Notes under the pieces: generated by a model
Told to the model about the DNA's origin: nothing
The model's database searches: none
The model's input: only the letters and a program-made list of their open reading frames with translations
From: a virus
Taxonomy: Duplodnaviria; Heunggongvirae; Uroviricota; Caudoviricetes
Reading direction: 5' to 3' (one strand)
Length of the DNA stretch: 64,000 nt
Virus record (IMG/VR): IMGVR_UViG_3300028886_000061
Location: 9,635-73,634 of that record
Made by a program: the position numbers and the translations under genes
Part shown: one piece after another, positions 1-64,000 of the stretch
Numbering within the stretch: position 1 is the first letter of the stretch
How the letters are laid out: every line of letters begins with the position of its first letter

Positions 1-81
1 AACCTGGTAAAACATATAGATAAACGGATACCATACAAAGCAGATGATTAATGGCTCATTAAAGATCCTTATTATATATAC

Positions 82-690
82 ATGAAGAACTTAAAGCAAT
101 ATATAGACGAACAATTACAGGAAGGACTCGGATTCACTGTCGATGATGAACTCGCTGCAGATTATATATATGCATTCGAGAATAACGATTGGGATTCATC
201 AGGTCTCGATCTGAAGGATATCGATATGTGGTGGAGTCTTGGAATCCAATATATGAAATATGTGTTGGAACACTCCAAATTCTCCGGATGTTTAGGTGAG
301 GATACAGATGAGTTGGAGGTTGTCAAATTCGAGAAGTTTGATAATTTATTCCTCAATGTATGCGAGGTGGTATCCAACGCAGAAGGTGGTAAGGTGCCTA
401 TTGATGACTATTGGGGACATTATGTGATATGTTATAAGGGTCACGATCCTATATATATCCCAGACCTCGATATTATGGATTGGAATGATGTGGCATATGC
501 AATTAATCCACGAGCCAAGTGGAGAAATTGTGTGTCCAAAACCAATCTCGAATGGATCCTATCGAACAATGATGATACAGTGTGGATTCGTAATCGTTCA
601 GCATACGATTCACTCATTAAATATACCGGTTGGAGCATCTGGAAAGATGGTAAATGTGAAGCCGGTAGACTTGCTATGGAAAAAAAGTAA
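82..690 (+). CDS. hypothetical protein (202 aa)
   Basis: Uninterrupted ORF with ATG at 82; TATATA-box motif at 69-80 immediately upstream; no domain recognised. Confidence 0.5.
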   Translation: MKNLKQYIDEQLQEGLGFTVDDELAADYIYAFENNDWDSSGLDLKDIDMWWSLGIQYMKYVLEHSKFSGCLGEDTDELEVVKFEKFDNLFLNVCEVVSNAEGGKVPIDDYWGHYVICYKGHDPIYIPDLDIMDWNDVAYAINPRAKWRNCVSKTNLEWILSNNDDTVWIRNRSAYDSLIKYTGWSIWKDGKCEAGRLAMEKK

Positions 691-697
691 TACATAT

Positions 698-1444
698 ATG
701 CCAAAGGGAAGTGGTAGAACGAAGAATTTAAGGTATGGTGCAGAGGAAACTGGCTGGGAAAAGACAGATGTAGCTGGTGCTGAAAAATATATGGAGGGCC
801 TCTTCGGTGATGCCAAGCAATTAGGAGTACCAGTCGATGATATGGAAGATATATACGAGGTTGATATAGACCTCATTACAAAAGACGCCAGTACACTTGC
901 TGCATCCAATGTACAGAATCTTCTTCGTTTATATAACAATAAACAATTCACGGATGAACATCCGGACTTCAAACGCCGCATCGATACAGAGATTGAATCC
1001 CTCCGTAAACTATATAAGATGGCCAAGGTCAATGAACAGGTCCACGACCATCTTGTGACATCCATATCGAAGAATCCAGGGAATGCAAGCCTTTATATGG
1101 CACTTGACCGTATACAAGGTAAGATACTTTCCGTCGATAAGCAGATCCGTGATCAAATATCCAACTTTAATAAGATTATTACCGGTTACCAGATGGAATT
1201 GAATTTTGCAGAAAATGATAGATCCAATGATGGTGATGGTACCACTACAGAACGCGAGGATGGTTCAATCATATCTCGCGGACGTAAGGCATTTATAGAG
1301 GAGATGAAAAACAAGGAATCACAGGCTCAGGACTCCGAACATCTCGATCCCGATAATCTACCGGAGGGATGGACTGTTGACCCAGACACCGGTGAAGTAT
1401 TCGATGAGGAAACCGGCGAGGTGATGGGTCACGTGCAAATCTAA
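698..1444 (+). CDS. hypothetical protein, predicted coiled-coil, acidic C-terminus
   Basis: ORF open from 485 but out-of-frame overlap with upstream gene; ATG at 698 sits just after upstream stop (688-690). Confidence 0.45.
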   Translation: MPKGSGRTKNLRYGAEETGWEKTDVAGAEKYMEGLFGDAKQLGVPVDDMEDIYEVDIDLITKDASTLAASNVQNLLRLYNNKQFTDEHPDFKRRIDTEIESLRKLYKMAKVNEQVHDHLVTSISKNPGNASLYMALDRIQGKILSVDKQIRDQISNFNKIITGYQMELNFAENDRSNDGDGTTTEREDGSIISRGRKAFIEEMKNKESQAQDSEHLDPDNLPEGWTVDPDTGEVFDEETGEVMGHVQI

Positions 1445-1944
1445 ACAAGATTATCCAGGGCCCACCGGAGCACCGATGTAAAATCCATCTTACGTGACTT
1501 CCAATTTTTGATTACTCCGTTACGAGATATATTATAATGAAAACGAAACTCTTCAGGCTGCACTTGTAATAAGGTGTGGCCTTTTTTATCTATGTAGGTA
1601 AGGGTGACGTTCTTGAAAGTCCATCCGGATAATACTTCACAATCGTGTTCCCATCTATTAATACGGCCACTTTTCCAGTCAATGGAGAATGCTGGTCGTT
1701 TTTGTTTGAGGTCTGGATGAATCATACAAAGATTTTCGAACTTCTCCAGCCATTTATTGCCGGATGTAATGGTGTACTCATTTGGGTTTGAGAGTTCACC
1801 CTGAATTATAACATGCGATATTCTAATCAAAACACACTCTTTAATTCGCTCCAAGAGCATTCGTTGGTCTTTGTTATATCCAAAGAATACATATAATCTT
1901 TCGAGGAGGTAAAGAACCTTGTTAAAAAGCAAATACGAATCCAT
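1441..1944 (-). CDS. hypothetical protein (167 aa), oppositely oriented to neighbours
   Basis: ORF on minus strand, divergent from + gene at 1969 across 25-nt AT-rich spacer. Confidence 0.4.
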   Translation of the reverse strand: MDSYLLFNKVLYLLERLYVFFGYNKDQRMLLERIKECVLIRISHVIIQGELSNPNEYTITSGNKWLEKFENLCMIHPDLKQKRPAFSIDWKSGRINRWEHDCEVLSGWTFKNVTLTYIDKKGHTLLQVQPEEFRFHYNISRNGVIKNWKSRKMDFTSVLRWALDNLV

Positions 1945-1968
1945 ATATTACTTTAAAGATGTATATAT

Positions 1969-2295
1969 ATGTTTGTAGAACTAACCATCACCCACGAAGA
2001 TAAAGATTATTTCATTAAAGGAACTGCCGATATTAAATCCATAGAACCAGTAATACCAGCAAACAAATTGAAAACGGTAGATGATGTACTTAATTTATTT
2101 ACCTTGACGAAGATAATATTTAAAACCAGAAGTATAATGGAGATGGTCCAGTGGCAAAAACCGCTATTTGCTAATGATAAATGTATTCTAAAAGTGGATG
2201 GTGAGGTATATGAAGGTATATATAAAACCCATTCAAGAATAGATGGTAGTCCAATTATCTTTTTACCCAAACAGATTGATTTTGAAAATAAATAA
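1969..2295 (+). CDS. hypothetical protein (108 aa)
   Basis: ORF with ATG, TATATA motif upstream (1951-1962). Confidence 0.45.
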   Translation: MFVELTITHEDKDYFIKGTADIKSIEPVIPANKLKTVDDVLNLFTLTKIIFKTRSIMEMVQWQKPLFANDKCILKVDGEVYEGIYKTHSRIDGSPIIFLPKQIDFENK

Positions 2296-2304
2296 ACCTA
2301 TAAA

Positions 2305-2874
2305 ATGAAAATAATTCTCGTTGGTGCACAAAGCACAGGTAAAACAAGTGTAATGAATGCACTCCCACCGGAGTTGAAACAATATGGCATCCGTGAAGTT
2401 ATCCGTAATATGACTGCACAGGATCCAACCATTCATATTAACCAAAATGGTGATGACTGGTCCCAAAACCGCTTTTTCTACGAGTACCTATATTTATTTG
2501 CCAAGTATCCTGAATACATCTCCGATCGTGGTCTATTGGATGTATGTGCATATACATTATGGTTGGCACGTACCGGTAAGGTCGCATATGACACCTATGC
2601 AAAACAAATGTATATCCTGCAGGATTGGCTTTCAACCCATAGTGATGTGATTCATGTCTATTTCCCAGCTGAATACTTCGGTGTGGTGGATGATGGGTAT
2701 CGCGATGCAAACGAGAAGAATCGTCAGGAAGTAGACCAATGCGTACGAGATGTGATCGATGAGTTGGTTAAACAAGGCCTCTGGGTTGGATATACCATTG
2801 GTGATCTACCGGTACCTGAACGGGTTGAACAGCTTAAGGAAATCATCCAAACACACTTTCCTGGAGAGATTTAA
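2305..2874 (+). CDS. P-loop NTPase, small nucleoside/nucleotide kinase-like
   Basis: N-terminal Walker A GAQSTGKTS; 189 aa, layout like NadR/AAA_28-type kinases. Confidence 0.5.
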   Translation: MKIILVGAQSTGKTSVMNALPPELKQYGIREVIRNMTAQDPTIHINQNGDDWSQNRFFYEYLYLFAKYPEYISDRGLLDVCAYTLWLARTGKVAYDTYAKQMYILQDWLSTHSDVIHVYFPAEYFGVVDDGYRDANEKNRQEVDQCVRDVIDELVKQGLWVGYTIGDLPVPERVEQLKEIIQTHFPGEI

Positions 2875-2887
2875 GAGCTCAAAATAA

Positions 2888-2918
2888 AAACACCCTCAAT
2901 CGAGGGTGTTTATTTTTA
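2888..2918. terminator. bidirectional rho-independent terminator between convergent genes
   Basis: 8-bp stem acaccctc/gagggtgt with loop aatc, A-run 5' and T-run 3'. Confidence 0.7.
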
Positions 2919-2924
2919 TATATT

Positions 2925-3533
2925 CTAACAAGCATCAAGTTTTGCCTTTGTTATATCATGCCATCCAGCACGCGACAATTCAAATCTCATAAATCCACTA
3001 ATAGATCCACTAATACCACTGACTGTAATGGGCATCATATTACACCATTTTATTTGGGAACTATGACATATAATATCCCAGGATGGTGACATATGCCAAG
3101 AAGATGGGCAAATTTTAAAATCAAACCATTCACCATCTGCCATAGCATATCCCGATGGGCCATTAGATGTGGCTGCGTTTTTAACCAATAATCCACTATA
3201 CGTAAAATTCTTTGTAGGTAATAAATTAGTGTTCGCTACGTCGCCTACATTTGGACAATTTGATATAAATCCAACACTTTTTGATGTACCATTCCATTGG
3301 GTAAATGTAATAACATTCCAACAGAAACAATTATCAAGTAAAGGATATGTACCATATGAGTTATCGCACCACGGTATATGCCCGCCGAATGTATTCGCAT
3401 TTGGTTTAAATGGAAAATTATAGTTCCGATTCCAAATTTCCGGGTTAAAACCGTTGGATGGTTTTATATTCAATAGGTGATATCCGTGGCCTTTTATTTT
3501 ATTCAGATTACTACCAGTAGCATCTTCATCCAC
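2925..3533 (-). CDS. hypothetical protein (202 aa), W/N/G/C-rich
   Basis: ORF on minus strand; tandem with 3584..4282. Confidence 0.4.
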   Translation of the reverse strand: MDEDATGSNLNKIKGHGYHLLNIKPSNGFNPEIWNRNYNFPFKPNANTFGGHIPWCDNSYGTYPLLDNCFCWNVITFTQWNGTSKSVGFISNCPNVGDVANTNLLPTKNFTYSGLLVKNAATSNGPSGYAMADGEWFDFKICPSSWHMSPSWDIICHSSQIKWCNMMPITVSGISGSISGFMRFELSRAGWHDITKAKLDAC

Positions 3534-3583
3534 ACATAGTACAATGTTAGAAGTTCCAATTGATTCTTTTTGAACTTGACTAT

Positions 3584-4282
3584 TTAATAACTGGGTGAGT
3601 TTGGAGTAATACTGCCTCGAAAATTTCGTGGAACTGATTGATATGGTCCTACAAACGGAGTAGTATCATTAATAAAACTTTCAAGAAAAGCAGTACGTGT
3701 AGGAAGCGCATAACCAGGTATTTGAGAACCGTAAAACATATATTGTTTTTGATCTGGATCTAAAGTCACTGGATGATCCACAAAACTATTCCACCTGCAA
3801 TTATTGGAAACATTCATTATATTACCTTCCTTGAATACTTTTCCAAGTGATTCACCCAACATTTGAATAGCTTCCTTACATGCACCATATACACCACTAT
3901 CGTATTGTAATACTTCAGCTGAATAATCTGAAAACTCAAGTTCAATGCAATATTTATTTTCAGACGAATGTCGATAGTTATATGGATCAAAATCTGCACG
4001 TATATATATATCCGGAGAAAGTTCATATGGGCTAACATAAGGCCACATATTACTGTCAAATGTTATTGAATTCGAGGATACCCTATGTCTAATTGAGGTA
4101 CCATTATAATACATATACCAAACTCTCCACGTTGCTTGACCCAGATTCGTGGATGTTGGACTTCCAACATTTATCTGATATATATTGGTATCTATAATAT
4201 TACCATTCCAAAGTCCAGACACTGAATCTTTGGTTGTTGGCTTATATAGATTCAACCCGACATTCATGTTAAAACTCACCAT
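3584..4282 (-). CDS. hypothetical protein (232 aa), W/Y/N-rich
   Basis: ORF on minus strand; first gene of a 2-gene minus-strand island. Confidence 0.4.
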   Translation of the reverse strand: MVSFNMNVGLNLYKPTTKDSVSGLWNGNIIDTNIYQINVGSPTSTNLGQATWRVWYMYYNGTSIRHRVSSNSITFDSNMWPYVSPYELSPDIYIRADFDPYNYRHSSENKYCIELEFSDYSAEVLQYDSGVYGACKEAIQMLGESLGKVFKEGNIMNVSNNCRWNSFVDHPVTLDPDQKQYMFYGSQIPGYALPTRTAFLESFINDTTPFVGPYQSVPRNFRGSITPNSPSY

Positions 4283-4379
4283 ATTAAATTCGAATGTTTT
4301 TGATTAAATAATAATGGTTTCAAAATAGCGTTAATAAATTTGCAAGTTTCTTTATATATAATCATCAATAGAGAAACCC

Positions 4380-4811
4380 ATGAATGTTAAAAGTTACAAA
4401 TGTCTTCCCAAGTATATAGTCCGGCAAATGATGCCTGATTTGGTTTGGACCCATTTTGAGGTAGTGGATGACCAGGAAAAATACTTTTGTTTCTTTGACG
4501 ATGATAACAAGTTTGTAGGAGCTATGTTTGTTCGCTTTGAATGTTTTGAATTTCAAGGAGATGCTCTTACATTTACTGTATATATCGATAAGTTTGAAGT
4601 AGCATATAAGAGACGTGGTGAGGGCTGGGGTAAAAAGATGTTCAATTGGTTGATTGACACCTACCCCATTAGCGCAGTAACGTTATGTCACGTACTGGAG
4701 GAAAAAGACGGTGGTTCAAGTTATCGATGGTGGAAACATATGGGATTTCATAAACCAAATCGACTGTATAGTCAAATGTATAAACGCATACCGGTTAAAC
4801 ACAGAAGTTAA
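4380..4811 (+). CDS. GNAT-family acetyltransferase
   Basis: Motif-A-like RRGEGWGKKM and overall 143-aa GNAT layout. Confidence 0.5.
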   Translation: MNVKSYKCLPKYIVRQMMPDLVWTHFEVVDDQEKYFCFFDDDNKFVGAMFVRFECFEFQGDALTFTVYIDKFEVAYKRRGEGWGKKMFNWLIDTYPISAVTLCHVLEEKDGGSSYRWWKHMGFHKPNRLYSQMYKRIPVKHRS

Positions 4812-4848
4812 TTACTTATATTTGGATATACAATAAAATTTCAAAAAT

Positions 4849-5715
4849 ATGTCGGATAAACGCAATATGAAAACTGCCGTAGTATCATTCTCCGGCGGTA
4901 TGGATAGTACCTGTTTGGTGCTTTATCTTCTCTCCAAAGGACACAGTGTACATGCTGTATCGTTCAATTATGGTCAAAGTCATTCCATTGAACTCAAACG
5001 AGCCAGTCAGATTGCAAAGTACCTTCAGAAACTTGGCCTTTCCATCGATCACGAAATCATTGACCTTCGCAGTGTCTTTAATATGAGTCAATCATCCCTG
5101 GTTAAGGGTGAACATGCCCCGGAAGGTCACTACGCAGATGAGATGATGAAAACGACCGTGGTGGAGAATCGTAATGTTATCTTTTCTTCCATCGTTTTCT
5201 CCAAGGCTCTATCATTTGCCAGGATGAATCTCGATGCACTTAAGTATAATGCAGGTACAGATCCTCAACAACAGGTTTCCGAGAAGGAACTCCGGGATCA
5301 AGCCAAGGTGGTTATTTCATTGGGTGTACATGCCGGTGATCATGCTATTTATCCGGATTGCACAGATGAAAGTGTAAATATGGCCCGTGAGTTATTCCGT
5401 ATCTCCAACTGGGATTCCGATTTGGTTGTCTATGATGCACCGTTCGTTGATTGCTCAAAGGCTGAAGTGTTGAATATTGGACGTTCCAGCGCCAAGGAAT
5501 TGGGTTTGAAGAACTCACAAATCAATACCATCTTCCGTAAATCAGTTTCCTGCTATAATGCAAATGAGACTGGTAAGTCCTGTGGTAAATGTGGTACATG
5601 CACCGAGAGATTGGAAGCATTTTGGGCCAATGGATTGAATGATCCAGCCAAGTATGTGGATCCGAATATGGGTAAACGACCAGAACACTGGAACGAAGTG
5701 GAATATGACGGTTAA
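4849..5715 (+). CDS. queC: QueC-like PP-loop ATPase (7-cyano-7-deazaguanine synthase family)
   Basis: SGGMDST PP-loop, ENRNVIF, GDHAIYPDCTDE, SCYNA...CGKCGTC zinc motif; about 40-aa insertion relative to E. coli QueC. Confidence 0.65.
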   Translation: MSDKRNMKTAVVSFSGGMDSTCLVLYLLSKGHSVHAVSFNYGQSHSIELKRASQIAKYLQKLGLSIDHEIIDLRSVFNMSQSSLVKGEHAPEGHYADEMMKTTVVENRNVIFSSIVFSKALSFARMNLDALKYNAGTDPQQQVSEKELRDQAKVVISLGVHAGDHAIYPDCTDESVNMARELFRISNWDSDLVVYDAPFVDCSKAEVLNIGRSSAKELGLKNSQINTIFRKSVSCYNANETGKSCGKCGTCTERLEAFWANGLNDPAKYVDPNMGKRPEHWNEVEYDG

Positions 5716-5739
5716 AAAGAAATTAAATAGTACAACTTG

Positions 5740-5759
5740 AAGGCTCCTCCGGGAGCCTT
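5740..5759 (+). terminator. rho-independent terminator
   Basis: aaggctcc-tcc-gggagcctt hairpin followed by T-rich tract. Confidence 0.65.
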
Positions 5760-5788
5760 TATTATTTATTTAAAATAAAACCGTTTTT

Positions 5789-6274
5789 ATGAAACATCTT
5801 TTTGAATACATAGATGAAGCTCTTCAACCACAAACAGGTATTGGTGCATTTGATTGGGCAGTAAATATACCAACCATAGTTATAAGTAATCTTATGCAGC
5901 AACTTCCTGGTCTCGGGTATAAGTCTACAGGAGCACATGTACAGAATAATGAGTATAAAGTATCCCATAAAGGTGCTTGTATTACTATTGGTGTTCGTGC
6001 CCGTGTTGAAGGCGAAGGTACCCGCATTCCAAGCTGTAAGATCTTTGTTCGTCAATGTAGTTGCGGTAAATTATCCATTGTTGAAAAATATCTCAATATA
6101 GATGGTGATGGTAAGGCTACTTACAAGGTACTCGATGTTAAAGGTGATAAGTTTATCTGGACTCCTTGCGATTATAAAGATCTTCCTCAATGTGGTAATA
6201 TCGATGATACAGCCGAGTTCTGTGAGTTGCTTGTAAAGAAAATCCTCGCTCGTTCCAAGCGTTATACCAAATAA
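5789..6274 (+). CDS. hypothetical Cys-rich protein (161 aa)
   Basis: ORF with ATG; no domain recognised. Confidence 0.45.
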   Translation: MKHLFEYIDEALQPQTGIGAFDWAVNIPTIVISNLMQQLPGLGYKSTGAHVQNNEYKVSHKGACITIGVRARVEGEGTRIPSCKIFVRQCSCGKLSIVEKYLNIDGDGKATYKVLDVKGDKFIWTPCDYKDLPQCGNIDDTAEFCELLVKKILARSKRYTK

Positions 6275-6285
6275 ATCATACCAAT

Positions 6286-6981
6286 ATGGAAGCAACAAAG
6301 GAAATCCGTTACTATCTATCCAATAAACAGACTTGGAATGATGTAACCGTACAGGTCACCACAAAGAATGATAATAATATCATTCCTTCCGTAGGTAGTG
6401 TTATAAGTGTTGGTAAGATTAAATTCCGCGTTGCCAAGGTCACAGATGATCGTAAATACCATAAAGTTTGGCTTGAAGATAAGGAAACTGTATTAACCCC
6501 ACTTGAGGAGGCTTTGGAGAACTTCGAAAATCTTGAGGTAATATCCATTGATGAACCGATTGACGAGGCTACAAAAACCAAGGCTGGTGGTGTTGGTAAA
6601 GGTCCTGCAAATCTTTTATTTGGCGTCGGGCCAACCAACGATCCATCAGCTTTCAATTGGTTAACAGCAACCGGTCCTGGTACTAAAGCGTCTATGGGTG
6701 GATATATACGTTCATCTTTGGGATTAGGAACCGGTTTTGGTGTACAAGTATCCGACTTTGGAGAGGTATGTATAGTGAATATTACATATTCGAACGCACA
6801 AACCTGTCGGTGTTCCTCTGTCACTTGTGCTATTATCCTGCGTGGTAAGAACTCTCCATACGCATATACGGTATATTCGAACTCAGCCCGTTGGCGTAAC
6901 TGTAATGGTATCGATCAAGCATGTAATTTTATCCGTAGTAAGGCAAACGCATTGATCGGTAGCACAAGTAGTGCAGTCTAA
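6286..6981 (+). CDS. hypothetical protein with Gly-rich central segment (231 aa)
   Basis: ORF with ATG. Confidence 0.45.
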   Translation: MEATKEIRYYLSNKQTWNDVTVQVTTKNDNNIIPSVGSVISVGKIKFRVAKVTDDRKYHKVWLEDKETVLTPLEEALENFENLEVISIDEPIDEATKTKAGGVGKGPANLLFGVGPTNDPSAFNWLTATGPGTKASMGGYIRSSLGLGTGFGVQVSDFGEVCIVNITYSNAQTCRCSSVTCAIILRGKNSPYAYTVYSNSARWRNCNGIDQACNFIRSKANALIGSTSSAV

Positions 6982-6996
6982 AAAAATATTCGAGTT

Positions 6997-8598
6997 ATGT
7001 CTTGTTTAATCAAGCGCCTTATAACGCTTACAGTTCCAATACGATATAGAACAGTTAATATATTCGATGAGAATGATAATGATGTAACACAAACAGCATT
7101 ATTCTCGTGGAGTACTGATACTATATGCTGGACGAATTTCGTGACACTGGAACAATATGATAAACTTGCACCTAACATTGAAACCGACTATTATCTTCGT
7201 ATACTTATAATTTCAGGATTCAAAACATTGGCACTTGATGGCAAAGCCGTTGATTGCTATACGATCTGTTTATATAACGAGAACCCATATCTCAAGGATC
7301 TTTGCCTAAACCAAACAATCGACTTTTATGCCAATCTCGATTGTGCACTACAAATGTATACACAATTATCGGATCTTGTGTGCTGTATGGTTGGTATTCC
7401 TTGCTATTATTTTCGAGTATTACCCGATCAAAATACAGCAGATCTCACATTCAAAGAGTATGTGCTTCATAACGTGGTTGATATGAAGTACTTGAAGTTG
7501 GTTTGCCAGGATGGAGCTATGCCTTCGAGTAAACCACAGATGACCGAATTCGACTTTGATTGGGATACCGATTGGGAAGTTGAGATGTCAAAAACAGCAT
7601 TCGCCAAAGCATTCGGTGATACAGCATTCCCAAAACAACGTGATATTATATGGATTCCATTGATGAAACGTATGTGGGAGGTCAATGCTGCTTACGATGA
7701 AAAAGCAGAAGGGTTTATGTGGCGTCCTGTCACGTGGAAACTCGGATTGGTAAAATGGAACGATAAAACCAACATCGATCAGGGTGATTTTGAAAGTATT
7801 ATTGATAACTGGGCAGTTAACCGTATGGAGAACTTTCTTCCCAAAGAGGAAGAAGAGCAGGTTCGCGAGAGTGGTGTTATACAGATGGAGGCACCATTAT
7901 ATCAACCGGAGAATCTATATAATCTAACCATATCGGATGCAGTTCGTGAGTTCGTTACCAACACCGAATTACATAGCGTGAAAAGTCATCAACTTAATCA
8001 TAGAGCTGCTATAGTAACAAGGGATGTCTATAACTTCATTAATGAAGACTCGGTTATCGTATATCAACATCGTTACTGTTCGGATTCGGGTACATTGGCT
8101 TTTATTATTAGTCCACGCGATACAAACACAGCAAAAACAATATTCAAGGCAGGTAATGTTAAGGTGGATATGCACGGTGCTGTTATATCATTTAACGGTA
8201 TGTCGCAAGAACTTATACCAGGGTATACATATATGGTGCATTGTAAATGGAATCGAGCATCATTCACCACGGAGATGAATATATATCCATATATATGCAC
8301 TGCACCGGCTGGTACTAGACCATATTATATTAAACCGGATATGTATATATTCGATTTTGAGAATGCTACATGCTTACAGACTAATGCATATAACAATGAC
8401 TTTATATCACAACAACCGGTACCTGTGGTTTTATCTCCGGCGCCTCATATTGTAACCAATATAAAAATGTACGACTCAGTACTTGAATTGAATGACATTG
8501 TAAAGGAATCCATCAAATATTCCACAAAGGATACCAGATGTGTAATTAATGATGTCGCCCGTCCATTCGAGGATACACTTGGATTCCTAACTAAATAA
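6997..8598 (+). CDS. hypothetical protein (533 aa)
   Basis: Long uninterrupted ORF; terminator-like hairpin 8625-8650 downstream. Confidence 0.5.
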   Translation: MSCLIKRLITLTVPIRYRTVNIFDENDNDVTQTALFSWSTDTICWTNFVTLEQYDKLAPNIETDYYLRILIISGFKTLALDGKAVDCYTICLYNENPYLKDLCLNQTIDFYANLDCALQMYTQLSDLVCCMVGIPCYYFRVLPDQNTADLTFKEYVLHNVVDMKYLKLVCQDGAMPSSKPQMTEFDFDWDTDWEVEMSKTAFAKAFGDTAFPKQRDIIWIPLMKRMWEVNAAYDEKAEGFMWRPVTWKLGLVKWNDKTNIDQGDFESIIDNWAVNRMENFLPKEEEEQVRESGVIQMEAPLYQPENLYNLTISDAVREFVTNTELHSVKSHQLNHRAAIVTRDVYNFINEDSVIVYQHRYCSDSGTLAFIISPRDTNTAKTIFKAGNVKVDMHGAVISFNGMSQELIPGYTYMVHCKWNRASFTTEMNIYPYICTAPAGTRPYYIKPDMYIFDFENATCLQTNAYNNDFISQQPVPVVLSPAPHIVTNIKMYDSVLELNDIVKESIKYSTKDTRCVINDVARPFEDTLGFLTK

Positions 8599-8716
8599 AT
8601 TGAAAGTTCTACTCATATTTTTAACCGGACCGAATGGCTCCGGTTTTTTTGTTGATGGTATGTTAAGATTTTGGTGAACCCGGTTATATATAATTGAACA
8701 TAAAAAAGAAAGAATT

Positions 8717-9439
8717 ATGATAGACATTACCAACACCAAGAAAGAAATCATCACCGAGATCCTTGCACTGGCCAAGTACCTCAAGAAGAATAAACTGTTT
8801 GATATGACTCGTTCTGCGAGTTCGTTGGATCAGGATAACAAACAGGAACTCATTGAACTCCACCGCAGTATGGTTGCTGTGATCTCCGGCGACATTATCA
8901 AACGCGGTAAAGACGGTGAAGTACCCGAGCTCAGGGATCTGGCCGACGAGTACCATACCAAACATAAGGAACTGTACGATAATTTCCTCACCAATCGCGA
9001 TAATTACTTCGAAAGTATTGAGAATCTGGTTCACGATTGGTTGGGAGAAGACCTTATCGTCCACGTGAGTGACTCAAACATCGAGTTGAGGATGTCCAAA
9101 GACTCATATATCACCATTTCCATTTACTACTGTGAGCAGTGGGAAAATAAAAACCCAAGTAAGGGTCACCTCAAACTCAATCAACCATCCTGGGGAACAT
9201 GGGATCCCAAGGATCCGAAGAATAGTGATGCCGTCCGTTTCTTCCAGGTAATGAACAACATCATTTCCGATTCCAACTGGCAACGTTGTGATAAAATTTG
9301 CGACTTGATGGATAAAAACTATCAAAATACAATCCAGTTGTACCGTGACAACGACAAACTGGACGATGAGTACCACGACAAGGCAGCTGTAATTGCCGGT
9401 GAGATGGTGATGAAGAACTACGACGAATACATCAAATAA
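8717..9439 (+). CDS. hypothetical protein (240 aa), relatively GC-rich gene
   Basis: ORF with ATG; TATATA motif at 8685-8696. Confidence 0.5.
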   Translation: MIDITNTKKEIITEILALAKYLKKNKLFDMTRSASSLDQDNKQELIELHRSMVAVISGDIIKRGKDGEVPELRDLADEYHTKHKELYDNFLTNRDNYFESIENLVHDWLGEDLIVHVSDSNIELRMSKDSYITISIYYCEQWENKNPSKGHLKLNQPSWGTWDPKDPKNSDAVRFFQVMNNIISDSNWQRCDKICDLMDKNYQNTIQLYRDNDKLDDEYHDKAAVIAGEMVMKNYDEYIK

Positions 9440-9443
9440 TATT

Positions 9444-9527
9444 TGATTTTAGCGCGATAATTCGCTCCCTAATGAGAGATCTCGGGTGCCCCTGAATAAC
9501 TATACGGGTACAAAAAGATCTCTCATT
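9444..9527. repeat. structured intergenic repeat element, copy A (5' box gcgcgataattcgctccctaat + 12-bp palindromic stem)
   Basis: Shares 5' box with copies at 44209 and 59633; stem aatgagagatct/agatctctcatt; loop matches the other copies in inverted orientation. Confidence 0.7.
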
Positions 9528-9606
9528 AAAATTGAAATTTAGGAATCCGTCTAAAAAACATGAAAAATTGAGTATTTTATATAAACGAAATAAATTATAA
9601 AAAAAC

Positions 9607-10269
9607 ATGAACAATATGAAAACCGTATTTGAAGGTCAGGTTAACGACCAGAAGTTTACCAATCGTGATGAGATGAACGCCTATATTGCCCGCTGTATTG
9701 CCGAGGGTACCCCTATCTCCCATATGTCCTACTCTACAACACAGGTATGTGACAATCCTCAGAAACCTCAATGTCCTTGCCAGGGTAAAGCTGCTATCGA
9801 TGCCCGTCAGCAATCAGTAAGCTGGATAAAACATGTTCATCAGGTGAATCGCCTTGTTCCTCAGCCGTATACCAACATTATCGGTTACATCATTCCCTAT
9901 ATTGAGGAGAATCTCGAAATCGTCAATGATGACATGTCCGATGAGGTGGTCGCCGATCTGAAGGCTAAACTTGAGAAGCGTATGGCTTTTCTCGAGACTC
10001 ATATTTTCTCCTATATTCGTAGCGGTAAGTATGACAATTCGCAGGTGAACGAGTGGCTTAACCTCCTGATTGAGGGCCTCAGTAAGAAGCTTGACTGGGC
10101 TACCGGACGTCGCGATGAAATCAATACATTCATCAAGTCCATTCCTAATGATAAGTTCTTTGTGAATAGTGTGGATCTTCTGCACTTCACCACTTATGCT
10201 AACATCTATGATGAGGTAGCTGGTTTCTGCGCCGCGCTGATTGATGTCATCAATGATGTCGCCAAGTAA
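9607..10269 (+). CDS. hypothetical protein (220 aa), GC-rich
   Basis: ORF with ATG. Confidence 0.5.
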   Translation: MNNMKTVFEGQVNDQKFTNRDEMNAYIARCIAEGTPISHMSYSTTQVCDNPQKPQCPCQGKAAIDARQQSVSWIKHVHQVNRLVPQPYTNIIGYIIPYIEENLEIVNDDMSDEVVADLKAKLEKRMAFLETHIFSYIRSGKYDNSQVNEWLNLLIEGLSKKLDWATGRRDEINTFIKSIPNDKFFVNSVDLLHFTTYANIYDEVAGFCAALIDVINDVAK

Positions 10270-10322
10270 GAGTTAGTAAGACAGTTGCTTATATAAGCCT
10301 GCTGGTTAAATACCGGTAGGCT

Positions 10323-10338
10323 TTTTTTATATTTATTC
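10323..10338 (+). promoter_or_regulatory. promoter-like box tttttttatatttatt upstream of 10353
   Basis: Motif recurrence. Confidence 0.35.
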
Positions 10339-10352
10339 AAAATACAATAATT

Positions 10353-11213
10353 ATGAAAATAGGTGCAATTAGTGATACCCACGGTATTCTCAACTATATT
10401 GAAGTAGACCAACAATGCGATGTATTGGTTATAGCTGGTGACTTTTCTCCACTGAAAATTCAACATGCAGTTTCCCACGAGGAAAAAAACAACACGATGA
10501 AGTGGTGGATCAGGAATATCTTTATTGACTGGCTTACCCAACTACCAGCAAAACATATTATAATCACACCGGGTAATCACGATTTTGTCACCGAAATGGA
10601 TTGGTTCAAGGAATGGATAAACGGTGTACTATACGAGAAGGGTGTTCATGATCGAATCCATTACCTTTGTAACGAACAAATAACAATTGACGATATTACC
10701 TTCTGGGGATGTCCTTATAGTGATCTTCCTGGATGGGCTTGGTATTCCGGTGGGGATCCTAAACCATATACTCCTCCAGAAGGCACCGATGTAATGATTG
10801 TGCATGCAGCACCAAACTATGGCGGACTTGGTGAAACTATCAATCGTTGGGGACACCAAGCAAACTACGGTTCGGAATATCTGGTTAATGCATTGGCAAA
10901 ATGCCAAGATCTTCCCAAGTTGCTTGTTTGTGGCCACATTCACGGTGGACAACATAAACCACAACTATACACACGAACTATCAAGGTCCTCGAACAACCA
11001 GCACCAAACGTTAAGGGTCTTGTAACAAAGAAAAAGCAACAAGGGTGTGTGATGGTTAATGTATCCATCAAAGATGAAGGATATAATGAATCATATACAC
11101 CGGCTACGATCGACTATGATTGTACAGTGGATCATATATCAAACACCATCTCCGTGAAACATATTCGTCAAGACTTTCTGGAAGATATTAATACTTTTAT
11201 ATTAAACCGATAA
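10353..11213 (+). CDS. calcineurin-like metallophosphoesterase
   Basis: Motifs DTHG, GDF, GNHD, GHIHG in canonical order. Confidence 0.65.
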   Translation: MKIGAISDTHGILNYIEVDQQCDVLVIAGDFSPLKIQHAVSHEEKNNTMKWWIRNIFIDWLTQLPAKHIIITPGNHDFVTEMDWFKEWINGVLYEKGVHDRIHYLCNEQITIDDITFWGCPYSDLPGWAWYSGGDPKPYTPPEGTDVMIVHAAPNYGGLGETINRWGHQANYGSEYLVNALAKCQDLPKLLVCGHIHGGQHKPQLYTRTIKVLEQPAPNVKGLVTKKKQQGCVMVNVSIKDEGYNESYTPATIDYDCTVDHISNTISVKHIRQDFLEDINTFILNR

Positions 11214-11267
11214 TTTCTGTTAATAATTTGTGGGTGTACTTTATATATACTTGTAATAATATTTAAT

Positions 11268-12245
11268 ATGGAAACTAACAAGCAATGGAGACCAGCTCCT
11301 AAACATAACCCATTGGCTCCATACAATCGAGCCAAACTCAAGGACGCTCGGTGGCATACACCGGAGGAGGCTGAGGCTATCAGCAAGGTCTACAATAAAT
11401 GGGCTCGTAAGCGCTGGAATAACACCAGATATGAATATTATATGGAACCCGAATATCAGCTCGAGGTCAAATTGCTTAATAAGTATGTGGGTAAGCCATT
11501 CACGACGTTTATGGAGGCTTGGTTGAAACGAACCCAAGTGCTTCGCGATAAGGGTGTTCCCTTGGAGTTGAGAGCTATTGCAACCGGTGGGCGTGATAGG
11601 TACTACTACAGGTTCTATGTGGATGAGAATGGCATAGTCCAACTTAATTCTAAATACTACCCTGAACATCCCAAGATGCTCAAACTGGCACCTAATGGTA
11701 AGACTATTTATGTACGGCTCAACCAGAAATTGATAGAGGCTTTTCCGCACATTTCCATAATACTTCAGAATAATCTGAGTATGATGAGTCGGAAGAAATT
11801 TGCGGGGTTTTGCAATGGTACCAGTATAGAGCTATCAAAATTCAAATCAATCAAAGATACACTGTGGTGGGATTGGAAATCCAGTCTGATGAAGTATTTC
11901 CATCGTAATGGAATAGAATACAATAAGGAATTTCGTAAAATATATGGAATACCTGAATCCGGTCACTACTACTATCCTAATATCATAAGGGATCTGGATG
12001 AACTCTGTGAGTTCGATGATCGCACCGAATACCTCTATGTCGAACGTGGATCCAAAGAGTACTATCGGTATTTCGCGGAGAAAGAGAAACAGGAATCCAA
12101 GAAGATGCGGGAGCTGCGTCAAAGAAGTAGAGAGAATACCCGGTGGGATGAGGATATCCTGAAAGACAATGAAAAACAATCGAAAATAAAATCCCAGGAA
12201 CGTTGGGAGAAAACAAAGAACAATTATTTCTTAATACCTGAATAA
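11268..12245 (+). CDS. hypothetical basic protein (325 aa)
   Basis: ORF; K/R/E-rich C-terminus. Confidence 0.45.
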   Translation: METNKQWRPAPKHNPLAPYNRAKLKDARWHTPEEAEAISKVYNKWARKRWNNTRYEYYMEPEYQLEVKLLNKYVGKPFTTFMEAWLKRTQVLRDKGVPLELRAIATGGRDRYYYRFYVDENGIVQLNSKYYPEHPKMLKLAPNGKTIYVRLNQKLIEAFPHISIILQNNLSMMSRKKFAGFCNGTSIELSKFKSIKDTLWWDWKSSLMKYFHRNGIEYNKEFRKIYGIPESGHYYYPNIIRDLDELCEFDDRTEYLYVERGSKEYYRYFAEKEKQESKKMRELRQRSRENTRWDEDILKDNEKQSKIKSQERWEKTKNNYFLIPE

Positions 12246-12247
12246 CT

Positions 12248-14117
12248 ATGAACGATCTTAAAATATTTGCAAAAACAGTTGAAAGTAGCGTATATGGACA
12301 GATCCAGCGCATGATGTCCCTGGATGCTTTCCGTAATGCTAAAATCCGCATTATGCCGGATACTCACGCCGGTATGGGTTGTGTGATTGGATTCACAGCA
12401 GCCCTGGGTGAGAAGGTAGTGCCTAACCTTGTCGGCGTAGATATCGGATGCTTTACAAAAGATACCAAGGTAAAACTCGCCGATGGACGTGATTTGAATT
12501 TTGAAGAGCTTATTAGCGAATATAATGAAGGAAAAATAAATTATTGTTATTCGTTTGATAATGAGGGACAAATCGTTATTTCAAGAATTGATGTTCCACG
12601 AAAAATCAAAACTGTGGATAAAATAGTTGAGATTTTACTTGATAATAATGAGATAATCCATTGCACAACAGATCATATATTTTATGATATTAATAGAAAC
12701 GAAATAAAAGCCGAAAATTTAAAACAAGGCACTTCGTTATATCCATTATATGTAGATATTGCAAAAAAAATCACGATGGAGAAATTCAAACCAAAAACAA
12801 CAATAATGGCAAAATAAGAAAACATCTTGAAAAATACACAGTCATATACCAACCAACATATCATAAATGGACTTATGCCCACGTATTGGCAGATGAATAT
12901 AATACGAGAATACTTGGAAGTAACCCAACTGGATCATATGTACGTCACCACAAAGATTTTAATTATCTGAACAACAATCCGGATAATATCCAAAGAATGA
13001 CGTATAAAGAACATTGGAATTTACATTCCAATATGGTTAAGGTCACTAATGAAATGGGTATTACTGGGTTCAAGGCAGTTGCTAAAAAACATCCGCAAAT
13101 ATATAGTGAGGCTGGTAAAAAAAGAGCAGAATCTACTTGGCGTGGGAAAAATGCAGCGAATAATTTAAAAAACATGAGTGAATTGACACAAAAACGAAAT
13201 GAATCTGGTGAATTAAATTCTCCAGCCCAACGAGAAGCTGCAAGGAAAAGTCAACTTGCTCATAATACAACCAAATTCGATACACAGAATAAAGATCCTC
13301 AATTTAAACTTATACAACAAATCGGTAAACTTAAAAAAATCCTCATATTATGTGGTAATGATTTTTCGCAGAAGTCATATGAAATAGCTCGTAAAAAAGT
13401 CTATAATGGATATACGTGGGAGAAAGCAAATGAGATATCAATAAAATCAAAAATGACATTTGAGGAGTTGATTGGATATAAAAATCATAAAGTTATTTCG
13501 GTAAGGATTATTGATGAAACTACTGATGTATATTGTCTTACTAATTTTGAATATGGTAACTTTGCTTTGAGTTCTGGTGTATTTGTTCATAATTGTGGCA
13601 TGTACGTCGTAAACTTGGGTCCTATTGACATCGACCTATCGGGGTTGGATAAGTTCATTCACGAGAACATCCCTTCTGGTAGCGATGTTAACGAGAAGCA
13701 GGGTACCCGTGTGGAGTTCCCAGAACTAAATGATATGAAGATGTATAAGCATCTCCGTAACATTCCTCACCTGCAGTCCTCCATTGGGTCATTGGGTGGC
13801 GGTAATCATTTCATCGAAGTAGACATTGCCGAGAATGGTGACAAGTATTTGGTGATACACACCGGTTCCCGTAACCTGGGTCAGCAGGTATGTAAGTACT
13901 ACCAATTATACGATATATGGCTACTCTCAAAATTATCAACGACAAAATCAACGAACGCGACTGGCTCGCCGCTCGCACCGAACTCGGTACCAGTATTTCC
14001 GCTTTCGCTTGGAAGGAAGCATTTCTTTTCAATTCGTCCAACGACACCACCCTCGAGAAGTCCGTCAAGGCCATAGAGTGGCTCATCAATCACGGCTATA
14101 TTTCCATCGAAAATTAA
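12248..14117 (+). CDS. rtcB: RtcB-family RNA ligase, interrupted by an HNH intein and by two frame disruptions; C-terminal catalytic third not found
   Basis: MPDTHAGMG and GVDIG|C..HN|CGM intein junction exactly at the conserved DIGCGM site; GGGNHFIE and HTGSRNLG motifs; homology resumes in another frame after about 13900 (RDWLAA..AFAWKEAFLF). Confidence 0.6.
12449..13593 (+). mobile_element. intein with HNH homing-endonuclease domain inserted in rtcB
   Basis: Starts with Cys after DIG, block-B TTDH, HNH-like YVRHHKD..NNNPDN..EHWNLH, ends FVHN followed by C-extein CGMYVV; length 1145 nt (not multiple of 3) because of A8 run. Confidence 0.65.
12763..12770 (+). other. A8 homopolymer at which the intein reading frame shifts (+1 nt needed to restore frame)
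   Basis: Frame 2 ORF ends shortly downstream; frame 1 continues with HNH motifs. Confidence 0.5.
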
Positions 14118-14759
14118 CTGTCAAACTTACAATAATGAAATACAGTAACACCAGTCAAATGAACACAGAATTTCCATACGACAAAGGAGGAAATACTCTT
14201 GAGGAAGTCATCGACAATATATTCGACAACCTCAAGCACAAGCACGAATCTGACGTAGAAGTCGTAACCCTTACCAGAAGCGGATTCAAAGAAATCTACG
14301 AACACATTGTAGAGTGGCAATTATTTAAAACAACAAATATACAGTATCATGAAAATACAAGTTCAAATATTTAAAGCCCAACGCTGGAATGACGAATTCA
14401 TTGAAGGTCAGCTTATCGTTGTCCAAGGTACTCCCTGCATAATACCACTTGACAACCATCTTCCTGGTCATCCTTGTGAGAACTGCATTGAATGGGACGG
14501 ACACCACCTCCACCAGGATGTCGATGCTCCTCTTTGGGTAAAAGCCGACTCTGTGGAATTTGTCCGCACCGAAGAAATAGAAATTTTATAACAAACAGTA
14601 ATATGACACAATATATCAGCAAAGACGCTTTAGTAGCGGAAATAAAGAAAAGAAAAGACAAAAATCAAAAAGTCTGTACTCCAGAAGGCAGCGGTGCGTA
14701 TTACGAGGATGGTTTTATTCTCGATATTATCAATTCTCTTGACACTTTTGAATTAAAAA

Positions 14760-15005
14760 ATGAAAAGGAGTTTTCAAAAAATACAAAAGGCATTGCGTGA
14801 AGCTAATGTGATTTATGAGCCTGGTACCAAGGTGAAGAAGTTTACAGATAAGCCGTTTAAGTCAGGTGCAAAAATCAACACGGTTAAAGGCGTTGTCAAT
14901 AGCCCATATAAAATCGATCCGGAAACCGGTAAAGGTGTTCTTTCTTATACTTTTGTTGAAGATGAAAGTATTGTTGAGTGCACCGCTTGCATAAAAGTAG
15001 AATAA
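14760..15005 (+). CDS. hypothetical protein (81 aa)
   Basis: ORF. Confidence 0.35.
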   Translation: MKRSFQKIQKALREANVIYEPGTKVKKFTDKPFKSGAKINTVKGVVNSPYKIDPETGKGVLSYTFVEDESIVECTACIKVE

Positions 15006-15018
15006 CACAACTATAACA

Positions 15019-15378
15019 ATGAAACGCTTACAAGAGCTTTACAAAGAGGTATATCAATGCCGTAAGAAATACGAAACCAAGCTTTCGAACACGAGCCTTG
15101 CAATCGCAATGCTTACTGCAGCCCAATACATTGAGGACGGTCACTTCGGTGATGGGGGTACTTACACGGACCCTATCATGAATGCATTTTGGGAGGAGAT
15201 GGAAGACAACTGGGCCCATTTTGGACAGTGCTCAATTGACCACGAACGAATCGTCAAGGCTCTCCGTTGGGGTACCCGTGCATTCAATGGTACAGATGCC
15301 TGGTTGGATGCCATTAAAACCCTTGATGATATCGACCTCGAACTCAACGAAGAACGTCAGGTTTGTATGTGTCAATAA
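15019..15378 (+). CDS. hypothetical protein (119 aa), GC-rich
   Basis: ORF. Confidence 0.4.
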   Translation: MKRLQELYKEVYQCRKKYETKLSNTSLAIAMLTAAQYIEDGHFGDGGTYTDPIMNAFWEEMEDNWAHFGQCSIDHERIVKALRWGTRAFNGTDAWLDAIKTLDDIDLELNEERQVCMCQ

Positions 15379-15414
15379 TTCGTAAATAATTATGTTAAGT
15401 TTTGTGTGTCTTCC

Positions 15415-15426
15415 TTTATATATAAT
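15415..15426 (+). promoter_or_regulatory. promoter-like box tttatatataat upstream of 15450
   Basis: Motif recurrence. Confidence 0.35.
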
Positions 15427-15449
15427 TAGAAACTAAAGAAGGGACAACA

Positions 15450-16172
15450 ATGAACATTTTAGACATTAAAGACGAGATCAAAGAGGCAAGACGCCTTCGC
15501 GATAACACCTCGGTGAAAATCAACGACTACAAGAAGAAGGGTAAGGACACGACAGACCTGGAGAAACAACTGCAGGGCCTTCGAGCTCGTGTTGCGGAGT
15601 TAACCGAGATGGAGAAACTTGCAAAGCAAACCCAAGCAGCTCAGATTGAGCGTGCAAGACATACCGTCCAGGGCGTCAGCCGTCCGGTTCAGATTCCGGA
15701 ATCTGCTTTGATTTCCAAGAGTGAGCAGGAACAGTTAAGGAAGCAGGCAAAGAAGGAGGTAAAGCAGGTAAAGAAGGAGGTAAAGTCCTGGACTAAAACA
15801 CAGCTGGAATCTTGCGAGCGTACTATGAATAAGATTCTGGAGGATAACGACTGGGTCCAGGGTTACCAGTTCCGTTCCAGCGAGTGGATGTTTATCAAAC
15901 ACATTCGCACCATTGTTCTTCCGGACTCGGTCGAACTGGAGTACATCATTCAATACAAGACTCGCAATCACCGTGTGGAGAAGACCGTTACCAAGTACTT
16001 CAATCCCCAGACCATTCAATCACTCAATAAATACATCGAGCAAGTGGAGCTATGGGTGATGTTGAATTCCGGTGATATGGATAACAAGGATATTCCATTC
16101 GGTGTTAGATTCAATCAAGTACAGTTCGAAAAGCAGGGTTATCCTGAAAAAGGATGGGTAATGTATAAATAA
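15450..16172 (+). CDS. hypothetical coiled-coil protein (240 aa)
   Basis: ORF; TATATA motif 15415-15426 upstream. Confidence 0.45.
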   Translation: MNILDIKDEIKEARRLRDNTSVKINDYKKKGKDTTDLEKQLQGLRARVAELTEMEKLAKQTQAAQIERARHTVQGVSRPVQIPESALISKSEQEQLRKQAKKEVKQVKKEVKSWTKTQLESCERTMNKILEDNDWVQGYQFRSSEWMFIKHIRTIVLPDSVELEYIIQYKTRNHRVEKTVTKYFNPQTIQSLNKYIEQVELWVMLNSGDMDNKDIPFGVRFNQVQFEKQGYPEKGWVMYK

Positions 16173-16179
16173 CAAAACT

Positions 16180-16491
16180 ATGGCAAAGTATATTATAGAA
16201 TACGAAATCCACGTAGGAGATAGTGTCCGGTTTCATAACGGAGACAAGTACCAATTTGGTATTGTCCAGGATATCTCACAATTGCCTGATATCTGGGTTG
16301 AAGGCTTCGAAGATGGTAAGTACAAACGTTGGTGCCGTGGGATTGACTCCCTGGAGATCATCAGTAGCGAACACGATTCCGGTGTCAGTACCAGGGTGGA
16401 GATCATAGCCGGTGAGGCAAAGAAGTTCGTCCACAAAGGTGATGTGGGTACGCCAGAGTACAAAGAGTTGATTTACACATACTTCAAATAA
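16180..16491 (+). CDS. hypothetical protein (103 aa)
   Basis: ORF. Confidence 0.4.
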   Translation: MAKYIIEYEIHVGDSVRFHNGDKYQFGIVQDISQLPDIWVEGFEDGKYKRWCRGIDSLEIISSEHDSGVSTRVEIIAGEAKKFVHKGDVGTPEYKELIYTYFK

Positions 16492-16498
16492 AAACGAT

Positions 16499-17038
16499 AT
16501 GGAAACCAAGGCATTTAGAACACTGATGTATTGTCAGATCCTCGAAGAACATAATGTTCTTACCGAAGAAGACTTCAAGGTGATCTGCGAGGAGATCAAG
16601 CGAGCTGGTATGAGCTACAAGTACATCATGCCCAAGATAATTCCCACCATTGGATTCATTGATGTGTACTACAAGAAACCACACGAATTTGTGGATGCCA
16701 ATGGTATTAAGTTCTGTATTGGCCCGTACAAGAGAACTATGGATCCCAAGAAGATATCCAATAAAATCGGTACGTTTACAATCTCCAAAGATTATCGCCG
16801 TGAAACGGAGGATCCCAACTCCAACCTTCCGTGGTTGACCCACTACACAGTGGACCTCAGATTATACGGTTATGCGTGGCCCTACGGATATAAACAGAGT
16901 ATATGTGGACATAATCCTGCCGGTATAGGGATGATATATGAATATGGTCCCGATATGGAAAGTTTCCGTCAGGATGTCCGTAAACAACTCGAGACCATCA
17001 AAAATTACATTGATAATGGTAAACCAGTAATAAAGTAA
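16499..17038 (+). CDS. hypothetical protein (179 aa)
   Basis: ORF. Confidence 0.4.
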   Translation: METKAFRTLMYCQILEEHNVLTEEDFKVICEEIKRAGMSYKYIMPKIIPTIGFIDVYYKKPHEFVDANGIKFCIGPYKRTMDPKKISNKIGTFTISKDYRRETEDPNSNLPWLTHYTVDLRLYGYAWPYGYKQSICGHNPAGIGMIYEYGPDMESFRQDVRKQLETIKNYIDNGKPVIK

Positions 17039-17042
17039 CAAT

Positions 17043-17276
17043 ATGAGTGAAAAAGATTTAAAAAACATCAAAAGTTCCATCCAGTTAGGATTCGAACTCT
17101 TCCGTAGGAAGGCAGCAGAGACCGGGGATTGCAGTTCCACCTGTCCATTTATCACTGAATGTAAACGCGGGAACAAGACTCTGTGTGAACTCATTCTCCA
17201 CTACCCAGCGGATCGCCTCGAGAAACCCTTTGAGGATCCACGCCAGTACAAAATGTTCGAGGAGGACAAGCAATGA
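17043..17276 (+). CDS. hypothetical protein (77 aa)
   Basis: ORF. Confidence 0.35.
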   Translation: MSEKDLKNIKSSIQLGFELFRRKAAETGDCSSTCPFITECKRGNKTLCELILHYPADRLEKPFEDPRQYKMFEEDKQ

Positions 17277-17644
17277 AGAAGATTCTATATATTATATCAC
17301 TGCTCGCATGCATTGTATTGTTCGGGAGTTGTGCCGGTAACAGCTGGGAGTATAAGGTCGAAGTGTCCTACTACTACGAGGATGAACCTGATAAGATTCT
17401 CACCTACGAGTTCAACGAGATTATGAGTCCCAATTCATTTGTTAAATCTGCCAAATTGGATGCATACACAAATGTATTTGATGACGGCCAAAGACTGGTT
17501 ACAATGTTGGTATGGAAATTCAATGGTTCCATAACCAGCACTCATACATACGAACGCGAGATAATAAAATGTCCCGGAAAGAAGATACGGCCGGTATGCA
17601 CCACTACCAAGTTCCTGGGTAGTACAGCATCAAAAACCCCTTAA
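17273..17644 (+). CDS. putative lipoprotein (123 aa)
   Basis: Signal peptide with lipobox LFGSC. Confidence 0.5.
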   Translation: MKKILYIISLLACIVLFGSCAGNSWEYKVEVSYYYEDEPDKILTYEFNEIMSPNSFVKSAKLDAYTNVFDDGQRLVTMLVWKFNGSITSTHTYEREIIKCPGKKIRPVCTTTKFLGSTASKTP

Positions 17645-17670
17645 ATTTTCAGTCTATTTGAATATTTTTA

Positions 17671-17697
17671 AAGGACATCGAAAGGTGTCCTTTTTTG
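17671..17697 (+). terminator. rho-independent terminator
   Basis: aaggaca/tgtcctt stem followed by tttttt. Confidence 0.65.
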
Positions 17698-17715
17698 AAA
17701 TAAACTTTATTGACT

Positions 17716-19293
17716 ATGTTATCAATTATAGTAGCATCCCATAACGATGAACAATATATTGAGAATACACTCGATGCAATAATCAATATCCAAGAAGTAC
17801 TTGAGACGGGTATTGAATGTATTATTGTGGATCGGAATAGTACGGATAATACCCAACAAATATGTAGAGGATATTGCGAGAACCATCCATTCATCAAATT
17901 AATCACTGAACAATCCGATGATAATGTATTGGCAACTGCTTTTAATACCGGTATGGATGTAATGAAGGGTGATCAGGTATTATTCCTCGAAGCCGGTTAT
18001 ATCCCGGATCCTAAATCCATACAAACATCATTGAATTGGTTAATGGAAGATAGTGATGCCCACTCGGTTGCCATAAATCGGTTCTATAAATTACATAAGC
18101 CAGATAACTATTATGAAATAATTGAACAATATTGGAATCCGGAATCAATGGTTGGACCTGAATTAAGTGGTTGTGTATTTAACACAAAACATCTTTATGG
18201 AGCAAAGTTTGATAATATACCAACATCCAGTGAGGTGTTCGCTATGAATGTTATATTATATAACTTCAATTATGTGCAGCATTATATTTGGGTTATTGAT
18301 GAGGACACCATCGGATTCACTAAATTACGGAAATCCCACGACTATGAATTTAATAAGAAACAATCAATAACTTATTCTGATTTCTCACATATTCAAGTAC
18401 AATACTTACAGTATTTACCTCCAACATACGGGTATAGATATGGCTTGGATGATAATCGCATATGTATAGAACGTGGTGATCGCCCAATATGGAATATGGA
18501 CTATCATGTTATAGATAGATGTAATTTAAATTGCAAATATTGCAACCATCTATGTCCTATTGTTCCATCCAATACTCCTCCAAAGACATTATACGAGATA
18601 TTCACTGATTTGGAGAAAATATCCAGATTCAAGGATATGATATCGAATTTTACAATCCTTGGTGGCGAACCGTTGTTGCATCCGGATCTCGGTATCATTT
18701 TGAAGAAAGCACGTGAGTTAATGCCAAACAACACCATTTGTCTTACAACAAACGGCACTATGTTCAAAAGATTGGAGGAACTCGCTCCCATCTTGAAGGA
18801 GAATAATATATACGTTACCCTATCATTATATCCGGTAAACAACACCGAGGAAATAGAAAATGTATTTAAAAAGTATATTCCACTTGCAAAGATGCATATT
18901 GTTCGTATTCCAACCAACGAGGGATTCGCTAAACGATTACTTCAAGAGGATGAACAAAAGGATATTGAACGTATATATAGATGTCCTCGTCGTAGAGCTT
19001 GTTGCCAGTTTGCTAATGGCAGAGTATATATATGTCATTACGGTGCAGCATTGCATTATCTAAAGGAAAAATTCGGAGATCGGGTTAAGATCGAAGATAA
19101 TGGTTTTATTGAAGTTACCGAAAATACCAAAGCCGGTGATATAATCAAATTCCTATATAATGATATACCTGATGTATGTAGACATTGTAATGATGTGAGT
19201 ATGTTCAATACAACCAGCGGTTTTTACGATTATGATTACGAGCCGTGGACCACATCTACCAAAGAACTTGAAGAATTTTATAAACATAATTAA
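17716..19293 (+). CDS. GT2-like glycosyltransferase domain fused to radical SAM (probably SPASM-type) domain
   Basis: N-terminal SIIVASHN..IIVDRNSTDNT GT2 fold with degenerate DxD (EAG); central CNLNCKYC CX3CX2C, GGEPLL, LTTNG; C-terminal extra Cys clusters; track start 17710 is TTG, ATG at 17716. Confidence 0.55.
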   Translation: MLSIIVASHNDEQYIENTLDAIINIQEVLETGIECIIVDRNSTDNTQQICRGYCENHPFIKLITEQSDDNVLATAFNTGMDVMKGDQVLFLEAGYIPDPKSIQTSLNWLMEDSDAHSVAINRFYKLHKPDNYYEIIEQYWNPESMVGPELSGCVFNTKHLYGAKFDNIPTSSEVFAMNVILYNFNYVQHYIWVIDEDTIGFTKLRKSHDYEFNKKQSITYSDFSHIQVQYLQYLPPTYGYRYGLDDNRICIERGDRPIWNMDYHVIDRCNLNCKYCNHLCPIVPSNTPPKTLYEIFTDLEKISRFKDMISNFTILGGEPLLHPDLGIILKKARELMPNNTICLTTNGTMFKRLEELAPILKENNIYVTLSLYPVNNTEEIENVFKKYIPLAKMHIVRIPTNEGFAKRLLQEDEQKDIERIYRCPRRRACCQFANGRVYICHYGAALHYLKEKFGDRVKIEDNGFIEVTENTKAGDIIKFLYNDIPDVCRHCNDVSMFNTTSGFYDYDYEPWTTSTKELEEFYKHN

Positions 19294-19295
19294 CA

Positions 19296-19799
19296 ATGAA
19301 ACGATTAGTATTAATTTTACTTTGCATCTTATTTGCATCCTGTTATAATATATATACGGTCACCACACCGGAGATGATGGATAGACACATCGAACAAACA
19401 AACCAAACAATTATTGACAATGGGTACCGATTAGAAACCTACGAATTTGACACTATACGTGAACGCATATATCACGAAAAGTTATATATGCAGGATAATG
19501 CATATTGTAAACAATACTGGTTCACCAAACCGGATGGTACCAATCTCCAGTATAATGTAAAATATCGAACTGATATCACCACAGATGAGATATACGTAAT
19601 ATATGTGGATACAGTGACCGTTATCCCGACAAATGTTCCTGATGATATGATGGATGTGGTGCAAAACGTGGCCAATCCACCCAGGGAAAAATTCAGGAAA
19701 CCAAACGATAGGACGTTATTGGGTATCGCCATTGGAGTGCCGTTTGGAAGTTTATTTGCATTCCTTACATGGACAGCAATTATTAATAGAAATCATTGA
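19296..19799 (+). CDS. putative lipoprotein with C-terminal TM helix (167 aa)
   Basis: Lipobox LFASC; hydrophobic C-terminal segment. Confidence 0.5.
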   Translation: MKRLVLILLCILFASCYNIYTVTTPEMMDRHIEQTNQTIIDNGYRLETYEFDTIRERIYHEKLYMQDNAYCKQYWFTKPDGTNLQYNVKYRTDITTDEIYVIYVDTVTVIPTNVPDDMMDVVQNVANPPREKFRKPNDRTLLGIAIGVPFGSLFAFLTWTAIINRNH

Positions 19800-19843
19800 G
19801 ATTTACTGACGTTAAACCATAAGCAAAACAGTCATATTTTTAT

Positions 19844-19875
19844 AGAGCTCTCCAATAAAAAACAGGGAGCTCTTT
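19844..19875 (+). terminator. rho-independent terminator
   Basis: agagctctcc/gggagctct hairpin then T-rich. Confidence 0.55.
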
Positions 19876-19903
19876 AATATTTTATATAAAGAATATTTGA
19901 ATT

Positions 19904-20260
19904 ATGGACATAGTCATCACAATACCAAAATCAATTAAATGGGAGGATTACCAGAAGGAGTTGAAGGTGGTAGAATCCGGTGAACAGACTATGTTCTTTA
20001 AGGTACCGACATTACCCAAAAAGGCGAATGTTGGAGATCGTTGTTATCTGTGTCATAATGGACGTGTGGTAGGATATATGGATATTACCTGGATAGGGAC
20101 TATGGATGGTTTCACATGCACGACCACTAATATTCCTTGGCCCAAAGGCAACTATATTGGTCGCTCCGGTAAGTTCACGTATATCAAATCTATGCTTATA
20201 CTTTATAAGGGTTTTCAAGGCTATCGTTATGCACCACAGGAATGGAGACAATTAAACTAA
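19904..20260 (+). CDS. hypothetical protein (118 aa)
   Basis: ORF. Confidence 0.4.
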   Translation: MDIVITIPKSIKWEDYQKELKVVESGEQTMFFKVPTLPKKANVGDRCYLCHNGRVVGYMDITWIGTMDGFTCTTTNIPWPKGNYIGRSGKFTYIKSMLILYKGFQGYRYAPQEWRQLN

Positions 20261-23200
20261 TATATATGACTGACAAAGAATTACAAAAGATCGATGATTT
20301 TATGGAGAAGGCTATGGTGGATACCATCCTCCATCTTAAATCCAACCCAAAACAAATCACAGTAATAAAACGCAATGGTTCAAAAGTACCATTCGAGAAG
20401 GAGAAAGTGAAGGATGCAATCAAACCGGCATTCCGTCGTTGCCATGTACGTTACACCAATAATATCTACGACGACATCCTCGATAATATATATAAGAAAC
20501 TTGCTGGTAAGTGTGTCCAATTCGTGATCAAGGAACGTCAAATCCCGCAAGTATATATGACCATTGGCGTTGAAGATATCCAAAATATTGTCGAGGAGAC
20601 ATTGATGGGTTCCTATCCGCAGGTAGCCAAGGAGTATATCCTCTATCGTAATCACCGCGAGGAGATCCGTAAATTCGTGGACAAGAAAGAGGCTTGGATT
20701 GACCAGTATAAAGCATCTTCCAACACAGCTAACTCTACTGTCGATGACAACTCGAATGTAACCAATAAGAACATCGGTATTCTCAATAACGAAATTCACA
20801 AAGAGGATAACATCTATGTTTCCCGCCGTATGGTCGTCCGTAAACTCCGCAAGATCTTCCCCGATTTTAGTGCTAAACAATATGAACGTGACCTTGTCAA
20901 CCATATTATATATAAACACGATGAATCCAGCTTTGCCGGTGCCGTGGCTCCTTATACATATAGTGCCAAAGAGGTGATTCATGTAAAATATAATGAGGTC
21001 GATTATTTAATTCCTTTTGATCTCCTATATGATTTGATTGAGGAACCGGAAACAAATGTTAATCCAACTGATATAGTTTTTCAAAAATATCCTGATAATT
21101 TATATGTAAGTGATAAAAACCACACATGGGTGAAAGTAACAACAATCACTAAAAAGAAGAGACATAGAGATCTATATAGAATAAAAACATCCTTCGGTGA
21201 GGATATAGTTGTAACTGATAACCATCCACTCATAACTGATCTTAATAATATAGAGGAAACCACACCAGCAATTGATTCTTTAGGAAAGTCTCAATATAAG
21301 GAACATCAAAAAATTGAGTTTAAAGGCCGTCAAATACTCGATCTTGCAACAATTTTTGATACTTGCGAAGTTTATGAATCCTTTATAAGATATGATAAAC
21401 ACGAATTGAAACGGTTTATTAATCTTACGGAGGAGTTTGGTTATGTAATAGGATTTTTTATCGGCGATGGAAATTTTAATAATAACACTGGATATTTGAA
21501 TTTTACACAAAAAGATGTGTCATTATTAAACAAAATTAACTCATTATTATTTGATGCCACAGGAAAAGCTGGTACTGTAAGATATCATTGTGATAGAAAC
21601 ATTCACACATTGGAAGTAAGAAGCCGAGGATTATTCAACTTGTTTAAAAACTTTTTTGGTATACAAGACAAGGCTCAAGGAAAAACACTACCAATAAATA
21701 TTCTTGAATTCAATGAAGATTTTGCTAAAGGAATCGTTGAAGGACTTTATGATGCTGATGGTACAATAAATTACCATCAAATTTGGTTAAAACTTGCATC
21801 AAGATCAGCAATACTTCAAGTAGCCGAAATTATGAGATATTTTGGATATTCTGTGGGAAATGGTATACAGAGTATTCCATTTAGTAATACTGGATACAAA
21901 ACAAATTACTCATTATGGACCCTCGGATGTTCGCGTAGAATGGATAGCACACCAATGAACCTCTCATTTAAGTGGAAAAATTCAGTTATTTCTGAATCCA
22001 CACCAAAATACAAATTTGATGGCGAAGTAAAAATAACGAATGTGCAAAAAATTGAGGAAAACGATTCGTTTCTTTATCAAAATGAATTTATTTATGATAT
22101 CACAACAGAAACACATACATTTATCCTTAATAACATTATTGTGCATAATTGCGTTGCCTTAACCATGTACCCGTTTCTGGATGGTGGTATCAAAGGTATC
22201 GGTGGTCTCTCTGCCAAGCCCAAAAACATTGATTCGTACTGCGGTATGTTGGTCAATATGATCTTCGCAGTGAGTGCTCAATTTGCCGGAGCAGTTGCCG
22301 TTCCGGAAGCCCTCCTATACTTCGACTACTTCGCCCGTAAGGAATGGGGTGAGGATTACTATAAAGAGTTTGATAGTTTCTATAAACTCGGCCCGAAGAT
22401 GAGAAGACTTCTTAACGAATCTCACTATTGGTGCAACAATATTAATGAGTTACGGGTTCACGATTTCGGTAGCGAAGAGTTAAACAAACTCCGTGATGAA
22501 CTGGTGTATAATGGTGAACGTCCATTAACAGAAACCGAACTTGAAATGTGGAAGAATCATTCCATCAACAATCCGGATTTCCAGTTGAAGCTCGGTGATG
22601 GTACCCGCACCATTGGTGGACAGATTCATCAATACTTCCAACAGATCATCTATTCTATCAACCAACCGGCAGCAGCACGTGGATTACAAAGTGCTTTTGT
22701 GAACTTCTCCTATTACGACAAGGCCTTCTATGAGGGTATGTTTGGTAACTTTGTATTTCCTGATTTTACATCACCTAAATGGGAGTCACTCAATTGGTTA
22801 CAGAAGGACTTTATGCAGTGGTTCAATGCTGAACGTTTGAAGTGCGTACTTACCTTCCCGGTGGAGTCGTTCGCTATGGTATACCAGAATGGTGAGTTCC
22901 TCGATCCGGAGAATGCCAGATTCGTTGCTCAGGAGTATGCACGTGGTCATTCGTTCTTCACCTATATCTCCGATACGGTTGATAGTCTTTCCAGTTGCTG
23001 CCGCCTGAAGAACAAACTACAGACCAAGGAGTTCAACTTCACCAACGGTAATATGGGTCTACAAACCGGTTCCAAGTCGGTTATCACACTTAACCTTAAC
23101 CGCATCATTCAGGATTGCGATAGAGCATATGGATTGAACCGTAATGGTGGATGGCGAGAGAACACCAGTTTCCTCGACCAATATTTAAAGGAGATTCTCG

Positions 23201-23988
23201 ATAGGGTTTACAAGTACCACACCGCATACAACGAACTCCTATGGGATGTAAAGGATAAGGGGCTCCTTCCGGTGTATGACGCCGGTTTCATTGACCTCAA
23301 TAAACAGTATCTCACTATCGGTATTAATGGTCTTAATCAAGCCGCCGAGTACCTTGGTATACGATGCAATGATAATGATGATTACAAGGCATTCTGCCAA
23401 CATATCTTTGGGTTCATATCACAATGCAATAAGGAAGCCGGTAAAGAGAAATTTAACGGACACACCCTTACTTTCAATACAGAGCAGGTACCAGCTGAGA
23501 GTCTTGCTATTAAAAACTACAACTGGGACAAAGAGGATGAGTATTGGGTTCCCGAGGACACCAACCTCTATGCATCCTATATCTTCAAACCCAATGATCC
23601 TACATTGGATATCTTCGAGAAACTTCGTATGCACGGTAGTGAGTATATTGGGGACTACCTCGATGGTGGTGCAGCCGCCCATTTGAACCTCGAAGAACAC
23701 CTTAATGAAGATCAGTATATGGCAGTTATCGATTACGCCGCCCAAGTGGGATGCAACTACTTTACATTCAATATTCCAATGACCGAATGTAAAAAATGTG
23801 GACATATTGTTAATGCTCCCGTACATACATGTCCGAAATGTGGTAGTGAAGATATAAAATACTGGGTTCGTATTATAGGATATCTTACAGCTGTTCCATC
23901 CTGGTCATCTGGTCGTCAAGAAGAGTTCAAAACAAGAATATTCCACGGAAAAAAAGCCGGAGAATATGCAACATTTGAACAAAAATAA
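20242..23988 (+). CDS. nrdD: anaerobic ribonucleoside-triphosphate reductase NrdD with in-frame LAGLIDADG intein
   Basis: ATP-cone (VIKRNGSKVPFEKEKV), CCRL, C-terminal CKKCGH..CPKCGS zinc ribbon and glycine-radical RIIGY; alternative ATG at 20266. Confidence 0.8.
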   Translation: METIKLIYMTDKELQKIDDFMEKAMVDTILHLKSNPKQITVIKRNGSKVPFEKEKVKDAIKPAFRRCHVRYTNNIYDDILDNIYKKLAGKCVQFVIKERQIPQVYMTIGVEDIQNIVEETLMGSYPQVAKEYILYRNHREEIRKFVDKKEAWIDQYKASSNTANSTVDDNSNVTNKNIGILNNEIHKEDNIYVSRRMVVRKLRKIFPDFSAKQYERDLVNHIIYKHDESSFAGAVAPYTYSAKEVIHVKYNEVDYLIPFDLLYDLIEEPETNVNPTDIVFQKYPDNLYVSDKNHTWVKVTTITKKKRHRDLYRIKTSFGEDIVVTDNHPLITDLNNIEETTPAIDSLGKSQYKEHQKIEFKGRQILDLATIFDTCEVYESFIRYDKHELKRFINLTEEFGYVIGFFIGDGNFNNNTGYLNFTQKDVSLLNKINSLLFDATGKAGTVRYHCDRNIHTLEVRSRGLFNLFKNFFGIQDKAQGKTLPINILEFNEDFAKGIVEGLYDADGTINYHQIWLKLASRSAILQVAEIMRYFGYSVGNGIQSIPFSNTGYKTNYSLWTLGCSRRMDSTPMNLSFKWKNSVISESTPKYKFDGEVKITNVQKIEENDSFLYQNEFIYDITTETHTFILNNIIVHNCVALTMYPFLDGGIKGIGGLSAKPKNIDSYCGMLVNMIFAVSAQFAGAVAVPEALLYFDYFARKEWGEDYYKEFDSFYKLGPKMRRLLNESHYWCNNINELRVHDFGSEELNKLRDELVYNGERPLTETELEMWKNHSINNPDFQLKLGDGTRTIGGQIHQYFQQIIYSINQPAAARGLQSAFVNFSYYDKAFYEGMFGNFVFPDFTSPKWESLNWLQKDFMQWFNAERLKCVLTFPVESFAMVYQNGEFLDPENARFVAQEYARGHSFFTYISDTVDSLSSCCRLKNKLQTKEFNFTNGNMGLQTGSKSVITLNLNRIIQDCDRAYGLNRNGGWRENTSFLDQYLKEILDRVYKYHTAYNELLWDVKDKGLLPVYDAGFIDLNKQYLTIGINGLNQAAEYLGIRCNDNDDYKAFCQHIFGFISQCNKEAGKEKFNGHTLTFNTEQVPAESLAIKNYNWDKEDEYWVPEDTNLYASYIFKPNDPTLDIFEKLRMHGSEYIGDYLDGGAAAHLNLEEHLNEDQYMAVIDYAAQVGCNYFTFNIPMTECKKCGHIVNAPVHTCPKCGSEDIKYWVRIIGYLTAVPSWSSGRQEEFKTRIFHGKKAGEYATFEQK
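20962..22149 (+). mobile_element. LAGLIDADG intein (396 aa) in nrdD
   Basis: Begins with Ser after PYTY, two LAGLIDADG motifs GFFIGDGNF and GLYDADGT, ends IVHN followed by Cys; much more AT-rich than flanking extein. Confidence 0.7.
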
Positions 23989-24027
23989 TAACATGATCCC
24001 TGTAGGAAAATTTTATCAATAACAGAA

Positions 24028-24064
24028 AGGCTCGGTATTAAAAAACATACCGAGTCTTTTTATT
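24028..24064 (+). terminator. rho-independent terminator
   Basis: ctcggtat/ataccgag 8-bp stem followed by T-run. Confidence 0.7.
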
Positions 24065-24086
24065 TTATATAAAAATACAACAAGTT

Positions 24087-25898
24087 ATGGAATGCATGAT
24101 ATGCGGAGAAATATGTACAAGTAAGACTATAGGTAGTCATATAAGACACAGACATAATATGTTATCACAAGAATATTACGATAAATATATTAAACAACCC
24201 GGTGAGGGGATATGCATATGTGGACGACCGACTGGATTCGTAAATATATCGAATGGATATCACCAATATTGTTCCAAGGGATGTATGAGAAATGATCAGG
24301 CATCCATCCAGAAAAAAATATCACAGACAAAAAAAGATCGTTATGGTGATGCCAATTACAACAATCCTGAAAAATGCAAACAAACATGCATGGAACGTTA
24401 TGGTATGGAGCGTGCTCAATCTTCTTCGATCGTTCGTGAAAAAATAAAGCAGACTTGGAGGGATAAAACACAGGATGAAAAGGAGCAATATTCAAAATCC
24501 AAGATAAATATGTGGGCACATAAATCATCTGACGATAAGCAACGAATGGTTCAAAGGGTGAAAGAGACTAAAAAATCCAGATATGGTGATGCCAATTACA
24601 ACAATCCGGAAAAAATCCGACAAACATGTGTTGAACGATATGGAGTTGATAATATATTCAAATCTAAAGAGATTCAAAGATATATAATGGAAAGAGTGTC
24701 TGAGTTATATGGCGTTGAACACCCAGCTCAATCACCGGACATACTGAATCGAATGAAGATAACAACATTGACAAGATATGGTGTGGATTGGTTCTCCAAA
24801 ACAGACGAGTTTAAGAAAAAAATGAGCACCAATAGAATATATAAAACCATACATGATAATGATGATATATTAGGATATGTTGTAATTGATGATATATATT
24901 ATATATACAAGTGTCCTCATCCGGAATGCTCCAGATGTGTTGATAAATTTTATATATCCAAGGCCGGACATAAGAATGTTCGTGAGAATCAGGGTACAGA
25001 GATATGCACAAATCTTCTTCCAATATTATATGAACGAAATAAGGGCACATCGATAGAATTATTCGTACGTGATATACTTGATACCAACTCTGTGAAATAT
25101 ATATCGAATGATCGTAAGATACTTTCAGGTAAGGAACTGGATATATACATACCAAGTCGTAAACTTGCCATAGAATGCAATGGGGTATATTGGCATTCAT
25201 TAAAGGAACCTACATTTCATTATGATAAATGGGAGAGGTGTAAGGATCTGGGAATCCAGTTGCTGACAATCTGGGAGGATCAGATTATTAATAAACCGGA
25301 TATAGTCAGATCCATCATCCTCTCGAAGTTGGGTATATATAAAGAAAGCATCCATGCCCGTAAATGTGAGATCAGGGAAGTATCATCAACAGAATCGAAA
25401 AAATTTCTCGATCTCAATCATATTCAAGGGTCTATAAGTGGATCTATTCGATTAGGCTTATATTATAATGATCGGCTTGTGAGTGTGATGGTATTTGGTA
25501 GAAAAAGAAAAGCATTAGGATCCGGAGATACTACTGGTGTATATGAATTATATCGTTACTGTAACGAATTAGGTGTGCATGTTATGGGTGGTGCATCCAG
25601 GTTATTTAATCGTTTCATTAAAGATCATCCTGATCATATGGTTGAATCATTTTCAAGTAATGATATTTCAATGGGTGATCTATACAGAACTCTTGGATTC
25701 GATCTCGTTGGTGGACAACCTATATCATATTGGTATATTGATAAATCAATGCGACGACATCATAGATACTCATTCCGAAAAGATATACTTGTGAAAAATG
25801 GCGCCAATCCCGATCTAACAGAATCCCAGATCACAAATGAAATGGGCCTGATACGTATATATGATTCAGGTCAACAAAAGTGGATATTTAAGAATTAG
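24087..25898 (+). CDS. free-standing homing-endonuclease-like protein (N-terminal Cys/His cluster, repeated RYGDANYNNPEK modules, PD-(D/E)XK/Vsr-like AIECNGVYWH motif)
   Basis: Three copies of a YG..N...PE..K..T...YG module; LAIECNGVYWH motif; located directly downstream of intein-containing nrdD. Confidence 0.45.
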   Translation: MECMICGEICTSKTIGSHIRHRHNMLSQEYYDKYIKQPGEGICICGRPTGFVNISNGYHQYCSKGCMRNDQASIQKKISQTKKDRYGDANYNNPEKCKQTCMERYGMERAQSSSIVREKIKQTWRDKTQDEKEQYSKSKINMWAHKSSDDKQRMVQRVKETKKSRYGDANYNNPEKIRQTCVERYGVDNIFKSKEIQRYIMERVSELYGVEHPAQSPDILNRMKITTLTRYGVDWFSKTDEFKKKMSTNRIYKTIHDNDDILGYVVIDDIYYIYKCPHPECSRCVDKFYISKAGHKNVRENQGTEICTNLLPILYERNKGTSIELFVRDILDTNSVKYISNDRKILSGKELDIYIPSRKLAIECNGVYWHSLKEPTFHYDKWERCKDLGIQLLTIWEDQIINKPDIVRSIILSKLGIYKESIHARKCEIREVSSTESKKFLDLNHIQGSISGSIRLGLYYNDRLVSVMVFGRKRKALGSGDTTGVYELYRYCNELGVHVMGGASRLFNRFIKDHPDHMVESFSSNDISMGDLYRTLGFDLVGGQPISYWYIDKSMRRHHRYSFRKDILVKNGANPDLTESQITNEMGLIRIYDSGQQKWIFKN

Positions 25899-25904
25899 AA
25901 AAAA

Positions 25905-25940
25905 CGGTCGGGTTGTTAATATTCCGACCGTTTCTTTTAT
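25905..25940 (+). terminator. rho-independent terminator
   Basis: cggtcgg/ccgaccg 7-bp stem then tttctttt. Confidence 0.65.
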
Positions 25941-25948
25941 ATATAAAT
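25935..25948 (+). promoter_or_regulatory. promoter-like box ttttatatataaat after terminator hairpin, upstream of 25966
   Basis: Motif recurrence. Confidence 0.4.
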
Positions 25949-25965
25949 GAACAATAAACAAGATT

Positions 25966-27159
25966 ATGCAAAACGGTAGACTTATTTACAGATTCGAAGA
26001 TGACTTGGAGTTGCTCTGCAATAACAAATTGAGTGACAATGTGTGGCGCAAACTTATCAAGGACTTTAATATGCCGGTGAGTTTCGTGAATCATTCGGGT
26101 ATGTGCCATATCCTGGAGATGACGCTTAAGGAAGAACTCGGCCAGGGTTCGTTTGAGGTATTTAAGTGGGCATCACAGTTATGCTTGCTTCCGCAAGATC
26201 AGCAGGAGGCATTCGTTGGCCTTACCAGGGATGTGATGGAGGCTATGATCAAGCATGTGTTGGATAACGAGGGGTACTCCAATTACTTTAACAGAATTGA
26301 CCTCCAACAGTTGATGCCGGTGGAAAACCTTAACATACCCTCGGGAGATATCTATATTCGTCCGAATATCGGTACACCATATCTCTCCCTCGATCTTTCA
26401 AGTGCAGCTTTTCAGGCATTCCGTTACTGGGATGTTAACTTCGGAGATAAGTATGGCCGTATCCTTCCCAAGAACGCTGATACTTATAACTATTGGGTGA
26501 GTCATACTATGGCAACCGAGATGGATATGAGTACTATGAGCGATGCAAAACGCACCATCTATAAGGATAAGGATCTCTGCCAAGCCGTAGCAGATTATAT
26601 TTTCGATTCCAAGCAGATGCGTCAGGTGATCTTCGGTAAGACCAATCCTAAACGTATCCAGCATGTGGAGAAATATATGGTTCAACAGATGGTTAAGTCC
26701 CTCAATGATGAATTCGGTATCAAACCGGTTCGTCTCAATAATGACGAGATTCTTTACGAGGTAACAAACGAGTGGTCGGATAAATTGTTTACTGGTATCC
26801 GCAATGCTGTAAAGAATGATAGATCCACTAACTGGCACGTATCCATATTTAATCTGGATGCTTACCAATTGATTCAGCGAGTCGGCTATATGGGCGAACA
26901 ATTAATCAATAATGGACCTGTAGTGTTCGTTAAGGGTAACAAGGAAGAACTCGATGATGATTTTATATGGGTCTCTAAACCGGCCAGTTTCAAATGTCTG
27001 CCTACCAGATTTGCTTTTGCATTCGAAATGATGTACAAAGGTGCAACGGCAGATAGGTACGAATACTTCCTCAATCTCCCTGTTATCGCCGATGGATTTG
27101 CTACCTGGATTGTTAATCCGAATACCACTTGGGCAATCAAAAAAGTAATCAATGAATAA
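25966..27159 (+). CDS. hypothetical protein (397 aa), translationally coupled to CCA-adding enzyme gene
   Basis: ORF; ATGAATAA overlap with downstream gene. Confidence 0.45.
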   Translation: MQNGRLIYRFEDDLELLCNNKLSDNVWRKLIKDFNMPVSFVNHSGMCHILEMTLKEELGQGSFEVFKWASQLCLLPQDQQEAFVGLTRDVMEAMIKHVLDNEGYSNYFNRIDLQQLMPVENLNIPSGDIYIRPNIGTPYLSLDLSSAAFQAFRYWDVNFGDKYGRILPKNADTYNYWVSHTMATEMDMSTMSDAKRTIYKDKDLCQAVADYIFDSKQMRQVIFGKTNPKRIQHVEKYMVQQMVKSLNDEFGIKPVRLNNDEILYEVTNEWSDKLFTGIRNAVKNDRSTNWHVSIFNLDAYQLIQRVGYMGEQLINNGPVVFVKGNKEELDDDFIWVSKPASFKCLPTRFAFAFEMMYKGATADRYEYFLNLPVIADGFATWIVNPNTTWAIKKVINE

Positions 27160-28666
27160 ACAGCAACTATTCAAGTTCAAACTTGATGTATTAGATAAGG
27201 TAGCCGCCTTCCACGATCACACCTATATCGTGGGAGGTGCTTGCCGTGATATACTCGATGGAATTGATATTAAGGATATAGATATATGCACTCCTGATCC
27301 AGCAGCATTCATCGAAACCCTTAAGAGATTCTGTTCAAGGAATATACTGGAGTATAAGGTACACCCTATGCGGAATGCTATTATATTCCGTATGGAGGTC
27401 CCCAGAAGTTGTTACGATTGTAATGATACGTGGGTGGATATCGAGGTGAGTAAATATATTGATTCCGAAGAGATTACTGGTGGGAATCGCGACTTTACCT
27501 GTAATGCCATTCATTGGCCTTGTGGTAAGGAACTTTGTGATAGGGAAGGGCACTATACTGGATTCATGTATCCTGCAGAGTCAACGGGTGCCATCTTCAA
27601 TTGGGAGGATCATGTCCTTCAACCGGTATATCCCAATGCATTCAATGATAATCCGGTTCGTATCTTTAGAGCTGCCGATATGATGTGCCGTCACACGGAA
27701 TGGACACCATCAGCAATCACCTGTATAATGGCACGTAATACAATGAAGGATCTTCAAGGTACATTATTCAATACCAGTCTTTCCAATGCATGTGGCCAGA
27801 TAGTAGGTAAGATATTATATGAACTCGCACAAGGAGATCGAGAATGGGAGGCCGTGCGTAATGCATTTAATTTCCTGATGGAAGTGGATGCTTGGAGTCT
27901 TATTCATCCCAGTATAACAGCTATGAAGGATGTTATCCATAAATCATCGTGGCATAATGATTCTGTATGGCAACATACAATAGATGTAATGAATGGTATT
28001 GAGCGTATCTTTGATGAATATCCGAATGAGTATATAATTAGAACTTGGGATAGAATAGCCGATTTATACTGGGCTGCATTGTTACACGATGTTGGTAAAG
28101 TAACCACTATAACATATGATGAGGATAGAACGACTCATTTTTATGGTCATCAGGACGACAGTGTAAAGATAGCTGAACAGGTATTTGCATCAACATCCAT
28201 ACCACATATTAATAAAGACCATATCCTGAAACTCATTAAGCATCATATGGCGACTAAACAGTTCCACGATGATGAGATTAAAACCGGTCAGACGCATGTT
28301 CTGCGTAGGTTGATATATGAGTTGGGTAGTGTTCCTTTAGTGGATGATTGGGTGATATTAAATACAGCAGATTGTTGGGCATCCACCAGATCGGATAAGA
28401 GTTATCCGGCCCAAAAACCAACAATTGAAGCTCTTAAAAAAATTGATAAACTATATTGGGTAAAATATAAACCGGTACTTACCGGTGCCGAGATCGAAGC
28501 AGAACTCCATTGTGATAAACGTCTTATTAGGTGCTACCTCGAACAATTGGTAGATGTGGCGTTTCATCACCCAGTGATGATAGAAACCAAAGAGGATGCT
28601 ATCCATTACATTCATACCCTGGGTGAGGAGTGGAAGGACGCACAGTTAAAGAAACTAAATAAATGA
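27152..28666 (+). CDS. cca: tRNA nucleotidyltransferase (CCA-adding enzyme family) with HD domain
   Basis: Head-domain motif VGGACRDILDGIDIKDIDICT and HD motif ALLHDVGK plus HFYGHQDD. Confidence 0.7.
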   Translation: MNKQQLFKFKLDVLDKVAAFHDHTYIVGGACRDILDGIDIKDIDICTPDPAAFIETLKRFCSRNILEYKVHPMRNAIIFRMEVPRSCYDCNDTWVDIEVSKYIDSEEITGGNRDFTCNAIHWPCGKELCDREGHYTGFMYPAESTGAIFNWEDHVLQPVYPNAFNDNPVRIFRAADMMCRHTEWTPSAITCIMARNTMKDLQGTLFNTSLSNACGQIVGKILYELAQGDREWEAVRNAFNFLMEVDAWSLIHPSITAMKDVIHKSSWHNDSVWQHTIDVMNGIERIFDEYPNEYIIRTWDRIADLYWAALLHDVGKVTTITYDEDRTTHFYGHQDDSVKIAEQVFASTSIPHINKDHILKLIKHHMATKQFHDDEIKTGQTHVLRRLIYELGSVPLVDDWVILNTADCWASTRSDKSYPAQKPTIEALKKIDKLYWVKYKPVLTGAEIEAELHCDKRLIRCYLEQLVDVAFHHPVMIETKEDAIHYIHTLGEEWKDAQLKKLNK

Positions 28667-28956
28667 ATATGAAAGATACGAGTAACATTAAACCCAACAC
28701 CAAAGAATGTGCCTATGATGGATTCGGCAACGAACTTCACGAAGGTGATACTGTAGCAGTTGCTGTTTCCAGATGGACCGGAGACTATATAATGTATACC
28801 GGAATCATTCGTGGATGGTCTGAAAAGATGCTCCGTGTGGAGATCACTGCAGGGGCCACGAATTCCGATAAACCTGCCGGTATGGAATATACCAAAATCA
28901 TCGGTAAAGTCACAACCCGTAAACCAGATAAGTGTATCAAAATAAAATCATTGTAA
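28663..28956 (+). CDS. hypothetical protein (97 aa)
   Basis: ORF. Confidence 0.35.
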   Translation: MNMKDTSNIKPNTKECAYDGFGNELHEGDTVAVAVSRWTGDYIMYTGIIRGWSEKMLRVEITAGATNSDKPAGMEYTKIIGKVTTRKPDKCIKIKSL

Positions 28957-28957
28957 T

Positions 28958-29512
28958 ATGTTAGTAATCAATCTATTTGGTGGTCCTGGAACCGGTAAGT
29001 CAACTCTTGCAGCAGCACTGTTTTCGAATCTCAAAATTCGTGGGGTTAATGCAGAGTTAGTTACTGAATTTGCCAAGGACCTTGTATGGTCCGAACGTAA
29101 CAAGGAACTTCAGGATCAGGTGTACATCCTCGGTAAGATGTATCACAAACTATGGCGATTGAAAGACAAGGTGGATGTTGTAGTCATTGATAGTCCATTA
29201 CCACTTTGTGTCTATTACGATCAGGGCAAGACTCCGGGTATGGATGAATTCGTTGTGAGTTTATTTAATCAATTCACCAACATCAACATCCTTCTCGAAC
29301 GCAACTTCCCATACCAACAGGAGGGCCGTTATCAGGACAAGGATGGTGCTGTGAAGGTACATAATGATATATGTAAACTCCTGGACGATCTCAACATCAA
29401 ATTCACCACGGGTCACTCACCGGAGATTGCAGCATCTGCGGATCAATATTCAAGGTTCGTGAATAACATTGCCAATAGTGTAATGGTATACGTACAACGG
29501 ATGCATAAGTAA
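28958..29512 (+). CDS. P-loop kinase, polynucleotide-kinase (Pnk)-like / AAA_33-like
   Basis: Walker A FGGPGTGKST at N-terminus resembling T4 Pnk kinase domain IGCPGSGKST. Confidence 0.5.
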   Translation: MLVINLFGGPGTGKSTLAAALFSNLKIRGVNAELVTEFAKDLVWSERNKELQDQVYILGKMYHKLWRLKDKVDVVVIDSPLPLCVYYDQGKTPGMDEFVVSLFNQFTNINILLERNFPYQQEGRYQDKDGAVKVHNDICKLLDDLNIKFTTGHSPEIAASADQYSRFVNNIANSVMVYVQRMHK

Positions 29513-29566
29513 TACTTGAAAAAATATATTTTTTCGGAGGTCACCTGTTAAGATTCGGGTGGCTTC

Positions 29567-29579
29567 TTTTATATATATA
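29567..29579 (+). promoter_or_regulatory. promoter-like TTTTATATATATA box following hairpin, about 25 nt upstream of ATG 29601
   Basis: Recurrent motif (G)TTC(C/T)TTTATATAT upstream of many + genes. Confidence 0.4.
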
Positions 29580-29600
29580 CAAGATTAAAAAGAAAGAACT

Positions 29601-29864
29601 ATGAAACATTTAGGCAACCGTGCGGCATACGTTATCACTGCCACCAATAAAAACACCGGCCGTTTGGAAGGCTATTACAGTCACGGTACGACATTCTTCG
29701 AGATCACACCGACCATCTGGTACGCCAAGTTCCTGCTGACGTTGAAGTCTGCCAACAAGTACCACGGACTGTTGCTCAAGGGCATGCCGGAGAGCATCAA
29801 AGGTGAACCGCTGGAGTGGAAGATCCAGGAGGTCTCTATGAACGCACCGACAGATGTCAAATAA
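29601..29864 (+). CDS. hypothetical protein (87 aa), GC-rich
   Basis: ORF; TTTTATATATATA motif at 29567-29579. Confidence 0.4.
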   Translation: MKHLGNRAAYVITATNKNTGRLEGYYSHGTTFFEITPTIWYAKFLLTLKSANKYHGLLLKGMPESIKGEPLEWKIQEVSMNAPTDVK

Positions 29865-29879
29865 TAAAATCCCAATAAT

Positions 29880-30368
29880 ATGAGTACCATAGAACACATT
29901 CTGTTCAAAGACTTGTCTCACGTTCAGGCAATCTGTGAACACATCAACGTAAACATTAAGATGATCCCGGCCGGTGAAGAATATTCCGGATTTAACCGCA
30001 TCGTATATCCGGGCTGTGCGGTCGATAAGGTCAAACCCAAGTGGTGGCAGAGTAGTTTGCTCCACGATGAAGATTATGTGGCCAAGGAAGACCGCTGGAT
30101 GGATTATGAATCCATCGGTACAATGGAGGAGATGACTGAGGCGTGGAACAACCATATCAAGTTCTTGGAGGACCCCCAGGACGATAGCACCTACGCAGTG
30201 ACCAAGGCCCATATCATTCTCCACTTTCTCGATGGTAGCAAGAAAACCATCTGGTTCGAAAATGACACCGAGATGAACAACTATCTCACGGGCACCATCC
30301 ATCGGGGAAATTTCAACGAAATCCTGTTCATTGACGGTAAGGAGGAAACCACCAGAATGGCCAATTAA
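29880..30368 (+). CDS. hypothetical protein (162 aa), GC-rich
   Basis: ORF. Confidence 0.45.
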   Translation: MSTIEHILFKDLSHVQAICEHINVNIKMIPAGEEYSGFNRIVYPGCAVDKVKPKWWQSSLLHDEDYVAKEDRWMDYESIGTMEEMTEAWNNHIKFLEDPQDDSTYAVTKAHIILHFLDGSKKTIWFENDTEMNNYLTGTIHRGNFNEILFIDGKEETTRMAN

Positions 30369-30425
30369 ACATTACAGACAATTTAATATATTCATACAAG
30401 TTTAACCAATAAAAAATTAAAAAAC

Positions 30426-31181
30426 ATGAAGAAAATTCTTTTTATTTTCGCACTCATGCTGACTCTCTCTTTCGGAGTCACTGCGCAGACGACCGTTCAG
30501 GTCAACCCAGATTCTGGTGGTTTTGTCCAACGGTATCCGGTCTTTGTAACTACCTATGATACAACAGTCACCTACGATACCGTGGGGGACATTGTGGACA
30601 CCATCACCAATATCACCGAGGGTACCACATTTATACCCAACTTCTACGATTACCGTGCATTTGCGTTCACATACTGGGGTTACACCTTCGATCGATGGGA
30701 GGTAACGACAACTTATAATAAATGGTACGATTGGGATGATTCGACCAGTACAACAATTGAGATCGATAGCGTCTATACAACAACGATTATCCAGTATAAT
30801 ATTGAATACGATGAAGATAGTATCATCATTGACTACGAGGGCTGGCTCGATTGGGATATGGGCATTCCTGACCTAAACGACACCACCCTTGAAGGTATTA
30901 CCAGTATTGTAATTACAGCTTATTTTATTCAGGATACCACACAGGTAGGTATTGGGGAAATTACTCCTCAATCATATCGAGTATATCCTAACCCCACGAC
31001 CAGTACCATTAATATCTTGGGAGATGCCCACTGGATCACCGTGTACGATATGTCAGGACGAGTGGTTGCCTCTACCGATACGTCTGCAATCAATCTGCAG
31101 AGTTTGCCCAATGGAACCTATCTGGTTCGTGTGACCGATGTCAAGGGTAATATGAGTACCACCAAGGTCATCAAACGATAA
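30426..31181 (+). CDS. secreted protein with Bacteroidota T9SS C-terminal sorting domain
   Basis: N-terminal signal peptide; C-terminal YPNPTTSTINI...VYDMSGRVV...LPNGTYLVRV...KVIKR matches Por secretion CTD pattern. Confidence 0.65.
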   Translation: MKKILFIFALMLTLSFGVTAQTTVQVNPDSGGFVQRYPVFVTTYDTTVTYDTVGDIVDTITNITEGTTFIPNFYDYRAFAFTYWGYTFDRWEVTTTYNKWYDWDDSTSTTIEIDSVYTTTIIQYNIEYDEDSIIIDYEGWLDWDMGIPDLNDTTLEGITSIVITAYFIQDTTQVGIGEITPQSYRVYPNPTTSTINILGDAHWITVYDMSGRVVASTDTSAINLQSLPNGTYLVRVTDVKGNMSTTKVIKR

Positions 31182-31237
31182 ATTAAAAGAATCCCGTTAA
31201 TAAATCAAAAGTATAAATTAAAAAACAGTAAAAGTCT

Positions 31238-32773
31238 ATGTCAGCAACATTTATTACAATTATTTCAGTTGCGGTTTTCGCAGTAATCCTGGTCCTTGCT
31301 TCCTATGTGAAAGCACCTCCTTCGTGGGCCTTCATTATTTCCGGTCTCAATCGCAGACCTCGAACCTACATCGGTAAAGGTGGTTTCCGTATCCCCGGTC
31401 TGGAGCGCCTCGATAAGGTGTTCCTCGGACAGATCACCGCGGACATCAAGACCAACCGATCCGTACCAACCAATGACTTTATCAATGTCAATGTAGATGC
31501 AGTCGCCAAGATTCAGGTGGATAATTCACCGGAGGGACTTCAGCTTGCAGCCAAGAACTTCCTGAATATGACACCATCTCAGATTTCGGCTCAGGTGCAG
31601 GATTCGCTCGAAGGTAACATGCGTGAATGCGTTGGTGCTATGTCTCTCCGCGATATCAATATCAACCGTGATAGATTCTCGGATGAGATTATGTCAAAAG
31701 CACAGAAGGATATGGAGGCTCTTGGTTTGAAGATTATCTCCTGCAACATCCAGAATGTGACCGATGATAAGAACCTCATTGAGGACCTTGGTGCCGATAA
31801 CACCTGGACCATTAAGAAACAGGCCAAAATCAATAAGGCCAATGCGGAACGTGATATCGCACAAGCCGAGGCTGCCGCACAGAAGGAAGCCAACGATGCA
31901 CAGGTCGATAGCCAGACCCAGATCGCCATTCGCCAGAACGAACTCGCCGTCAAGAAGGCTGAACTGCAGGTAATCGAACAGACCAAGCAGGCTACCGCGG
32001 ACGCCGCATATAAGATTCAGGAGCAGGAACAGTTGAAGACCATCAACGAGAAGACCGTGGAGGCCGATGCAGCTATGAAACTCCTTGCCAACAAGCGCCA
32101 GAAAGAGATCAATGCCGCCGCAGTGGAGGCCGAGACCGAGAAGGCACGCCGTGAACAGGAACTCACCGATGAGCAGGTCAAGATTAAGGAGAACCGTCTC
32201 CGTGCTGAAGTGAACAAACAGGCAGAAGCCGAGAAGTTCCAGACCGAGACCATTGCATCCGCCGAACTCGAACAGCGCAAACGTAAGGCAGAAGCCGAGG
32301 CCTACGAGGCCGAGCAGAGAGCCCGTGCAATCAAGGCACAAGCCGAGGCTGACCAGTACCGTATGGAGCAGGAAGCTATCGGTAAGAAGAAACTTGCAGA
32401 AGCAGCCGCCTACGAGATTGAACAGAAGGGTATTGCAGAGGCACAGGCCATTGAGAAGAAGGGCCTTGCCGAAGCAGAGGCAATGAACAAGAAAGCTGAA
32501 GCCTATGAGAAGTACGGTCAGGCCGCTATCCTGGATATGATGGTCAAGATCGTTCCCGAGGTTTCCAAGAATGTGGCAGAACCGATCTCGGCCATCGACA
32601 ACCTCAATATCTACGGTACCTCCGGACAGGATGCCGCTGGTGTTTCCGGAATGGTTCCATCCGTCATCAAACAGTCCTTCGATGTCATCCAGTCAGCCAC
32701 CGGTGTGGATATGGCCAAGATGGTTCAGGAGAAGGCCAACATTGTTGGAGCCGGAGTGGACATCAACAAGTAA
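31238..32773 (+). CDS. SPFH/Band-7 flotillin-like membrane protein with long Ala/Glu-rich coiled coil
   Basis: N-terminal TM helix, SPFH core (GKGGFRIPGLERLDKVFLGQITADIKT...VDAVAKIQV), AEAEA repeats; very GC-rich gene. Confidence 0.6.
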   Translation: MSATFITIISVAVFAVILVLASYVKAPPSWAFIISGLNRRPRTYIGKGGFRIPGLERLDKVFLGQITADIKTNRSVPTNDFINVNVDAVAKIQVDNSPEGLQLAAKNFLNMTPSQISAQVQDSLEGNMRECVGAMSLRDININRDRFSDEIMSKAQKDMEALGLKIISCNIQNVTDDKNLIEDLGADNTWTIKKQAKINKANAERDIAQAEAAAQKEANDAQVDSQTQIAIRQNELAVKKAELQVIEQTKQATADAAYKIQEQEQLKTINEKTVEADAAMKLLANKRQKEINAAAVEAETEKARREQELTDEQVKIKENRLRAEVNKQAEAEKFQTETIASAELEQRKRKAEAEAYEAEQRARAIKAQAEADQYRMEQEAIGKKKLAEAAAYEIEQKGIAEAQAIEKKGLAEAEAMNKKAEAYEKYGQAAILDMMVKIVPEVSKNVAEPISAIDNLNIYGTSGQDAAGVSGMVPSVIKQSFDVIQSATGVDMAKMVQEKANIVGAGVDINK

Positions 32774-32826
32774 CCCCCTCGACCAATATAGGTCATCACA
32801 GGAACCTCTCCTTAATGGAGGGGTTC

Positions 32827-32840
32827 TTTTTTATATATTA
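32827..32840 (+). promoter_or_regulatory. promoter-like box ttttttatatatta after hairpin (32802-32826), upstream of 32867
   Basis: Motif recurrence. Confidence 0.4.
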
Positions 32841-32866
32841 TAACATCAAACAAACTTGCTAATAAT

Positions 32867-33109
32867 ATGCGTAGACCTCCGATTCCCGGTAAAATGGTCG
32901 AGATTACTCCAATACAACCGATCTATGGCAAAGTAATAGTCAATGTCGATCATATAATAGCCATAAGCGCCAGGGATTCCGATAAACACTTAATATACTT
33001 CGAAAATGGTGCCTGGGAACTTACACCGGAAGACTTTGAAAAAGTACAATATTCATGGGTTGTAAATATAGAGCTTACCAGTTATGACAGATATTATCCA
33101 AATAAATGA
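32867..33109 (+). CDS. hypothetical protein (80 aa)
   Basis: ORF. Confidence 0.35.
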   Translation: MRRPPIPGKMVEITPIQPIYGKVIVNVDHIIAISARDSDKHLIYFENGAWELTPEDFEKVQYSWVVNIELTSYDRYYPNK

Positions 33110-33350
33110 TCAATGTTGTCTACACTGTGAACACCTTATATGGTGGGATGGGGATTATGTGTGTGTAAAAAAGTGCATAATAAAGTCAGGACAAACCGAT
33201 GATTTTACATGTTTCCCTTCCGATGTAGACGCTATTACCAAACCCGAGGGTGAATGTTTTAAGAATGATGAGAACCACATATGGGATAAATTGATCGAAG
33301 AAATAAAAAATATACCCAATGAAAATAACACCGTATCTACTTTGGCTTAA
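33084..33350 (+). CDS. hypothetical Cys-rich (zinc-finger-like) protein (88 aa)
   Basis: CCLHCEH...CVKKC cluster. Confidence 0.35.
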   Translation: MTDIIQINDQCCLHCEHLIWWDGDYVCVKKCIIKSGQTDDFTCFPSDVDAITKPEGECFKNDENHIWDKLIEEIKNIPNENNTVSTLA

Positions 33351-33690
33351 TGGTTTTCAAAATCAAGCAGGCCGTCAACAATGTTGGCGTAGAGTTGAAA
33401 AATCACCACTTTCTGATTACACCATAGAGATGCAGGTTGAACCAGCATGTATCAATGGTCTATGGCTTGTTCGTTATAGAGCGCTGGACACCAAATGTGA
33501 CTGCTACCTTAAAACATTCCAGGACCTGATGGCATTATCTGAAATATTTGCACGCAACCGTCACGGTTACTCCGATGTGAATCCCATTGAAATATGGGTT
33601 CCAACTGCATATACAACCGGTGATTGGATACGTGGGGATTACGATCAAGCAACATTCGATGAATATAAATATAGATACATCGATGAATAA
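33319..33690 (+). CDS. hypothetical protein (123 aa)
   Basis: ORF. Confidence 0.35.
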   Translation: MKITPYLLWLNGFQNQAGRQQCWRRVEKSPLSDYTIEMQVEPACINGLWLVRYRALDTKCDCYLKTFQDLMALSEIFARNRHGYSDVNPIEIWVPTAYTTGDWIRGDYDQATFDEYKYRYIDE

Positions 33691-34069
33691 ACAATCATCT
33701 ACATATATACTACCGGGATCCGAAGTGACGGAAAAAGAGTTTAGGTTCGAGGTATTCTGTAAGCATCAAGGACACCTTATCAATCAAGGCATTACTATGT
33801 GTAATATAGGGCATGATCCAAGCAAGTGTGATACCTGCGAGTTTCACGAACCAGGCACAACCACCGGTAAAATGACATCCACATCAACTCAGGTGGATCA
33901 TATATATCACGGGAATAGCCGTCGACAGTGGTACGAGGAGTATCATAAATATGGTGCATATTGGGCCAAGTTCTGGTTGACATCCGGTAAGAAATACGCA
34001 AAAACCCCAAAACAAATCATCCGTTGGATATTGGAAAACCATTATCAAAAGAAATTTAAACAGAAATGA
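33683..34069 (+). CDS. hypothetical protein (128 aa)
   Basis: ATG at 33683 overlapping upstream stop (ATGAATAA); ORF open from 33587. Confidence 0.35.
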   Translation: MNKQSSTYILPGSEVTEKEFRFEVFCKHQGHLINQGITMCNIGHDPSKCDTCEFHEPGTTTGKMTSTSTQVDHIYHGNSRRQWYEEYHKYGAYWAKFWLTSGKKYAKTPKQIIRWILENHYQKKFKQK

Positions 34070-34323
34070 ATCTACTTAAAAGAATCCACAAATTATTTGA
34101 TCGTCTGGTTGGTGTCACATACTATTACGTCACAATAGATGTATGTCCGGATTACTCAGGCCAAGGTGAGATGTGTTCCTATACAGTCAAAGCAAAGGAT
34201 GCAACCACGGCAATCAACAAGGCACAACGACTTGCTATGATGGAATGGGGAGTTGAATCAGAAGCTCTCTACGTGGTTGATTATGTGCAGACAAAGGATG
34301 ATGAACTTATATATAATAGTTAA
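34066..34323 (+). CDS. hypothetical protein (85 aa)
   Basis: ORF. Confidence 0.35.
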   Translation: MNLLKRIHKLFDRLVGVTYYYVTIDVCPDYSGQGEMCSYTVKAKDATTAINKAQRLAMMEWGVESEALYVVDYVQTKDDELIYNS

Positions 34324-34352
34324 TATTCATACCATATCATTTATATATTATC

Positions 34353-35024
34353 ATGACAGCAAATATTTCACATCAAATTCAGGAACTTGCAAAATGTGGA
34401 AATCAGGAAATCCTGATGTACGAAGCAGCCGCTAAACATGATATAAAATCGTTTAGTAAGGTCGAAGATGAATATTCATTCGAGTTTAAGACAACCGACG
34501 CGCTGGTGCTCGACCCCTGGAACGAGGTCGAAGATGAATATTCATTCGAGTTTAAGACAACATACTCGTTGGAATCACCTCACAGATACGTTTTTAAACG
34601 TAGATTAAAAACCTTAAATTTCCAGGAATCATTAATACTCATCACTGCAGATTTTCTCGATAAGGAACTCGAGTTATATGAAACAAGAAAAAATGAGTTG
34701 CATCACCATCTTGTATTCATGTACGATGATTGTATGCTCGTATTCAATATGAGGGATATTAGAGCGTGGATGATGAGAGAAGGTCCTACCGCAAAACAAG
34801 CGCGGGTCAGTAATAAAAAATGCCAGGGTGGATCGTTTACACGATGTACAGAAGATGTATATTATATACCAGCAAGCGTTCCACGTTCATGTGAAAACTA
34901 TATATCGAATGAAAGCTTCAGGGCATCCATTTATAATAGATGGACATATCAATCTGATTCTTCTGATGCTAAACCGACCAAGACACAGACACCACAAGGT
35001 GCACCTATATCACCCTATTTTTAG
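34353..35024 (+). CDS. hypothetical protein (223 aa) containing an in-frame 22-codon duplication
   Basis: ORF; 37-nt perfect direct repeat at 34457-34493 and 34523-34559. Confidence 0.45.
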   Translation: MTANISHQIQELAKCGNQEILMYEAAAKHDIKSFSKVEDEYSFEFKTTDALVLDPWNEVEDEYSFEFKTTYSLESPHRYVFKRRLKTLNFQESLILITADFLDKELELYETRKNELHHHLVFMYDDCMLVFNMRDIRAWMMREGPTAKQARVSNKKCQGGSFTRCTEDVYYIPASVPRSCENYISNESFRASIYNRWTYQSDSSDAKPTKTQTPQGAPISPYF

Positions 35025-35044
35025 CGGTTTTTTCGCCGTATAAC

Positions 35045-35114
35045 AAAAGATCTCATCTGACCCGTATAGTTACAACAGGGAAAATGAGATCGCTCATTAA
35101 AAAGGAGATTTTGA
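35045..35114. repeat. structured intergenic repeat element, copy B (hairpin gatctcat...atgagatc, loop gtatagttacaaca)
   Basis: Stem, loop core and 3' tail ctcattaaaaaggagatttt shared with copies A, C, D. Confidence 0.6.
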
Positions 35115-35118
35115 AAAC

Positions 35119-35475
35119 ATGATTAGAAAACTTTTTAAGCACACCATTTATGACCTCGACAAGGCTTTCCAAGAAGGATATAACCCTTATTGGAACGATG
35201 TAACCGAATATTGGTGGCATCGCTTTGCTCCTGTATGGCAGAGCTTTGAAAAGGAACTCAAAGACGCTTGGTGGGAAGGTACCCAAATTCCAGCCGAACG
35301 CATCAAACGAATGATTTGGGACGATATGAGCCGGTATGACCGTGATGTCCTCCCCAAGGTATACGACTTCTTTGTGTTGTTGTATTACTGGCATATCATT
35401 CCCCGTAAGGCATGCCGGATTCTCCGCGGCCACTGTAAGCGTATATACCTCGACTCCTATGAGAAGCTCAAATGA
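35119..35475 (+). CDS. hypothetical protein (118 aa)
   Basis: ORF 12 nt downstream of AGGAG in repeat element. Confidence 0.4.
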   Translation: MIRKLFKHTIYDLDKAFQEGYNPYWNDVTEYWWHRFAPVWQSFEKELKDAWWEGTQIPAERIKRMIWDDMSRYDRDVLPKVYDFFVLLYYWHIIPRKACRILRGHCKRIYLDSYEKLK

Positions 35476-36143
35476 CTTATTATAAATACATGAAAGGATT
35501 ATCACGATATCTCTGGGAAGAACTTATGCTGGAACATCCCCAATCACTTCACGGGAATGAGTCCGGTCTGATTGTGTTTGATATAGACGATACCCTTCTT
35601 AAAGCCAACTCAAAGGACTTTCATATATATAAGAAGGTTGATGGTAAAGAGATCGCACTAACCACCGATGAATTTGCAAAGGACCCGGATGCAGCAGATC
35701 CGGATAAACTCCATACTATATTTGATTACCGTGATTTTGGATCTCCCGAAAAAGTATACAATTCCATTATTACAGGTACACCATTACTAAAGAACCTTCG
35801 TATCCTGGATGATTACGTTAAGGCCGGATATGATTTCTGTTTCCTTACAGCACGCCAATGCGAGGACGTGGTCAAGAAGGCAATTGACAGTTTCCTGCAA
35901 GTTCGTAGAAACGGTGTACTTGAACCCATCGGCGATGCATTTAATAAAACACTTTCGCATGCAGTGAATGATGAGGTGAAGAAGTATCCCGGTAAGACGG
36001 ATGCAGAGAAGAAGGCCAATATCCTTATAAAGCTCTGTCAAACACACGATAAGGTGGTATTTGTTGATGACGACCGTAAGAATGTACACGCAGCCATCAA
36101 TCTCAATATACCGAACCTTAAAGTAATCAAAGCCTGGGATTAG
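35472..36143 (+). CDS. HAD-superfamily phosphatase
   Basis: Motif I FDIDDTL (DxDxT); possible analogue of Pnk 3'-phosphatase domain. Confidence 0.5.
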   Translation: MTYYKYMKGLSRYLWEELMLEHPQSLHGNESGLIVFDIDDTLLKANSKDFHIYKKVDGKEIALTTDEFAKDPDAADPDKLHTIFDYRDFGSPEKVYNSIITGTPLLKNLRILDDYVKAGYDFCFLTARQCEDVVKKAIDSFLQVRRNGVLEPIGDAFNKTLSHAVNDEVKKYPGKTDAEKKANILIKLCQTHDKVVFVDDDRKNVHAAINLNIPNLKVIKAWD

Positions 36144-36163
36144 GGATACCAAATTCATAAGAT

Positions 36164-36192
36164 AGCTCACCTAAAATGGTGGGCTTTTTTTA
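36164..36192 (+). terminator. rho-independent terminator
   Basis: agctcacc/ggtgggct stem followed by ttttttt. Confidence 0.65.
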
Positions 36193-36200
36193 TATATTTA
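36186..36200 (+). promoter_or_regulatory. promoter-like box tttttttatatattta fused to terminator T-tract, upstream of 36204
   Basis: Motif recurrence. Confidence 0.35.
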
Positions 36201-36203
36201 TAC

Positions 36204-36560
36204 ATGACAGTAAAAGAATCCAATATAGCACCACCGGAAGGCATTGTGGTATTCATCAATGATCACCAGATAGAATGTTTATCAGGTGATGTGGTGAAAG
36301 ATAAGGTTACCATACCCGATGTGTTTCTGTTGATGAGTAATAAACAGTGGTTCGCGAATATGACGAATTGCACCGTTAAAATCACTGAACTTTGGGTAAG
36401 GACAACCGAAGGTAGTATACCAGGTCTTGATAATCATAAACGTAGTGATGTAACCATATCAAAGATCGTTTTTGAGCTTATACCGGAGGATGCAAGAATA
36501 ACATTATATACGGATGTGGTTTCCGGACAGGGAAGCCCAATGGTTACGAAAATCAATTAA
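36204..36560 (+). CDS. hypothetical protein (118 aa)
   Basis: ORF. Confidence 0.4.
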   Translation: MTVKESNIAPPEGIVVFINDHQIECLSGDVVKDKVTIPDVFLLMSNKQWFANMTNCTVKITELWVRTTEGSIPGLDNHKRSDVTISKIVFELIPEDARITLYTDVVSGQGSPMVTKIN

Positions 36561-36570
36561 TTCATAATAT

Positions 36571-36930
36571 ATGGAACACATAAAAACATTTGAAGCTTAT
36601 TCAACATTATCACAAGCATTCAGGGATTGCCCAAAGTCCATCCAGTACAGCGTCGAGGGTCTTACTGAGGAAGCCGGTGAGGTTGCCGGTAAATTGAAAA
36701 AATATTGGAGAGATAAGGTACATCTCTTTCCGGAACGATACGAACTCAATAACCCACCGGAGGATGTCAAAGATGGTATCCTTAAAGAATTGGGTGATGT
36801 GTTGTGGTACGTAAACGATATGGCACTTCTTCTTGGATACTCGTTGGAGGAGGTGGCCAATATGAATATTGAAAAACTTTATGGCCGAGTCAAGCGCGGT
36901 ACTATCCACGGACAAGGTGACAATAGATAA
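36571..36930 (+). CDS. mazG: MazG-like nucleoside triphosphate pyrophosphohydrolase
   Basis: EEAGEVAGKLKKYWRD and ELGDVLWYV EExxE/ELGD motifs. Confidence 0.6.
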   Translation: MEHIKTFEAYSTLSQAFRDCPKSIQYSVEGLTEEAGEVAGKLKKYWRDKVHLFPERYELNNPPEDVKDGILKELGDVLWYVNDMALLLGYSLEEVANMNIEKLYGRVKRGTIHGQGDNR

Positions 36931-36939
36931 ATATTATAT

Positions 36940-37575
36940 ATGGAAATAGATAAACAAAAAAGTCCCATACTTCAGTGGGCAGAAAATGAAGTGAAACTCG
37001 CATGCCATCACGAGAACCCCGATTGGGATGGCAAGTCATTCGATTATGGTTGTGCATGCTACCAATCAGCACTCGTGGCATTTGAAGCATTGTGTGGAGT
37101 TGGACATTCGGAGAACTCCTGGTACGAGACGGTTCATATCCTGGAACGCCTTTGTCATAATTTACCACTTACTCCTATTACCATCCATGACTTTGGATAT
37201 ATTCCTGGAGTATCACCGGAAATGGTTGATCCAAAAACCGGAGCCACCCTCGCATTGGCCAGAATTCCTGCAACACCAGCATGGGAAAGTGAAGATGGTA
37301 CTCTTAATTATAACTGCGAACGCAATTCCGGCATATACTTGAAGGTACGTCCTGATGGTACTCATATGATCTCGGATGTTAATCGGGTTGTGTGTGTTAA
37401 TATAGAATGCCTCGATGATGCCTACAGCAGTGGCACTGGTAATATGATAGTTAACGAGATGTTCCGATCAGTCTCCCATACTATCCATCCAAAAACCGAT
37501 ACGAGGTATATATTCGCACATTCCTTACCGATCCCACTATGGGCGACTTCGATACCAAGGAGGTGGTCTATATAA
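36940..37575 (+). CDS. hypothetical protein (211 aa)
   Basis: ORF. Confidence 0.4.
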   Translation: MEIDKQKSPILQWAENEVKLACHHENPDWDGKSFDYGCACYQSALVAFEALCGVGHSENSWYETVHILERLCHNLPLTPITIHDFGYIPGVSPEMVDPKTGATLALARIPATPAWESEDGTLNYNCERNSGIYLKVRPDGTHMISDVNRVVCVNIECLDDAYSSGTGNMIVNEMFRSVSHTIHPKTDTRYIFAHSLPIPLWATSIPRRWSI

Positions 37576-38228
37576 AGAAACCCAATGGTGAGAAAGTACC
37601 AGTCAACCGTTATTTTCACGAATACAAAACCGAAAAAGGTAGTGAGTTCCGCGAGATAACCAAAGAGCAATACGATGAATTGCTTAAGAAACGTATTGAT
37701 ACACAGGAACGTAAGATCACCGGACATATCGCAAGTGATATCGTGGATAAGATGTTTGATGAGGGTGAACGAGTATGGGAACAGATGTTAGGCACCAAGT
37801 GGAAACCTGACTACGACGATGAACAATACGAGAAGCATAAGGATGAATACCTTAGCTACGACTATCGTAAAGTTTGGTGGGCTTTAATGAGAAGTGTTCG
37901 TAAGGATGAATCTTGCGATGATCAATTGAAGACATTGGAGAAATCCGTTGCAGAATGCGAACCACTTATGACCGAGCTTTCCCGTTGGGGTGTCTATCAT
38001 GCCATTGCAAATCAGGATGAAGAACTCCTTGAGAAACATCCGGAACTTCAGGATGTGTATGACAAGGCAAAAATCGTACGCGATTGGGCTGAGGAACAAT
38101 ATAATCAGGCTACTGTGAAGTTTAATGGGATTGCAAAAGAACTTAATGCAATTGAAGATAAAGATACCCGAATACTCAGCAGGGACTCTATTATAAAGGA
38201 AATCGAGAACACTTCGAATCCAAAATAA
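37539..38228 (+). CDS. hypothetical acidic protein (229 aa)
   Basis: ORF. Confidence 0.4.
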   Translation: MGDFDTKEVVYIKKPNGEKVPVNRYFHEYKTEKGSEFREITKEQYDELLKKRIDTQERKITGHIASDIVDKMFDEGERVWEQMLGTKWKPDYDDEQYEKHKDEYLSYDYRKVWWALMRSVRKDESCDDQLKTLEKSVAECEPLMTELSRWGVYHAIANQDEELLEKHPELQDVYDKAKIVRDWAEEQYNQATVKFNGIAKELNAIEDKDTRILSRDSIIKEIENTSNPK

Positions 38229-38238
38229 ACATAATAAA

Positions 38239-39027
38239 ATGACTATCGAGGAAATACTGGCAAAAGCAAAATTGCTATGCGTGATGCATCCTAATGAAAG
38301 TTTAACTGATGATAGATTTGAATTCAGTAAGACTCACAGAAGTCTTATAATAAAGACTATGGATCAGTATTCCGACTGGTGTTTGGCTAAAAATGGTATA
38401 TTTAAAGGAAAACCACTCAACGAACACCACCTTACAACCAATTTCTTATTCAAGACACTACTACCGAATCTGGCAACCCTATTGAATTTCGAAATTGATT
38501 GGAGTAAATATAAGTATGTATCCCGAACATACACCGACGAGGACGGTAAGACGTACGACTTATCCACATATGAACCTATTGATCCAGGTGATTATAATGT
38601 TTGGTGTGAAGATATAAATAATGGTATATTCGGTAATTTCGACATATTGAAATATAGTCCACATATATCAATATGGTATGCAAGAGGATTATTTCAAAAG
38701 CAATTCCCTTATATCGAGTCGTTATCACCATACCATAAATTATATGCTTTTCCTCATATAAACTCAAAGGTATTGAATCGTACGGAGGATAATAACGGCA
38801 GAACATTATTAATATCTGGTGATAGCCAAATAATACCGATTATTCCATTTTTAGCTACCATATATAAAGAAGTATGGGTATTGGATAATAGAACAGGGGA
38901 TTCTCAATCATGTCATCCTTGGATAGATGATGTTGAGTTTGATGATGTATTGATCGCTGCTCCATTACTTCCCGGTGATTGGCCTTGCCCACCACTTGAA
39001 AGATTTACTGTTAATAATTTTGCATGA
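38239..39027 (+). CDS. hypothetical protein (262 aa)
   Basis: ORF. Confidence 0.4.
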   Translation: MTIEEILAKAKLLCVMHPNESLTDDRFEFSKTHRSLIIKTMDQYSDWCLAKNGIFKGKPLNEHHLTTNFLFKTLLPNLATLLNFEIDWSKYKYVSRTYTDEDGKTYDLSTYEPIDPGDYNVWCEDINNGIFGNFDILKYSPHISIWYARGLFQKQFPYIESLSPYHKLYAFPHINSKVLNRTEDNNGRTLLISGDSQIIPIIPFLATIYKEVWVLDNRTGDSQSCHPWIDDVEFDDVLIAAPLLPGDWPCPPLERFTVNNFA

Positions 39028-39168
39028 AACCCTATAAAAAGAAACGAAAAAGGATAATGAGGGAGTACTCCGGACCGATGAAGCATCTTCCGGAAGAAAC
39101 CTCTTCCTGTAATAACACCCAATTATCCATAGTATTTAAAGACTATCCCAAATCTCATATATTATAAC

Positions 39169-39813
39169 ATGAGGAATAAACAAATAACCAAAGAGCTGCT
39201 TGCTCAAAATCGTAGGTGTTGGAAGTTTAACAAAAAACAATCCGACCTATTCTCCCAAGATGGTGAAGAAGTTGTGGTATATGATTCCAATGATGTGTTT
39301 ATCAATAAATATGATAAGCATAAGAAATGGAAGTATCACGTCACCATTATGAATGTAACCAACGACCCTCGATATCCTTGGAATGTGCATATTGATAATG
39401 AAGATTTCGACTCCATTGCAGGTTTCAATGTGAAGGATCTTGACCATCTTAATATGATGTTTGAAGGTTATAATATTTATATTGACGATGAGTTGAATAT
39501 CGGATATGTTGAGCCGTCGTGGATCGGAGATGAACTTATAGCCAGACATGCTCTTGGGATTATTAAACATTATATTCGACATACCAAATCATATCCGGCC
39601 GAAAAAGATATGACCTGGAAGACCTGGCGTAAGATCGTGTGCCATATCATATTCTCCCTTGAATATATACAGGATACCGACTGGGAAATGGATGTACATG
39701 ATTGGTATGCCGATAGATATGGTATAAATTCTAAAGAGTATGATAGATTCCATAAACGCATTGATGAGGGATTGATGTTATTTGGAAGATATTTTAATCA
39801 TCTTTCCTGGTAA
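39169..39813 (+). CDS. hypothetical protein (214 aa)
   Basis: ORF. Confidence 0.4.
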   Translation: MRNKQITKELLAQNRRCWKFNKKQSDLFSQDGEEVVVYDSNDVFINKYDKHKKWKYHVTIMNVTNDPRYPWNVHIDNEDFDSIAGFNVKDLDHLNMMFEGYNIYIDDELNIGYVEPSWIGDELIARHALGIIKHYIRHTKSYPAEKDMTWKTWRKIVCHIIFSLEYIQDTDWEMDVHDWYADRYGINSKEYDRFHKRIDEGLMLFGRYFNHLSW

Positions 39814-39839
39814 ATTTATACAAACAAAACTAACACATA

Positions 39840-40382
39840 ATGGACGAAACACAAGATATTAGAATAGAATATAATGGAGATATTATCAAAGCATACGCCG
39901 GGAATATTTGTCTTTGGGATGTTATTGGTGATCCCGAAGAGCCGGTGATTTATAACCAAGCTCCATCAAAGATAGACCTTCCTATACTTCCAATTCATTA
40001 TAATGATATGAATACAAGAGAGTTATATAAATCATATCAAAAGATATTGGAGATCATTGAACGATTTGATAAACAAAAAACAATGAACAAGCGAGCTCCA
40101 AATTATCACGATAGGTGGTCAATGGATGATTTACGTAGTTACTGTCAAGTATGGTTGGACGATGTCAGATTTCGTCAGGATGGTAAAAATCGCTGGTGGT
40201 TACGGGATCGTATAAAATACTTTCTTAAGGGCCAATTGAAACAACGTAAATTGTGGTTACATGCATTCGGTACCATCTGTTATGATATGTGTCAACGATT
40301 GGATGCTATCGATGGCGGTAACGAAGCACAAAATGCCGATCAGATGGCACCAAGACAACATCGCATTGGATTTAATAATTAA
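39840..40382 (+). CDS. hypothetical protein (180 aa)
   Basis: ORF. Confidence 0.4.
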   Translation: MDETQDIRIEYNGDIIKAYAGNICLWDVIGDPEEPVIYNQAPSKIDLPILPIHYNDMNTRELYKSYQKILEIIERFDKQKTMNKRAPNYHDRWSMDDLRSYCQVWLDDVRFRQDGKNRWWLRDRIKYFLKGQLKQRKLWLHAFGTICYDMCQRLDAIDGGNEAQNADQMAPRQHRIGFNN

Positions 40383-40393
40383 AATTATATAAT

Positions 40394-41194
40394 ATGGTAT
40401 ACAACCCAAAAGAAGATAAAGTCAAAGTAACCATCGAACCGGTGGATGGTGCTTGGAGACGAGCATTGAATCTTGCTCGTCGTACTGTAGGTAAGAAGGC
40501 ACTGGACAAGGATCCGTCGAATGGATGGAGACATAAGATTCTCCTGCAGGAACACTCCCCTATCCGTGCCGTTGAATATATTATACACTTCGAGCAGATC
40601 CGTCAATGGGTCACAACCCATCTGGTTCGTCACTGGCTTGGATTTATCCCAATCGGACATAGTCAACGTCAGGACCGTCGTGTTCTTAATTGTGAACGGG
40701 ATGAGTTGCCGCAGGGTTCCTTGAACGATATGGACGTGCTAATCAATGCACAATCTCTCATCAATGTATCCCGCAAGCGTCTTTGTTCAACTGCATCCCC
40801 CGAAACCCGTCATGCTTGGTCACTGGTTAAGAAAGAGATGATGAAACTCGATCCCGAGATGGCTCGTGCTATGGTACCGGAATGTGTATATCGTGGTTTC
40901 TGTCCATATTTTGATAAATGCTGTGGATACTGTAAAACAGATGCATATAAGAAACAACTTGCAGATTATCGTGCTCAATTTTCAGTTGAGGAACCTCGTA
41001 CTGACAATAACCCACCAATGAAACTCGTCGAAAAAGATATGCCAGTAGACGGTGCTGGTCCAATATGTATTCCTCCGGAAGATTTGCAAAAGATGGAGGA
41101 TAGTATGTACGACGAAAATGGATGGATGGATTTAGGTAATGGACTTAAAAGAGATCGCAAAGGTCGTATCGCCGGTGGATTAAAACTTAAGTGA
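40394..41194 (+). CDS. ThyX-family (flavin-dependent thymidylate synthase-like) protein, divergent, with Cys-rich C-terminal extension
   Basis: HSPIRAVEYIIHFEQIRQW...LVRHW...SQR aligns to ThyX HxSxxEH...ARQWFRHR...SxRY; NAQSLIN...R...A..ETRHAW aligns to second ThyX block; RHR motif reads RHW. Confidence 0.5.
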   Translation: MVYNPKEDKVKVTIEPVDGAWRRALNLARRTVGKKALDKDPSNGWRHKILLQEHSPIRAVEYIIHFEQIRQWVTTHLVRHWLGFIPIGHSQRQDRRVLNCERDELPQGSLNDMDVLINAQSLINVSRKRLCSTASPETRHAWSLVKKEMMKLDPEMARAMVPECVYRGFCPYFDKCCGYCKTDAYKKQLADYRAQFSVEEPRTDNNPPMKLVEKDMPVDGAGPICIPPEDLQKMEDSMYDENGWMDLGNGLKRDRKGRIAGGLKLK

Positions 41195-41224
41195 TATGAA
41201 AAAGCAATAAAAAATAGAGAAAAA

Positions 41225-42607
41225 ATGAAAAAAGTTGCATTTATTGGTGCTGGATACGTAGGCCTTGTAAATGGTATCGGTATCGCTTCGTACTATAATG
41301 ATGTATGGATTGTAGAAAGTAATAAGGAGAAACTTAATATTCTCTTATCAGGTGAACTCCCAATATACGAAGATGGTTTAATTGAGACAGCTCGTAACTG
41401 TACCAAACGTTTACATTTCACTGACAGTATTGAGGAGGCTGTTGCAAATGCAGATTATGTATTTATCACTGTGGGTACCCCGATGGCCGAAGATGGTAGT
41501 TCGAATCTCGACGCAGTATTTGCAGTTGCTGAAGTCCTTGGACAGGCTATCGCCAAAGTCAGGACCAAAGATATCACGGTGGTTATGAAATCAACCGTCC
41601 CGGTAGGCACCACCAGAAAAGTCCAGAGAATTATCAATAAGGAAATTGAAAAATATCAAACCGAGTTTTTGAGCAAAATCGATAATATATGTGAGCACCC
41701 GGAGGTATTCAAAACACCTATCCTACATCTTACTGTTCATATGGTGGATAATCCGGAGTTCCTTAAAGAAGGAACAGCAATACAGGACTTCATTAATCCG
41801 AATAGAATTGTCATTGGTACGGATACGGAAGAGGCTGCTGAAGAGATGCGAAAATTATACTGTGGTGTTTATGGTGAATCAGTAGAGAATATCATTTATA
41901 ATTGTGGTATCGAATCAGCCGAGATGATCAAATATGCATCCAATTCAATGTTGGCTATGCGTATCTCATTCGCCAATATGATCGCCCATTTCTGCGAAAA
42001 GGTAGGTGCTAATGTGGATGATGTGATGACCGGTGTGGGATTGGATAAACGCATCGGACCGGAGTTCCTCAATGCCGGCTGTGGATATGGTGGTAGTTGC
42101 TTCCCAAAGGATGTCCAGTCTCTTATCCACCAGATGGCAAGTAAACAATGTCATTGTGGATTACTCCAGGAAACAGAGATTATGAATCATCAATCAAAGC
42201 AGCATGTGGTTGATAAAATCCTCGAATATAAACCTAAAGTGATTGCCCTTTGGGGAGCCACATTTAAACCTAATTCGGATGATCTCCGTGAATCACCTGC
42301 TTTGTATATTATGGATAATTTACCTGAAAGTATCCAGTTTAAAGTATATGATCCGCTTGGAGCAGATAATTTGAGGAAGTGGATTAAGGATACCGGTAAA
42401 ACAAATATCGAGATACCTGGTAATCTAATAGATACCCTTAAAGATGCTGATATGGTTGTTAACCATCACGTGTATTCTCCGGCCCTTCACACAATCAATT
42501 CAAATGAAATGAAACATAATATATTTTATGATATCAAAAACCAATTTATACGAGATGTTGAAATCATTAATGAACGCGGATTCGTATATATAGGGGTTGG
42601 TCGATAA
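41225..42607 (+). CDS. UDP-glucose/GDP-mannose 6-dehydrogenase family nucleotide-sugar dehydrogenase
   Basis: N-terminal GAGYVG Rossmann motif and catalytic GYGGSCFPKDV motif. Confidence 0.75.
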   Translation: MKKVAFIGAGYVGLVNGIGIASYYNDVWIVESNKEKLNILLSGELPIYEDGLIETARNCTKRLHFTDSIEEAVANADYVFITVGTPMAEDGSSNLDAVFAVAEVLGQAIAKVRTKDITVVMKSTVPVGTTRKVQRIINKEIEKYQTEFLSKIDNICEHPEVFKTPILHLTVHMVDNPEFLKEGTAIQDFINPNRIVIGTDTEEAAEEMRKLYCGVYGESVENIIYNCGIESAEMIKYASNSMLAMRISFANMIAHFCEKVGANVDDVMTGVGLDKRIGPEFLNAGCGYGGSCFPKDVQSLIHQMASKQCHCGLLQETEIMNHQSKQHVVDKILEYKPKVIALWGATFKPNSDDLRESPALYIMDNLPESIQFKVYDPLGADNLRKWIKDTGKTNIEIPGNLIDTLKDADMVVNHHVYSPALHTINSNEMKHNIFYDIKNQFIRDVEIINERGFVYIGVGR

Positions 42608-42654
42608 GATAAGTAGAAACACGTCCGGAATTTTTGTTAAGTTTCGGGCGTGTT

Positions 42655-42670
42655 CCTTTATATATATTTG
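42655..42670 (+). promoter_or_regulatory. promoter-like box gtgttcctttatatatatttg upstream of 42694
   Basis: Same 16-nt string gtgttcctttatatat recurs at 58103-58118. Confidence 0.4.
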
Positions 42671-42693
42671 AACATAGAAAATAACAATATCCG

Positions 42694-43098
42694 ATGAAAA
42701 AACGAGAACTCCTAAAAGAAATCGCTGACCATATTCTGGTCATCCGAGTTGGGTCCGGTACGTGGGAAATCCGTTCCTGTATCATATTTCCGATGAAGGA
42801 GGGAGATGATTTCCCTAAATACCTCCACATTAATTCACATAACGAGGAAGACTACACCGGCATCTTCAACGGAGAGGTGTATAATCCTACCGGTGGGTTT
42901 GATAGTGCGGATGACCTGGACAGAGCAGCACAGGAGGAATGCATCACCGTGGAAGCACTGCTCGAAAGAATCTGGTCGGATACTGCAAACGAGGACAACT
43001 ATGAATCCGAAAGGGAACGTAACCTGAGATTGGCAGAACGCCTTTGGGATAAATGCGTGGAACCGTGGGATAGATTCGACCTGATAGACCTGAGTTAA
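42694..43098 (+). CDS. hypothetical protein (134 aa)
   Basis: ORF; promoter-like motif 42655-42670. Confidence 0.4.
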   Translation: MKKRELLKEIADHILVIRVGSGTWEIRSCIIFPMKEGDDFPKYLHINSHNEEDYTGIFNGEVYNPTGGFDSADDLDRAAQEECITVEALLERIWSDTANEDNYESERERNLRLAERLWDKCVEPWDRFDLIDLS

Positions 43099-43127
43099 TA
43101 TTTGAGGGTCTTCGGTTATATATAAAC

Positions 43128-43424
43128 ATGAAAGAACAATTAAACTTAAAGACAATGCAACAAGGTAAAACTCAAAACTTCAGCGATATCCTCAACCTTA
43201 TCAGCACGGCCGAGAATACAGGAATAAAAGCCGTATACTTTCGCTGCGTGGAATGGAATAAGGATGCTCGCATGAAATTGTGGTTCAGAATAATCGATAA
43301 CACCAAGATGATATCGTATCGCCAGCAGGATGAGCAGATGGTACGGATGGAAGGTTGCGTTCCGGATTTCCGTTTTACCATTGCTGATATGTTCAAGGAG
43401 TTTGAGTATATTATCGAACATTAG
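43128..43424 (+). CDS. hypothetical protein (98 aa)
   Basis: ORF. Confidence 0.4.
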   Translation: MKEQLNLKTMQQGKTQNFSDILNLISTAENTGIKAVYFRCVEWNKDARMKLWFRIIDNTKMISYRQQDEQMVRMEGCVPDFRFTIADMFKEFEYIIEH

Positions 43425-43446
43425 TATTCATCAATATCTATATAAC

Positions 43447-44211
43447 ATGAGAATTTTTAACACTCCGGTGAGAGTCATCAATAACGATACTCTCGAGACG
43501 TTAGGTACATATGAACCTACCCAGTTGATAATTCGGGAACCCGGTGAAACCGTCTGGGCTGTAACACTTAAACACCGTATTTATATTCTCCTCACTGTCG
43601 CACTGATGCTGATTGGATTTTTCCTCATTATCGGCGTTCAAGGTGGTGAGGTTCACAAGTTGAAACAGGAGATTGCTCACTACGAGGAACTTACCGGTAT
43701 GAACCTTCCATACATCTCCGTAGAGGCACTGGCCGGTAAGTATGCCACATACAAGGGCAAAGTACCCAGCAACAAGGACACCATCTTCAAGTTCATTTGC
43801 GAATCTGGTGCGTGGTATCCGGAAGTAATTATGGCTCAGTTCCAGCTGGAATCCAAGTTAATGACATCCGATGTTGGAAAGAATGCAATCAATGGATTTG
43901 GTATGAAGAAATGTGGTGAAGGTCCACGATCCCGACCCAACCTACAGATCCGAGGAATGGACTACCACGGATACGGAATGTATATGAACTGGTATCACTC
44001 AGTACTGGATAGAATCCTGTGGGATTTGTGGGTATTCTCCGATAAACCGGCAACCAGGGAAGCTTATCTCAAAGGTCTGATAGATAAACGATATGCAGAG
44101 GATCCGGATTATATCTCCAAGATCAGTCAAATCGCCAATCAATGGGCTGAAAAAACATCCAACTATATCGATCCGGATCATCCGAAGGATACAGTGAAGA
44201 GTAAACCGTGA
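43447..44211 (+). CDS. endolysin, FlgJ-type N-acetylglucosaminidase domain with N-terminal TM/signal-anchor
   Basis: IMAQFQLESKLMTS...NGFGMK matches glucosaminidase AQAxLESGWG..NNLFGIK; hydrophobic helix residues about 35-55; ORF open from 43330. Confidence 0.55.
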   Translation: MRIFNTPVRVINNDTLETLGTYEPTQLIIREPGETVWAVTLKHRIYILLTVALMLIGFFLIIGVQGGEVHKLKQEIAHYEELTGMNLPYISVEALAGKYATYKGKVPSNKDTIFKFICESGAWYPEVIMAQFQLESKLMTSDVGKNAINGFGMKKCGEGPRSRPNLQIRGMDYHGYGMYMNWYHSVLDRILWDLWVFSDKPATREAYLKGLIDKRYAEDPDYISKISQIANQWAEKTSNYIDPDHPKDTVKSKP

Positions 44212-44305
44212 TTTTTGCGCGATAATTCGCTCCCTAATAAAAGATCGCACCGTCCCTATGTAGTTATACAGGGGACGGTGCGATCGTTGTTTATAGAGGA
44301 GATTT
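44209..44305. repeat. structured intergenic repeat element, copy C, between convergent stop codons
   Basis: 5' box tttttgcgcgataattcgctccctaataaaa; perfect 14-bp stem gatcgcaccgtccc/gggacggtgcgatc; loop tatgtagttatacag. Confidence 0.75.
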
Positions 44306-45043
44306 TTAAGCTGCGTCTTCGACTGTCCAACCGGACGGTATCTTACTTGTACTACTTCTCCAAGTTGATTCTGATATAGATGGGTTTTTAACGAATGTAC
44401 CTGTTTGGGCAACATAGGCAAGCAAATTAGTAGTACATCTTGATGCTGATATATCAGCTGCCAGACATTTAATTGCATAACACATATTAGCCAGTGTTGT
44501 AGCGGGTAATTCAGGTGCAGAGGTCAATGACTTGCAACCATAGAACATATTGGTATAACAACTATTGACCAGTGTTCTTGCCGGTAAAATAAGGTTACCT
44601 GCACTTTTAAGTTTGGTTTTACCAAAGAAATATGAACTAAAATTATAACCAGTTGCGTCCTTTTCAAACGATGTCTTAACCAGTGAGTTGATATTACCGC
44701 CGATATCATAGTCGGAATCCGATTTTTCGGTCCAGTTTGGTTTCAATGGTGTATCCTGGTCACTTGCCACACGGAAATATGTCTTTCCTGTTGGTAGGTC
44801 GCCAGCGACCGTATCCGTCCAATTCTCACCATCGGTACTCATCTGCAAGCCTGATGTATCTGCCAGAGTTACAGGACCTCGAACGTCGATGTAGAATGGT
44901 ATTGGATAGCTTGGAGTCGGAGGCACTCCCGGCTTCAACGATATACCACTCTCTCCACGAATAGCGGATAATGTATTATACTCCAGTGTTGGGAGTATGG
45001 ATGCTGCCTGTTGGGCATTCTCAAACATTCTTATATGTTTCAT
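44306..45043 (-). CDS. putative receptor-binding / fibre protein with BspA-type leucine-rich repeats
   Basis: Repeats LPARTLVNSCYTNMF / LPATTLANMCY similar to those in the 59746 gene; track start 45082 is TTG, ATG at 45043. Confidence 0.45.
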   Translation of the reverse strand: MKHIRMFENAQQAASILPTLEYNTLSAIRGESGISLKPGVPPTPSYPIPFYIDVRGPVTLADTSGLQMSTDGENWTDTVAGDLPTGKTYFRVASDQDTPLKPNWTEKSDSDYDIGGNINSLVKTSFEKDATGYNFSSYFFGKTKLKSAGNLILPARTLVNSCYTNMFYGCKSLTSAPELPATTLANMCYAIKCLAADISASRCTTNLLAYVAQTGTFVKNPSISESTWRSSTSKIPSGWTVEDAA

Positions 45044-45074
45044 ATTCTTATTTTTTTTTGTGATATTCAATGAT

Positions 45075-45410
45075 TTAAGCAATCAATATATCATCATCTT
45101 GTGAATCATCTTCTGTCTTTGGCTCCTTTGCTGCCTCGATGGTACCAAGTTTTTTGAAGAATGTTTTGATAACATAGTCATACATCAGGTATTGGACAAA
45201 GAAGCTACAAATGATTGTTTCTTTACTTTCGTGCCATACAAATATAAATAGAACACCAGCCACGATGGCCACGATAGTACTAATAAGACGTTTCCAACCG
45301 GTGGATAGATCCTTCGGTATAGTCGTTATAATGATATATGTGATGATATTGCACAGGAATATATAAATGAGATTAATATAACTCAAAATATCAGAAAACA
45401 TTACATCCAT
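45075..45410 (-). CDS. small membrane protein, holin-like (2 TM, acidic C-terminus)
   Basis: Two hydrophobic helices then EAAKEPKTEDDSQDDD tail. Confidence 0.3.
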   Translation of the reverse strand: MDVMFSDILSYINLIYIFLCNIITYIIITTIPKDLSTGWKRLISTIVAIVAGVLFIFVWHESKETIICSFFVQYLMYDYVIKTFFKKLGTIEAAKEPKTEDDSQDDDILIA

Positions 45411-45679
45411 TGCTCATAATATTTTTTTATAGGTATACTGATATTTGATACCTTACGATCTGATGTGATTGTACGTATATTTAGTTTAATATCATCAAGC
45501 ATCTCCATTCCGATAAGCTCAATGGTTTTCTTTATGGCATCTTGAAGGTGAGTGTTTGTGGTAAGTAGTTCATCTGTTGTTTTCTTCGTAACACATATTA
45601 TTGGATACTCATTATAAGCAACCATCTTGTCACTATAGCGTAATATTGGTGCCACTATATTTATGGTATATGTATTCAT
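45401..45679 (-). CDS. hypothetical protein (92 aa)
   Basis: ORF in structural operon. Confidence 0.4.
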   Translation of the reverse strand: MNTYTINIVAPILRYSDKMVAYNEYPIICVTKKTTDELLTTNTHLQDAIKKTIELIGMEMLDDIKLNIRTITSDRKVSNISIPIKKYYEQWM

Positions 45680-45689
45680 TTCAGTTTAT

Positions 45690-48608
45690 TTATTTCCCTA
45701 TAATAAAGGCCGACTCGAAGTTATGTTGTAAGACATTCTCACCCTTTTTGTAGGTTATATATATACTATAATAACCAGGTTTGAGTTCAACTGATTCCGG
45801 TGGTGTTACAAAGAAGCTCTGCATACCACCAGGGACTTCATTACCAAAGTCTCCCTCATTTTTACCATCACCATAGTAACGTAATTCCATAAGACGGGAA
45901 TCAAATTCCTTCTGTGTGGTTTGATTACGGAATCTCCAGTTGGATATTTCGAGATCTTTACTATGGCCCAATACAGGTTCCATATATATAAGTTCATTCG
46001 GTTGAATTGGCTCGTCGGTATCTTTGAATAACTCAATCGTATGCATATACGGATGGAACCTCATACTAATCACATATGGGTCTTGGAATTTATCATTATC
46101 TTTCGAATCAAATGTATAATCGGGTCTTACCAATCCTTCAATGCTATTGATAAATTGTTTGTCATACTCCCTGCATACACCCACAATACGAACACCCTTT
46201 TGATGTATATTTGGATTTAATGGCCAGGGTGATGCCAACCACATAAACTCCTTAATATTTGATGATAACTCATCGAGAAATCTTCGGGTATCATCCGGAT
46301 TTGATGGATCACCAATACCATTAAAATTTATCACAACATCTCTATCCTCCATATGAAATACCACAGGTTTATTCTCCGGAAGTATTGTAAAGATAACAGT
46401 TTCATTAAACCCAACAGATCCACCCTTGAATGGTTTGATAAACATAGAATGTTCCTTGTATGGAGTATACTCGTGGTCTGAACGTTCCGTTCCGAGATGT
46501 GTACCGCCTTCAGTAGGATCATTATACAAATCAGTTGCAGACGTCATCTGGAATGGATTAAACCACACTTTAAAATTATCAGGATCAGTAAGTTCCATAT
46601 GTTGTCTTGTAGATTCATCCAGCATCAATACCTTATATAAATCAATATGGTTTGATATATTATCCTCTACCAACACGTGAGCCTTGCTTACCCATACATT
46701 ACCTGAAGATGTATAGAATTCAAATTCCACATCATAATCTCCTTCATCCTGGAATGCGAGATCGAATCCAAAATTGAATACGTATTGAGTTGCCCTGAAT
46801 CCTTCGCGTTCAAAGCCTGTAATATTTTCATATAGTGTTGGATAAATCACACTATGGCTTATAATTGATCCCTCATTATCTCCACTTTTCCATACCACGC
46901 GTTCCATAAGGATACAATCAATGGCATCTGTAGCCAGCATAAGACTCTCTGCATCTTCTCCCTGGAGATCAAATACTGTTTCAAAATGAACCACACCGGC
47001 CATACAATCATATGGGTATTTGGTGAACTCACCGGTTGTATAGAATCCTGGTTTATTTATCGGATCTTCTGGATCGCCTGGATCGATCTCCTCATGTATA
47101 GTACCATCATATCCAAATACACTACTATTATCTGTTGCCATAAATAAGGTATTCGAGTATGCATGATTACGATGTTTCTGAATCTTAACCCGTTTATCGT
47201 ATGTCAATTCGAATGGTTTACCGAACTCGATTTTTTCATATTTATCTATCCGGTTTGCGTGCAGAACCTTTATAGCATTGGTGAATACCCAATGTTCCAC
47301 AGTGGAATGAATAAGGTCCATATGTATTGGCATAAAGTATGTGGAATAGAAGTTACCCAGCAGTGACATCTTAAGACAGAGGTCGAGGTACTGCCAACGC
47401 GCATTGATATGGGTCAATCTTGGATTGGGTTCTTGGTAAATATAATGAGGACGTACTGAACGGGTGCATGTTTGAAATATTAATGTATGGAGATTCAGGT
47501 CTTCGTCGGCAGAAGGAACCCTAACCATTTCACCGGGCTGTGAGAAATCAAGAACCTCCTCCATCTTATATGTATCATCGCTTTGTTTCACATAACGAAT
47601 ATACACATAGTTACCCACACATACTCCATCAATACCCATCTCTGAATATGGCGTGCGATTATAATCCTCTCCTTCTATATCATCTTCGGTCATTCTCTCT
47701 AAATCGGATGGATAGAAGAAATCAGGATCTACACCTAATACCCTACCATTATCCGTTTCGTATTCAACCTCACCATTCTTAAGACGAATATAGTTATAAA
47801 GAGCCATATAAAGCCCAATGCAGGTGGTCTTGGAGTTGTTAAGAAATTGTTTGGTAAACTCCACATCAAGTTCCCTGTTGAGATTTTCAAGGAAGTAATC
47901 GCCGAGATTCTCGTGATGGCGCTTCCATAGTTCCTCGATTCTTACCAAATCACCCCATTCAAACCAAGCCAAGCTATTCTGTAGGCTATTATACGATCCT
48001 TTATTGGCCACGATATCCCAATAGTTCATCAGGAGCTCCTTGTACTTACGATTAAGAGTGATATTATCGTTTGATTCTTCGTGAACATCAACATCATAGA
48101 TGGCTTTTTGGATAGACTCCGGTATACGTATATCAAAGTTATCCATCTCATTCTTAAGTAGTTCGTTATCAATATAAAAATCTGCACCTACTTCGAATTC
48201 AAAACGTCCATCTTTATCGATAAGATAGAATTTATCGCGGATCTCACCGGCATCTTTTGAGTTAGCCATAATATATATCATATGGACGTAGAAGTTATTA
48301 TACTTCACACCAATTGATGTATATTTGGTAACCTTAAGATTAGCAAGGTCCATATAGATTTTTGAGTTAATAACCTCAGCCTGATTACCGGGGATATCCG
48401 GATCATTCAACGCCGGAATATTTTGATTTAGTTTAAGAAGGGAGAATACTGGAGAATCCAGATGGGCGTACACCGTGGAGTAATTCGAAATGAAACATAC
48501 TTTACGTACATAGTTCAAGTTAACGGATTGGCCGTTCTCAAACCAAAATACGTATGGTGGGTTACCATTAAATATTCTACCATCTTTTAGTTCTATAAAA
48601 TCAATCAT
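45690..48608 (-). CDS. large virion structural protein (972 aa), putative baseplate/tail component
   Basis: Operon position downstream of gp25-like and putative J-like genes. Confidence 0.4.
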   Translation of the reverse strand: MIDFIELKDGRIFNGNPPYVFWFENGQSVNLNYVRKVCFISNYSTVYAHLDSPVFSLLKLNQNIPALNDPDIPGNQAEVINSKIYMDLANLKVTKYTSIGVKYNNFYVHMIYIMANSKDAGEIRDKFYLIDKDGRFEFEVGADFYIDNELLKNEMDNFDIRIPESIQKAIYDVDVHEESNDNITLNRKYKELLMNYWDIVANKGSYNSLQNSLAWFEWGDLVRIEELWKRHHENLGDYFLENLNRELDVEFTKQFLNNSKTTCIGLYMALYNYIRLKNGEVEYETDNGRVLGVDPDFFYPSDLERMTEDDIEGEDYNRTPYSEMGIDGVCVGNYVYIRYVKQSDDTYKMEEVLDFSQPGEMVRVPSADEDLNLHTLIFQTCTRSVRPHYIYQEPNPRLTHINARWQYLDLCLKMSLLGNFYSTYFMPIHMDLIHSTVEHWVFTNAIKVLHANRIDKYEKIEFGKPFELTYDKRVKIQKHRNHAYSNTLFMATDNSSVFGYDGTIHEEIDPGDPEDPINKPGFYTTGEFTKYPYDCMAGVVHFETVFDLQGEDAESLMLATDAIDCILMERVVWKSGDNEGSIISHSVIYPTLYENITGFEREGFRATQYVFNFGFDLAFQDEGDYDVEFEFYTSSGNVWVSKAHVLVEDNISNHIDLYKVLMLDESTRQHMELTDPDNFKVWFNPFQMTSATDLYNDPTEGGTHLGTERSDHEYTPYKEHSMFIKPFKGGSVGFNETVIFTILPENKPVVFHMEDRDVVINFNGIGDPSNPDDTRRFLDELSSNIKEFMWLASPWPLNPNIHQKGVRIVGVCREYDKQFINSIEGLVRPDYTFDSKDNDKFQDPYVISMRFHPYMHTIELFKDTDEPIQPNELIYMEPVLGHSKDLEISNWRFRNQTTQKEFDSRLMELRYYGDGKNEGDFGNEVPGGMQSFFVTPPESVELKPGYYSIYITYKKGENVLQHNFESAFIIGK

Positions 48609-48611
48609 ACC

Positions 48612-50300
48612 TTATTCAAAAATGATTATTAATGGATCCGTCACAGTGGTGGTTGTAAATTCCTCACCGGCTGCTGAAGAAATAAATGACCAACCTCCCA
48701 TTAATACAGGGAATTGATCTGTATTATCAAGATAAATATTACCGTGGGCATCAAGTCCCAGGTTTGGATTTTCTCCATCATATAGATACACGGTTTCTTC
48801 GGTGATCTTATAAGTGCCTTTTGAGGGATCGAAGAAGTATTGCTTGTCTACGTAATAGTGATTCTTCAATGCCTGTTCATTACGGTCGGAAATGAAGTAT
48901 AGATTAATACCATCAATAGCATCAATATTGTTCTTCAACAGGTGGACAATATCTGATTTTGGAATAAATATATCAGAATTGACATCGGCGAAGAATCCAC
49001 CAATAAGTTTACGTATTTGATTGGATATATATGCAGTATCGTATGTGTTATCTTTGAGTTTAACATATATATACATAGCATATTTGACAATCTCAGGATC
49101 GAATATATTATATACAGCACCAGCTATTTGTTGGCCAGTATTGTTGATGTGATTCACAATGGAACGTTTCTGATCCTTTGAAAGGAAAAAGTCACTCTCC
49201 TTAAGTTTGAAGTAATCCAATCCATCAGTCATTTTTTGTTTGAAGTTATTAAGAATCAAACTATTAATAACCAATGAACCAGGTTCGCTCCAAGTGCGGT
49301 TATATCCACAGAATGAGAATCTACTCAGGTATTGTTTATAGTTCCTGGCATCGGCCAACACCAACGAGCGACTATTAAGTCCAATCATATTCTTCACCAC
49401 ATCTATACTCTCCGAGTATGTACCGCCGTTGATATTATCTCCATCCACCACCCTAACATCGAATAATGAATTACCATCAATATCATTACCCAGGGTATCC
49501 TGCATTGGTGTGATAAATTTAAATACCATACTCTCATTGGGGTTCAGGTTACCTTGTTCACCGGAATGAATGAGATAAGTCACCTTGATGGTGTCACCCT
49601 CGTCGAGTGACTTACCGTATTGGCCATTACCAAATATTACATCCACACCCTTCTTTAAAGATACACGGACCATATATTGTTTCTTTTCCGGGTCCATATC
49701 GTAAAGACTATCTCTCTTTTCCCAAAGTTCATCATTCACTTTTACCTCAAAGTAATCCAAATCGCAATCACCGGTAAATGGAACGTTGATAGTAAACAAT
49801 TCACCTCCATCAGCCACGAAGGTTTGGGTTTCAAATACACCTTCAACCACTGTTAGATATTTGGTATTATTATCAAGTCTTGGAGAAAGCACAATTGCCT
49901 CTTGTGGGAGTACCACATAGTAATTCGAACCATTCTGCGAGCATGATAGGCGTGTGTGATTAAGCATAATAACATCCGAGTGTTGATTGTTATTCGGCTT
50001 GAACGATACACCAATGGTAGCAGTTGCTGCCGTACCGAGATGTGGCTGGTATCCGGATATTGATGCAAGATTGTATATAGAACGCTTACGGGTAGCAGTA
50101 TATTTATTTTGTTCGGTCAAACTATCCTCAATATATGACATAATATTTTGGGTTGCTGATGAAATAACTGTCACCAACTGGCCAAAAATAGAACTGCTGG
50201 AGTATTTATGATTGAATCCATTGAACATCTTTCCGAGATATTCTCTTACAGCAGTTTCAAAATTATTATACTGCATTTGCAGCATTGAAAAGAGTTTCAT
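48612..50300 (-). CDS. putative baseplate wedge protein (gp6/gpJ-like by synteny)
   Basis: Immediately downstream of gp25-like gene as in T4/P2 baseplate modules; no motif verified. Confidence 0.35.
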   Translation of the reverse strand: MKLFSMLQMQYNNFETAVREYLGKMFNGFNHKYSSSSIFGQLVTVISSATQNIMSYIEDSLTEQNKYTATRKRSIYNLASISGYQPHLGTAATATIGVSFKPNNNQHSDVIMLNHTRLSCSQNGSNYYVVLPQEAIVLSPRLDNNTKYLTVVEGVFETQTFVADGGELFTINVPFTGDCDLDYFEVKVNDELWEKRDSLYDMDPEKKQYMVRVSLKKGVDVIFGNGQYGKSLDEGDTIKVTYLIHSGEQGNLNPNESMVFKFITPMQDTLGNDIDGNSLFDVRVVDGDNINGGTYSESIDVVKNMIGLNSRSLVLADARNYKQYLSRFSFCGYNRTWSEPGSLVINSLILNNFKQKMTDGLDYFKLKESDFFLSKDQKRSIVNHINNTGQQIAGAVYNIFDPEIVKYAMYIYVKLKDNTYDTAYISNQIRKLIGGFFADVNSDIFIPKSDIVHLLKNNIDAIDGINLYFISDRNEQALKNHYYVDKQYFFDPSKGTYKITEETVYLYDGENPNLGLDAHGNIYLDNTDQFPVLMGGWSFISSAAGEEFTTTTVTDPLIIIFE

Positions 50301-50321
50301 ATTGTTATATATAATTTTTCT

Positions 50322-50684
50322 TTAGTATTCTACGGCACCTTGGGTGACCTTGTATGTTTTATGATATGAACTTCCGTTTGGATCGTGCAATTCGATGGTG
50401 AGTAATAAAATATCATTCATTGAGCCGACAAGGAAATCCACATGTACTGTCACTTCCCAATTGAATAACTCGACATTATCAACAATGTAGTCGCGTACAT
50501 CATTTTCGATAGTTGTATTACCAATATTTGGGTTATATAGATATACGTCAAAACGCGTGCCAAAATTATAGTCACCCAGTACCTCACCATTACGGGTATC
50601 CAACAGAATCTCTATCTGTTGCATGATAAGGTCTGCTTCCTGATCGTATATAATATCACCTTCTATGATACTGAAATCAACCAT
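50322..50684 (-). CDS. baseplate wedge protein, gp25/GPW family
   Basis: IEILLDTRNGEVLGDYNFGTRFDVYLYNP matches gp25-like signature. Confidence 0.6.
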   Translation of the reverse strand: MVDFSIIEGDIIYDQEADLIMQQIEILLDTRNGEVLGDYNFGTRFDVYLYNPNIGNTTIENDVRDYIVDNVELFNWEVTVHVDFLVGSMNDILLLTIELHDPNGSSYHKTYKVTQGAVEY

Positions 50685-52519
50685 TATCTTTCATATGTAT
50701 ATTTACCGAGGGTTACCATTTCAAACTTATCGTTAAGAATATAATATGTTCCTCCATTCACTTCGCCGGGAAGAAGATTACCATCAATGGTAAAGATCAC
50801 ATCCCTGGAAGTACGGCCTGTTTCTATGAAGTCAACGCCCTCAATGCGAATATAGAATATATCAACCTTTGACTTATATTTGTTAAGATTAATACCGATA
50901 TTTTCCGATACCTCCGGATGGACGACTATATTGGATACACTCTCACTACGGTAGAACACCGGGTGAATGATATTAGCCTTGTAATCCTCCGGTCTGGTTA
51001 CCTGAATAATTTTCTTTTGTATTTTATTGACCACACTTACATTATACTCAAACATATTTACATAATCTATTTTTATACGTTTCCCATCCGATACATTTGT
51101 CGGTACCAAAAAACGATAATTATCCTGTATCAAAGGAATCTCATTGGTGATGATGGATATAATAGGGAAGTTCGTTTCCCTAATTTCTTCTATATTATTA
51201 AGATTTGTATCATATACCTCGACACTACCAACCATTATCAATCCCTCACCATACCAATTCCAATCGTGTCCAATCTCGGAACGATCAAAGAAGTACGAGG
51301 AACCACTTTTCAACAGTTTTGTATGTATTGCAAAGATATCCTCTTTATCCCTTATAACCAATTCAACTATAATTCTGTTCTCACGTGGAACCAACCTATT
51401 CTCATCGATCATACCGGTTTGTGGGTCTGGTTCAATCACCTCACCATTTTCATCCACATACTCACCCATCTCATTTACTTTCCAAAGGCCATAAGTTTCA
51501 CCTAAATAAAGATCGATATCATCTTGATACACTTCATTGAATAATATGGATATTCGGGCATCCCCATCGAACTCGAGTTTTGCATGCAGGTAATCTGATG
51601 GTTTGGCCTCGAATGGTATGCTTACGGTTCCACAGTCGTACTCGCTCATTCGATGATACTCACCATTCAATCGAATGGTATAACGGAAAGCCTCATTAAA
51701 CTCAAGTTCATCCGTCTGTTTCTCTTTATATATACCGTAATCATTATAGTAGCGTTTATAGTATGAGTATTTATTGGTATTCTCATTTTTCACCCTATAC
51801 ACATACACATCCTTGTAGTTTCTATCCAGATAATGGTACATATCCATATTAGGGCTTGCATACTCATTATACGAAGGTACATGCATTACCGGTTCCAACT
51901 GGATATGTAATACAGCACCTGTGTTATTCGTATAAGGTAACTCACCACACACATTGACCCTAAACGGTTTCCAAATATCATCATATGTGATTGCAACTGG
52001 ATCAAGAATAGCCATCTCAACACACATATTGTAATCCATATTCTTATACTTTACCTTCTCCGGTGTGGCAAGTGCTGATCGTGGATCAAACATATAACTA
52101 CCCAATATCACCTTGGTACCGGCTATATATATGTAAGCAGTCATTATATAACGTATACCGGAAAGGGATAATTCATTATCATCACTAAAGGTGTTATCAA
52201 AGAACGACTCAATAGAATAACGGGGGAAGTATACCACAATTTGACGTTGATCTATACGTTGTGGTATATAATAGTTAGTGTGATATCTTTCATCAATACT
52301 CCAGGTGTTAAGATTACATACCATATTATATATCTCGGACCCGTTGAAATTATCAATCACTTTATTGTTACGGAAGAACTGAACACAATCCCTATGTTCC
52401 GTATTTGTTGCATAATGATAGAATCCGTTGGTGATTTGGGTAAATATATCCCTAACCTCCACCATATAACGGAGTTGCTTATCATCATGCACTATATTAA
52501 GTTGAGCTCTTTGTTTCAT
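50684..52519 (-). CDS. virion structural protein (about 610 aa), putative baseplate hub/spike region
   Basis: Upstream of gp25-like gene; track start 52564 is TTG, first ATG at 52519. Confidence 0.35.
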   Translation of the reverse strand: MKQRAQLNIVHDDKQLRYMVEVRDIFTQITNGFYHYATNTEHRDCVQFFRNNKVIDNFNGSEIYNMVCNLNTWSIDERYHTNYYIPQRIDQRQIVVYFPRYSIESFFDNTFSDDNELSLSGIRYIMTAYIYIAGTKVILGSYMFDPRSALATPEKVKYKNMDYNMCVEMAILDPVAITYDDIWKPFRVNVCGELPYTNNTGAVLHIQLEPVMHVPSYNEYASPNMDMYHYLDRNYKDVYVYRVKNENTNKYSYYKRYYNDYGIYKEKQTDELEFNEAFRYTIRLNGEYHRMSEYDCGTVSIPFEAKPSDYLHAKLEFDGDARISILFNEVYQDDIDLYLGETYGLWKVNEMGEYVDENGEVIEPDPQTGMIDENRLVPRENRIIVELVIRDKEDIFAIHTKLLKSGSSYFFDRSEIGHDWNWYGEGLIMVGSVEVYDTNLNNIEEIRETNFPIISIITNEIPLIQDNYRFLVPTNVSDGKRIKIDYVNMFEYNVSVVNKIQKKIIQVTRPEDYKANIIHPVFYRSESVSNIVVHPEVSENIGINLNKYKSKVDIFYIRIEGVDFIETGRTSRDVIFTIDGNLLPGEVNGGTYYILNDKFEMVTLGKYTYER

Positions 52520-52686
52520 ATAATTGACGAATTTATCGTTATAAATATAATAAATATACGACAAACACTTTCTTATTAATCACTGATAATATTATTAGTC
52601 ATTCAAAACACCTTGTGAATTTTCATATATTATACCAAGAGGCATCAAACAGACGTCCTTTGTACCTCAAAATTAAATATTGAAAT

Positions 52687-53367
52687 ATGATATTAGATTA
52701 CGAATATTCGCGAGACAAAAAACAGTTTAGTATCTCGTTTATCCGTGCGGATGGTAATAAGGAGGTTATGCACTTCGATAATATTCAAAAGTTCCTCACA
52801 TATTACTACACTCCGGGAGGACGATTCAACACCTGGAATGGAGCCAAGGCAGATACTAAATATACCTACAATCCAAGCAAGTTTGACCTTAAAGAGTTTA
52901 TATATAATCTTGCACCAGAGATCCAGGAGAAATTGGATGGTAAGGCATTCCCAAAATTATATACATTCGATATTGAGACCCGGTTGAAGTCGGGTCCCCA
53001 CGGTGAGGTCGGACAAGGTGACTTTACCGAAGCAACAGTCGCTGATGAACCTATCCATACTATCTCGTTGGTATCCCCGAATATGAATAGTGTTGTTATG
53101 GGTGATAAACCTTTAAATGACGCACAAATTCAATGGGTTAGAGACCAGTTCTATGCATACCTTGATAGTATTCCCTTCTATAGAACCCTTAACCTTCCAA
53201 GACCTGAGTTCAAATATGTGTATTTTGATAGTGAGGAAAGGATGTTACGTTTCTTCCTCGAGAATGTGGTAGCCAAGGTGCCAATCCTTGCCGGTTGGAA
53301 CTCCATCGGATACGACTGGTGTTATATCACATCCCGTATTAAGAACTTCTATTCAAACATCGGGTAG
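52687..53367 (+). CDS. DNA polymerase family B (T4 gp43-like), N-terminal 3'-5' exonuclease segment (Exo I, Exo II)
   Basis: Exo I FDIET, Exo II GWNSIGYDWCYITSRIKNF aligning to RB69 GWNVESFAIPYVYNRIKNIF; ends GGG-TAG. Confidence 0.75.
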   Translation: MILDYEYSRDKKQFSISFIRADGNKEVMHFDNIQKFLTYYYTPGGRFNTWNGAKADTKYTYNPSKFDLKEFIYNLAPEIQEKLDGKAFPKLYTFDIETRLKSGPHGEVGQGDFTEATVADEPIHTISLVSPNMNSVVMGDKPLNDAQIQWVRDQFYAYLDSIPFYRTLNLPRPEFKYVYFDSEERMLRFFLENVVAKVPILAGWNSIGYDWCYITSRIKNFYSNIG

Positions 53368-53423
53368 CCGATGGTTCTGCAACTCATACAGTATCATATA
53401 AGAACTTCACCAATATGAAAGGT
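53358..53423 (+). other. candidate recoding/bypass site in polB: take-off GGG-UAG in hairpin, 56-nt gap, re-entry at GGU
   Basis: Hairpin catcgg-gtag-ccgatg (53358-53373) encloses GGG (53362-64) and UAG (53365-67); joining at ggt 53421-23 gives ungapped alignment to RB69 gp43. Confidence 0.4.
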
Positions 53424-55652
53424 GAAACCATCAAGATGCCACATCCTACCCATACACTTATCTTGGATATGATGGATGTAATCGAAAATGAGGATACTCA
53501 AGTACTTCCTACCAAGGAGTCAATGAACCTTGATTACATCTCACACGAGGCTTTGGGTGCCAATAAAGTGGAATACGAAGGCAACCTCGAGGAATTGTAC
53601 ATCAAAGACTTTGCTAAATATGTCTTTTACAACTTGATCGATAGTATTTTGGTTCAGTTAAACGACAAGAAGTTCAAGTCGATGGACCATATATATATGT
53701 ATTCACTTTATGCAAAGGAACGCATCGGTCAGTGTTTTAGTAAGATTGCCTTGACTGAATCCCTTATTCTTAAACACTTCCGTACAACCAACACCAAGAT
53801 TGTATGGGAACAGAAAGAACAAGTGGAACGCGGTCGATTGGTTGGTGCATATGTAAAGATGCCGGTTGCTGGTCTTTGGGAGTTGGTTTGTTGTAATGAC
53901 TTTGCCGGACTGTATCCAACCACCGGTATTGTAACCAACATCTCATTCGATAACTTTGTTGGTACCTTCTACGATGAGGAGAAACTGGCTCCATACAGAC
54001 AGGATCCGGCACGTTACATTGTGGTGTGTGGTAATGTGTATCGTAATAAGGGTTCACTGGCTAAACCAGAACTCGGAGAGTTCGTTGCCCAGTACCTTGA
54101 TGAGGAAGCATTGGCACCATACCGTAAGGATAAGAACTACTTTGTATCCATCAACGGACACGTATATAAAAACGATAAAGACTATACCTTGAAACTGGTA
54201 TGGAATAACCTTCGTTTGGAACGTAAAAAGAGCAAGTATCTGTCCAAGAAACTGGATGCTCATATTGCAATGGATATCAACCATATACTCCGTTGTTATA
54301 CAGACCACCCAGAACTGGGTATCAAAGAACTTAATCACGATATCCTCAATAAATATGATGAGAGTGAGATCGAACACCTTAAAGCAATGGGATACGATTT
54401 CAAGAGTGGTGAGGATCTTGTGGGTATGAGCGTGGATGATCTGAAGGTACTCCAACGCATTATCAAAACAGAGATTACATATCTTGCCAACCTTGAACAG
54501 GCCATCAAACTTATGATGAATAGTATATATGGAGGAACCTCGCACCAGGCATTCTATTGGTTCAATATTGCACTGGCCAATGATGTTACCGGTGAGGGAC
54601 GTAATCTCACCCATCATATGGAACGTCACCTTAATGAGTTCTGGAGAGATGCTTGGCAAACCAATCCGGATCTTAAGAAGATTCAGGATGAACTGGGTAT
54701 CAAACTTAAACCCAAGGAGGTTATTGACCAAATCCTTAAAGACTCACACGATAACTCATTGGTAACGTGCGTGTATGGTGATACTGACTCCTTATATCTA
54801 TCATATAAGGACCTCATTGATACCATTGAGGGATCCGAGAAGTTTGACCTCCACGACAAACTGAAGATCATTCTTAAGATCAACACGGAGTTCCTTGACA
54901 AACACAACAAGGAACACCTCCGGGATTACTTCCTTTCGCGTAATGTTCGTCCGAATACTGCGGATCTGGAAGACTTCGAATTGGAGACGGTCAATAAACG
55001 AGGTGTATGGCTCCACGAAACCAAGAAACGTTACGGACAAATCCTGCTATGGAAAGAGGGTAAGTTCTTTGATATGGATGACCTCCCGATTAAGGTTAAG
55101 GGCCTTGAGATTATCAAATCGTCTTATCCAACCCTGTCCCGTAAGCAACTCAAACAAATGCTTCGCTTTATGCTGGAGTATGATGGTAAGTATCTTACCC
55201 AGGAGTTGAACCTATTGTCACAAAAGTTCCTCAAAGAATTCGAAACTGCAGATATTGACCTTGTCAGTGGTAACCTGAAGGTGAACGGATATGCGCAGAA
55301 GATTATCCAGGATACTAACCCCAATGGATTTGAAACCGTTAAGGGTGCATCGTTTAATATCAAAGCACTTGCAATGTATAACTGGTTGAATAACGTACAT
55401 CATTTTGGTTCGGAACCAATATATGGAGGTAAACTTAAATACTACACAATAAAGGGTTCCAGTGAAAAGAATGGTGATATATACTTCGCATATGAAGGTA
55501 CTAAATATCCAAAATGGGCAGACCAATATGCTCCATCGGATCGCAAACGAATGTATAAGAAATTCGTTCTTGACCCCATCAACCGTATTCTTGGTAGTGC
55601 TGGTATGCCTCTCCTGCGTGTCGATGGAAGTATTCAGATTGCATTGTTCTAA
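53415..55652 (+). CDS. DNA polymerase family B (T4 gp43-like), polymerase segment
   Basis: LDYISHEALG..YNLIDSILV aligns to RB69 LDYISEFELN..YNIIDVYRV; motif B KLMMNSIYG; motif C YGDTDS; homology begins at 53421. Confidence 0.75.
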   Translation: MKGETIKMPHPTHTLILDMMDVIENEDTQVLPTKESMNLDYISHEALGANKVEYEGNLEELYIKDFAKYVFYNLIDSILVQLNDKKFKSMDHIYMYSLYAKERIGQCFSKIALTESLILKHFRTTNTKIVWEQKEQVERGRLVGAYVKMPVAGLWELVCCNDFAGLYPTTGIVTNISFDNFVGTFYDEEKLAPYRQDPARYIVVCGNVYRNKGSLAKPELGEFVAQYLDEEALAPYRKDKNYFVSINGHVYKNDKDYTLKLVWNNLRLERKKSKYLSKKLDAHIAMDINHILRCYTDHPELGIKELNHDILNKYDESEIEHLKAMGYDFKSGEDLVGMSVDDLKVLQRIIKTEITYLANLEQAIKLMMNSIYGGTSHQAFYWFNIALANDVTGEGRNLTHHMERHLNEFWRDAWQTNPDLKKIQDELGIKLKPKEVIDQILKDSHDNSLVTCVYGDTDSLYLSYKDLIDTIEGSEKFDLHDKLKIILKINTEFLDKHNKEHLRDYFLSRNVRPNTADLEDFELETVNKRGVWLHETKKRYGQILLWKEGKFFDMDDLPIKVKGLEIIKSSYPTLSRKQLKQMLRFMLEYDGKYLTQELNLLSQKFLKEFETADIDLVSGNLKVNGYAQKIIQDTNPNGFETVKGASFNIKALAMYNWLNNVHHFGSEPIYGGKLKYYTIKGSSEKNGDIYFAYEGTKYPKWADQYAPSDRKRMYKKFVLDPINRILGSAGMPLLRVDGSIQIALF

Positions 55653-55721
55653 TAATTTATGGGGCTCGCTTTTAGAACCCCTTTTAAATTTTATATATTA
55701 TTTTGAAATAAATACATATCA

Positions 55722-56720
55722 ATGAAGGAATATTCATACACAATCCATTCTTCCTCCGGTAATGAAACTGCCTTTGTACTTAAGGGTAATCACATCACCA
55801 TTATATATCACGATATCCTTAATTCGATCGCTCATTTCGTAATGGAACATTATGATAAACCCGAGCATGATAATGCATTGATACTTGTCAATACACTCCC
55901 GTCCGATATTATGCTGCAGGAGTTGAAGCTTAACGAATGTTCGATTAAGATATTCTATAATCTTGAACAGTATGTTATGGGTAAGGTTAATGAGGGTACA
56001 AAGAGTTACTTCGAAAATGTATTGTTCGAATATATGAGAGCCCATAATTTCGATGAGATATGGGATTTCCTGATGGAAGACTATGAGTTTATGCCAAATG
56101 ATCTCATTAAAAAATTCAGATTTGTACCTCCACGATATTCTCACTACTTTGATGCAGTTAGAGAAACCATTAAGGCTCGCCGCGAAGCTATTAATCCACG
56201 ATATGATCTATTCTTTTCGGGTCTCCACGATACAGATACCCGTCTGTGGACCTTGGCTAATATCCAATCCAACAAATATACTACCCAGGGAATCAAATTT
56301 ATTACATCATCTGGTTATAACAATGTGAATAACTACGACTTACAATCTATGTGTAAATTTGCACTTGACTACCCTCACTATTCCCTTACTGATCAGACCC
56401 AAACCACAACCAGGGTGTACGATATGGTGATGTGTGGTAACTGTGTTATTGGTCATTATAATCCAAAATTTATCAATTACTTTGAAGGTATCATCATTCC
56501 GGTGCAAGGCGACAATCAAACCGTGTTTGCCAATAACGTAAAAGATGTATGTCATAGTGATAAACCATATTATAATGGACATGAGATATACAAGGAATAT
56601 ACCTATACGGATGAAGCATATGATGCATTCCGTAAGAAGTTCATTCAAAAATATTTTGATTTAACAGGTATCAATGCATCTGCATATGCAGGACTACCTT
56701 TATTTAGTGCCAAAAATTAA
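55722..56720 (+). CDS. putative GT-B fold glycosyltransferase
   Basis: C-terminal RVYDMVMCGNCVIG matches GT-B hxxEAMACGxPVI helix and T4 beta-glucosyltransferase RVWETMASDAVMLI. Confidence 0.35.
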   Translation: MKEYSYTIHSSSGNETAFVLKGNHITIIYHDILNSIAHFVMEHYDKPEHDNALILVNTLPSDIMLQELKLNECSIKIFYNLEQYVMGKVNEGTKSYFENVLFEYMRAHNFDEIWDFLMEDYEFMPNDLIKKFRFVPPRYSHYFDAVRETIKARREAINPRYDLFFSGLHDTDTRLWTLANIQSNKYTTQGIKFITSSGYNNVNNYDLQSMCKFALDYPHYSLTDQTQTTTRVYDMVMCGNCVIGHYNPKFINYFEGIIIPVQGDNQTVFANNVKDVCHSDKPYYNGHEIYKEYTYTDEAYDAFRKKFIQKYFDLTGINASAYAGLPLFSAKN

Positions 56721-56749
56721 TATATTTAATAAATAAACATAATAAGATT

Positions 56750-57334
56750 ATGCAACTTACAGGTAAACAAATCGTTGAAGAAGGTCTTGTTACTAACTAT
56801 GTTCCCGAAGCAGTCCAGCAGCAAGGTATGGATGTACGCCTGATGAAAGTACGCCGGTTTGGCCATCGAGCAGAATCATGTCGTGATATTGATGGTCCTA
56901 AGTGGGAAAAGAACTTTCATCTTGACGAAATCGGGTTCATTCCAGCACAGGGTAAAACCAAACTTCCCAAGTCAGAGGAAATCATCCCCCAGGAATATAC
57001 TCGCGATGGATATACTTTCACCGGCTGGATTCTCGATCCCGGTTACTATGAGGTGATCTTCGATGAAGGTTGCAAGATGCCAAATAATCGGGTTATGGTT
57101 CTCATCTCCCGTTCCAGTGCAGTTCGTTGTGGCTCTTTCATTGAGTGTGGCCAATTCGATGCCGGTTTCAACACAGACCACATGGGTTGCTTCTTTAAGG
57201 TTGAAGAGCGTATCGCTATCGAAGAACACGCCCGTATTGCACAGCTCCGCTTCACAACTACAGAAGAGGTTGAAAGTGACAATATGTATAACGGCCAGTG
57301 GCAGAACGATAAACAAAGAAAAACACAGGCATAA
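56750..57334 (+). CDS. dCTP deaminase / dUTPase-superfamily protein
   Basis: MDVRLMKVRRF, LISRSSAVRCGS, FDAGFNTDHMGCFF align with E. coli Dcd VDVRLGNKFRTF, LDGRSSLARLGL, IDPGWSGCIVLEF. Confidence 0.55.
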   Translation: MQLTGKQIVEEGLVTNYVPEAVQQQGMDVRLMKVRRFGHRAESCRDIDGPKWEKNFHLDEIGFIPAQGKTKLPKSEEIIPQEYTRDGYTFTGWILDPGYYEVIFDEGCKMPNNRVMVLISRSSAVRCGSFIECGQFDAGFNTDHMGCFFKVEERIAIEEHARIAQLRFTTTEEVESDNMYNGQWQNDKQRKTQA

Positions 57335-58104
57335 TGCTCAAATACGCAAATACACAAGTGGTCTTCCAGGAATTTCCAGGGGAGACCACTTTCGCTATAA
57401 ACTTAACAAATTGCCCACATCACTGTGATGGATGTCACTCCCCTCATTTATGGAAGGATGAAGGTACACATCTTACAGTCGAGGAACTTTCAAGATTGAT
57501 TGCTCCCATAGAAAAGAACATCACCTGTATTGGTTTTATGGGTGGAGATGGTGATTTCAACGAACTCAACGATCTGGTCGGTGTGGCCCGGTGTATGTAT
57601 CCAACTCTCAAAATTGGTTGGTATAGTGGTAATGATGCTTGGTCGGATGAAATGATGCATCTATTTGACTACGTCAAATTCGGTTCCTATAAAAAGGAAC
57701 TCGGTGGATTGGATAGTCCAACCACAAACCAGATGATGTTTAAGCATATCTACAATGGTATAGGTCCCCAGGATAGTACTTTTGATATGTGGCTTAATAT
57801 CACAAAGTGTTTTTGGAGGGATACTTCCGAACCCGATAAAAAATACATATTGAGTATTACATATCATAAATTGGCTGTGATTCGAAAAATAATGCTTGAA
57901 TCATGTGTGTTCTCTATGATTGGTCTTACAACAGATGGATATGAAACCAAGGATGAAATGCCATCCGAGGAAGATTGGGTTAATGGTACTATTATGCTAC
58001 TCAATGGTCAAATTCCGCCAAAAGAATGTTATATACGAAAATATCGTAGAAAAATTGGAGAAAAAGAATGGGAGGAGTGTGAAGGAGAAGTTAAGATTCT
58101 GTAG
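57334..58104 (+). CDS. nrdG: anaerobic RNR activating enzyme NrdG (radical SAM) with C-terminal extension
   Basis: NCPHHCDGCHSP cluster matching GCxHxCxGCxN; IGFMGGDG SAM-binding motif. Confidence 0.7.
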   Translation: MLKYANTQVVFQEFPGETTFAINLTNCPHHCDGCHSPHLWKDEGTHLTVEELSRLIAPIEKNITCIGFMGGDGDFNELNDLVGVARCMYPTLKIGWYSGNDAWSDEMMHLFDYVKFGSYKKELGGLDSPTTNQMMFKHIYNGIGPQDSTFDMWLNITKCFWRDTSEPDKKYILSITYHKLAVIRKIMLESCVFSMIGLTTDGYETKDEMPSEEDWVNGTIMLLNGQIPPKECYIRKYRRKIGEKEWEECEGEVKIL

Positions 58105-58120
58105 TGTTCCTTTATATATT
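58103..58120 (+). promoter_or_regulatory. promoter-like box gtgttcctttatatatt upstream of 58147
   Basis: See 42655. Confidence 0.4.
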
Positions 58121-58146
58121 ATCAAGAACATTAAAAAGAAAGAACA

Positions 58147-58407
58147 ATGGAAAACCGATTTGAAATAACTGAAAGAGACCTTCCGAAAGAAAAGCGGAAC
58201 GAGCGAGTAACCATCGAGATGAGCAGGTACGACCTTGAAATCATCCTCCGCTCTTTGGACGAGTCGTACATAAGTGAGTTGTACAAGACCAAGTGGGAAC
58301 AGCAAAATCCAGGCGAATATCCTCCGCAATATTACTACAGCGGGAACAACATCACCAGAAAAATCAAAAGTACTATCAAGTATCTTAAAAGCCAAATCAA
58401 CAAATAA
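58147..58407 (+). CDS. hypothetical protein (86 aa)
   Basis: ORF; promoter-like motif at 58103-58120. Confidence 0.4.
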   Translation: MENRFEITERDLPKEKRNERVTIEMSRYDLEIILRSLDESYISELYKTKWEQQNPGEYPPQYYYSGNNITRKIKSTIKYLKSQINK

Positions 58408-58411
58408 CAAT

Positions 58412-58606
58412 ATGGAAGCAATCATTTCAATCGCACTTATCGCACTGGTAGTTATCCTGGGTAGCATCTGTTTCTGGCAGAGATTGATTATTAAGGTCAA
58501 CCGCAAGGACGCGGACACCATACAGAACAAGGTTTGGAAACTTCAGGACAAGTACTCCATTCCTGACGAGGAAATCCGCGCCTGCTTCTATCCCGAGCAT
58601 AATTAA
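58412..58606 (+). CDS. small single-pass membrane protein (64 aa)
   Basis: ATG at 58412; hydrophobic N-terminal helix IISIALIALVVILGSICF. Confidence 0.35.
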   Translation: MEAIISIALIALVVILGSICFWQRLIIKVNRKDADTIQNKVWKLQDKYSIPDEEIRACFYPEHN

Positions 58607-58617
58607 ATTAACGACAT

Positions 58618-58965
58618 ATGAAATACAAACTCACCATCAAACTGATCGGATGTGGACGTAATCTGCTCGATGAAATCAGAAACGACCTTGTTAAGGCATC
58701 GCAGGAGACAAACTACACAAAAGAATTTCCGGATGGATCCGTCATAACGACAGCAACAGACATTGTTATATCAGGTACAACAGTCACAATATGTTCAACG
58801 TTTACAGGTCACGGTCAGCAGTATGAGGATAATATGGAAAAGATGAATCGTGAGATACTCACCGGTGAGTTTCAGGCAGATTTCAAACGGCAATATTCGA
58901 ATTGCAAACCGGAGAATGGTTGCACAGATGTTAAAGCAAATGTCACTCAAATACCAACAGCATAA
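58618..58965 (+). CDS. hypothetical protein (115 aa)
   Basis: ORF. Confidence 0.4.
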   Translation: MKYKLTIKLIGCGRNLLDEIRNDLVKASQETNYTKEFPDGSVITTATDIVISGTTVTICSTFTGHGQQYEDNMEKMNREILTGEFQADFKRQYSNCKPENGCTDVKANVTQIPTA

Positions 58966-59123
58966 TGAACACAAAAAAGATTTTCACAAACATCGCAAAC
59001 AGTCTCAGCTTCTATCTTGAGGCAATTCACTTTATGACTCCCATCAGGGTACTTACCGGTGAGCAACTCCGGAGCACCAACGATCACGGATCAAAGAAAC
59101 GTAATAGATAAAATTCAATCAAT

Positions 59124-59627
59124 ATGACAAGACAAGAGTATCTTAATCAAAAAACAGAAGATGTGGCCCCTGTAAGTGGTACCATCAATAATCTCATCGA
59201 GTACCTCATTATTCGTAAACAATGCGAAGAGTTTGAGAGTAGGAATATCACAGAATTCCTCAATGAAGAAGACTACAAGGCGTTCGATGTCAACTTCAAT
59301 AAATGTCTCGAAAGTCTGCAATATAAGGATCCGGACGATGAGGATGATAAGACTGACATTGAGGAAGTCCGCGAGATGATGGAGCTCACCGGTTGGAAAT
59401 GGGCATACTCCGGTGAAGGTGGTAAATCAGCCGTTCCGAGTGAGAAACAGATCATCGACTGTATCAAGTACTGCTACGAAGAATCACTCAAATCCGGTCA
59501 TGCTCGTGGAGGCTGTGGTACCGGTGGAGTTAACGTGGAAACCGATATTCTGGATCACTCAGTACACATCACATTTGATCATTTCGATATCTCCTACAAT
59601 GATGGAGAAGATGATGGAGAGGAATAA
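59124..59627 (+). CDS. hypothetical acidic protein (167 aa)
   Basis: ORF. Confidence 0.4.
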   Translation: MTRQEYLNQKTEDVAPVSGTINNLIEYLIIRKQCEEFESRNITEFLNEEDYKAFDVNFNKCLESLQYKDPDDEDDKTDIEEVREMMELTGWKWAYSGEGGKSAVPSEKQIIDCIKYCYEESLKSGHARGGCGTGGVNVETDILDHSVHITFDHFDISYNDGEDDGEE

Positions 59628-59632
59628 TACCT

Positions 59633-59729
59633 GATTTTTGCGCGATAAATCGCTCCCTAATAAAAGATCTCATCGTCCCTTAGTAGTTATACAGGGGACG
59701 GTGAGATCGTTGTTTATTGAGGAGATTTT
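59633..59729. repeat. structured intergenic repeat element, copy D, between convergent stop codons
   Basis: Near-identical to copy C; stem gatctcatcgtccc/gggacggtgagatc with G-U wobble; loop ttagtagttatacag. Confidence 0.75.
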
Positions 59730-59745
59730 ATAATACTCGAAAACA

Positions 59746-62700
59746 CTACTCGAAAGTAAATGTATCATTTGTATTGGCGGCAGTAACTCTTACAACATCC
59801 CCGGAAGAGAATGTCCTTGGAGTAAATACTGCTATATGGTCGGTTACGGTCACAGTTTCAATAAATGCATCATTAACATACAATGAGAGGGATGATCCAT
59901 CATTGGTGTAGCATTTAATAGCGCGATTTACCATTCTGGTGTAGTCCTTACCACATATATGGACAAACTGCTGAGAACTCCATTCGGCTTTATATATATA
60001 GAACGAATCCTTCTTGGTGACATGGTCTCGTTCCACAAGGCCTTTATCGTTCAAACGACGTAATGAATCCAAGGTGGATACAGTTTCACCATCCGGGCAG
60101 ATAGTATAGCCTTCATTACGGCTTGCCACGGCCACATCAAATAACATCCACTCGGAGGTAAAGAGCAATTGTGGGAAGTTGCGGATAGCAGCCACGTGGC
60201 CTTCGTGTAGCCACATCTGGTATTCTATATCGTGACGTTCGTAGTTACCCTTTGTGGTGGTTGTTTGAGGATCCTCAGAGTGGCAATTTTGGGTTCCACC
60301 AGCTCCATATTCAGAGAATGCGAGTGCCTTACCGGCATTTGTTATAATATTGGTAACACGGGTATTCAACTGCGAAGTTGGATTATTGGATGCCTTATCG
60401 ATATACCAACCAACATATATATTACATCCAAGCCAATCAATACCGGTAGGACTATTGTAGTATGTATATGGATTATTGTAACTATGCGACATCACATAAC
60501 CAACCATACGCTCTGTATCAATTGATTTGATGAGAGCTGTATATTCCTCAATCTTTGCCTTACCAAAGTCCTTATCATCGGTCGTGGTTTCATTACTCAA
60601 TCCCCAGAACATTATACAAGGGTGATTAAAGTGCTGGTTAACCATATCTGTATACTGTGTGGTAAGATGGGTGTAGTAATCCTCCGGCATCGTGGATTGA
60701 AGTTTGTTAACACAAGGTGCTTCTGTTTGGACCACAATACCCAACTCGTCACACTTATCATACACCTCTTTTGGATGTGGATAGTGAGCAAGACGTAAGA
60801 AGTTACATCCAAGTTCATTGATGATGGCAAACTGTTGTGTATAATCCGCATCGTTCAGTGCATTGGCCTTATTAACCAAATCATCATGTATACAGACACC
60901 GCGCAGCTGGTAGGGAGATCCATTAAGTAGGAATCCTGTATATGGTTGGCCACCGACTGTTTGGTTGATAACATAGCTATAGAACCTCAAACCATAGGGA
61001 CGTTCGTATCTATGGTATAGTTCGTTATCCTTATATATCTCCATAGTCACTGTATAGAGGTGTGGATCGGATTTGCCATTCCAAAGATGCGGATTCTGGA
61101 TAGTGGTATTGAACGTCATCTCCTCACCGGTGCTTGGTTTGGTATCTGTCCAATGAAATGTTCCATCATCTATTGTACAAACAACAGAAGCTCCCAATGG
61201 GACAGTGGTCCTCACGTATATGGTGGCTGCTACTGTGGTCACGTTCGATGTAATATGGAAGCCGTCATAACCATACTTCATATCTGGTAACACAGGACTT
61301 GTAAATAATTTTACATTACCAAGTGTGGCATTGAAGTTGAAGTCGCCGGAGGCTGGGGCAAGGTAGTTACCCTCATTATTCTTCAATGCAACCTTGATGT
61401 GGTTGGTTCCTCTATGGATTGCACTTGATATATCCACGAAGAATGCTGTATAACCGCCCCAATGCTTTTCAACCAACACATCATCCACATAAACAGCAGC
61501 TGACTGGTCCGCATGTTGGAACCACAGATATGCAGGATTAACGTCGTGGAGATTAAAACTCGTCTCGAAGTTAAAAGTACCCTTTGTATAATTAGATGAA
61601 TGACTATCCTCGCGGTTGATTGAGAATGGAGTTGTTATGGTTTGATTGTTATAACTCCAAGTACCAAGAGTCTTGTTGGATTTCTCGTATGGAGTCTCCT
61701 CGACATACTCACAGGTCTGTGTCACGGTAGCACTTGTTTTACTACCCACCTGTGAGTATGTTTCGACAGTTGTGTCTTCACTTATCAGGATTGGTGTTGA
61801 GTATACAGAGTATGCACCGGTACCATTTAAGCGATAATATATGGTTGCATCTGTTGTTTGACAGCTAAGATCTATCTCTTCACCATCAAATGAAATTTCA
61901 GGAGCATATAGAATCATGTCGTCGTGAAGCGTCCAACTGGTTGGTACACCATTGATACCCCTTGACCACAAAGTACTACCATTTCTAACAAAGTTACCTG
62001 TTGCAGCTACTCCCTTAACCCAACTACCACAGTTGGTATTATTGATACCGCCTGTAGCCATACACTTGATATAATTAAGGTTGCTACAATTTACAAACAT
62101 ATAATAGTAACTTTGGTTGGCGATAGTCAATGCCGGAAGATCGGGAGCAGAAGAGAATGGACACTCTTCAAACATATAGTAATAGCAACCCTGGGATAGT
62201 GTGGTGGCTGGTAATGCAGGTGGAACAGCCAGTGAGTGTGCCTTACTGAACATAGCACGATAACAGAAATTGGTTAGAGTAGTTGCAGGAAGTACGAGGT
62301 TCTCGGCTGATACAACACCACAACATTTAAACATGGAACAGAAGTTATATGTTCCACTCAATGTAGTTTGCCCAATAAAGTTATCTCCATATACTAACGA
62401 CATTATATTACCTTCAACGTCAAATGTTGCGGCTCCTGGTATATCAGTACCATCTCCACCAAAGCCAGAGTAGTTGCTCTTATCCTTTGCGTATGATGTA
62501 TTGGTGCCTTTGAATCTCACCACATCACCGGCAACCACCGGTATTTCAGTTGTAGAACTTGCTGTGATGGAAGTCCACGCTCCATTATTCAAACTATATT
62601 GAATAGTCTTTGCCTGACCTGTACCAACAGTATTCCAGTTAATGTAACCATCAGTCAATACCCTAAATGTAAGGTAATCCTGACTATAATCATGTGCTGG

Positions 62701-64000
62701 TTCATATATACAGGTCTCGCTAACAGTTTCGCTTGTTTGGAGATTATAAGTTGAATAAGCCTCCACGACAGTATCAGCAAAGATTGGTATTGGGTTGGTA
62801 TATAGTTCAAACGAGCCAACTTCATCCAATCTATAATATATCTCGGAACGAGGAGTATCACAGGTAATCACCACCTGAACACCATCGCAGGAAATCACAG
62901 GTTCATCCAATACGATTGGTACATATATACAGTTCTTACTCACAATCTCACTTACCTTTCCATCGATAGTCGAGTATGCTTCAACAAGAGTAGTTGCATT
63001 GATAAAGAATGGATCTGTATAAAGTACGTAGTTACCAGTCTGGTCCAACCTATAATATATATCTGCACCCGGTGTTTCACAGTTGATATCGACTACCTCA
63101 CCATCGCAGTTAATGATGGGTTCTTCAATACCATCATCATATATACAAGTCTCCATCACGGTGTTACTTATATTGGCACCATTGGTTGCATACGCCTCCA
63201 CAACAGTATCTGCTGATATATTGATGGGAGTTGTATATAATGAGAATACTCCCAATTGATTCAGTCTATAATATATATCAACATTCTGGGTTGGACAGGT
63301 AATGGTTACATGTTCACCATCGCAGGAAATCACCGGATCCTCAACCAATCTTGAGAGTTTGGTTAATTCAAATTCCGACACATTGATATTGGAATAACGA
63401 TACGGATCACCATTGGCATCTTGCGCATAACCAATACATACGGTAAGGTATTGTAATTCAGGAATATCTGGGAATACCTTATCGGATTGAAATATGGTTG
63501 TGCCACTAATCAAATCGGTTGCAATGAATTTATTACCTGTGGCTGTTGGATCGTAGGTAATCTCTATATCGTATTCTGCAACGTTTGTAGAGACGTACCT
63601 TGATGGGTTTATGGTTGTATTTGTATTACTACCGGTAGCAAACTGAGTACCCAATATGATTGATTTATTAGTACTCGAATGACGCAATTGGAAACCATAC
63701 CAAGGTTCTGGTGTGGCGCGTTTCATTGTAAGAATGTTGTGGTGGTTCTGGTCCTGATTAGGTGGCTGTTGTGTAAAGTCTATGGTAAAGTGCATATGCA
63801 TCTTGAAACCATCAGTTGTATCAAAACCATAGAACTGAGTATTCACACCATCTTGATTAAATGCCTTTTCACCGGTTGAACCACCAGATGTATCAATATC
63901 GTATCCAGTAACTTTTGGGTTACCTTCTTTATCATAGTCGATATTTTGAGTAGAGTTATTACCGCTGGTATCCGTATTCTGATTAACTGTATTGGTTGGA
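59746..64000 (-). CDS. giant fibre/receptor-binding protein: Ig-like repeat array + BspA-type LRRs + C-terminal GH2-family glycoside hydrolase; 5'-partial (continues past window end)
   Basis: Reading frame open with no stop to position 64000 (track start 63846 is GTG); GH2 motifs NHPCIMFWGLSNE and AFSEYGAGG, FLLNGSPYQLRGVCIHDD; four about 70-aa repeats; LRR LPATTLTNFCY. Confidence 0.6.
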   Translation of the reverse strand, partial: PTNTVNQNTDTSGNNSTQNIDYDKEGNPKVTGYDIDTSGGSTGEKAFNQDGVNTQFYGFDTTDGFKMHMHFTIDFTQQPPNQDQNHHNILTMKRATPEPWYGFQLRHSSTNKSIILGTQFATGSNTNTTINPSRYVSTNVAEYDIEITYDPTATGNKFIATDLISGTTIFQSDKVFPDIPELQYLTVCIGYAQDANGDPYRYSNINVSEFELTKLSRLVEDPVISCDGEHVTITCPTQNVDIYYRLNQLGVFSLYTTPINISADTVVEAYATNGANISNTVMETCIYDDGIEEPIINCDGEVVDINCETPGADIYYRLDQTGNYVLYTDPFFINATTLVEAYSTIDGKVSEIVSKNCIYVPIVLDEPVISCDGVQVVITCDTPRSEIYYRLDEVGSFELYTNPIPIFADTVVEAYSTYNLQTSETVSETCIYEPAHDYSQDYLTFRVLTDGYINWNTVGTGQAKTIQYSLNNGAWTSITASSTTEIPVVAGDVVRFKGTNTSYAKDKSNYSGFGGDGTDIPGAATFDVEGNIMSLVYGDNFIGQTTLSGTYNFCSMFKCCGVVSAENLVLPATTLTNFCYRAMFSKAHSLAVPPALPATTLSQGCYYYMFEECPFSSAPDLPALTIANQSYYYMFVNCSNLNYIKCMATGGINNTNCGSWVKGVAATGNFVRNGSTLWSRGINGVPTSWTLHDDMILYAPEISFDGEEIDLSCQTTDATIYYRLNGTGAYSVYSTPILISEDTTVETYSQVGSKTSATVTQTCEYVEETPYEKSNKTLGTWSYNNQTITTPFSINREDSHSSNYTKGTFNFETSFNLHDVNPAYLWFQHADQSAAVYVDDVLVEKHWGGYTAFFVDISSAIHRGTNHIKVALKNNEGNYLAPASGDFNFNATLGNVKLFTSPVLPDMKYGYDGFHITSNVTTVAATIYVRTTVPLGASVVCTIDDGTFHWTDTKPSTGEEMTFNTTIQNPHLWNGKSDPHLYTVTMEIYKDNELYHRYERPYGLRFYSYVINQTVGGQPYTGFLLNGSPYQLRGVCIHDDLVNKANALNDADYTQQFAIINELGCNFLRLAHYPHPKEVYDKCDELGIVVQTEAPCVNKLQSTMPEDYYTHLTTQYTDMVNQHFNHPCIMFWGLSNETTTDDKDFGKAKIEEYTALIKSIDTERMVGYVMSHSYNNPYTYYNSPTGIDWLGCNIYVGWYIDKASNNPTSQLNTRVTNIITNAGKALAFSEYGAGGTQNCHSEDPQTTTTKGNYERHDIEYQMWLHEGHVAAIRNFPQLLFTSEWMLFDVAVASRNEGYTICPDGETVSTLDSLRRLNDKGLVERDHVTKKDSFYIYKAEWSSQQFVHICGKDYTRMVNRAIKCYTNDGSSLSLYVNDAFIETVTVTDHIAVFTPRTFSSGDVVRVTAANTNDTFTFE
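62698..63345 (-). repeat. three tandem about 210-nt coding repeats (Ig-like/chitobiase-C-like domains) inside fibre gene; fourth copy at 61699-61908
   Basis: Protein repeats EPVISCDG..IYYRL..LYT.P..I..T.VEAY..T...S..V...CIY. Confidence 0.55.

Follow-up and report, generated by a model that had tools for sequence, protein, structure and literature searches.

The 64,000-nt stretch of phage DNA analyzed here (the window) contains exactly four copies, A to D, of an intergenic element of ~95 nt that folds into a long hairpin. In our judgement the members of the family to which they belong are probably intrinsic terminators for both directions of transcription, with a second role as recombination junctions, although termination itself and the mechanism of recombination are properties that we infer from sequence features. 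A bidirectional terminator combined with a possible recombination site had been put forward in a preliminary description of this DNA, and it fits the position of copies between convergent stop codons, the presence of T-tracts on both strands and the coincidence of breakpoints with the element.

Anatomy and distribution of the element family

Each copy is built of a T-run, a small GC hairpin, an A-run, a long hairpin and a T-rich tail (Table 1), and the long hairpin has GATC at the base of its stem and an AT-rich core closed by CCC/GGG. All four lie where the preliminary description had placed them, with two extents revised: copy A starts at 9444 as described but runs to ~9545 rather than 9527, and copy B, described as 35045-35114, truly starts at ~35018 and includes a diverged 5' box. 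The copies were recovered with a covariance model, which, with filters off, detected no fifth copy in the window. Contigs of related uncultivated phages contain ~25 further copies, and a 152-kb relative has at least seven, such that four is the count for the window only. Density is roughly one copy per 15-20 kb. No copy was found in the cultured phages searched, and there were no matches among 185,579 genomes of prokaryote species. Rfam contained no family at or above its gathering threshold, the best scores being ≤27 bits against thresholds of 49-116 and amounting to generic long-hairpin (miRNA precursor) noise. The family is confined to one phage clade, and the cassettes most likely represent a clade-specific palindromic intergenic family of uncultivated T4-like phages, the host of the phage probably being a member of the Bacteroidota.

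Table 1. Element copies in the window and their parts
Feature	Position	Strand	Context or composition	Support
Copy A, whole	9444..9545	+	between co-directional genes 8717-9439 and 9607-10269	covariance model 70.1 bits, E ~6e-13
A, small GC hairpin GCGA-taat-TCGC	9454..9465	+	preceded by T-run 9444-9451	-5.2 kcal/mol vs -2.1 +/- 1.9 for shuffles
A, long hairpin	9471..9527	+	outer arms aatgagagatct / agatctctcatt; inner stem gtgccc / gggtac	
A, loop ctgaataactatac, core ATAACTAT	9492..9505	+	"AC" orientation, reverse of B, C and D	
Copy B, whole	35018..35113	+	between co-directional genes 34353-35024 and 35119-35475	76.3 bits
B, diverged 5' box	35024..35044	+	small hairpin GCGGU-uuuuuc-GCCGU (35024-39), then TATAAC	
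B, long hairpin gatctcat...atgagatc	35049..35091	+	inner ccc/ggg; loop gtatagttacaaca at 35064-35077	
Copy C, whole	44209..44308	+	fills gap between convergent stops	90 bits
C, small hairpin GCGA-taat-TCGC	44219..44230	+		folding
C, 14-bp stem gatcgcaccgtccc / gggacggtgcgatc	44243..44285	+	loop 44257-44271	
Copy D, whole	59633..59732	+	between convergent genes 59124-59627 (+) and 59746-63846 (-)	84.9 bits
D, small hairpin GCGA-taaa-TCGC	59642..59653	+		folding
D, 14-bp stem gatctcatcgtccc / gggacggtgagatc	59666..59708	+	T.G wobble at position 8; loop 59680-59694	

The 22-nt 5' box GCGCGATAAWTCGCTCCCTAAT is present in three copies, as had been claimed, against none expected (100 shuffles). Most relatives have TATAAC in this box, where copies A, C and D have CCTAAT. 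The 15-nt loop is a near-palindrome, ATA-(AC/GT)-TAT, which in C and D can fold on to a 4-nt loop. In copy A the loop ctgaataactatac is indeed inverted, being the reverse complement of the B/C/D type (gtatagtta / gtagttata), and its 14 nt are identical in the orthologue of A in the relative L039. We considered whether the loop serves as one sequence-specific RNA signal and rejected this possibility, as the co-directional copies A and B show complementary loops to the same direction of transcription.

Folding, covariation and gene context

Folding and covariation agree that the hairpin is real, structured and covarying. Compared with shuffled sequences, folding z scores are -5.0 for A, -7.8 for C and -6.3 for D; copy B is weaker on the + strand (-1.2) than on the - strand (-3.5). 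The hairpins fold on either strand, with energies of -34.4 (+) and -31.6 (-) kcal/mol for C and -30.5 (+) and -22.2 (-) kcal/mol for D, and G.U pairs, numbering 18 on the + strand versus 26 on the - strand, reveal no strand bias. In C, ctcc (44231-34) additionally pairs with ggag (44298-301), extending the structure to a 27-nt imperfect inverted repeat. Across the family, both sides have changed in 13 of the 18 pairs of the long stem and 84.7% of cells remain paired, a covariation that was reached by none of 500 shuffles and was lost when the register was slid. The GATC at the stem base, for example, is replaced with compensation by GGCC in L027 and by GTTC/GAAC in L044, and the small 5' GC hairpin itself covaries. 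The compensatory changes reported between the stems of C and D are genuine at position 5 (T-A in D, G-C in C), whereas the change at position 8 is one-sided, converting a wobble (T.G in D) to a Watson-Crick pair (C-G in C).

Every copy is intergenic and takes up the space from one gene to the next. Of the 25 copies whose context is readable, approximately 18 are found between convergent ORFs, 0-60 nt away from the stop codons. C and D had been placed between convergent stop codons and A and B between co-directional genes, and both placements are correct: C fills positions 44212-44305 exactly, from the TGA of the + strand gene (44209-44211) to the complement of the TAA of the - strand gene (44306-44308), D is flanked by stops at 59625-59627 and 59746-59748, and the TAG stop upstream of B (35022-35024) overlaps the start of its small hairpin. 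The orthologous site of B (L031, 12971-13064) likewise follows a homologue, 26% identical, of the gene upstream of B. A promoter-like motif, GTTAA-N-TATATATAA, occurs at 8662, 34319, 43094 and 58090, and each of the four copies ends a unit that begins at one of these motifs.

The T-tracts differ with context. In C, D and all convergent copies in relatives, 6-7 of the 10 nt that follow the stem are T, whichever strand is read (6 and 6 for C, 7 and 6 for D), whereas only 4 of 10 nt are T in either tail of A, and in B the count is 3 of 10 for the transcribed + strand against 7 of 10 for the - strand. The suggestion that (a)ggagatttt at the end of B provides the Shine-Dalgarno sequence of gene 35119 did not hold up, as an SD-like motif precedes only 3 of 70 genes versus a 16% background; upstream regions of the window's genes are A-rich and G-poor, and GGAG is GCGAG in L038, the orthologue of site C.

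Concerted change, breakpoints and competing explanations

The paralogues C and D are 93% identical, whereas identity at orthologous sites is 62% (C and L002C), 52% (C and L003C) and 55% (D and L002D). Paralogues within the window therefore resemble each other more closely than do orthologous sites, indicating concerted evolution. These values also bear on the argument that a generic terminator would not be conserved in this way: conservation does exceed generic need, but concerted evolution explains much of the similarity within a genome, making conservation alone a weaker proof of a second function.

Sites of exchange coincide with the element. L038 combines a left flank like that of L037 (84% identity) with a right flank like that at window site C (95%), with the qualification that L038 is a 2-kb metagenome contig in which a chimeric assembly at the repeat is possible. 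L037 and L036 have a right-hand block in common and different left flanks, and the left flank at site C of the window differs again from both. In each of these four cases (L036, L037, L038 and the window), the flanks cease to be homologous at the element. Variable genes adjoin sites A and B.

According to the model that we favor, the GC-clamped long hairpin, bordered by an A-run and, on the opposite side, a T-run, would fold in transcripts of either strand and halt RNA polymerase without a factor in both directions, leaving a protective 3' hairpin. Its main use would be where oppositely oriented gene modules converge; A and B, with a weak T-tract on the transcribed strand, would probably provide only a leaky terminator or a 3'-end or processing hairpin. 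Similar palindromic copies would recombine with each other and so become homogenized within a genome, a process that may also symmetrize the loop and flip its orientation, and the copies would serve as junctions for the exchange of modules between related phages, as has been proposed for PeSLs in T4-type phages.

Several observations sit uneasily with a terminator. At 14-15 nt, the nominal loop exceeds what is usual for an intrinsic terminator, and the small 5' hairpin is given no role. A and B are conserved in L039 and L031, respectively, yet have no good U-tract on the transcribed strand, and so termination alone is insufficient to explain their retention. Nor does the terminator model account for the retention of the AT-rich core CCC-N-ATAACTAT-N-GGG and of the small 5' hairpin, which persist even in copies with an altered or decayed outer stem. 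L031 still has CCC-aatatagttatga-GGG despite decay of its outer stem, and L027 retains gaataactata although its stem sequence has been replaced; both cases indicate a constraint on sequence beyond the needs of a terminator. One speculative idea, which we hold as an outside chance, is that this core and the small hairpin form the recognition site of a clade-specific phage protein (for example a structure- and sequence-specific nuclease, recombinase or termination factor) acting on an extruded hairpin or cruciform, and that the cassettes are dedicated sites of module exchange or transcription insulation. If so, they would not be passive terminators that recombine by chance.

Alternatively, the element could be a double-stranded DNA palindrome read by a dimeric phage or host protein, with the RNA hairpin incidental; it might stall transcription as a roadblock, ease supercoils between converging units as a type II topoisomerase or cruciform-binding site, or serve in recombination or replication initiation. 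Symmetry does reach into the loop, where the core ATA-(AC/GT)-TAT is framed by CCC/GGG with conserved arms TATAACAAAAGATCTCC / GGAGATCTTTGTTTATAT, the core outlives the outer stem in L031 and L027, and copies favor convergent junctions. The core is also found both ways round with respect to the 5' box and the direction of transcription (A versus B, L027 versus L031), which recognition of DNA would tolerate and recognition of a loop in RNA would not. We nevertheless consider this explanation unlikely, because arms that differ between copies of one genome and yet stay complementary are a signature of base pairing and present no fixed half-site, GATC is exchangeable for GGCC or GTTC/GAAC, no candidate binding protein was identified, and the loops of different clades resemble each other only moderately more than would be expected by chance of AT-rich loops (53 of 2000 shuffles). 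A signal for RNA processing or stability, at which RNase III-like cleavage or a block to 3' exonucleases sets mRNA ends and differential stability, would accommodate the long imperfect helices (14-27 bp), the conservation of A and B within co-directional runs despite the missing U-tract on the transcribed strand and the fact that each copy follows a gene or short unit with its own promoter-like motif. It overlaps with the terminator model rather than excluding it, and it leaves unexplained both the bidirectional A-run/T-run layout and the preference for convergent junctions, where there is nothing downstream to separate; we rate it as quite improbable.

Mobility of the element itself is very unlikely. 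A non-autonomous miniature element (MITE/PATE-like) inserting at GATTTT(T) could account for several similar copies with palindromic arms per genome, for the GATTTT(T) direct repeat at both ends of most copies in the window's clade and for the identical 22-nt box common to four metagenome contigs with unrelated flanks. However, target-site duplications vary, whereas the flanking GATTTT(T) is constant at every site; the 185,579 prokaryote genomes hold no copy, and the neighborhood of the copies yielded no transposase. All five phages examined carry the element at the syntenic sites C and D, with PolB identities to the window of 86%, 77% and 47%, and no empty orthologous site was seen, which argues against a recent insertion of the small mobile element that had been suggested. 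Barely plausible, finally, is a tiny RNA gene in which the 5' box is a promoter (GATTTT, 16-19 nt, TATAAC/TAATAA) for a ~55-nt transcript that comprises the hairpin and the T-tract and has a functional loop. The spacing from T-rich box to TATAAC is fairly constant, the box lies on one side only and the loop is conserved, but the supposed spacer is a covarying GC hairpin, TATAAC is CCTAAT in A, C and D, the motif is unlike both the recurrent promoter-like motif of the window and the results of a sigma-70 scan, and the two loop orientations would yield complementary rather than identical RNA loops.

Comparison with known intergenic repeats

CGCTCCCTAATAA resembles boxA. A lambda-type nut antiterminator (boxA plus boxB), which would be placed after a promoter and ahead of the terminators that are to be read through, was rejected, as the elements follow the last gene of their units and most face a convergent gene. 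The RNase III hairpins of phage T7 form a related intergenic set within one phage genome and define mRNA 3' ends; they all serve one direction of transcription and have a characteristic internal loop, whereas the architecture described here is symmetric and bidirectional. With bidirectional intrinsic terminators the elements share a GC-rich hairpin that is stable on both strands, a location at the 3' ends of convergent genes and, in C, D and the convergent copies of relatives, flanking A- and T-tracts; A, and B on its transcribed strand, do not have the U-tract. Ordinary terminators have no common sequence, and those of the window (at 1555, 2888, 5738, 10295 and 24025) have 4-6-nt loops and unrelated sequences, whereas the elements have arms, loop core and flanks in common from site to site and from phage to phage.

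REP and BIME sequences are likewise repeated extragenic imperfect palindromes, often between convergent genes, that undergo concerted evolution and have proposed roles in termination, mRNA stabilization and supercoil management. As far as they are described in PMC3733652, REPs are chromosomal, high-copy sequences of 20-40 nt with a GTAG/CGTC tag and a link to RAYT transposases; the present family is found only in phages, its members are ~95 nt long, and a terminal GTAG/CGTC tag was absent from the element alignment.

The closest counterparts are the PeSL and PmSL elements (Arbiol et al. 2010, PMC2839356; Comeau et al. 2014, PMC4122927), which are also conserved stem-loop terminator cassettes repeated between the genes of T4-like phages, with copies that are alike within a genome, a consensus that differs between phage groups and a location beside variable genes at exchange or indel breakpoints between close relatives. 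The window derives from a distant T4-like phage with such a repeated stem-loop, and its breakpoints show the same association. In a PeSL, the stem-loop precedes a sigma-70-like early promoter, a Shine-Dalgarno sequence and a start codon, and the cassette lies between co-directional ORFs (PMC2839356, PMC4122927). Here, in contrast, copies lie mostly between convergent stops, no promoter motif was found inside the element (C and D abut the convergent gene's stop codon, and only L027 has a GTTAA-N17-TATAT motif, overlapping the 3' arm), and its 3' end does not supply a Shine-Dalgarno sequence with a start codon. The hairpin is also much longer, with a conserved near-palindromic core and an extra small hairpin before it. 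Most likely, therefore, the cassettes are a promoterless variation on the known PeSL-like theme rather than a new kind of system.

Anatomy and base pairing of the element

All four copies located in the window by a preliminary description of the sequence were confirmed, with copy A ending farther downstream than described, at about 9545. Run on the window with filters off, a covariance model of 12 copies returned exactly these four; its best additional match (24007-24085) is an unrelated ordinary terminator and not a fifth copy. The 22-nt 5' box said to be common to three copies was found three times, compared with zero in 100 shuffles, and copy B, from which it had been thought absent, has a diverged form consisting of a small hairpin (GCGGU/GCCGU) followed by TATAAC.

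On the + strand, the element begins with the upstream gene's stop codon and a T-run (GATTTTT). A small GC hairpin follows, with a stem of 3-5 bp and an A/T loop, and then CCCTAAT, in place of which other copies have TATAAC. After an A-run comes the long hairpin, which has GATC at the base of its stem and an inner CCC/GGG clamp round an AT-rich core of 12-15 nt. A T-rich tail and a second (G)GAGATTTT box complete the element. The “loop” is itself a near-palindrome, ATA-(AC/GT)-TAT, closed by CCC/GGG, and in C and D a 27-nt imperfect inverted repeat arises from pairing between CTCC in the 5' box and GGAG in the 3' tail. Relative to shuffled sequence, the folds of copies A, C and D are better by 5-8 standard deviations on either strand. 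The direct repeat at the outer ends of the window copies (see table) also occurs, as GATTTT(T), in L002D and L036-L038, which are loci of other uncultivated phages (the suffixes C and D denote orthologues of window sites C and D); because this repeat is constant between sites, it is not a target-site duplication.

In the alignment of 12 sequences, pairing in the long stem reaches 84.7%, and changes on both sides are seen at 13 of its 18 pairs, a level of covariation reached by 0 of 500 shuffles and halved when the register was slid by one column. The compensation described between C and D holds for one true pair (T-A to G-C), the other change being only from wobble to Watson-Crick. The seemingly invariant GATC stem base is replaced, with compensation, by GGCC in L027 and by GTTC/GAAC in L044, two further phage loci, so that base pairing and not the GATC sequence is preserved. 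The double changes in the stem are not by-products of loop flipping, since a perfect Watson-Crick stem stays the same when reverse-complemented. G.U pairs show no bias that would identify a functional RNA strand (26 in the - strand fold, 18 in the + strand fold), so neither strand is privileged. The small hairpin was out of register in the MAFFT alignment (56.7% paired), and per-copy folding puts it at a constant position in almost all copies, with differing arms (GCGA/UCGC, CGCA/UGCG, CGCG/UGCG, CGGA/UCCG and CUCGA/UUGAG).

Distribution, concerted evolution and the two core orientations

Loci around PolB homologues in IMG/VR have homologous elements at the syntenic C and D sites in L002 (86% PolB identity), L003 (77%), and L004 and L005 (47%). 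The 16-mer TATAACAAAAGATCTC gave 19 matches in viral contigs, nine of them real elements in three related contigs and the other 10 chance matches inside ORFs of unrelated contigs. Searching metagenomes with the 22-nt box yielded L036-L039, a search with the L002-type 3' box yielded L040-L044, and a 152-kb contig contains seven or more copies, a density of roughly one per 15-20 kb. The more distant phages L006, L007, L028-L030 and L032-L035 yielded none, and blastn with two versions of the element gave no match in cultured phages. A host or prophage origin was considered, and nothing was found in 185,579 prokaryote species represented by one genome each. The element is not any Rfam family: the whole window gave nothing at gathering thresholds, and E-value mode on A and C returned only miRNA-like hairpin noise.

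The paralogous copies C and D are 93% identical. Identity to orthologues is lower: 62% (L002) and 52% (L003) for C, and 55% (L002D) for D. L002C and L002D are 71% identical and have genome-specific features in common, e.g. CCTTTTATATGCGA. Paralogues closer to each other than to orthologues indicate concerted evolution, which explains much of the within-genome conservation from which function had been argued.

Homology among related contigs stops at the element. L038, a 2-kb metagenome contig, joins a left flank like that of L037 (84%) to a right flank like that at window site C (95%); a right-hand block (84%) is common to L036 and L037, whose left flanks differ, and the left flank in the window differs again from all three. 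An assembly chimera is possible for L038 but less likely, given that the longest exact stretch that copies share is ~26 nt. In the closest relative, the genes beside A and B have either been replaced or retain only 26% identity; the latter figure is that of the L031 homologue of gene 34353-35024.

The AT-rich core is better preserved than the stem around it. In L027 the stem sequences are new and gaataactata is kept, and in L031, an orthologue of site B, the outer stem has decayed and ccc-aatatagttatga-ggg remains. L039, an orthologue of site A, has six changes in the stem and 0 in the 14-nt loop, which is not significant alone at 87% identity, and loop similarity between two sub-clades is modestly above chance (53 of 2000 shuffles). 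The core 8-mer was also considered as a dispersed binding site and rejected, its frequency outside the elements being that of chance. The inversion noted for copy A was borne out, its loop being the reverse complement of that in B, C and D; relative to the 5' box and transcription, the core reads “AC” in A, L027, L002D and L004C and “GT” in B, C, D, L002C and L031. The presence of both orientations makes a single sequence-specific RNA loop signal unlikely. L004C and L005C match at 16 of 18 positions (24/28 over the centre) when one is reverse-complemented, versus 12 of 18 (20/28) directly, and the loop has likely inverted as a discrete event, short of proof because two transitions suffice to turn AC into GT in a core that is nearly palindromic. 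Such flipping may be neutral, with gene conversion between palindromic copies proceeding in either orientation and so symmetrising and flipping the centre, or it may be functional, with a dimeric protein recognising the duplex or a cruciform.

Gene context and the phage

Every copy is intergenic and almost fills its spacer. The context could be read for 25 copies, of which about 18 are flanked by convergent ORFs; the junctions occupied include those of metabolic with tail-fibre or baseplate modules. In the 10 nt 3' of the stem, convergent copies carry 6-7 T on each strand. Co-directional copy A carries 4 on each, and B carries 3 on the transcribed strand and 7 on the opposite one. Such a pattern is expected if T-tracts are selected for termination where polymerases converge and are under relaxed constraint where read-through can be tolerated. 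The window also has ordinary terminators, whose loops are 4-6 nt long and whose sequences are unrelated, one of them (2888-2911) at another convergent junction. The element therefore forms a class of its own and is one of at least two terminator types in this phage.

A recurrent promoter-like motif, GTTAA(G/T)-N14-15-TTTATATATAA, opens the short unit that each of the four window copies closes. Its ten intergenic sites are all on the + strand, 6-30 nt upstream of start codons, and an eleventh match is inside an ORF. The motif matches neither the sigma-70 consensus nor TTTG/TAnnTTTG, the Bacteroidota promoter consensus; it probably represents a class of promoters specific to the phage, which may be late ones. 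At 12930-12990 of L027, the element's 3' arm (GGCCGTTAAATCGC) provides the GTTAA box of a promoter-like GTTAA-N17-TATATTAT before the next gene, the sole case resembling a composite terminator-promoter (PeSL-like) cassette.

The window has a G+C content of 39.6% and contains phage genes, including those for anaerobic ribonucleotide reductase, a baseplate wedge protein, family B DNA polymerase, tRNA nucleotidyltransferase and polynucleotide kinase. Megablast against 50,697 cultured phage records gave no match, and the polymerase has only 25-27% identity with the enzymes of Flavobacterium phage MaF61 and T4-like coliphages. Its match in L006 and L007 is limited to residues 2-432, suggesting that these carry a further split or an insertion. 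The RtcB-like ORF, CCA-adding enzyme and polynucleotide kinase suggest an RNA-repair gene set. A Shine-Dalgarno-like motif precedes only 3 of 70 window genes (background, 16%), and regions upstream of start codons are rich in A and poor in G (50-67% A and <10% G at positions -20 to -10, all window genes). These features are characteristic of translation initiation in Bacteroidota and make that phylum the probable host.

Coordinates of element copies and other features in the window
Feature	Position	Strand	Remark
Copy A	9444-9545		
Copy B	35018-35113		
Copy C	44209-44308		
Copy D	59633-59732		
End repeats, A	9444-9450 / 9534-9541		GAAATTT
End repeats, C	44210-44216 / 44301-44307		GATTTT(T); contain stop codons of both neighbouring genes
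End repeats, D	59633-59639 / 59724-59729		GATTTT(T)
Ordinary terminators	2888-2911; 24025-24065	both	both-strand predictions or A/T-run flanks; sequence unrelated to element
Promoter-like motif, intergenic	4330, 8662, 11219, 15394, 25915, 29547, 34319, 42636, 43094, 58090	+	
Promoter-like motif, inside ORF	52307		
Gene blocks	82-44211; 52687-59627	+	
Gene blocks	44306-52564; 59746-63846	-	
RtcB-like ORF	12886-14076	+	partial RtcB RNA-ligase match; weak intein-splicing match
NrdD	20242-23988	+	1248 aa; intein with LAGLIDADG domain, ~residues 288-636, between ATP-cone and catalytic domain
HNH/homing-endonuclease-like gene	24087-25898	+	603 aa, directly 3' of nrdD; internal 79-nt duplication, 24325-24403 / 24565-24643, 81% identity
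CCA-adding enzyme	27152-28666		
Tandem duplication	34459-34572	+	66 nt (48 nt at 92% identity), in fast-evolving gene 34353-35024 upstream of B
Polynucleotide kinase	35472-36143		
Family B DNA polymerase	52687-53367; 53415-55652	+	two ORFs: exonuclease domain and polymerase
Large gene	59746-63846	-	1366 aa; repeats of 216-219-nt period at 61861-63342; glycoside hydrolase family 2 with CHB_HEX_C/Fn3-associated domains; probable tail-associated depolymerase carrying Ig-like domains in tandem

Interpretation and known systems

The preliminary description was right in part: a bidirectional terminator remains the favoured reading, and the role it gave GGAG as a Shine-Dalgarno sequence is rejected because such motifs are so rare in this phage. 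The explanation that we favour, with moderate confidence, is a family of bidirectional terminator cassettes restricted to this clade, which undergo concerted evolution and mark the junctions at which modules are exchanged. A covariance model of the element can serve as a practical marker of transcription-unit and module boundaries in metagenomic phage genomes of this clade, and the copies in which the core is kept and the stem replaced (L027, L031 and L044) are test cases for a second, sequence-specific signal in phage terminators.

The element is neither REP/BIME nor a MITE, and lambda nut/boxA, CRISPR-repeat mimics (Racr) and N4-type hairpin promoters were set aside on position, size or stem length. 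Predicted from its sequence, it works in a manner like that of a bidirectional intrinsic terminator. In evolutionary behaviour it resembles the PeSL cassettes of T4-type phages, which combine a stem-loop with an early promoter and lie at exchange breakpoints beside variable genes (PMC4122927); the variable neighbours of A and B and the homology that ends at the element parallel this behaviour. It falls outside the definition of a PeSL, however: a promoter, Shine-Dalgarno sequence and start codon are all lacking downstream, and a convergent gene faces most of the copies. If our reading is correct, the idea of conserved regulatory cassettes that are both terminators and recombination junctions for module shuffling extends from coliphage and vibriophage relatives of T4 to a distant uncultivated branch, probably of Bacteroidota phages, with a different architecture: a bidirectional terminator without a promoter, at convergent module boundaries.

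Follow-up and report, generated by a model that had tools for sequence, protein, structure and literature searches.

A phage protein that joins a degenerate GT2-like domain to a twitch radical SAM domain, a candidate enzyme of radical sugar modification

The 64,000-nucleotide stretch of viral DNA analyzed here (the window), from a large, T4-like phage of a Bacteroidota host, probably of gut origin, encodes on its plus strand at 17716..19293 a fusion of a GT2-like glycosyltransferase domain and a twitch radical SAM domain. We propose, with a probability of roughly 55%, that this protein is a single-chain, cytoplasmic form of a widespread radical SAM plus GT-A glycan module, and that it performs a radical sugar modification during infection. 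As a system it is not of a new kind. No residue that is invariant in its family has been lost from the C-terminal half: the CX3CX2C and GGEP motifs and the four auxiliary-cluster cysteines are all there, and this half is predicted with high confidence to fold as SpeY and BtrN do.

The protein is 525 amino acids long from the ATG at 17716, the start from which its close relatives are annotated at the same length, or 527 if the TTG at 17710 is the start; the 526 residues given by an earlier note on this DNA were one out. Pfam finds both domains above their cut-offs, GT2 (PF00535) on residues 5-132 with E 1.4e-19 to 3.7e-20 (71-73 bits against a cut-off of 23.3) and Radical_SAM (PF04055) on residues 267-374 with E 3.9e-14 (53.6 bits against 29.5). 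With a dN/dS of 0.12-0.17 the gene is under purifying selection. Pseudogenisation of one homologue (P0003), seemingly truncated at 438 aa, was considered and rejected: the truncation is a scaffold N-gap artefact and the C-terminus resumes in frame. A hydrophobicity scan found neither a signal peptide nor a transmembrane segment (maximum KD19 1.13), and the protein is predicted to be cytoplasmic. The GC3 of the gene, 0.31 compared with a window mean of 0.40 (sd 0.08), hints only faintly at horizontal acquisition.

The radical SAM core and its auxiliary-cluster motif (18481..19293, plus strand) were defined with a 105-sequence family alignment, an AF2 model and Foldseek. The sequences CNLNCKYC and GGEPLL, which had been picked out before, are both present: the SAM-cluster motif C269-x3-C273-x2-C276 (C269-NLN-C273-KY-C276) and the SAM-binding motif G316GEP (to P319) are invariant in the 105 homologues. 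Further cysteines follow toward the C-terminus (C423, C429/430, C440, C488 and C491), and C423, C440, C488 and C491 are invariant among the 105 family members, with C429 about 90% conserved, giving the motif C423-x11-G435-x4-C440 ... C488-x2-C491. The C-terminal domain is therefore predicted to be of the twitch type, with one auxiliary [4Fe-4S] cluster on four cysteines. SPASM domains were taken as those with the seven-cysteine pattern CX9-15GX4C ... CX2CX5CX3C ... C, two auxiliary clusters and a PF13186 match, and PF13186 gave no match at E<=1 on the fusion protein. The earlier description as a radical SAM/SPASM-like protein thus holds for radical SAM, on PF04055, CX3CX2C and GGEP, and fails for SPASM, on the four invariant cysteines and the missing PF13186 match. 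A twitch domain is a shortened form of the SPASM domain that has just one auxiliary cluster (PMC9012708).

Residues 260-525 are modeled by AF2 at pLDDT >90, and Foldseek, like Pfam, confirms that the C-terminal half is a radical SAM domain. The top structural match is SpeY (7wzv; E 6e-13, TM 0.69, 287 columns), with BtrN (4m7t) next, both spanning the entire C-terminal half, and the sugar-modifying enzymes BlsE and AbmM among the further matches; 7wzv is also the best radical SAM match in a PDB sequence search with the fusion protein. SpeY belongs to the spectinomycin pathway and BtrN to the butirosin pathway; both abstract hydrogen at the carbinol carbon of a sugar or cyclitol and hand an electron to the auxiliary cluster. 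The C-terminal half shares with them the radical SAM core followed by a twitch domain with one [4Fe-4S] cluster on four cysteines, although at only 16-20% identity, and whereas SpeY and BtrN belong to aminoglycoside clusters, the present family is found in glycan glycosyltransferase (GT) loci and in phages, and its radical SAM domain is here fused to a GT-A domain. The 7wzv entry is titled a twitch radical SAM dehydrogenase, and in BtrN hydrogen abstraction is followed by oxidation of an aminocyclitol's carbinol carbon (PMC9012708). From these structural matches and the genomic context we infer that the fusion enzyme may act as a dehydrogenase on the carbinol carbon of a sugar or cyclitol, but it could just as well be an epimerase or a dehydratase or have some other outcome. 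No NCBIfam model reached its cut-off for this radical SAM family, the nearest being N_Twi_rSAM (52.8 bits against 170), and literature searches on twitch radical SAM enzymes in capsule loci, GT-radical SAM fusions, SpeY and 7WZV found nothing relevant.

The N-terminal half (aa 1-255; 17716..18480, plus strand) is GT2-derived with a GT-A fold, as judged from PF00535, alignment with the chondroitin polymerase K4CP, and Foldseek matches to SpsA, PcManGT and 3bcv (rmsd 2.6-3.0 over ~120 residues). The DXD motif, which binds the divalent metal and NDP-sugar, was sought by alignment and is not there: VDRNSTD replaces VDDGSTD, and E-A-G-Y replaces D-x-D-D. The sequence FLEAGY, correctly read in the earlier note as a degenerate DxD, aligns opposite the DCD and DSD motifs of K4CP, and where it has E-A-G, the 11 bacterial fusions and the 11 viral partner GT2s that were aligned have D/E-x-D-D. 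E-A-G is conserved across all close phage relatives examined, and a second fusion, 24% identical, has N-A-N-D at this position. The E-x-G motif is not proof of lost transferase activity because metal-independent GT-A enzymes exist. Nor is loss of the catalytic base established, because residues 113-253 are poorly modeled (pLDDT <50, compared with 60-90 for residues 1-110) and alignment is unreliable where a gap stands opposite the bacterial 'HED' region. Compared with the radical SAM half, the GT2 half evolves 3-5 times faster (dN/dS 0.21-0.34, against 0.05-0.15 for the former), still under purifying selection, and a homologue search with the GT half by itself returned one close relative only. 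A divergent fusion in another viral locus (L093) adjoins an NPPY DNA methyltransferase-like open reading frame (ORF).

The company kept by this radical SAM family points to glycans. It has hundreds of bacterial copies and at least 198 viral copies among IMG/VR relatives, and its bacterial and phage homologues adjoin or are fused to GT2, GT8 or GT25-type transferases. When the genes up to two places away from the radical SAM gene on each side were tallied across 35 genomes (131 genes), GT2 proved the commonest neighbor (14), followed by a second radical SAM gene (12), with GT8, GT4, GT1, methyltransferases, epimerases and polysaccharide deacetylases less common. A Prevotellaceae locus carries an epimerase, two radical SAM genes and two GT2 genes; a bacterial GT8-radical SAM fusion lies amid GT2/GT4/GT1, epimerase, methyltransferase and UDP-glucose dehydrogenase genes; and bacterial GT2-radical SAM fusions are close to GT9, ROK and cytidylyltransferase genes. 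Of 33 viral loci, 14 have a GT2 gene immediately 3' of the radical SAM one, and the paired GT2s have intact DGDD/DDDD motifs. The nearest phage homologue with a stand-alone radical SAM gene, on a 185-kb contig, has no recognizable GT neighbor, which counts against the glycan module; the gene that follows stand-alone phage radical SAM gene P0005 (251 aa) was tested as a cryptic GT and rejected, with no similarity and no Pfam match. The proposal that the protein is an unusual fusion for a phage is accordingly half right, the fused form being unusual and the radical SAM/GT pairing common, while the link to a surface glycan, one of several suggested before, is the best-supported reading, given homologues in bacterial glycan loci and GT pairing in phages.

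Among 1.84 billion representatives, at least 13 clusters from bacteria have the colinear GT2-radical SAM fusion. The bacterial GT2/GT8-radical SAM fusions (~570-970 aa; for example P0030, P0124, P0138 and P0100) have the same colinear architecture, belong to the same family, and have all invariant radical SAM and twitch residues in common with the phage protein. Unlike the phage fusion, with its VDRNSTD and E-A-G-Y, they keep VDDGSTD and D/E-x-D-D, and they have a longer GT domain plus linker where the phage GT-like half is only ~255 aa, at 21-26% identity. The phage radical SAM and GT pairs (IMG/VR L097-L120; genes 306/307 of the cultured T4-like cyanophage S-SCSM2R) likewise couple a member of the same family to a GT-A transferase, and the S-SCSM2R pair lies inside a glycan island of five GT genes with sugar-nucleotide enzymes. 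In these pairs, however, the genes are separate and the radical SAM gene comes first, the order opposite to that of the fusion; the partner GT keeps its DXD, and there are no lipoprotein neighbors.

Could the substrate be nucleic acid instead of glycan? Radical SAM steps occur in thymidine hypermodification and 7-deazaguanine pathways, and the GT-A-like domain could bind a nucleotide or glycosylated base while the radical SAM domain rearranges or oxidizes a sugar or side chain on phage DNA. In the early/middle region, the fusion gene has the genes for NrdD, RtcB and a CCA-adding-like enzyme and a T4 30.3-like gene beside it, and further products of the window are QueC, a second radical SAM protein, and a ThyX-like protein whose gene adjoins that of a UDP-glucose dehydrogenase. 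The nucleotide-metabolism and RNA-repair neighbors would also suit a nucleic-acid substrate, and count against a glycan role; loss of the DXD suits a binding role over a transfer role, and the methyltransferase-like neighbor of the L093 fusion fits too. On the other hand, the bacterial homologues are in multi-GT polysaccharide loci and not in DNA-modification or restriction settings, the viral partners are ordinary GT2s with intact DXD in glycan islands, the nearest structures act on free sugars or cyclitols, and no hydroxymethylase, DNA glycosylase or DpdA was found near the fusion gene. We therefore regard DNA or nucleotide hypermodification as improbable.

NrdD itself lies ~450 nt downstream, and NrdG and pVip profiles match the radical SAM core weakly, as expected of an NrdG-like activase of NrdD or a viperin-like nucleotide-modifying enzyme. 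Yet these matches cover only generic core residues 262-361 at 39.7 bits against a cut-off of 131 and 44.9 against 180, the PADLOC hit is likewise a generic pVip core match only, the twitch domain is absent from NrdG and viperin, and the family sits in glycan loci. A separate NrdG/QueE-type radical SAM ORF with CPHHCDGC is located at 57334-58104. NrdG proteins are small (about 150-230 aa) radical SAM enzymes with a single cluster, and an NrdG role (TIGR02495, the profile with the 39.7 bits) was rejected on the score, the twitch domain and this other ORF, and we give almost no credence to either form of the idea.

A cytoplasmic enzyme would also be placed where virions assemble, and phage-encoded GT2s glycosylate virion proteins in some actinophages. 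Radical SAM-GT modules are frequent in phages, and among the products of the window are large structural-type proteins that are carbohydrate-active (GH2/CHB_HEX, 1366 aa), all of which would fit glycosylation or glycan tailoring of capsid, tail or fibers. The fusion gene is nevertheless outside the structural module, its sole GT domain is without a DXD, the 64-kb window has no further GT2-like gene, and the bacterial homologues have no virion context, making virion modification very doubtful. The glycan that the enzyme would act on is not indicated, because the window contains no sugar-nucleotide pathway beyond the distant UDP-glucose dehydrogenase and encodes neither a flippase nor a further GT2-like protein.

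The fusion gene is bracketed by two genes encoding putative lipoproteins, and the ORFs at 17273-17644 (123 aa), 17710/17716-19293 and 19296-19799 (167 aa) contain all the sequence features that had been described for the trio. The first, lipo1 (17273..17644, plus strand), has a lipobox LFGS|C at Cys20, and the second, lipo2 (19296..19799, plus strand), has LFAS|C at Cys16 and a predicted C-terminal transmembrane helix at ~aa 139-163, with hydrophobic windows from residues 142-145 onward and an AF2 helix at 138-166. Both fit the lipoprotein signal pattern, as had been claimed. No other ORF in any of the six frames of the window does so, which makes it unlikely (roughly 2%) that the bracketing arose by chance. 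The trio had also been called bounded by terminators. Two terminator-like hairpins do exist, but the first is inside the trio, between lipo1 and the fusion gene: a hairpin with a U-run resembling an intrinsic terminator (17670..17697, plus strand; dG -17.2 kcal/mol, z -4.0, with 0 of 200 shuffles folding as well), nearly invariant in five relatives with a G-U replacement in L003. The second, with a U-rich tail, lies 3' of lipo2 (19844..19873, plus strand; z -2.66), and its pairing is preserved by compensated and G-U changes in L001, L002 and L092. Both are absent from a simple terminator scan and are supported instead by folding and by conservation, base pairing being kept in four or five relatives.

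The lipo1 ATG overlaps the stop codon of a 77-aa ORF (17043-17276), and lipo1 is translationally coupled to this upstream gene, which is Cys-rich and two genes upstream of the fusion gene. The lipo1 GC3 of 0.48 resembles that of the upstream genes, its dN/dS is 0.07-0.17, and it has no homologues in GenBank phages or IMG/VR. It closes the upstream transcription unit and, like lipo2, is an accessory neighbor of the fusion gene. The lipo2 start codon, by comparison, is 2 nt past the fusion gene stop, and the GC3 of both is below that of their neighbors. Homologues of lipo2 are found only at >=89% identity among 5.8 billion proteins, and it is an ORFan; its AF2 model (pLDDT 64, mixed alpha/beta) has no significant PDB fold match, leaving neither sequence nor fold homology to any known protein.

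Do the three genes form a cassette? It had been suggested that the enzyme modifies a flanking lipoprotein, or matures a peptide, for superinfection exclusion or receptor masking. The two unique lipobox ORFs, the spacing of 2 nt, the shared low GC3, the retention of the trio in 3-4 relatives and the Cys-rich 77-aa ORF would all be in keeping with this. However, radical SAM chemistry needs the cytoplasm and mature lipoproteins are extracytoplasmic, and their modification is topologically implausible because the enzyme has no signal peptide or transmembrane segment. Peptide maturation of a RiPP-like kind fares no better: there is no RRE/PqqD match and no full SPASM domain, the N-terminus is GT2-like, and the homologues' neighbors are GTs and other glycan genes, not small precursor peptide genes. 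The trio is not a conserved cassette, being found only in syntenic relatives of the same phage at >=82% identity; lipo2 is missing from one of them (L002) by clean deletion while the fusion gene there is intact and conserved, and between lipo1 and the enzyme gene stands the conserved hairpin. GenBank phages, searched at the DNA and protein levels with the region and both lipoproteins, yielded no close relatives, and IMG/VR scans with each of the three proteins singly gave no matches. Of 33 other viral loci with the radical SAM gene, only 2 have a lipobox ORF nearby, in both cases the same doubtful 61-aa ORF. Nothing connects lipo1 or lipo2 to the function of the fusion enzyme, and lipoprotein modification or peptide maturation is, in our estimation, highly improbable.

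In its own right, lipo2 is reminiscent of the unimolecular spanins (T1 gp11 type), whose defining topology consists of a lipoprotein signal at the N-terminus and a transmembrane domain at the C-terminus (PMC6139136), matching the lipobox at Cys16 and the C-terminal helix. Unlike the spanins, which are located in lysis cassettes, lipo2 is 23 kb from the glucosaminidase-type endolysin candidate (43330-44211). None of 58 known unimolecular spanins has a periplasmic cysteine, whereas C71 of lipo2 is invariant; their periplasmic domain is beta-rich and extended, whereas the lipo2 model is compact alpha/beta, at low confidence; and lipo2 is missing in one relative. It is a membrane protein, lineage-specific and dispensable, whose topology is that of a unimolecular spanin or superinfection-exclusion protein.

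If the fusion protein is a radical SAM and GT-A glycan module, as we favor, it would cleave SAM reductively to a 5'-deoxyadenosyl radical, which would abstract hydrogen at a sugar carbon, either in a nucleotide-sugar or in a cytoplasmic lipid-linked glycan, and an oxidized, epimerized or deoxygenated sugar would result. The degenerate GT-A domain would act mainly as a nucleotide-sugar or acceptor binding module and not as a Mn-dependent transferase. With the product, the phage would remodel an envelope glycan of its Bacteroidota host in the course of infection, a component of the phage itself being the less likely target. A bolder version, which we consider rather unlikely, is a new functional class in which a dead GT-A domain holds a nucleotide-sugar or nascent glycan for the twitch radical SAM domain, the host surface glycan is rewritten, and the co-transcribed lipoprotein, spanning inner and outer membranes, might help superinfection exclusion or block re-adsorption to debris.

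The radical SAM family to which the fusion belongs is tied to GTs but is without a curated model, and its substrates were not found in the literature. The enzymes nearest to it in structure all carry out unusual radical reactions on sugars, so that the family probably makes a sugar modification, as yet undescribed, in the glycans of bacteria and phages, and the phage fusion offers biochemistry a compact, single-polypeptide entry point. The degenerate GT domain of the fusion is a natural experiment: must the GT partner catalyze, or is binding all that is required of it? For T4-like phages of Bacteroidota, the fusion adds a candidate function in host-surface or virion glycan remodeling.

What kind of enzyme is encoded between the two lipoprotein genes? 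The three ORFs of the trio, a lipobox ORF at 17273-17644 (lipo1), the fusion gene at 17716-19293 on the plus strand and a second lipobox ORF at 19296-19799 (lipo2), were found where the earlier note had placed them. The fusion protein is 525 aa long from the ATG at 17716, a start also used by its relatives, and it matches Pfam GT2 over residues 5-132 (E 1.4e-19) and Radical_SAM over residues 267-374 (E 3.9e-14), both above the curated cut-offs. With the Pfam match and the CNLNCKYC and GGEPLL motifs, which are present together with six C-terminal cysteines, the radical SAM identity first proposed for the C-terminal half stands. The fusion protein is under purifying selection, with dN/dS of 0.21-0.34 in the GT half and 0.05-0.15 in the radical SAM and twitch (truncated SPASM) parts. 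Neither a signal peptide nor a transmembrane segment was found in it, and the enzyme is predicted to be cytoplasmic.

The C-terminal half had been described as SPASM-like, and this has to be revised. In an alignment of 105 homologues, C269, C273 and C276, G316-G-E-P319, N346 and Y372 are invariant, as are four C-terminal cysteines, C423, C440, C488 and C491. The resulting pattern, CX11GX4C ... CX2C, corresponds to no more than the beginning of the SPASM motif, and PF13186 (SPASM) does not match the fusion protein. The pattern therefore indicates a twitch domain, which is defined by a single auxiliary cluster (PMC9012708). Residues 260-525 were modeled by AlphaFold2 at pLDDT above 90, and the best Foldseek match in the PDB is the twitch dehydrogenase SpeY (E 6e-13, TM 0.69 over 287 columns), followed by BtrN and then by viperins and MoaA, with the sugar-modifying BlsE and AbmM lower down. 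A structure search of BFVD returned similar stand-alone viral radical SAM proteins and no two-domain match. No NCBIfam model scores above cut-off for the fusion protein or for typical family members, so the family is uncurated.

Stand-alone members of this family, about 250-300 aa long, occur abundantly among anaerobes from many phyla. When two genes on each side of the radical SAM gene were collected from 35 genomes (131 proteins), the commonest neighbor was GT2 (14), then a second radical SAM (12), followed by GT8, GT4, GT1, methyltransferases, epimerases and polysaccharide deacetylases. A Prevotellaceae locus combines an epimerase, two radical SAM paralogues and two GT2s; a GT8-radical SAM fusion lies among GT2, GT4, GT1, epimerase, methyltransferase and UDP-glucose dehydrogenase genes; and GT2-radical SAM fusions are found near GT9, ROK kinase and cytidylyltransferase genes. 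Searching 1.84 billion representatives with a profile of the fusion gave at least 13 clusters with the colinear GT2-radical SAM architecture. Among viruses, 198 relatives came out of a scan of IMG/VR, and in 14 of 33 full-length viral loci a GT2-like gene begins at, or overlaps, the radical SAM stop codon; several of the 33 carry tandem radical SAM paralogues. The cultured T4-like cyanophage S-SCSM2R encodes a family member (E 1e-35 to the family HMM) inside an island of five GT genes with sugar aminotransferase-like, amidinotransferase, 2OG oxygenase and dTDP-4-dehydrorhamnose epimerase genes. Judged by these GT neighbors, bacteria and phages alike commonly carry the radical SAM + GT-A module, of which the window has the fused form. 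In five IMG/VR loci (L110, L111, L123, L126 and L127), homologous radical SAM frames are broken into 90-110-aa pieces, which could reflect phage stop-codon recoding or assembly errors.

The GT half is where the window protein departs from this pattern. In alignments, its FLEAGY segment falls on the DCD and DSD motifs found in the two GT-A domains of chondroitin polymerase, and opposite D/E-x-D-D in every bacterial GT2-radical SAM fusion, so the DXD position reads E-A-G and is degenerate, as the earlier note had stated. VDDGSTD-like and DxDD motifs are retained by every bacterial fusion and by every viral partner GT2. Each close relative that was examined shares VDRNSTD and E-A-G-Y with the window protein. 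A second, very divergent fusion (24% identity over 493 columns, E 2e-27) is found on a small contig, L093. At positions 661-3847 it overlaps a stand-alone radical SAM that shares 36% identity with the radical SAM half of the window protein, and an ORF resembling NPPY DNA methyltransferases lies there too. The DXD position of this GT2-like-radical SAM fusion reads N-A-N-D, so a degenerate fused GT occurs in a second lineage. Residues 113-253 of the window protein were modeled poorly. We infer that the GT domain has been kept for binding or scaffolding and not for Mn-dependent transfer; residual or metal-independent transferase activity is possible.

Do the flanking lipoproteins belong to the same system? 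Their lipoboxes are LFGS|C (lipo1) and LFAS|C (lipo2), and a six-frame scan of the whole window found no other lipobox ORF, so the bracketing seen earlier is real and no mere chance. At 17670-17697 (z -4.0) and 19844-19873 (z -2.7) are stable hairpins followed by U-rich tails, and in relatives G-U and compensated substitutions preserve their pairing. The earlier note had described bounding terminators; the first of these conserved hairpins follows lipo1 as a terminator-like element between it and the enzyme gene, and does not lie outside the trio. The 71-nt spacer between these two genes (17645-17715) is almost invariant in five relatives that differ by 6-18% in their coding DNA. The hairpin's U-run is just 18 nt from the enzyme ATG, and expression of the enzyme may occur by read-through or from an element overlapping the hairpin. 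The lipo1 ATG overlaps the stop of an upstream 77-aa ORF, and lipo1 shares its GC3 of 0.48 with that upstream operon. Lipo2 begins 2 nt past the stop of the enzyme gene, and its GC3 of 0.375 is intermediate, that of the enzyme being 0.31. In the relative L002, lipo2 has been cleanly deleted, leaving its last ~10 nt, and the enzyme gene is intact; an apparent truncation of the L002 enzyme copy was rejected, being caused by a scaffold gap. Among 5.8 billion proteins, all lipo2 homologues are at least 89% identical, and a fold search with lipo2 gave no match. Lipo2 has an N-terminal lipobox and a C-terminal transmembrane helix, the topology of unimolecular spanins (PMC6139136), but unlike them it lies outside a lysis cassette, has a periplasmic cysteine and is not universally retained. 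An enzyme lacking a signal peptide and transmembrane segment cannot reach mature lipoproteins. Lipoprotein neighbors are lacking at the other viral loci with the same radical SAM; the trio thus recurs only by descent in one phage lineage, and the proposed conserved cassette does not hold.

The window phage is a large T4-like myovirus. The nearest relative of its PolB is that of Flavobacterium phage MaF61 (26.6% identity), followed by T4-like coliphages, and its genes include a baseplate wedge, an intein-bearing NrdD, an RtcB-like ligase and a CCA-adding-like enzyme. No DNA-level relatives were found in GenBank phages or IMG/VR; the syntenic relatives are four metagenomic contigs (L001, L002, L003 and L092) at 82-94% DNA identity. 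A 251-aa protein with a Por_Secre_tail (T9SS) C-terminal sorting domain adjoins a 511-aa SPFH/flotillin-like protein (30426-31181 and 31238-32773), and this sorting domain points to a Bacteroidota host.

Several other genes deserve mention. NrdD, the class III ribonucleotide reductase (20242-23988), is 1248 aa in the window versus 842 aa in L001 and L092. DNA alignment places an insertion of ~1.2 kb at ~20955-22149, missing from L001 and L002, and its LAGLIDADG-like motifs (GFFIGDGN, LYDADGT) identify an intein with a homing endonuclease, polymorphic within the lineage. A 603-aa HNH/homing endonuclease follows directly (24087-25898; phrog_3339, E 3e-115), at a position held in relatives by a 614-aa DUF7487 protein. 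Between lipo2 and NrdD, overlapping the NrdD start by 19 nt, is a conserved 118-aa ORF without family assignment (19904-20260; dN/dS 0.06-0.23). A QueC homologue (4849-5715, E 5e-45) points to a 7-deazaguanine pathway that may serve to modify DNA; Pfam gave no matches for the ORFs beside it. A second radical SAM (256 aa, 57334-58104), with CPHHCDGC and Pfam Fer4_12, is of NrdG or QueE type and no member of the glycan-associated family; it probably activates NrdD or acts as QueE together with QueC. The RtcB-like RNA ligase and a CCA-adding/HD-domain nucleotidyltransferase (12886-14076 and 27152-28666) suggest a tRNA repair set. A candidate anti-defense gene at 36940-37575 encodes a 211-aa protein that matches Pfam Tad3 (E 3.7e-13), an inhibitor of type I Thoeris. 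On the minus strand, a 1366-aa protein (59746-63846) combines GH2 TIM-barrel, chitobiase C-terminal and Fn3-associated domains and may serve as a tail or receptor-binding protein that degrades glycans.

What might the fusion enzyme do? It joins an intact twitch radical SAM, from a family associated with glycans, to a GT-A domain that lacks the DXD. The radical SAM half would cleave SAM and then take hydrogen from a carbon of the sugar in an NDP-sugar or a lipid-linked glycan that the GT-like domain would help to hold; the outcome would be oxidation, epimerization or deoxygenation, with the auxiliary cluster as the electron conduit. A UDP-glucose 6-dehydrogenase homologue (phrog_9148, E 2e-78) adjoins a weak ThyX-like ORF at 40394-42607; since two bacterial loci (L009 and L011) have a member of the same dehydrogenase family beside their radical SAM gene, UDP-GlcA is a candidate substrate. 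Through its product the enzyme would change an envelope glycan of the host during infection; virion glycans and DNA are less likely targets. Hypermodification of DNA by the fusion enzyme is the strongest rival because nucleotide-metabolism genes surround the fusion gene, and we consider it improbable. What is novel here is that a Bacteroidota phage carries the fused form and that its GT domain is degenerate; enzymes of this kind already exist, though uncharacterized. The fusion is of value mainly because it draws attention to an unstudied family of radical SAM enzymes that probably modify sugars, and it also offers a natural test of the GT partner's contribution.

Follow-up and report, generated by a model that had tools for sequence, protein, structure and literature searches.

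Nucleotide-metabolism and sugar genes in a 64-kb window of a large phage: a tentative case for two separate gene sets

The span 40394–58104 of the window, which was the whole stretch of DNA analysed (64 kb out of a genome of ~200 kb or more), encoded a ThyX-like protein, a UDP-sugar 6-dehydrogenase (UGDH), a GT-B-fold protein, a DCD-fold protein, and NrdG. The first-pass annotation had joined these genes into one route to sugar-modified DNA bases. The genes are real, and the case for their cooperation to put sugars on phage DNA was weak. The span may well contain two unrelated gene sets, one for dTTP supply and one for glycans, rather than one pathway. This reading was tentatively favoured because homologues of the ThyX-like protein were located in NrdD/NrdG/dUTPase/kinase modules and relatives of the GT-B protein had glycan-type partners. 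The source was a large gut phage of jumbo size (~200 kb or more), probably with a host among the anaerobic Bacteroidota.

The ThyX fold, the GT-B fold, UGDH, and NrdG had been guessed correctly from the sequence, and the span was composed of the following features.

40394–41194, plus strand: mini-ThyX-like protein (266 residues) with a ThyX core of ~160 residues, a Cys4 segment, and a C-terminal extension
41225–42607, plus strand: UDP-glucose/UDP-sugar 6-dehydrogenase (UGDH; 460 residues) with three Pfam UDPG_MGDP_dh domains
42618–42654, plus strand: hairpin with a 16-bp stem, from a terminator scan, just past the UGDH stop codon
52687–55652, plus strand: family-B DNA polymerase in two ORFs, exonuclease (52687–53367; Pfam DNA_pol_B_exo1) and polymerase (53415–55652; Pfam DNA_pol_B)
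55722–56720, plus strand: orphan GT-B-fold glycosyltransferase-like protein (332 residues, pI 5.7)
56750–57334, plus strand: DCD-fold dUTPase-like protein (194 residues; PF22769, 39.9 bits, cut-off 27)
57334–58104, plus strand: NrdG, anaerobic RNR activase (Fer4_12, Radical_SAM, CPHHCDGC motif)

The single locus that had been proposed was not found, because baseplate genes on the minus strand (~9 kb) and the DNA polymerase gene interrupt 40394–58104. The baseplate/tail genes occupied 43999–52564, and these opposite-strand structural genes separated the ThyX-like/UGDH pair from the GT-B/dUTPase-like pair by 13 kb. The polymerase, whose two ORFs were homologous to split polymerase pieces in relatives, was located directly 5' of the GT-B gene. 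Both sugar genes adjoined a pyrimidine-nucleotide gene, UGDH by the ThyX-like gene and GT-B by the dUTPase-like gene. The chance of this arrangement was p ~0.04 by a rough, post hoc estimate, and it counts against two separate sets.

The mini-ThyX-like protein had the ThyX fold, and its core did not include the helical insert seen in canonical ThyX. Pfam PF02511 matched only the C-terminal 50 residues (27.2 bits, cut-off 24.8), TIGR02170 gave 17 bits (cut-off 87.9), and searches of the PDB by sequence, with the protein and with its family profile, matched no solved ThyX. When the family was aligned with T. maritima ThyX by hhalign, its residues fell on R28, R78, H79, S88, R90, L150-P151, R174, and E182, and H54 was positioned beside H53, which itself was in an alignment gap. 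The aligned positions included most of those invariant in nine canonical phage ThyX. Residues R102 and R129 aligned to the dUMP-binding R147 and R174 (T. maritima numbering), respectively; among six diverse members that were aligned, five had the R147 equivalent, and Thomasclavelia phage TR-TP1 lacked it. The Tyr91 position was Gln or Glu in the family, and the helical subdomain 92–146 (an insert of ~47 residues in canonical ThyX) was missing. R80 and R165 were replaced, but annotated phage ThyX are variable at these two positions as well. The loss of Tyr91 and the helical insert, together with a TIGR02170 score far below the cut-off, suggests that mini-ThyX may not be a thymidylate synthase.

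In the RHRxxSxxxxSxR motif, R79, H80, S90, and R92 were retained with a one-residue insertion. The sequence reads R79-H80-W81 as had been noted, but RHW cannot be taken as a mark of altered chemistry, because the residue following RH was Trp, Glu, Lys, Pro, or His across the mini-ThyX family and Thr, Gln, or Lys in 3 of 9 annotated canonical phage ThyX. The Cys-rich segment was substantiated: C131, C164, C170, and C177 were invariant in 41 homologues and were kept in homologues of 36–58% identity, including phages of Firmicutes. The C-terminal extension of 70 residues was common to few homologues only. The protein had a pI of 8.93 and an invariant SRKRLC motif.

The mini-ThyX family was present in thousands of phage contigs. 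In crAss-like contigs the homologues were located among NrdD, NrdG, dUTPase, ligase, AAA_33 kinase, and dNMP kinase genes, with a T4-gp1-like dNMP kinase two genes away; the T4-gp1-type kinase acts on hm-dCMP in T4. In TR-TP1 the homologue was near NrdG and a dUTPase-like gene. In the stretches of crAss-like contigs and TR-TP1 that were examined, the homologues had no glycosyltransferase gene, GT-B or other, and no UGDH gene nearby, and no glycosyltransferase was listed in the TR-TP1 annotation. No other thymidylate synthase was found in the window or in the complete TR-TP1 genome by tblastn, with ThyA of E. coli and ThyX of T. maritima as queries, or by a ThyX HMM. FAD binding and dUMP-to-dTMP activity of mini-ThyX are putative.

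The protein at 56750–57334 had been described as Dcd-like, and the DCD fold was retained while the catalytic Glu of the deaminase was not. Its best family was the dUTPase family NF002598 (72.4 bits, below the 130-bit cut-off), compared with 41.2 bits for the dCTP deaminase family TIGR02274 (cut-off 92.8), and it matched the dUTPase of PDB 9w59 with an E-value of 8.6e-12. In each of two independent HMMER alignments, Cys147 took the place of the catalytic Glu of dCTP deaminase (E138 in E. coli), and this Cys was invariant in three orthologues. The Cys at the catalytic position and the better dUTPase scores indicate that it is not a dCTP deaminase, and the protein is predicted from its best matches to be dUTPase-like. 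The adjacent NrdG scored slightly under the cut-off of TIGR02826 (139.9 against 151.7 bits); the match covered the N-terminal 137 residues and was followed by a C-terminal extension of ~120 residues.

Further nucleotide-metabolism genes were located elsewhere in the window.

2305–2874, plus strand: P-loop kinase, thymidylate kinase-like (Pfam AAA_28; phrog_2107 'thymidylate kinase', E 2.5e-13)
20242–23988, plus strand: NrdD, anaerobic ribonucleotide reductase and partner of NrdG (Pfam NRDD, 287.8 bits; ATP-cone)
28958–29512, plus strand: second P-loop kinase, thymidylate kinase-like (Pfam AAA_28; phrog_2107, E 3.4e-18)
36571–36930, plus strand: MazG-like nucleotide pyrophosphohydrolase (Pfam MazG, 32 bits; phrog_229, 87 bits)

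NrdD was split by a LAGLIDADG intein (Intein_splicing, LAGLIDADG_3). MazG and the two P-loop kinases, which had been counted in the proposed pathway, exist, but all three are outside 40394–58104. The GNAT enzyme of the first-pass annotation had no HMM support, and its likely candidate (4380–4811) had no match. A profile match to QueC was found at 4849–5715, so the phage has at least one gene of base-modification type.

The assignment of UGDH was confirmed by its three-domain architecture (PF03721, PF00984, and PF03720), a TIGR03026 score of 339.3 bits (cut-off 189.8), and the catalytic-Cys motif GGSCFPKD. Its score was below equivalog cut-offs such as that of TuaD (700 bits), and its sugar specificity is thus a predicted one. 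The gene started 30 bp after the ThyX-like gene and adjoined or nearly adjoined it in the relatives L005 and L018. In L018 (259 kb), a GH16-like gene with an EIDIVE motif was located between the two, and an endolysin gene was found 3' of UGDH in all three relatives. The hairpin past UGDH (MFE −23.3 kcal/mol, z −3.75) probably closes a transcription unit of the ThyX-like gene and UGDH; a comparable hairpin was present in L018 (z −2.85), and none was present in L005.

Structure and HMM analysis of 55722–56720 gave a GT-B fold, with two Rossmann-like domains and an interdomain cleft, and no Pfam, NCBIfam, or PHROG match. The C-terminal R231-V-Y-D-M-V-M-C-G-N-C-V-I-G, of which Arg231 was invariant, resembled the nucleotide-sugar helix (EX7E-like, '(E/D)-A-M-x-x-G-x-P-V-I'). 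The likeness of this helix to T4 beta-glucosyltransferase had been pointed out, and it extended to the GT-B fold but not to any similarity to the T4 alpha- or beta-glucosyltransferases above that of generic GT-B enzymes. The best viral structural neighbours in BFVD were giant-virus glycan glycosyltransferases, with a DNA alpha-glucosyltransferase in 20th place. All family members examined were acidic (pI 4.7–5.7). One distant member matched Pfam Glyco_trans_1_2, multidomain members were fused to GT2 and Methyltransf_24, and on contig L034 two GT-B paralogues were located beside GT2, radical SAM, and FkbM methyltransferase genes. The L034 GT2 and radical-SAM proteins were homologous to the two halves of a fusion protein in the window (E 7e-10 and 4e-46, respectively).

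17710–19293, plus strand: GT2 glycosyltransferase–radical SAM fusion (Pfam Glycos_transf_2, Radical_SAM)

This fusion is a probable partner of the GT-B protein. The GT2, radical SAM, and FkbM/Methyltransf_24 partners of the distant relatives follow a glycan-assembly pattern and not that of known DNA glucosyltransferases. Four phage contigs, one with an altered gene order, kept the GT-B gene in its PolB/DCD/NrdG block, which counts against separate sets; the DNA-modifying enzymes of T-even phages are also located in the polymerase/nucleotide gene block.

In the dTTP-supply set, NrdD and NrdG would reduce NTPs anaerobically, the DCD-fold enzyme would hydrolyse dUTP to dUMP with no deamination, and mini-ThyX would convert dUMP to dTMP by ThyX-type flavin/folate chemistry, with a metal, Zn or an Fe-S cluster, putatively bound at its invariant Cys4 site. 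The nucleotide pool would then be completed and policed by MazG and the two Tmk-like kinases. In the glycan set, UGDH would produce UDP-glucuronate, and the orphan GT-B protein with the GT2–radical-SAM protein would assemble or modify a saccharide. The acceptor would be a protein or part of the envelope, for example a host surface polymer or a protein of the virion, and not DNA. The dTTP-supply set is favoured by the 'thymidylate kinase' matches of both kinases and the dUTPase scores of the DCD-like protein, and the glycan set by the GH16-like and endolysin genes near UGDH in relatives and the acidic GT-B family. The absence of Tyr91 and the ~47-residue insert from mini-ThyX, and of the R147 equivalent from TR-TP1, count against the two-set reading.

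These same departures from canonical ThyX, with the four Cys gained, fit a mini-ThyX that has another function than thymidylate synthesis, unconnected with the sugar genes. It would catalyse another Fe-S- or flavin-dependent C5-pyrimidine reaction, such as hmdUMP synthesis, or act on a polynucleotide, the latter in view of the SRKRLC motif and a basic pI (8.9). The score far under the thyX equivalog cut-off, the lack of sequence matches to solved ThyX, and the T4-gp1-like dNMP kinase nearby in crAss-like contigs agree with this. However, the family retains most of the invariant residues of canonical ThyX, including the R147 equivalent in most members aligned, the genomic context is ordinary dNTP metabolism, and the homologue is the sole thymidylate-synthase-like gene of the complete TR-TP1 genome; this alternative was considered unlikely. 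It is very unlikely that mini-ThyX is an ordinary thymidylate synthase while the GT-B protein, possibly with the GT2–radical-SAM protein and UGDH, decorates a base made by genes outside the window. The retention of GT-B in the replication/nucleotide block, the presence of QueC, and a genome extending well beyond 64 kb would accommodate such DNA glycosylation, but the acidic GT-B family, its fusion or clustering with GT2 and sugar-type methyltransferases, and its giant-virus glycan neighbours argue against it, and no hydroxymethylase, TET/JBP, DNA C5-methyltransferase, or DpdA was detectable within the window.

The full pathway was the least likely of the readings considered. Mini-ThyX would be a pyrimidine-nucleotide hydroxymethylase, the GT-B protein would glycosylate the base after replication with UDP-glucuronate from UGDH, the dUTPase-like protein, MazG, and kinases would shape the pool, and the uronic-acid-bearing base would block restriction. 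ThyX, GT-B, and UGDH were all confirmed, UGDH and the ThyX-like gene probably form a unit closed by the hairpin, the mini-ThyX family departs from canonical ThyX by the loss of Tyr91 and the helical insert and the gain of the Cys4 site, several relatives have GT-B positioned between PolB and the dUTPase-like gene, and Bacillus phage SP-15 provides a precedent with UGDH, glycosyltransferases, and gp130 (PMC5977210). Beyond this precedent, the links that a pathway would need were unsupported. RHW varies within the family, the Dcd-like protein lacks the deaminase Glu, the homologues in the crAss-like and TR-TP1 stretches have no GT-B or UGDH neighbours, the GT-B relatives have glycan-type partners, the gene pairs are 13 kb apart, and neither gp130 nor the glycosyltransferases of SP-15 showed specific homology to the window proteins. 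Searches of the 64 kb also gave no second thymidylate synthase and no UDP-glucose pyrophosphorylase, dCMP deaminase, or TET/JBP.

When compared with canonical ThyX (PF02511; T. maritima 1O26, PBCV-1 4FZB, and M. tuberculosis 2AF6), mini-ThyX lacked T. maritima residues 92–146 and Tyr91, had the one-residue insertion in the RHR...S..R motif, and carried four invariant Cys after the core, with an extra 70-residue tail in the window copy. The DCD-fold protein shared the SRSS..R and DAGF motifs with the archaeal-type dUTPase (NF002598; 9W59), and the deaminase Glu was missing in both, whereas the window protein had Cys at this position (Val in 9W59) and a long N-terminal insert.

The window GT-B protein had no sequence similarity to the T4 DNA alpha- and beta-glucosyltransferases (1Y6F and 1C3J), and GT4-type enzymes scored as well or better against it. 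Its family also differed in being acidic and in having relatives fused to GT2 or methyltransferase domains, and the window had no ThyA-type hydroxymethylpyrimidine synthase. In having GT2, FkbM/Methyltransf_21, Methyltransf_24, and radical SAM domains fused or adjacent to its members, the GT-B family resembles viral glycan clusters of multiple glycosyltransferases and methyltransferases, such as those for giant-virus fibril glycans and mycobacteriophage virion glycosylation. However, the window genes were dispersed (17710, 41225, and 55722), GT-B was in the polymerase/NrdG block away from the structural genes, and the acceptor is putative.

SP-15 is likewise a jumbo phage. It has UGDH and GT-B-type glycosyltransferases, and its replication genes include one for a highly divergent ThyX-like protein. 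Its DNA contains dihydroxypentyl-uracil with glucose and phosphoglucuronolactone attached (Kropinski et al. 2018, PMC5977210), and its ThyX-like gp130 was proposed as an hmdUMP synthase, the SP-15 gene assignments themselves being hypotheses (PMC5977210). The two UGDHs were 34.9% identical. However, SP-15 has two ThyX-like genes and the window one, and its sugar genes form a contiguous 10-gene cluster (UGDH, GalU, two glycosyltransferases, TagF-like, and phosphomannomutase), whereas those of the window were dispersed. GalU, TagF-like, phosphomannomutase, and the dCMP deaminase of SP-15 were not detected in the window, and the 64 kb held no SP-15-type set. SP-15 shows that uronic-acid modification of DNA can occur in a phage with UGDH, glycosyltransferases, and a divergent ThyX, which counts against the reading of two separate sets.

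The genes that the first-pass annotation had joined into one pathway for sugar-modified DNA are most likely divided, on a tentative reading, between two modules, one for dTTP supply and one for a glycan on a non-DNA acceptor. The genes central to this reading were the following.

40394-41194, plus strand: ThyX-like protein of 266 aa (mini-ThyX)
41225-42607, plus strand: UDP-sugar 6-dehydrogenase (UGDH)
55722-56720, plus strand: GT-B protein of 332 aa
56750-57334, plus strand: DCD-fold dUTPase-like protein
57334-58104, plus strand: NrdG
17710-19293, plus strand: GT2 glycosyltransferase fused to a SPASM-like radical SAM domain

The span 40394-58104 was not the single cluster proposed, since minus-strand baseplate and tail genes filled 43999-52564 and were followed by the polymerase. 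MazG and two Tmk-like P-loop kinases, which had been counted in the same pathway, were present but lay beyond the coordinates proposed for it, and the GNAT enzyme found no confirmation in the window.

The mini-ThyX family comprised at least 3,436 proteins among the database matches, mostly of about 195 aa and automatically annotated as ThyX or hypothetical. Homologues were found on crAss-like, jumbo-phage and Firmicutes-phage contigs, and the family was abundant among phages whose hosts are strict anaerobes (crAss-like phages and phages of Bacteroides, Clostridium, and Thomasclavelia). A literature search found no paper on this subfamily. In a profile-profile alignment, the family matched nine canonical ThyX sequences with an E value of 1.4e-4 over 149 columns. 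The nine-sequence profile, whose T. maritima member was checked against PDB entry 1KQ4, was required, as hhalign of the family with T. maritima alone aligned 33 columns. PDB sequence searches with the mini-ThyX protein and with the family profile gave only noise, and an APS-reductase 'CCG' match (E 0.54) from the PDB search was not taken as Fe-S evidence.

Equivalents of residues R28, R78, H79, S88, R90, L150-P151, R174, and E182 were kept in the family, and an R147 equivalent was present in most members. H54 adjoined H53, which itself fell in an alignment gap. The family had neither Tyr91 nor any of the helical insert (T. maritima residues 92-146). Residues C131, C164, C170, and C177, located downstream of the core, showed no variation among homologues with identities as low as 36%. 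The RHW motif had been taken to indicate altered chemistry but cannot be used in this way, because its third position was occupied by W, E, K, P, or H across family members and varied, as did R165, in three annotated phage ThyX proteins out of nine. Residues ~195-266 (41000-41194) formed a 70-aa C-terminal extension, common to only a few homologues (P0001-3, P0042, and P0056), whose end was modelled with confidence as a small beta unit (MYDENGWMDLGNGLKRDRKGRIAGGLKLK).

On crAss-like contigs, the neighbours of the mini-ThyX gene encoded two kinases, a ligase, a dUTPase, NrdD, and NrdG. The cultured Thomasclavelia phage TR-TP1 had the gene near NrdG and a dUTPase-like gene; it was the sole thymidylate-synthase-like gene of the complete genome, whose annotation listed no glycosyltransferase. 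Such surroundings speak for a role in ordinary nucleotide supply. In crAss-like contigs L007-L011, translation of the ThyX-like genes as called did not give the query protein, and the neighbour of the ThyX-like homologue in L007 (6572-6952) contained in-frame stop codons under genetic code 11; stop codons may be recoded in these phages.

The 56750-57334 protein had been proposed as a dCTP deaminase. Its best match was instead a DCD-fold dUTPase (NF002598, 72 bits), with 41 bits against the dCTP deaminase family and an E value of 8.6e-12 against PDB entry 9w59. Because the catalytic Glu of the deaminase was aligned in both HMMER alignments to Cys147, which was invariant in three orthologues, the product is predicted not to be a deaminase. 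The assignment of NrdG held and gained a 120-aa tail; NrdD was located 35 kb upstream. This C-terminal extension (residues ~140-256, 57750-58104) had no family match, and orthologues were of similar length in two relatives (257 aa in L002 and 253 aa in L013) and of only 153 aa in L033, a related 160-kb phage contig. A QueC homologue (7-cyano-7-deazaguanine synthase) was encoded at 4849-5715 on the plus strand, with 144.6 bits in Pfam and 141.9 bits for TIGR00364 against a cut-off of 150.3. It raised the idea that 57334-58104 was QueE, which was rejected for the NrdG match (TIGR02826, 140 bits against a cut-off of 151.7) and the presence of NrdD. No DpdA, FolE, QueD, or QueE was found in the 64-kb window by Pfam and PHROGs, nor in 5 kb of additional upstream sequence offered by L014, a near-identical contig of 124 kb. 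The lone QueC could reflect 7-deazaguanine DNA modification encoded elsewhere, or queuosine salvage.

The GT-B fold suggested for the 332-aa protein was borne out, which ruled out a DpdA/TGT-like enzyme. The family was small, with only 80 clusters among 1.84 billion representatives in an exhaustive profile search and only four proteins in a further database search with its profile. Multidomain members were fused to GT2 and Methyltransf_24, one member matched Pfam Glyco_trans_1_2, and the closest viral structures were giant-virus glycan glycosyltransferases. The family was acidic (pI 4.7-5.7). In the metagenome contig L034 (2897-7886), GT2 and radical-SAM proteins homologous to the 17710-19293 fusion (E 7e-10 and 4e-46) were encoded by separate genes beside an FkbM methyltransferase and two GT-B paralogues, one of them fused to Methyltransf_24. 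This group looks like an uncharacterised phage glycan cluster, and the GT-B family appears to work with the GT2/radical-SAM pair in an uncharacterised phage glycan pathway. A TnpB/IS605 OrfB (Cas12f-like) gene was located at 14589-15836 of L033, a few kb downstream of its GT-B gene.

The UGDH assignment was confirmed: the product had the three domains of a UDP-sugar 6-dehydrogenase and the GGSCFPKD motif. The gene started 30 bp after the ThyX-like gene and was followed by a strong hairpin (42618-42654, z -3.75). The same pairing was found in two related jumbo phages; in the 259-kb relative, a GH16-like gene (EIDIVE motif) was located between the two genes, and an endolysin gene came after UGDH in all three phages. 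Because of this insertion and the trailing endolysin, UGDH looks like a member of a carbohydrate and envelope gene group.

The window came from a large tailed phage with gp25-like baseplate genes, a CCA-adding enzyme, and a family-B DNA polymerase in two ORFs. No DNA-level match to phage records was found by megablast of 40394-48000, and near-identical or syntenic metagenome contigs were of 124, 160, 237, and 259 kb. Among the near-identical or related contigs were ENA ERZ27256887:k141_2610571 and ERZ27257203:k141_2448289. Three further genes of the window were as follows.

30426-31181, plus strand: T9SS C-terminal sorting-domain protein (Por_Secre_tail)
31238-32773, plus strand: SPFH/flotillin-like protein of 511 aa, following the T9SS-domain protein
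59746-63846, minus strand: 1,366-aa protein with chitobiase/Fn3-associated repeats and a GH2 TIM-barrel glycosidase domain

The T9SS sorting domain in a phage protein points to a Bacteroidota host, and the 59746-63846 product is probably a tail fibre with depolymerase activity. A Tad3 homologue (type I Thoeris inhibitor; PF25185, 44.8 bits) was encoded immediately 3' of MazG at 36940-37575 on the plus strand, and the 259-kb relative, L018, had a longer Tad3-containing protein of 429 aa. The core genes carried a heavy mobile-element load: NrdD (20242-23988) contained a LAGLIDADG intein, RtcB (12248-14076) was split around an intein, and the polymerase (52687-55652) had other split points or an intein in L002, L013, and L033, with a DUF7487 homing-endonuclease-like gene between the pieces in L013. 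Two minus-strand ORFs (2925-3533 and 3584-4282) corresponded to a single 452-aa gene in L014 (8076-9434); the discrepancy may stem from a frameshift, from a stop codon, or from the assembly. A sigma-70 promoter scan gave fewer sites than a shuffled control. Pfam and PHROG gave nothing useful for the unknown ORFs at 39169-40382, 42694-43424, and 58147-59627, or for unknown neighbour ORFs in L018, L002, and L034.

In the two-module reading, an anaerobic dTTP-supply module would consist of NrdD/NrdG, the DCD-fold dUTPase, the Cys4 mini-ThyX, the kinases, and MazG, and a glycan module of UGDH, GT-B, and the GT2-radical SAM protein would act on an acceptor other than DNA. A non-thymidylate chemistry of mini-ThyX, independent of the sugar genes, is rather unlikely; the family departs from canonical ThyX in its missing insert, and its neighbours are those of nucleotide supply. 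DNA glycosylation with no link to ThyX is unlikely. The GT-B gene was found within the PolB/DCD/NrdG block in each of four contigs, with an altered order in one, a location that hints at a function in DNA metabolism, but the partners, structural neighbours, and acidity of the family are more in keeping with glycan assembly than with DNA glucosylation. The full sugar-on-DNA pathway is improbable; the pairing of UGDH with the ThyX-like gene speaks for it and the broken span against it. Every substrate and product named in these readings is a predicted one.

The main value of the finding is in two protein families without prior study, the abundant Cys4 mini-ThyX and the orphan GT-B. If mini-ThyX is a thymidylate synthase, it would be the enzyme in a minimal form that bears a metal and may be reduced via an Fe-S centre. 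If it is not, a pyrimidine modification new to science may exist in many gut phages; because the family is so large (more than 3,400 members in gut phages, crAss-like phages included), DNA modification would then be widespread in the gut virome and have escaped notice. Under hypermodification, hydroxymethylation of a pyrimidine nucleotide by a flavin/Fe-S-type enzyme would be seen for the first time, in the Cys4 mini-ThyX.

A known precedent was Bacillus phage SP-15, whose UGDH was matched by that of the window. SP-15 DNA contains dihydroxypentyl-uracil with glucose and phosphoglucuronolactone, and this base was proposed to be made by a divergent ThyX-like protein (gp130, the candidate hmdUMP synthase) together with the products of a UGDH/GalU/glycosyltransferase cluster; the gene assignments were hypotheses of that paper (PMC5977210). 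The likeness in gene content is real. The sugar genes of SP-15 are contiguous, and gp130 and the glycosyltransferases gp149, gp152, and gp153 had no specific homology to the window families. An SP-15-like but independently evolved hypermodified pyrimidine, in which mini-ThyX would hydroxymethylate and GT-B would add UGDH-derived glucuronate in DNA, is a long shot. The linkage evidence for the original claim is weak and caution is advised, but the SP-15 precedent keeps the idea of sugar on DNA alive.
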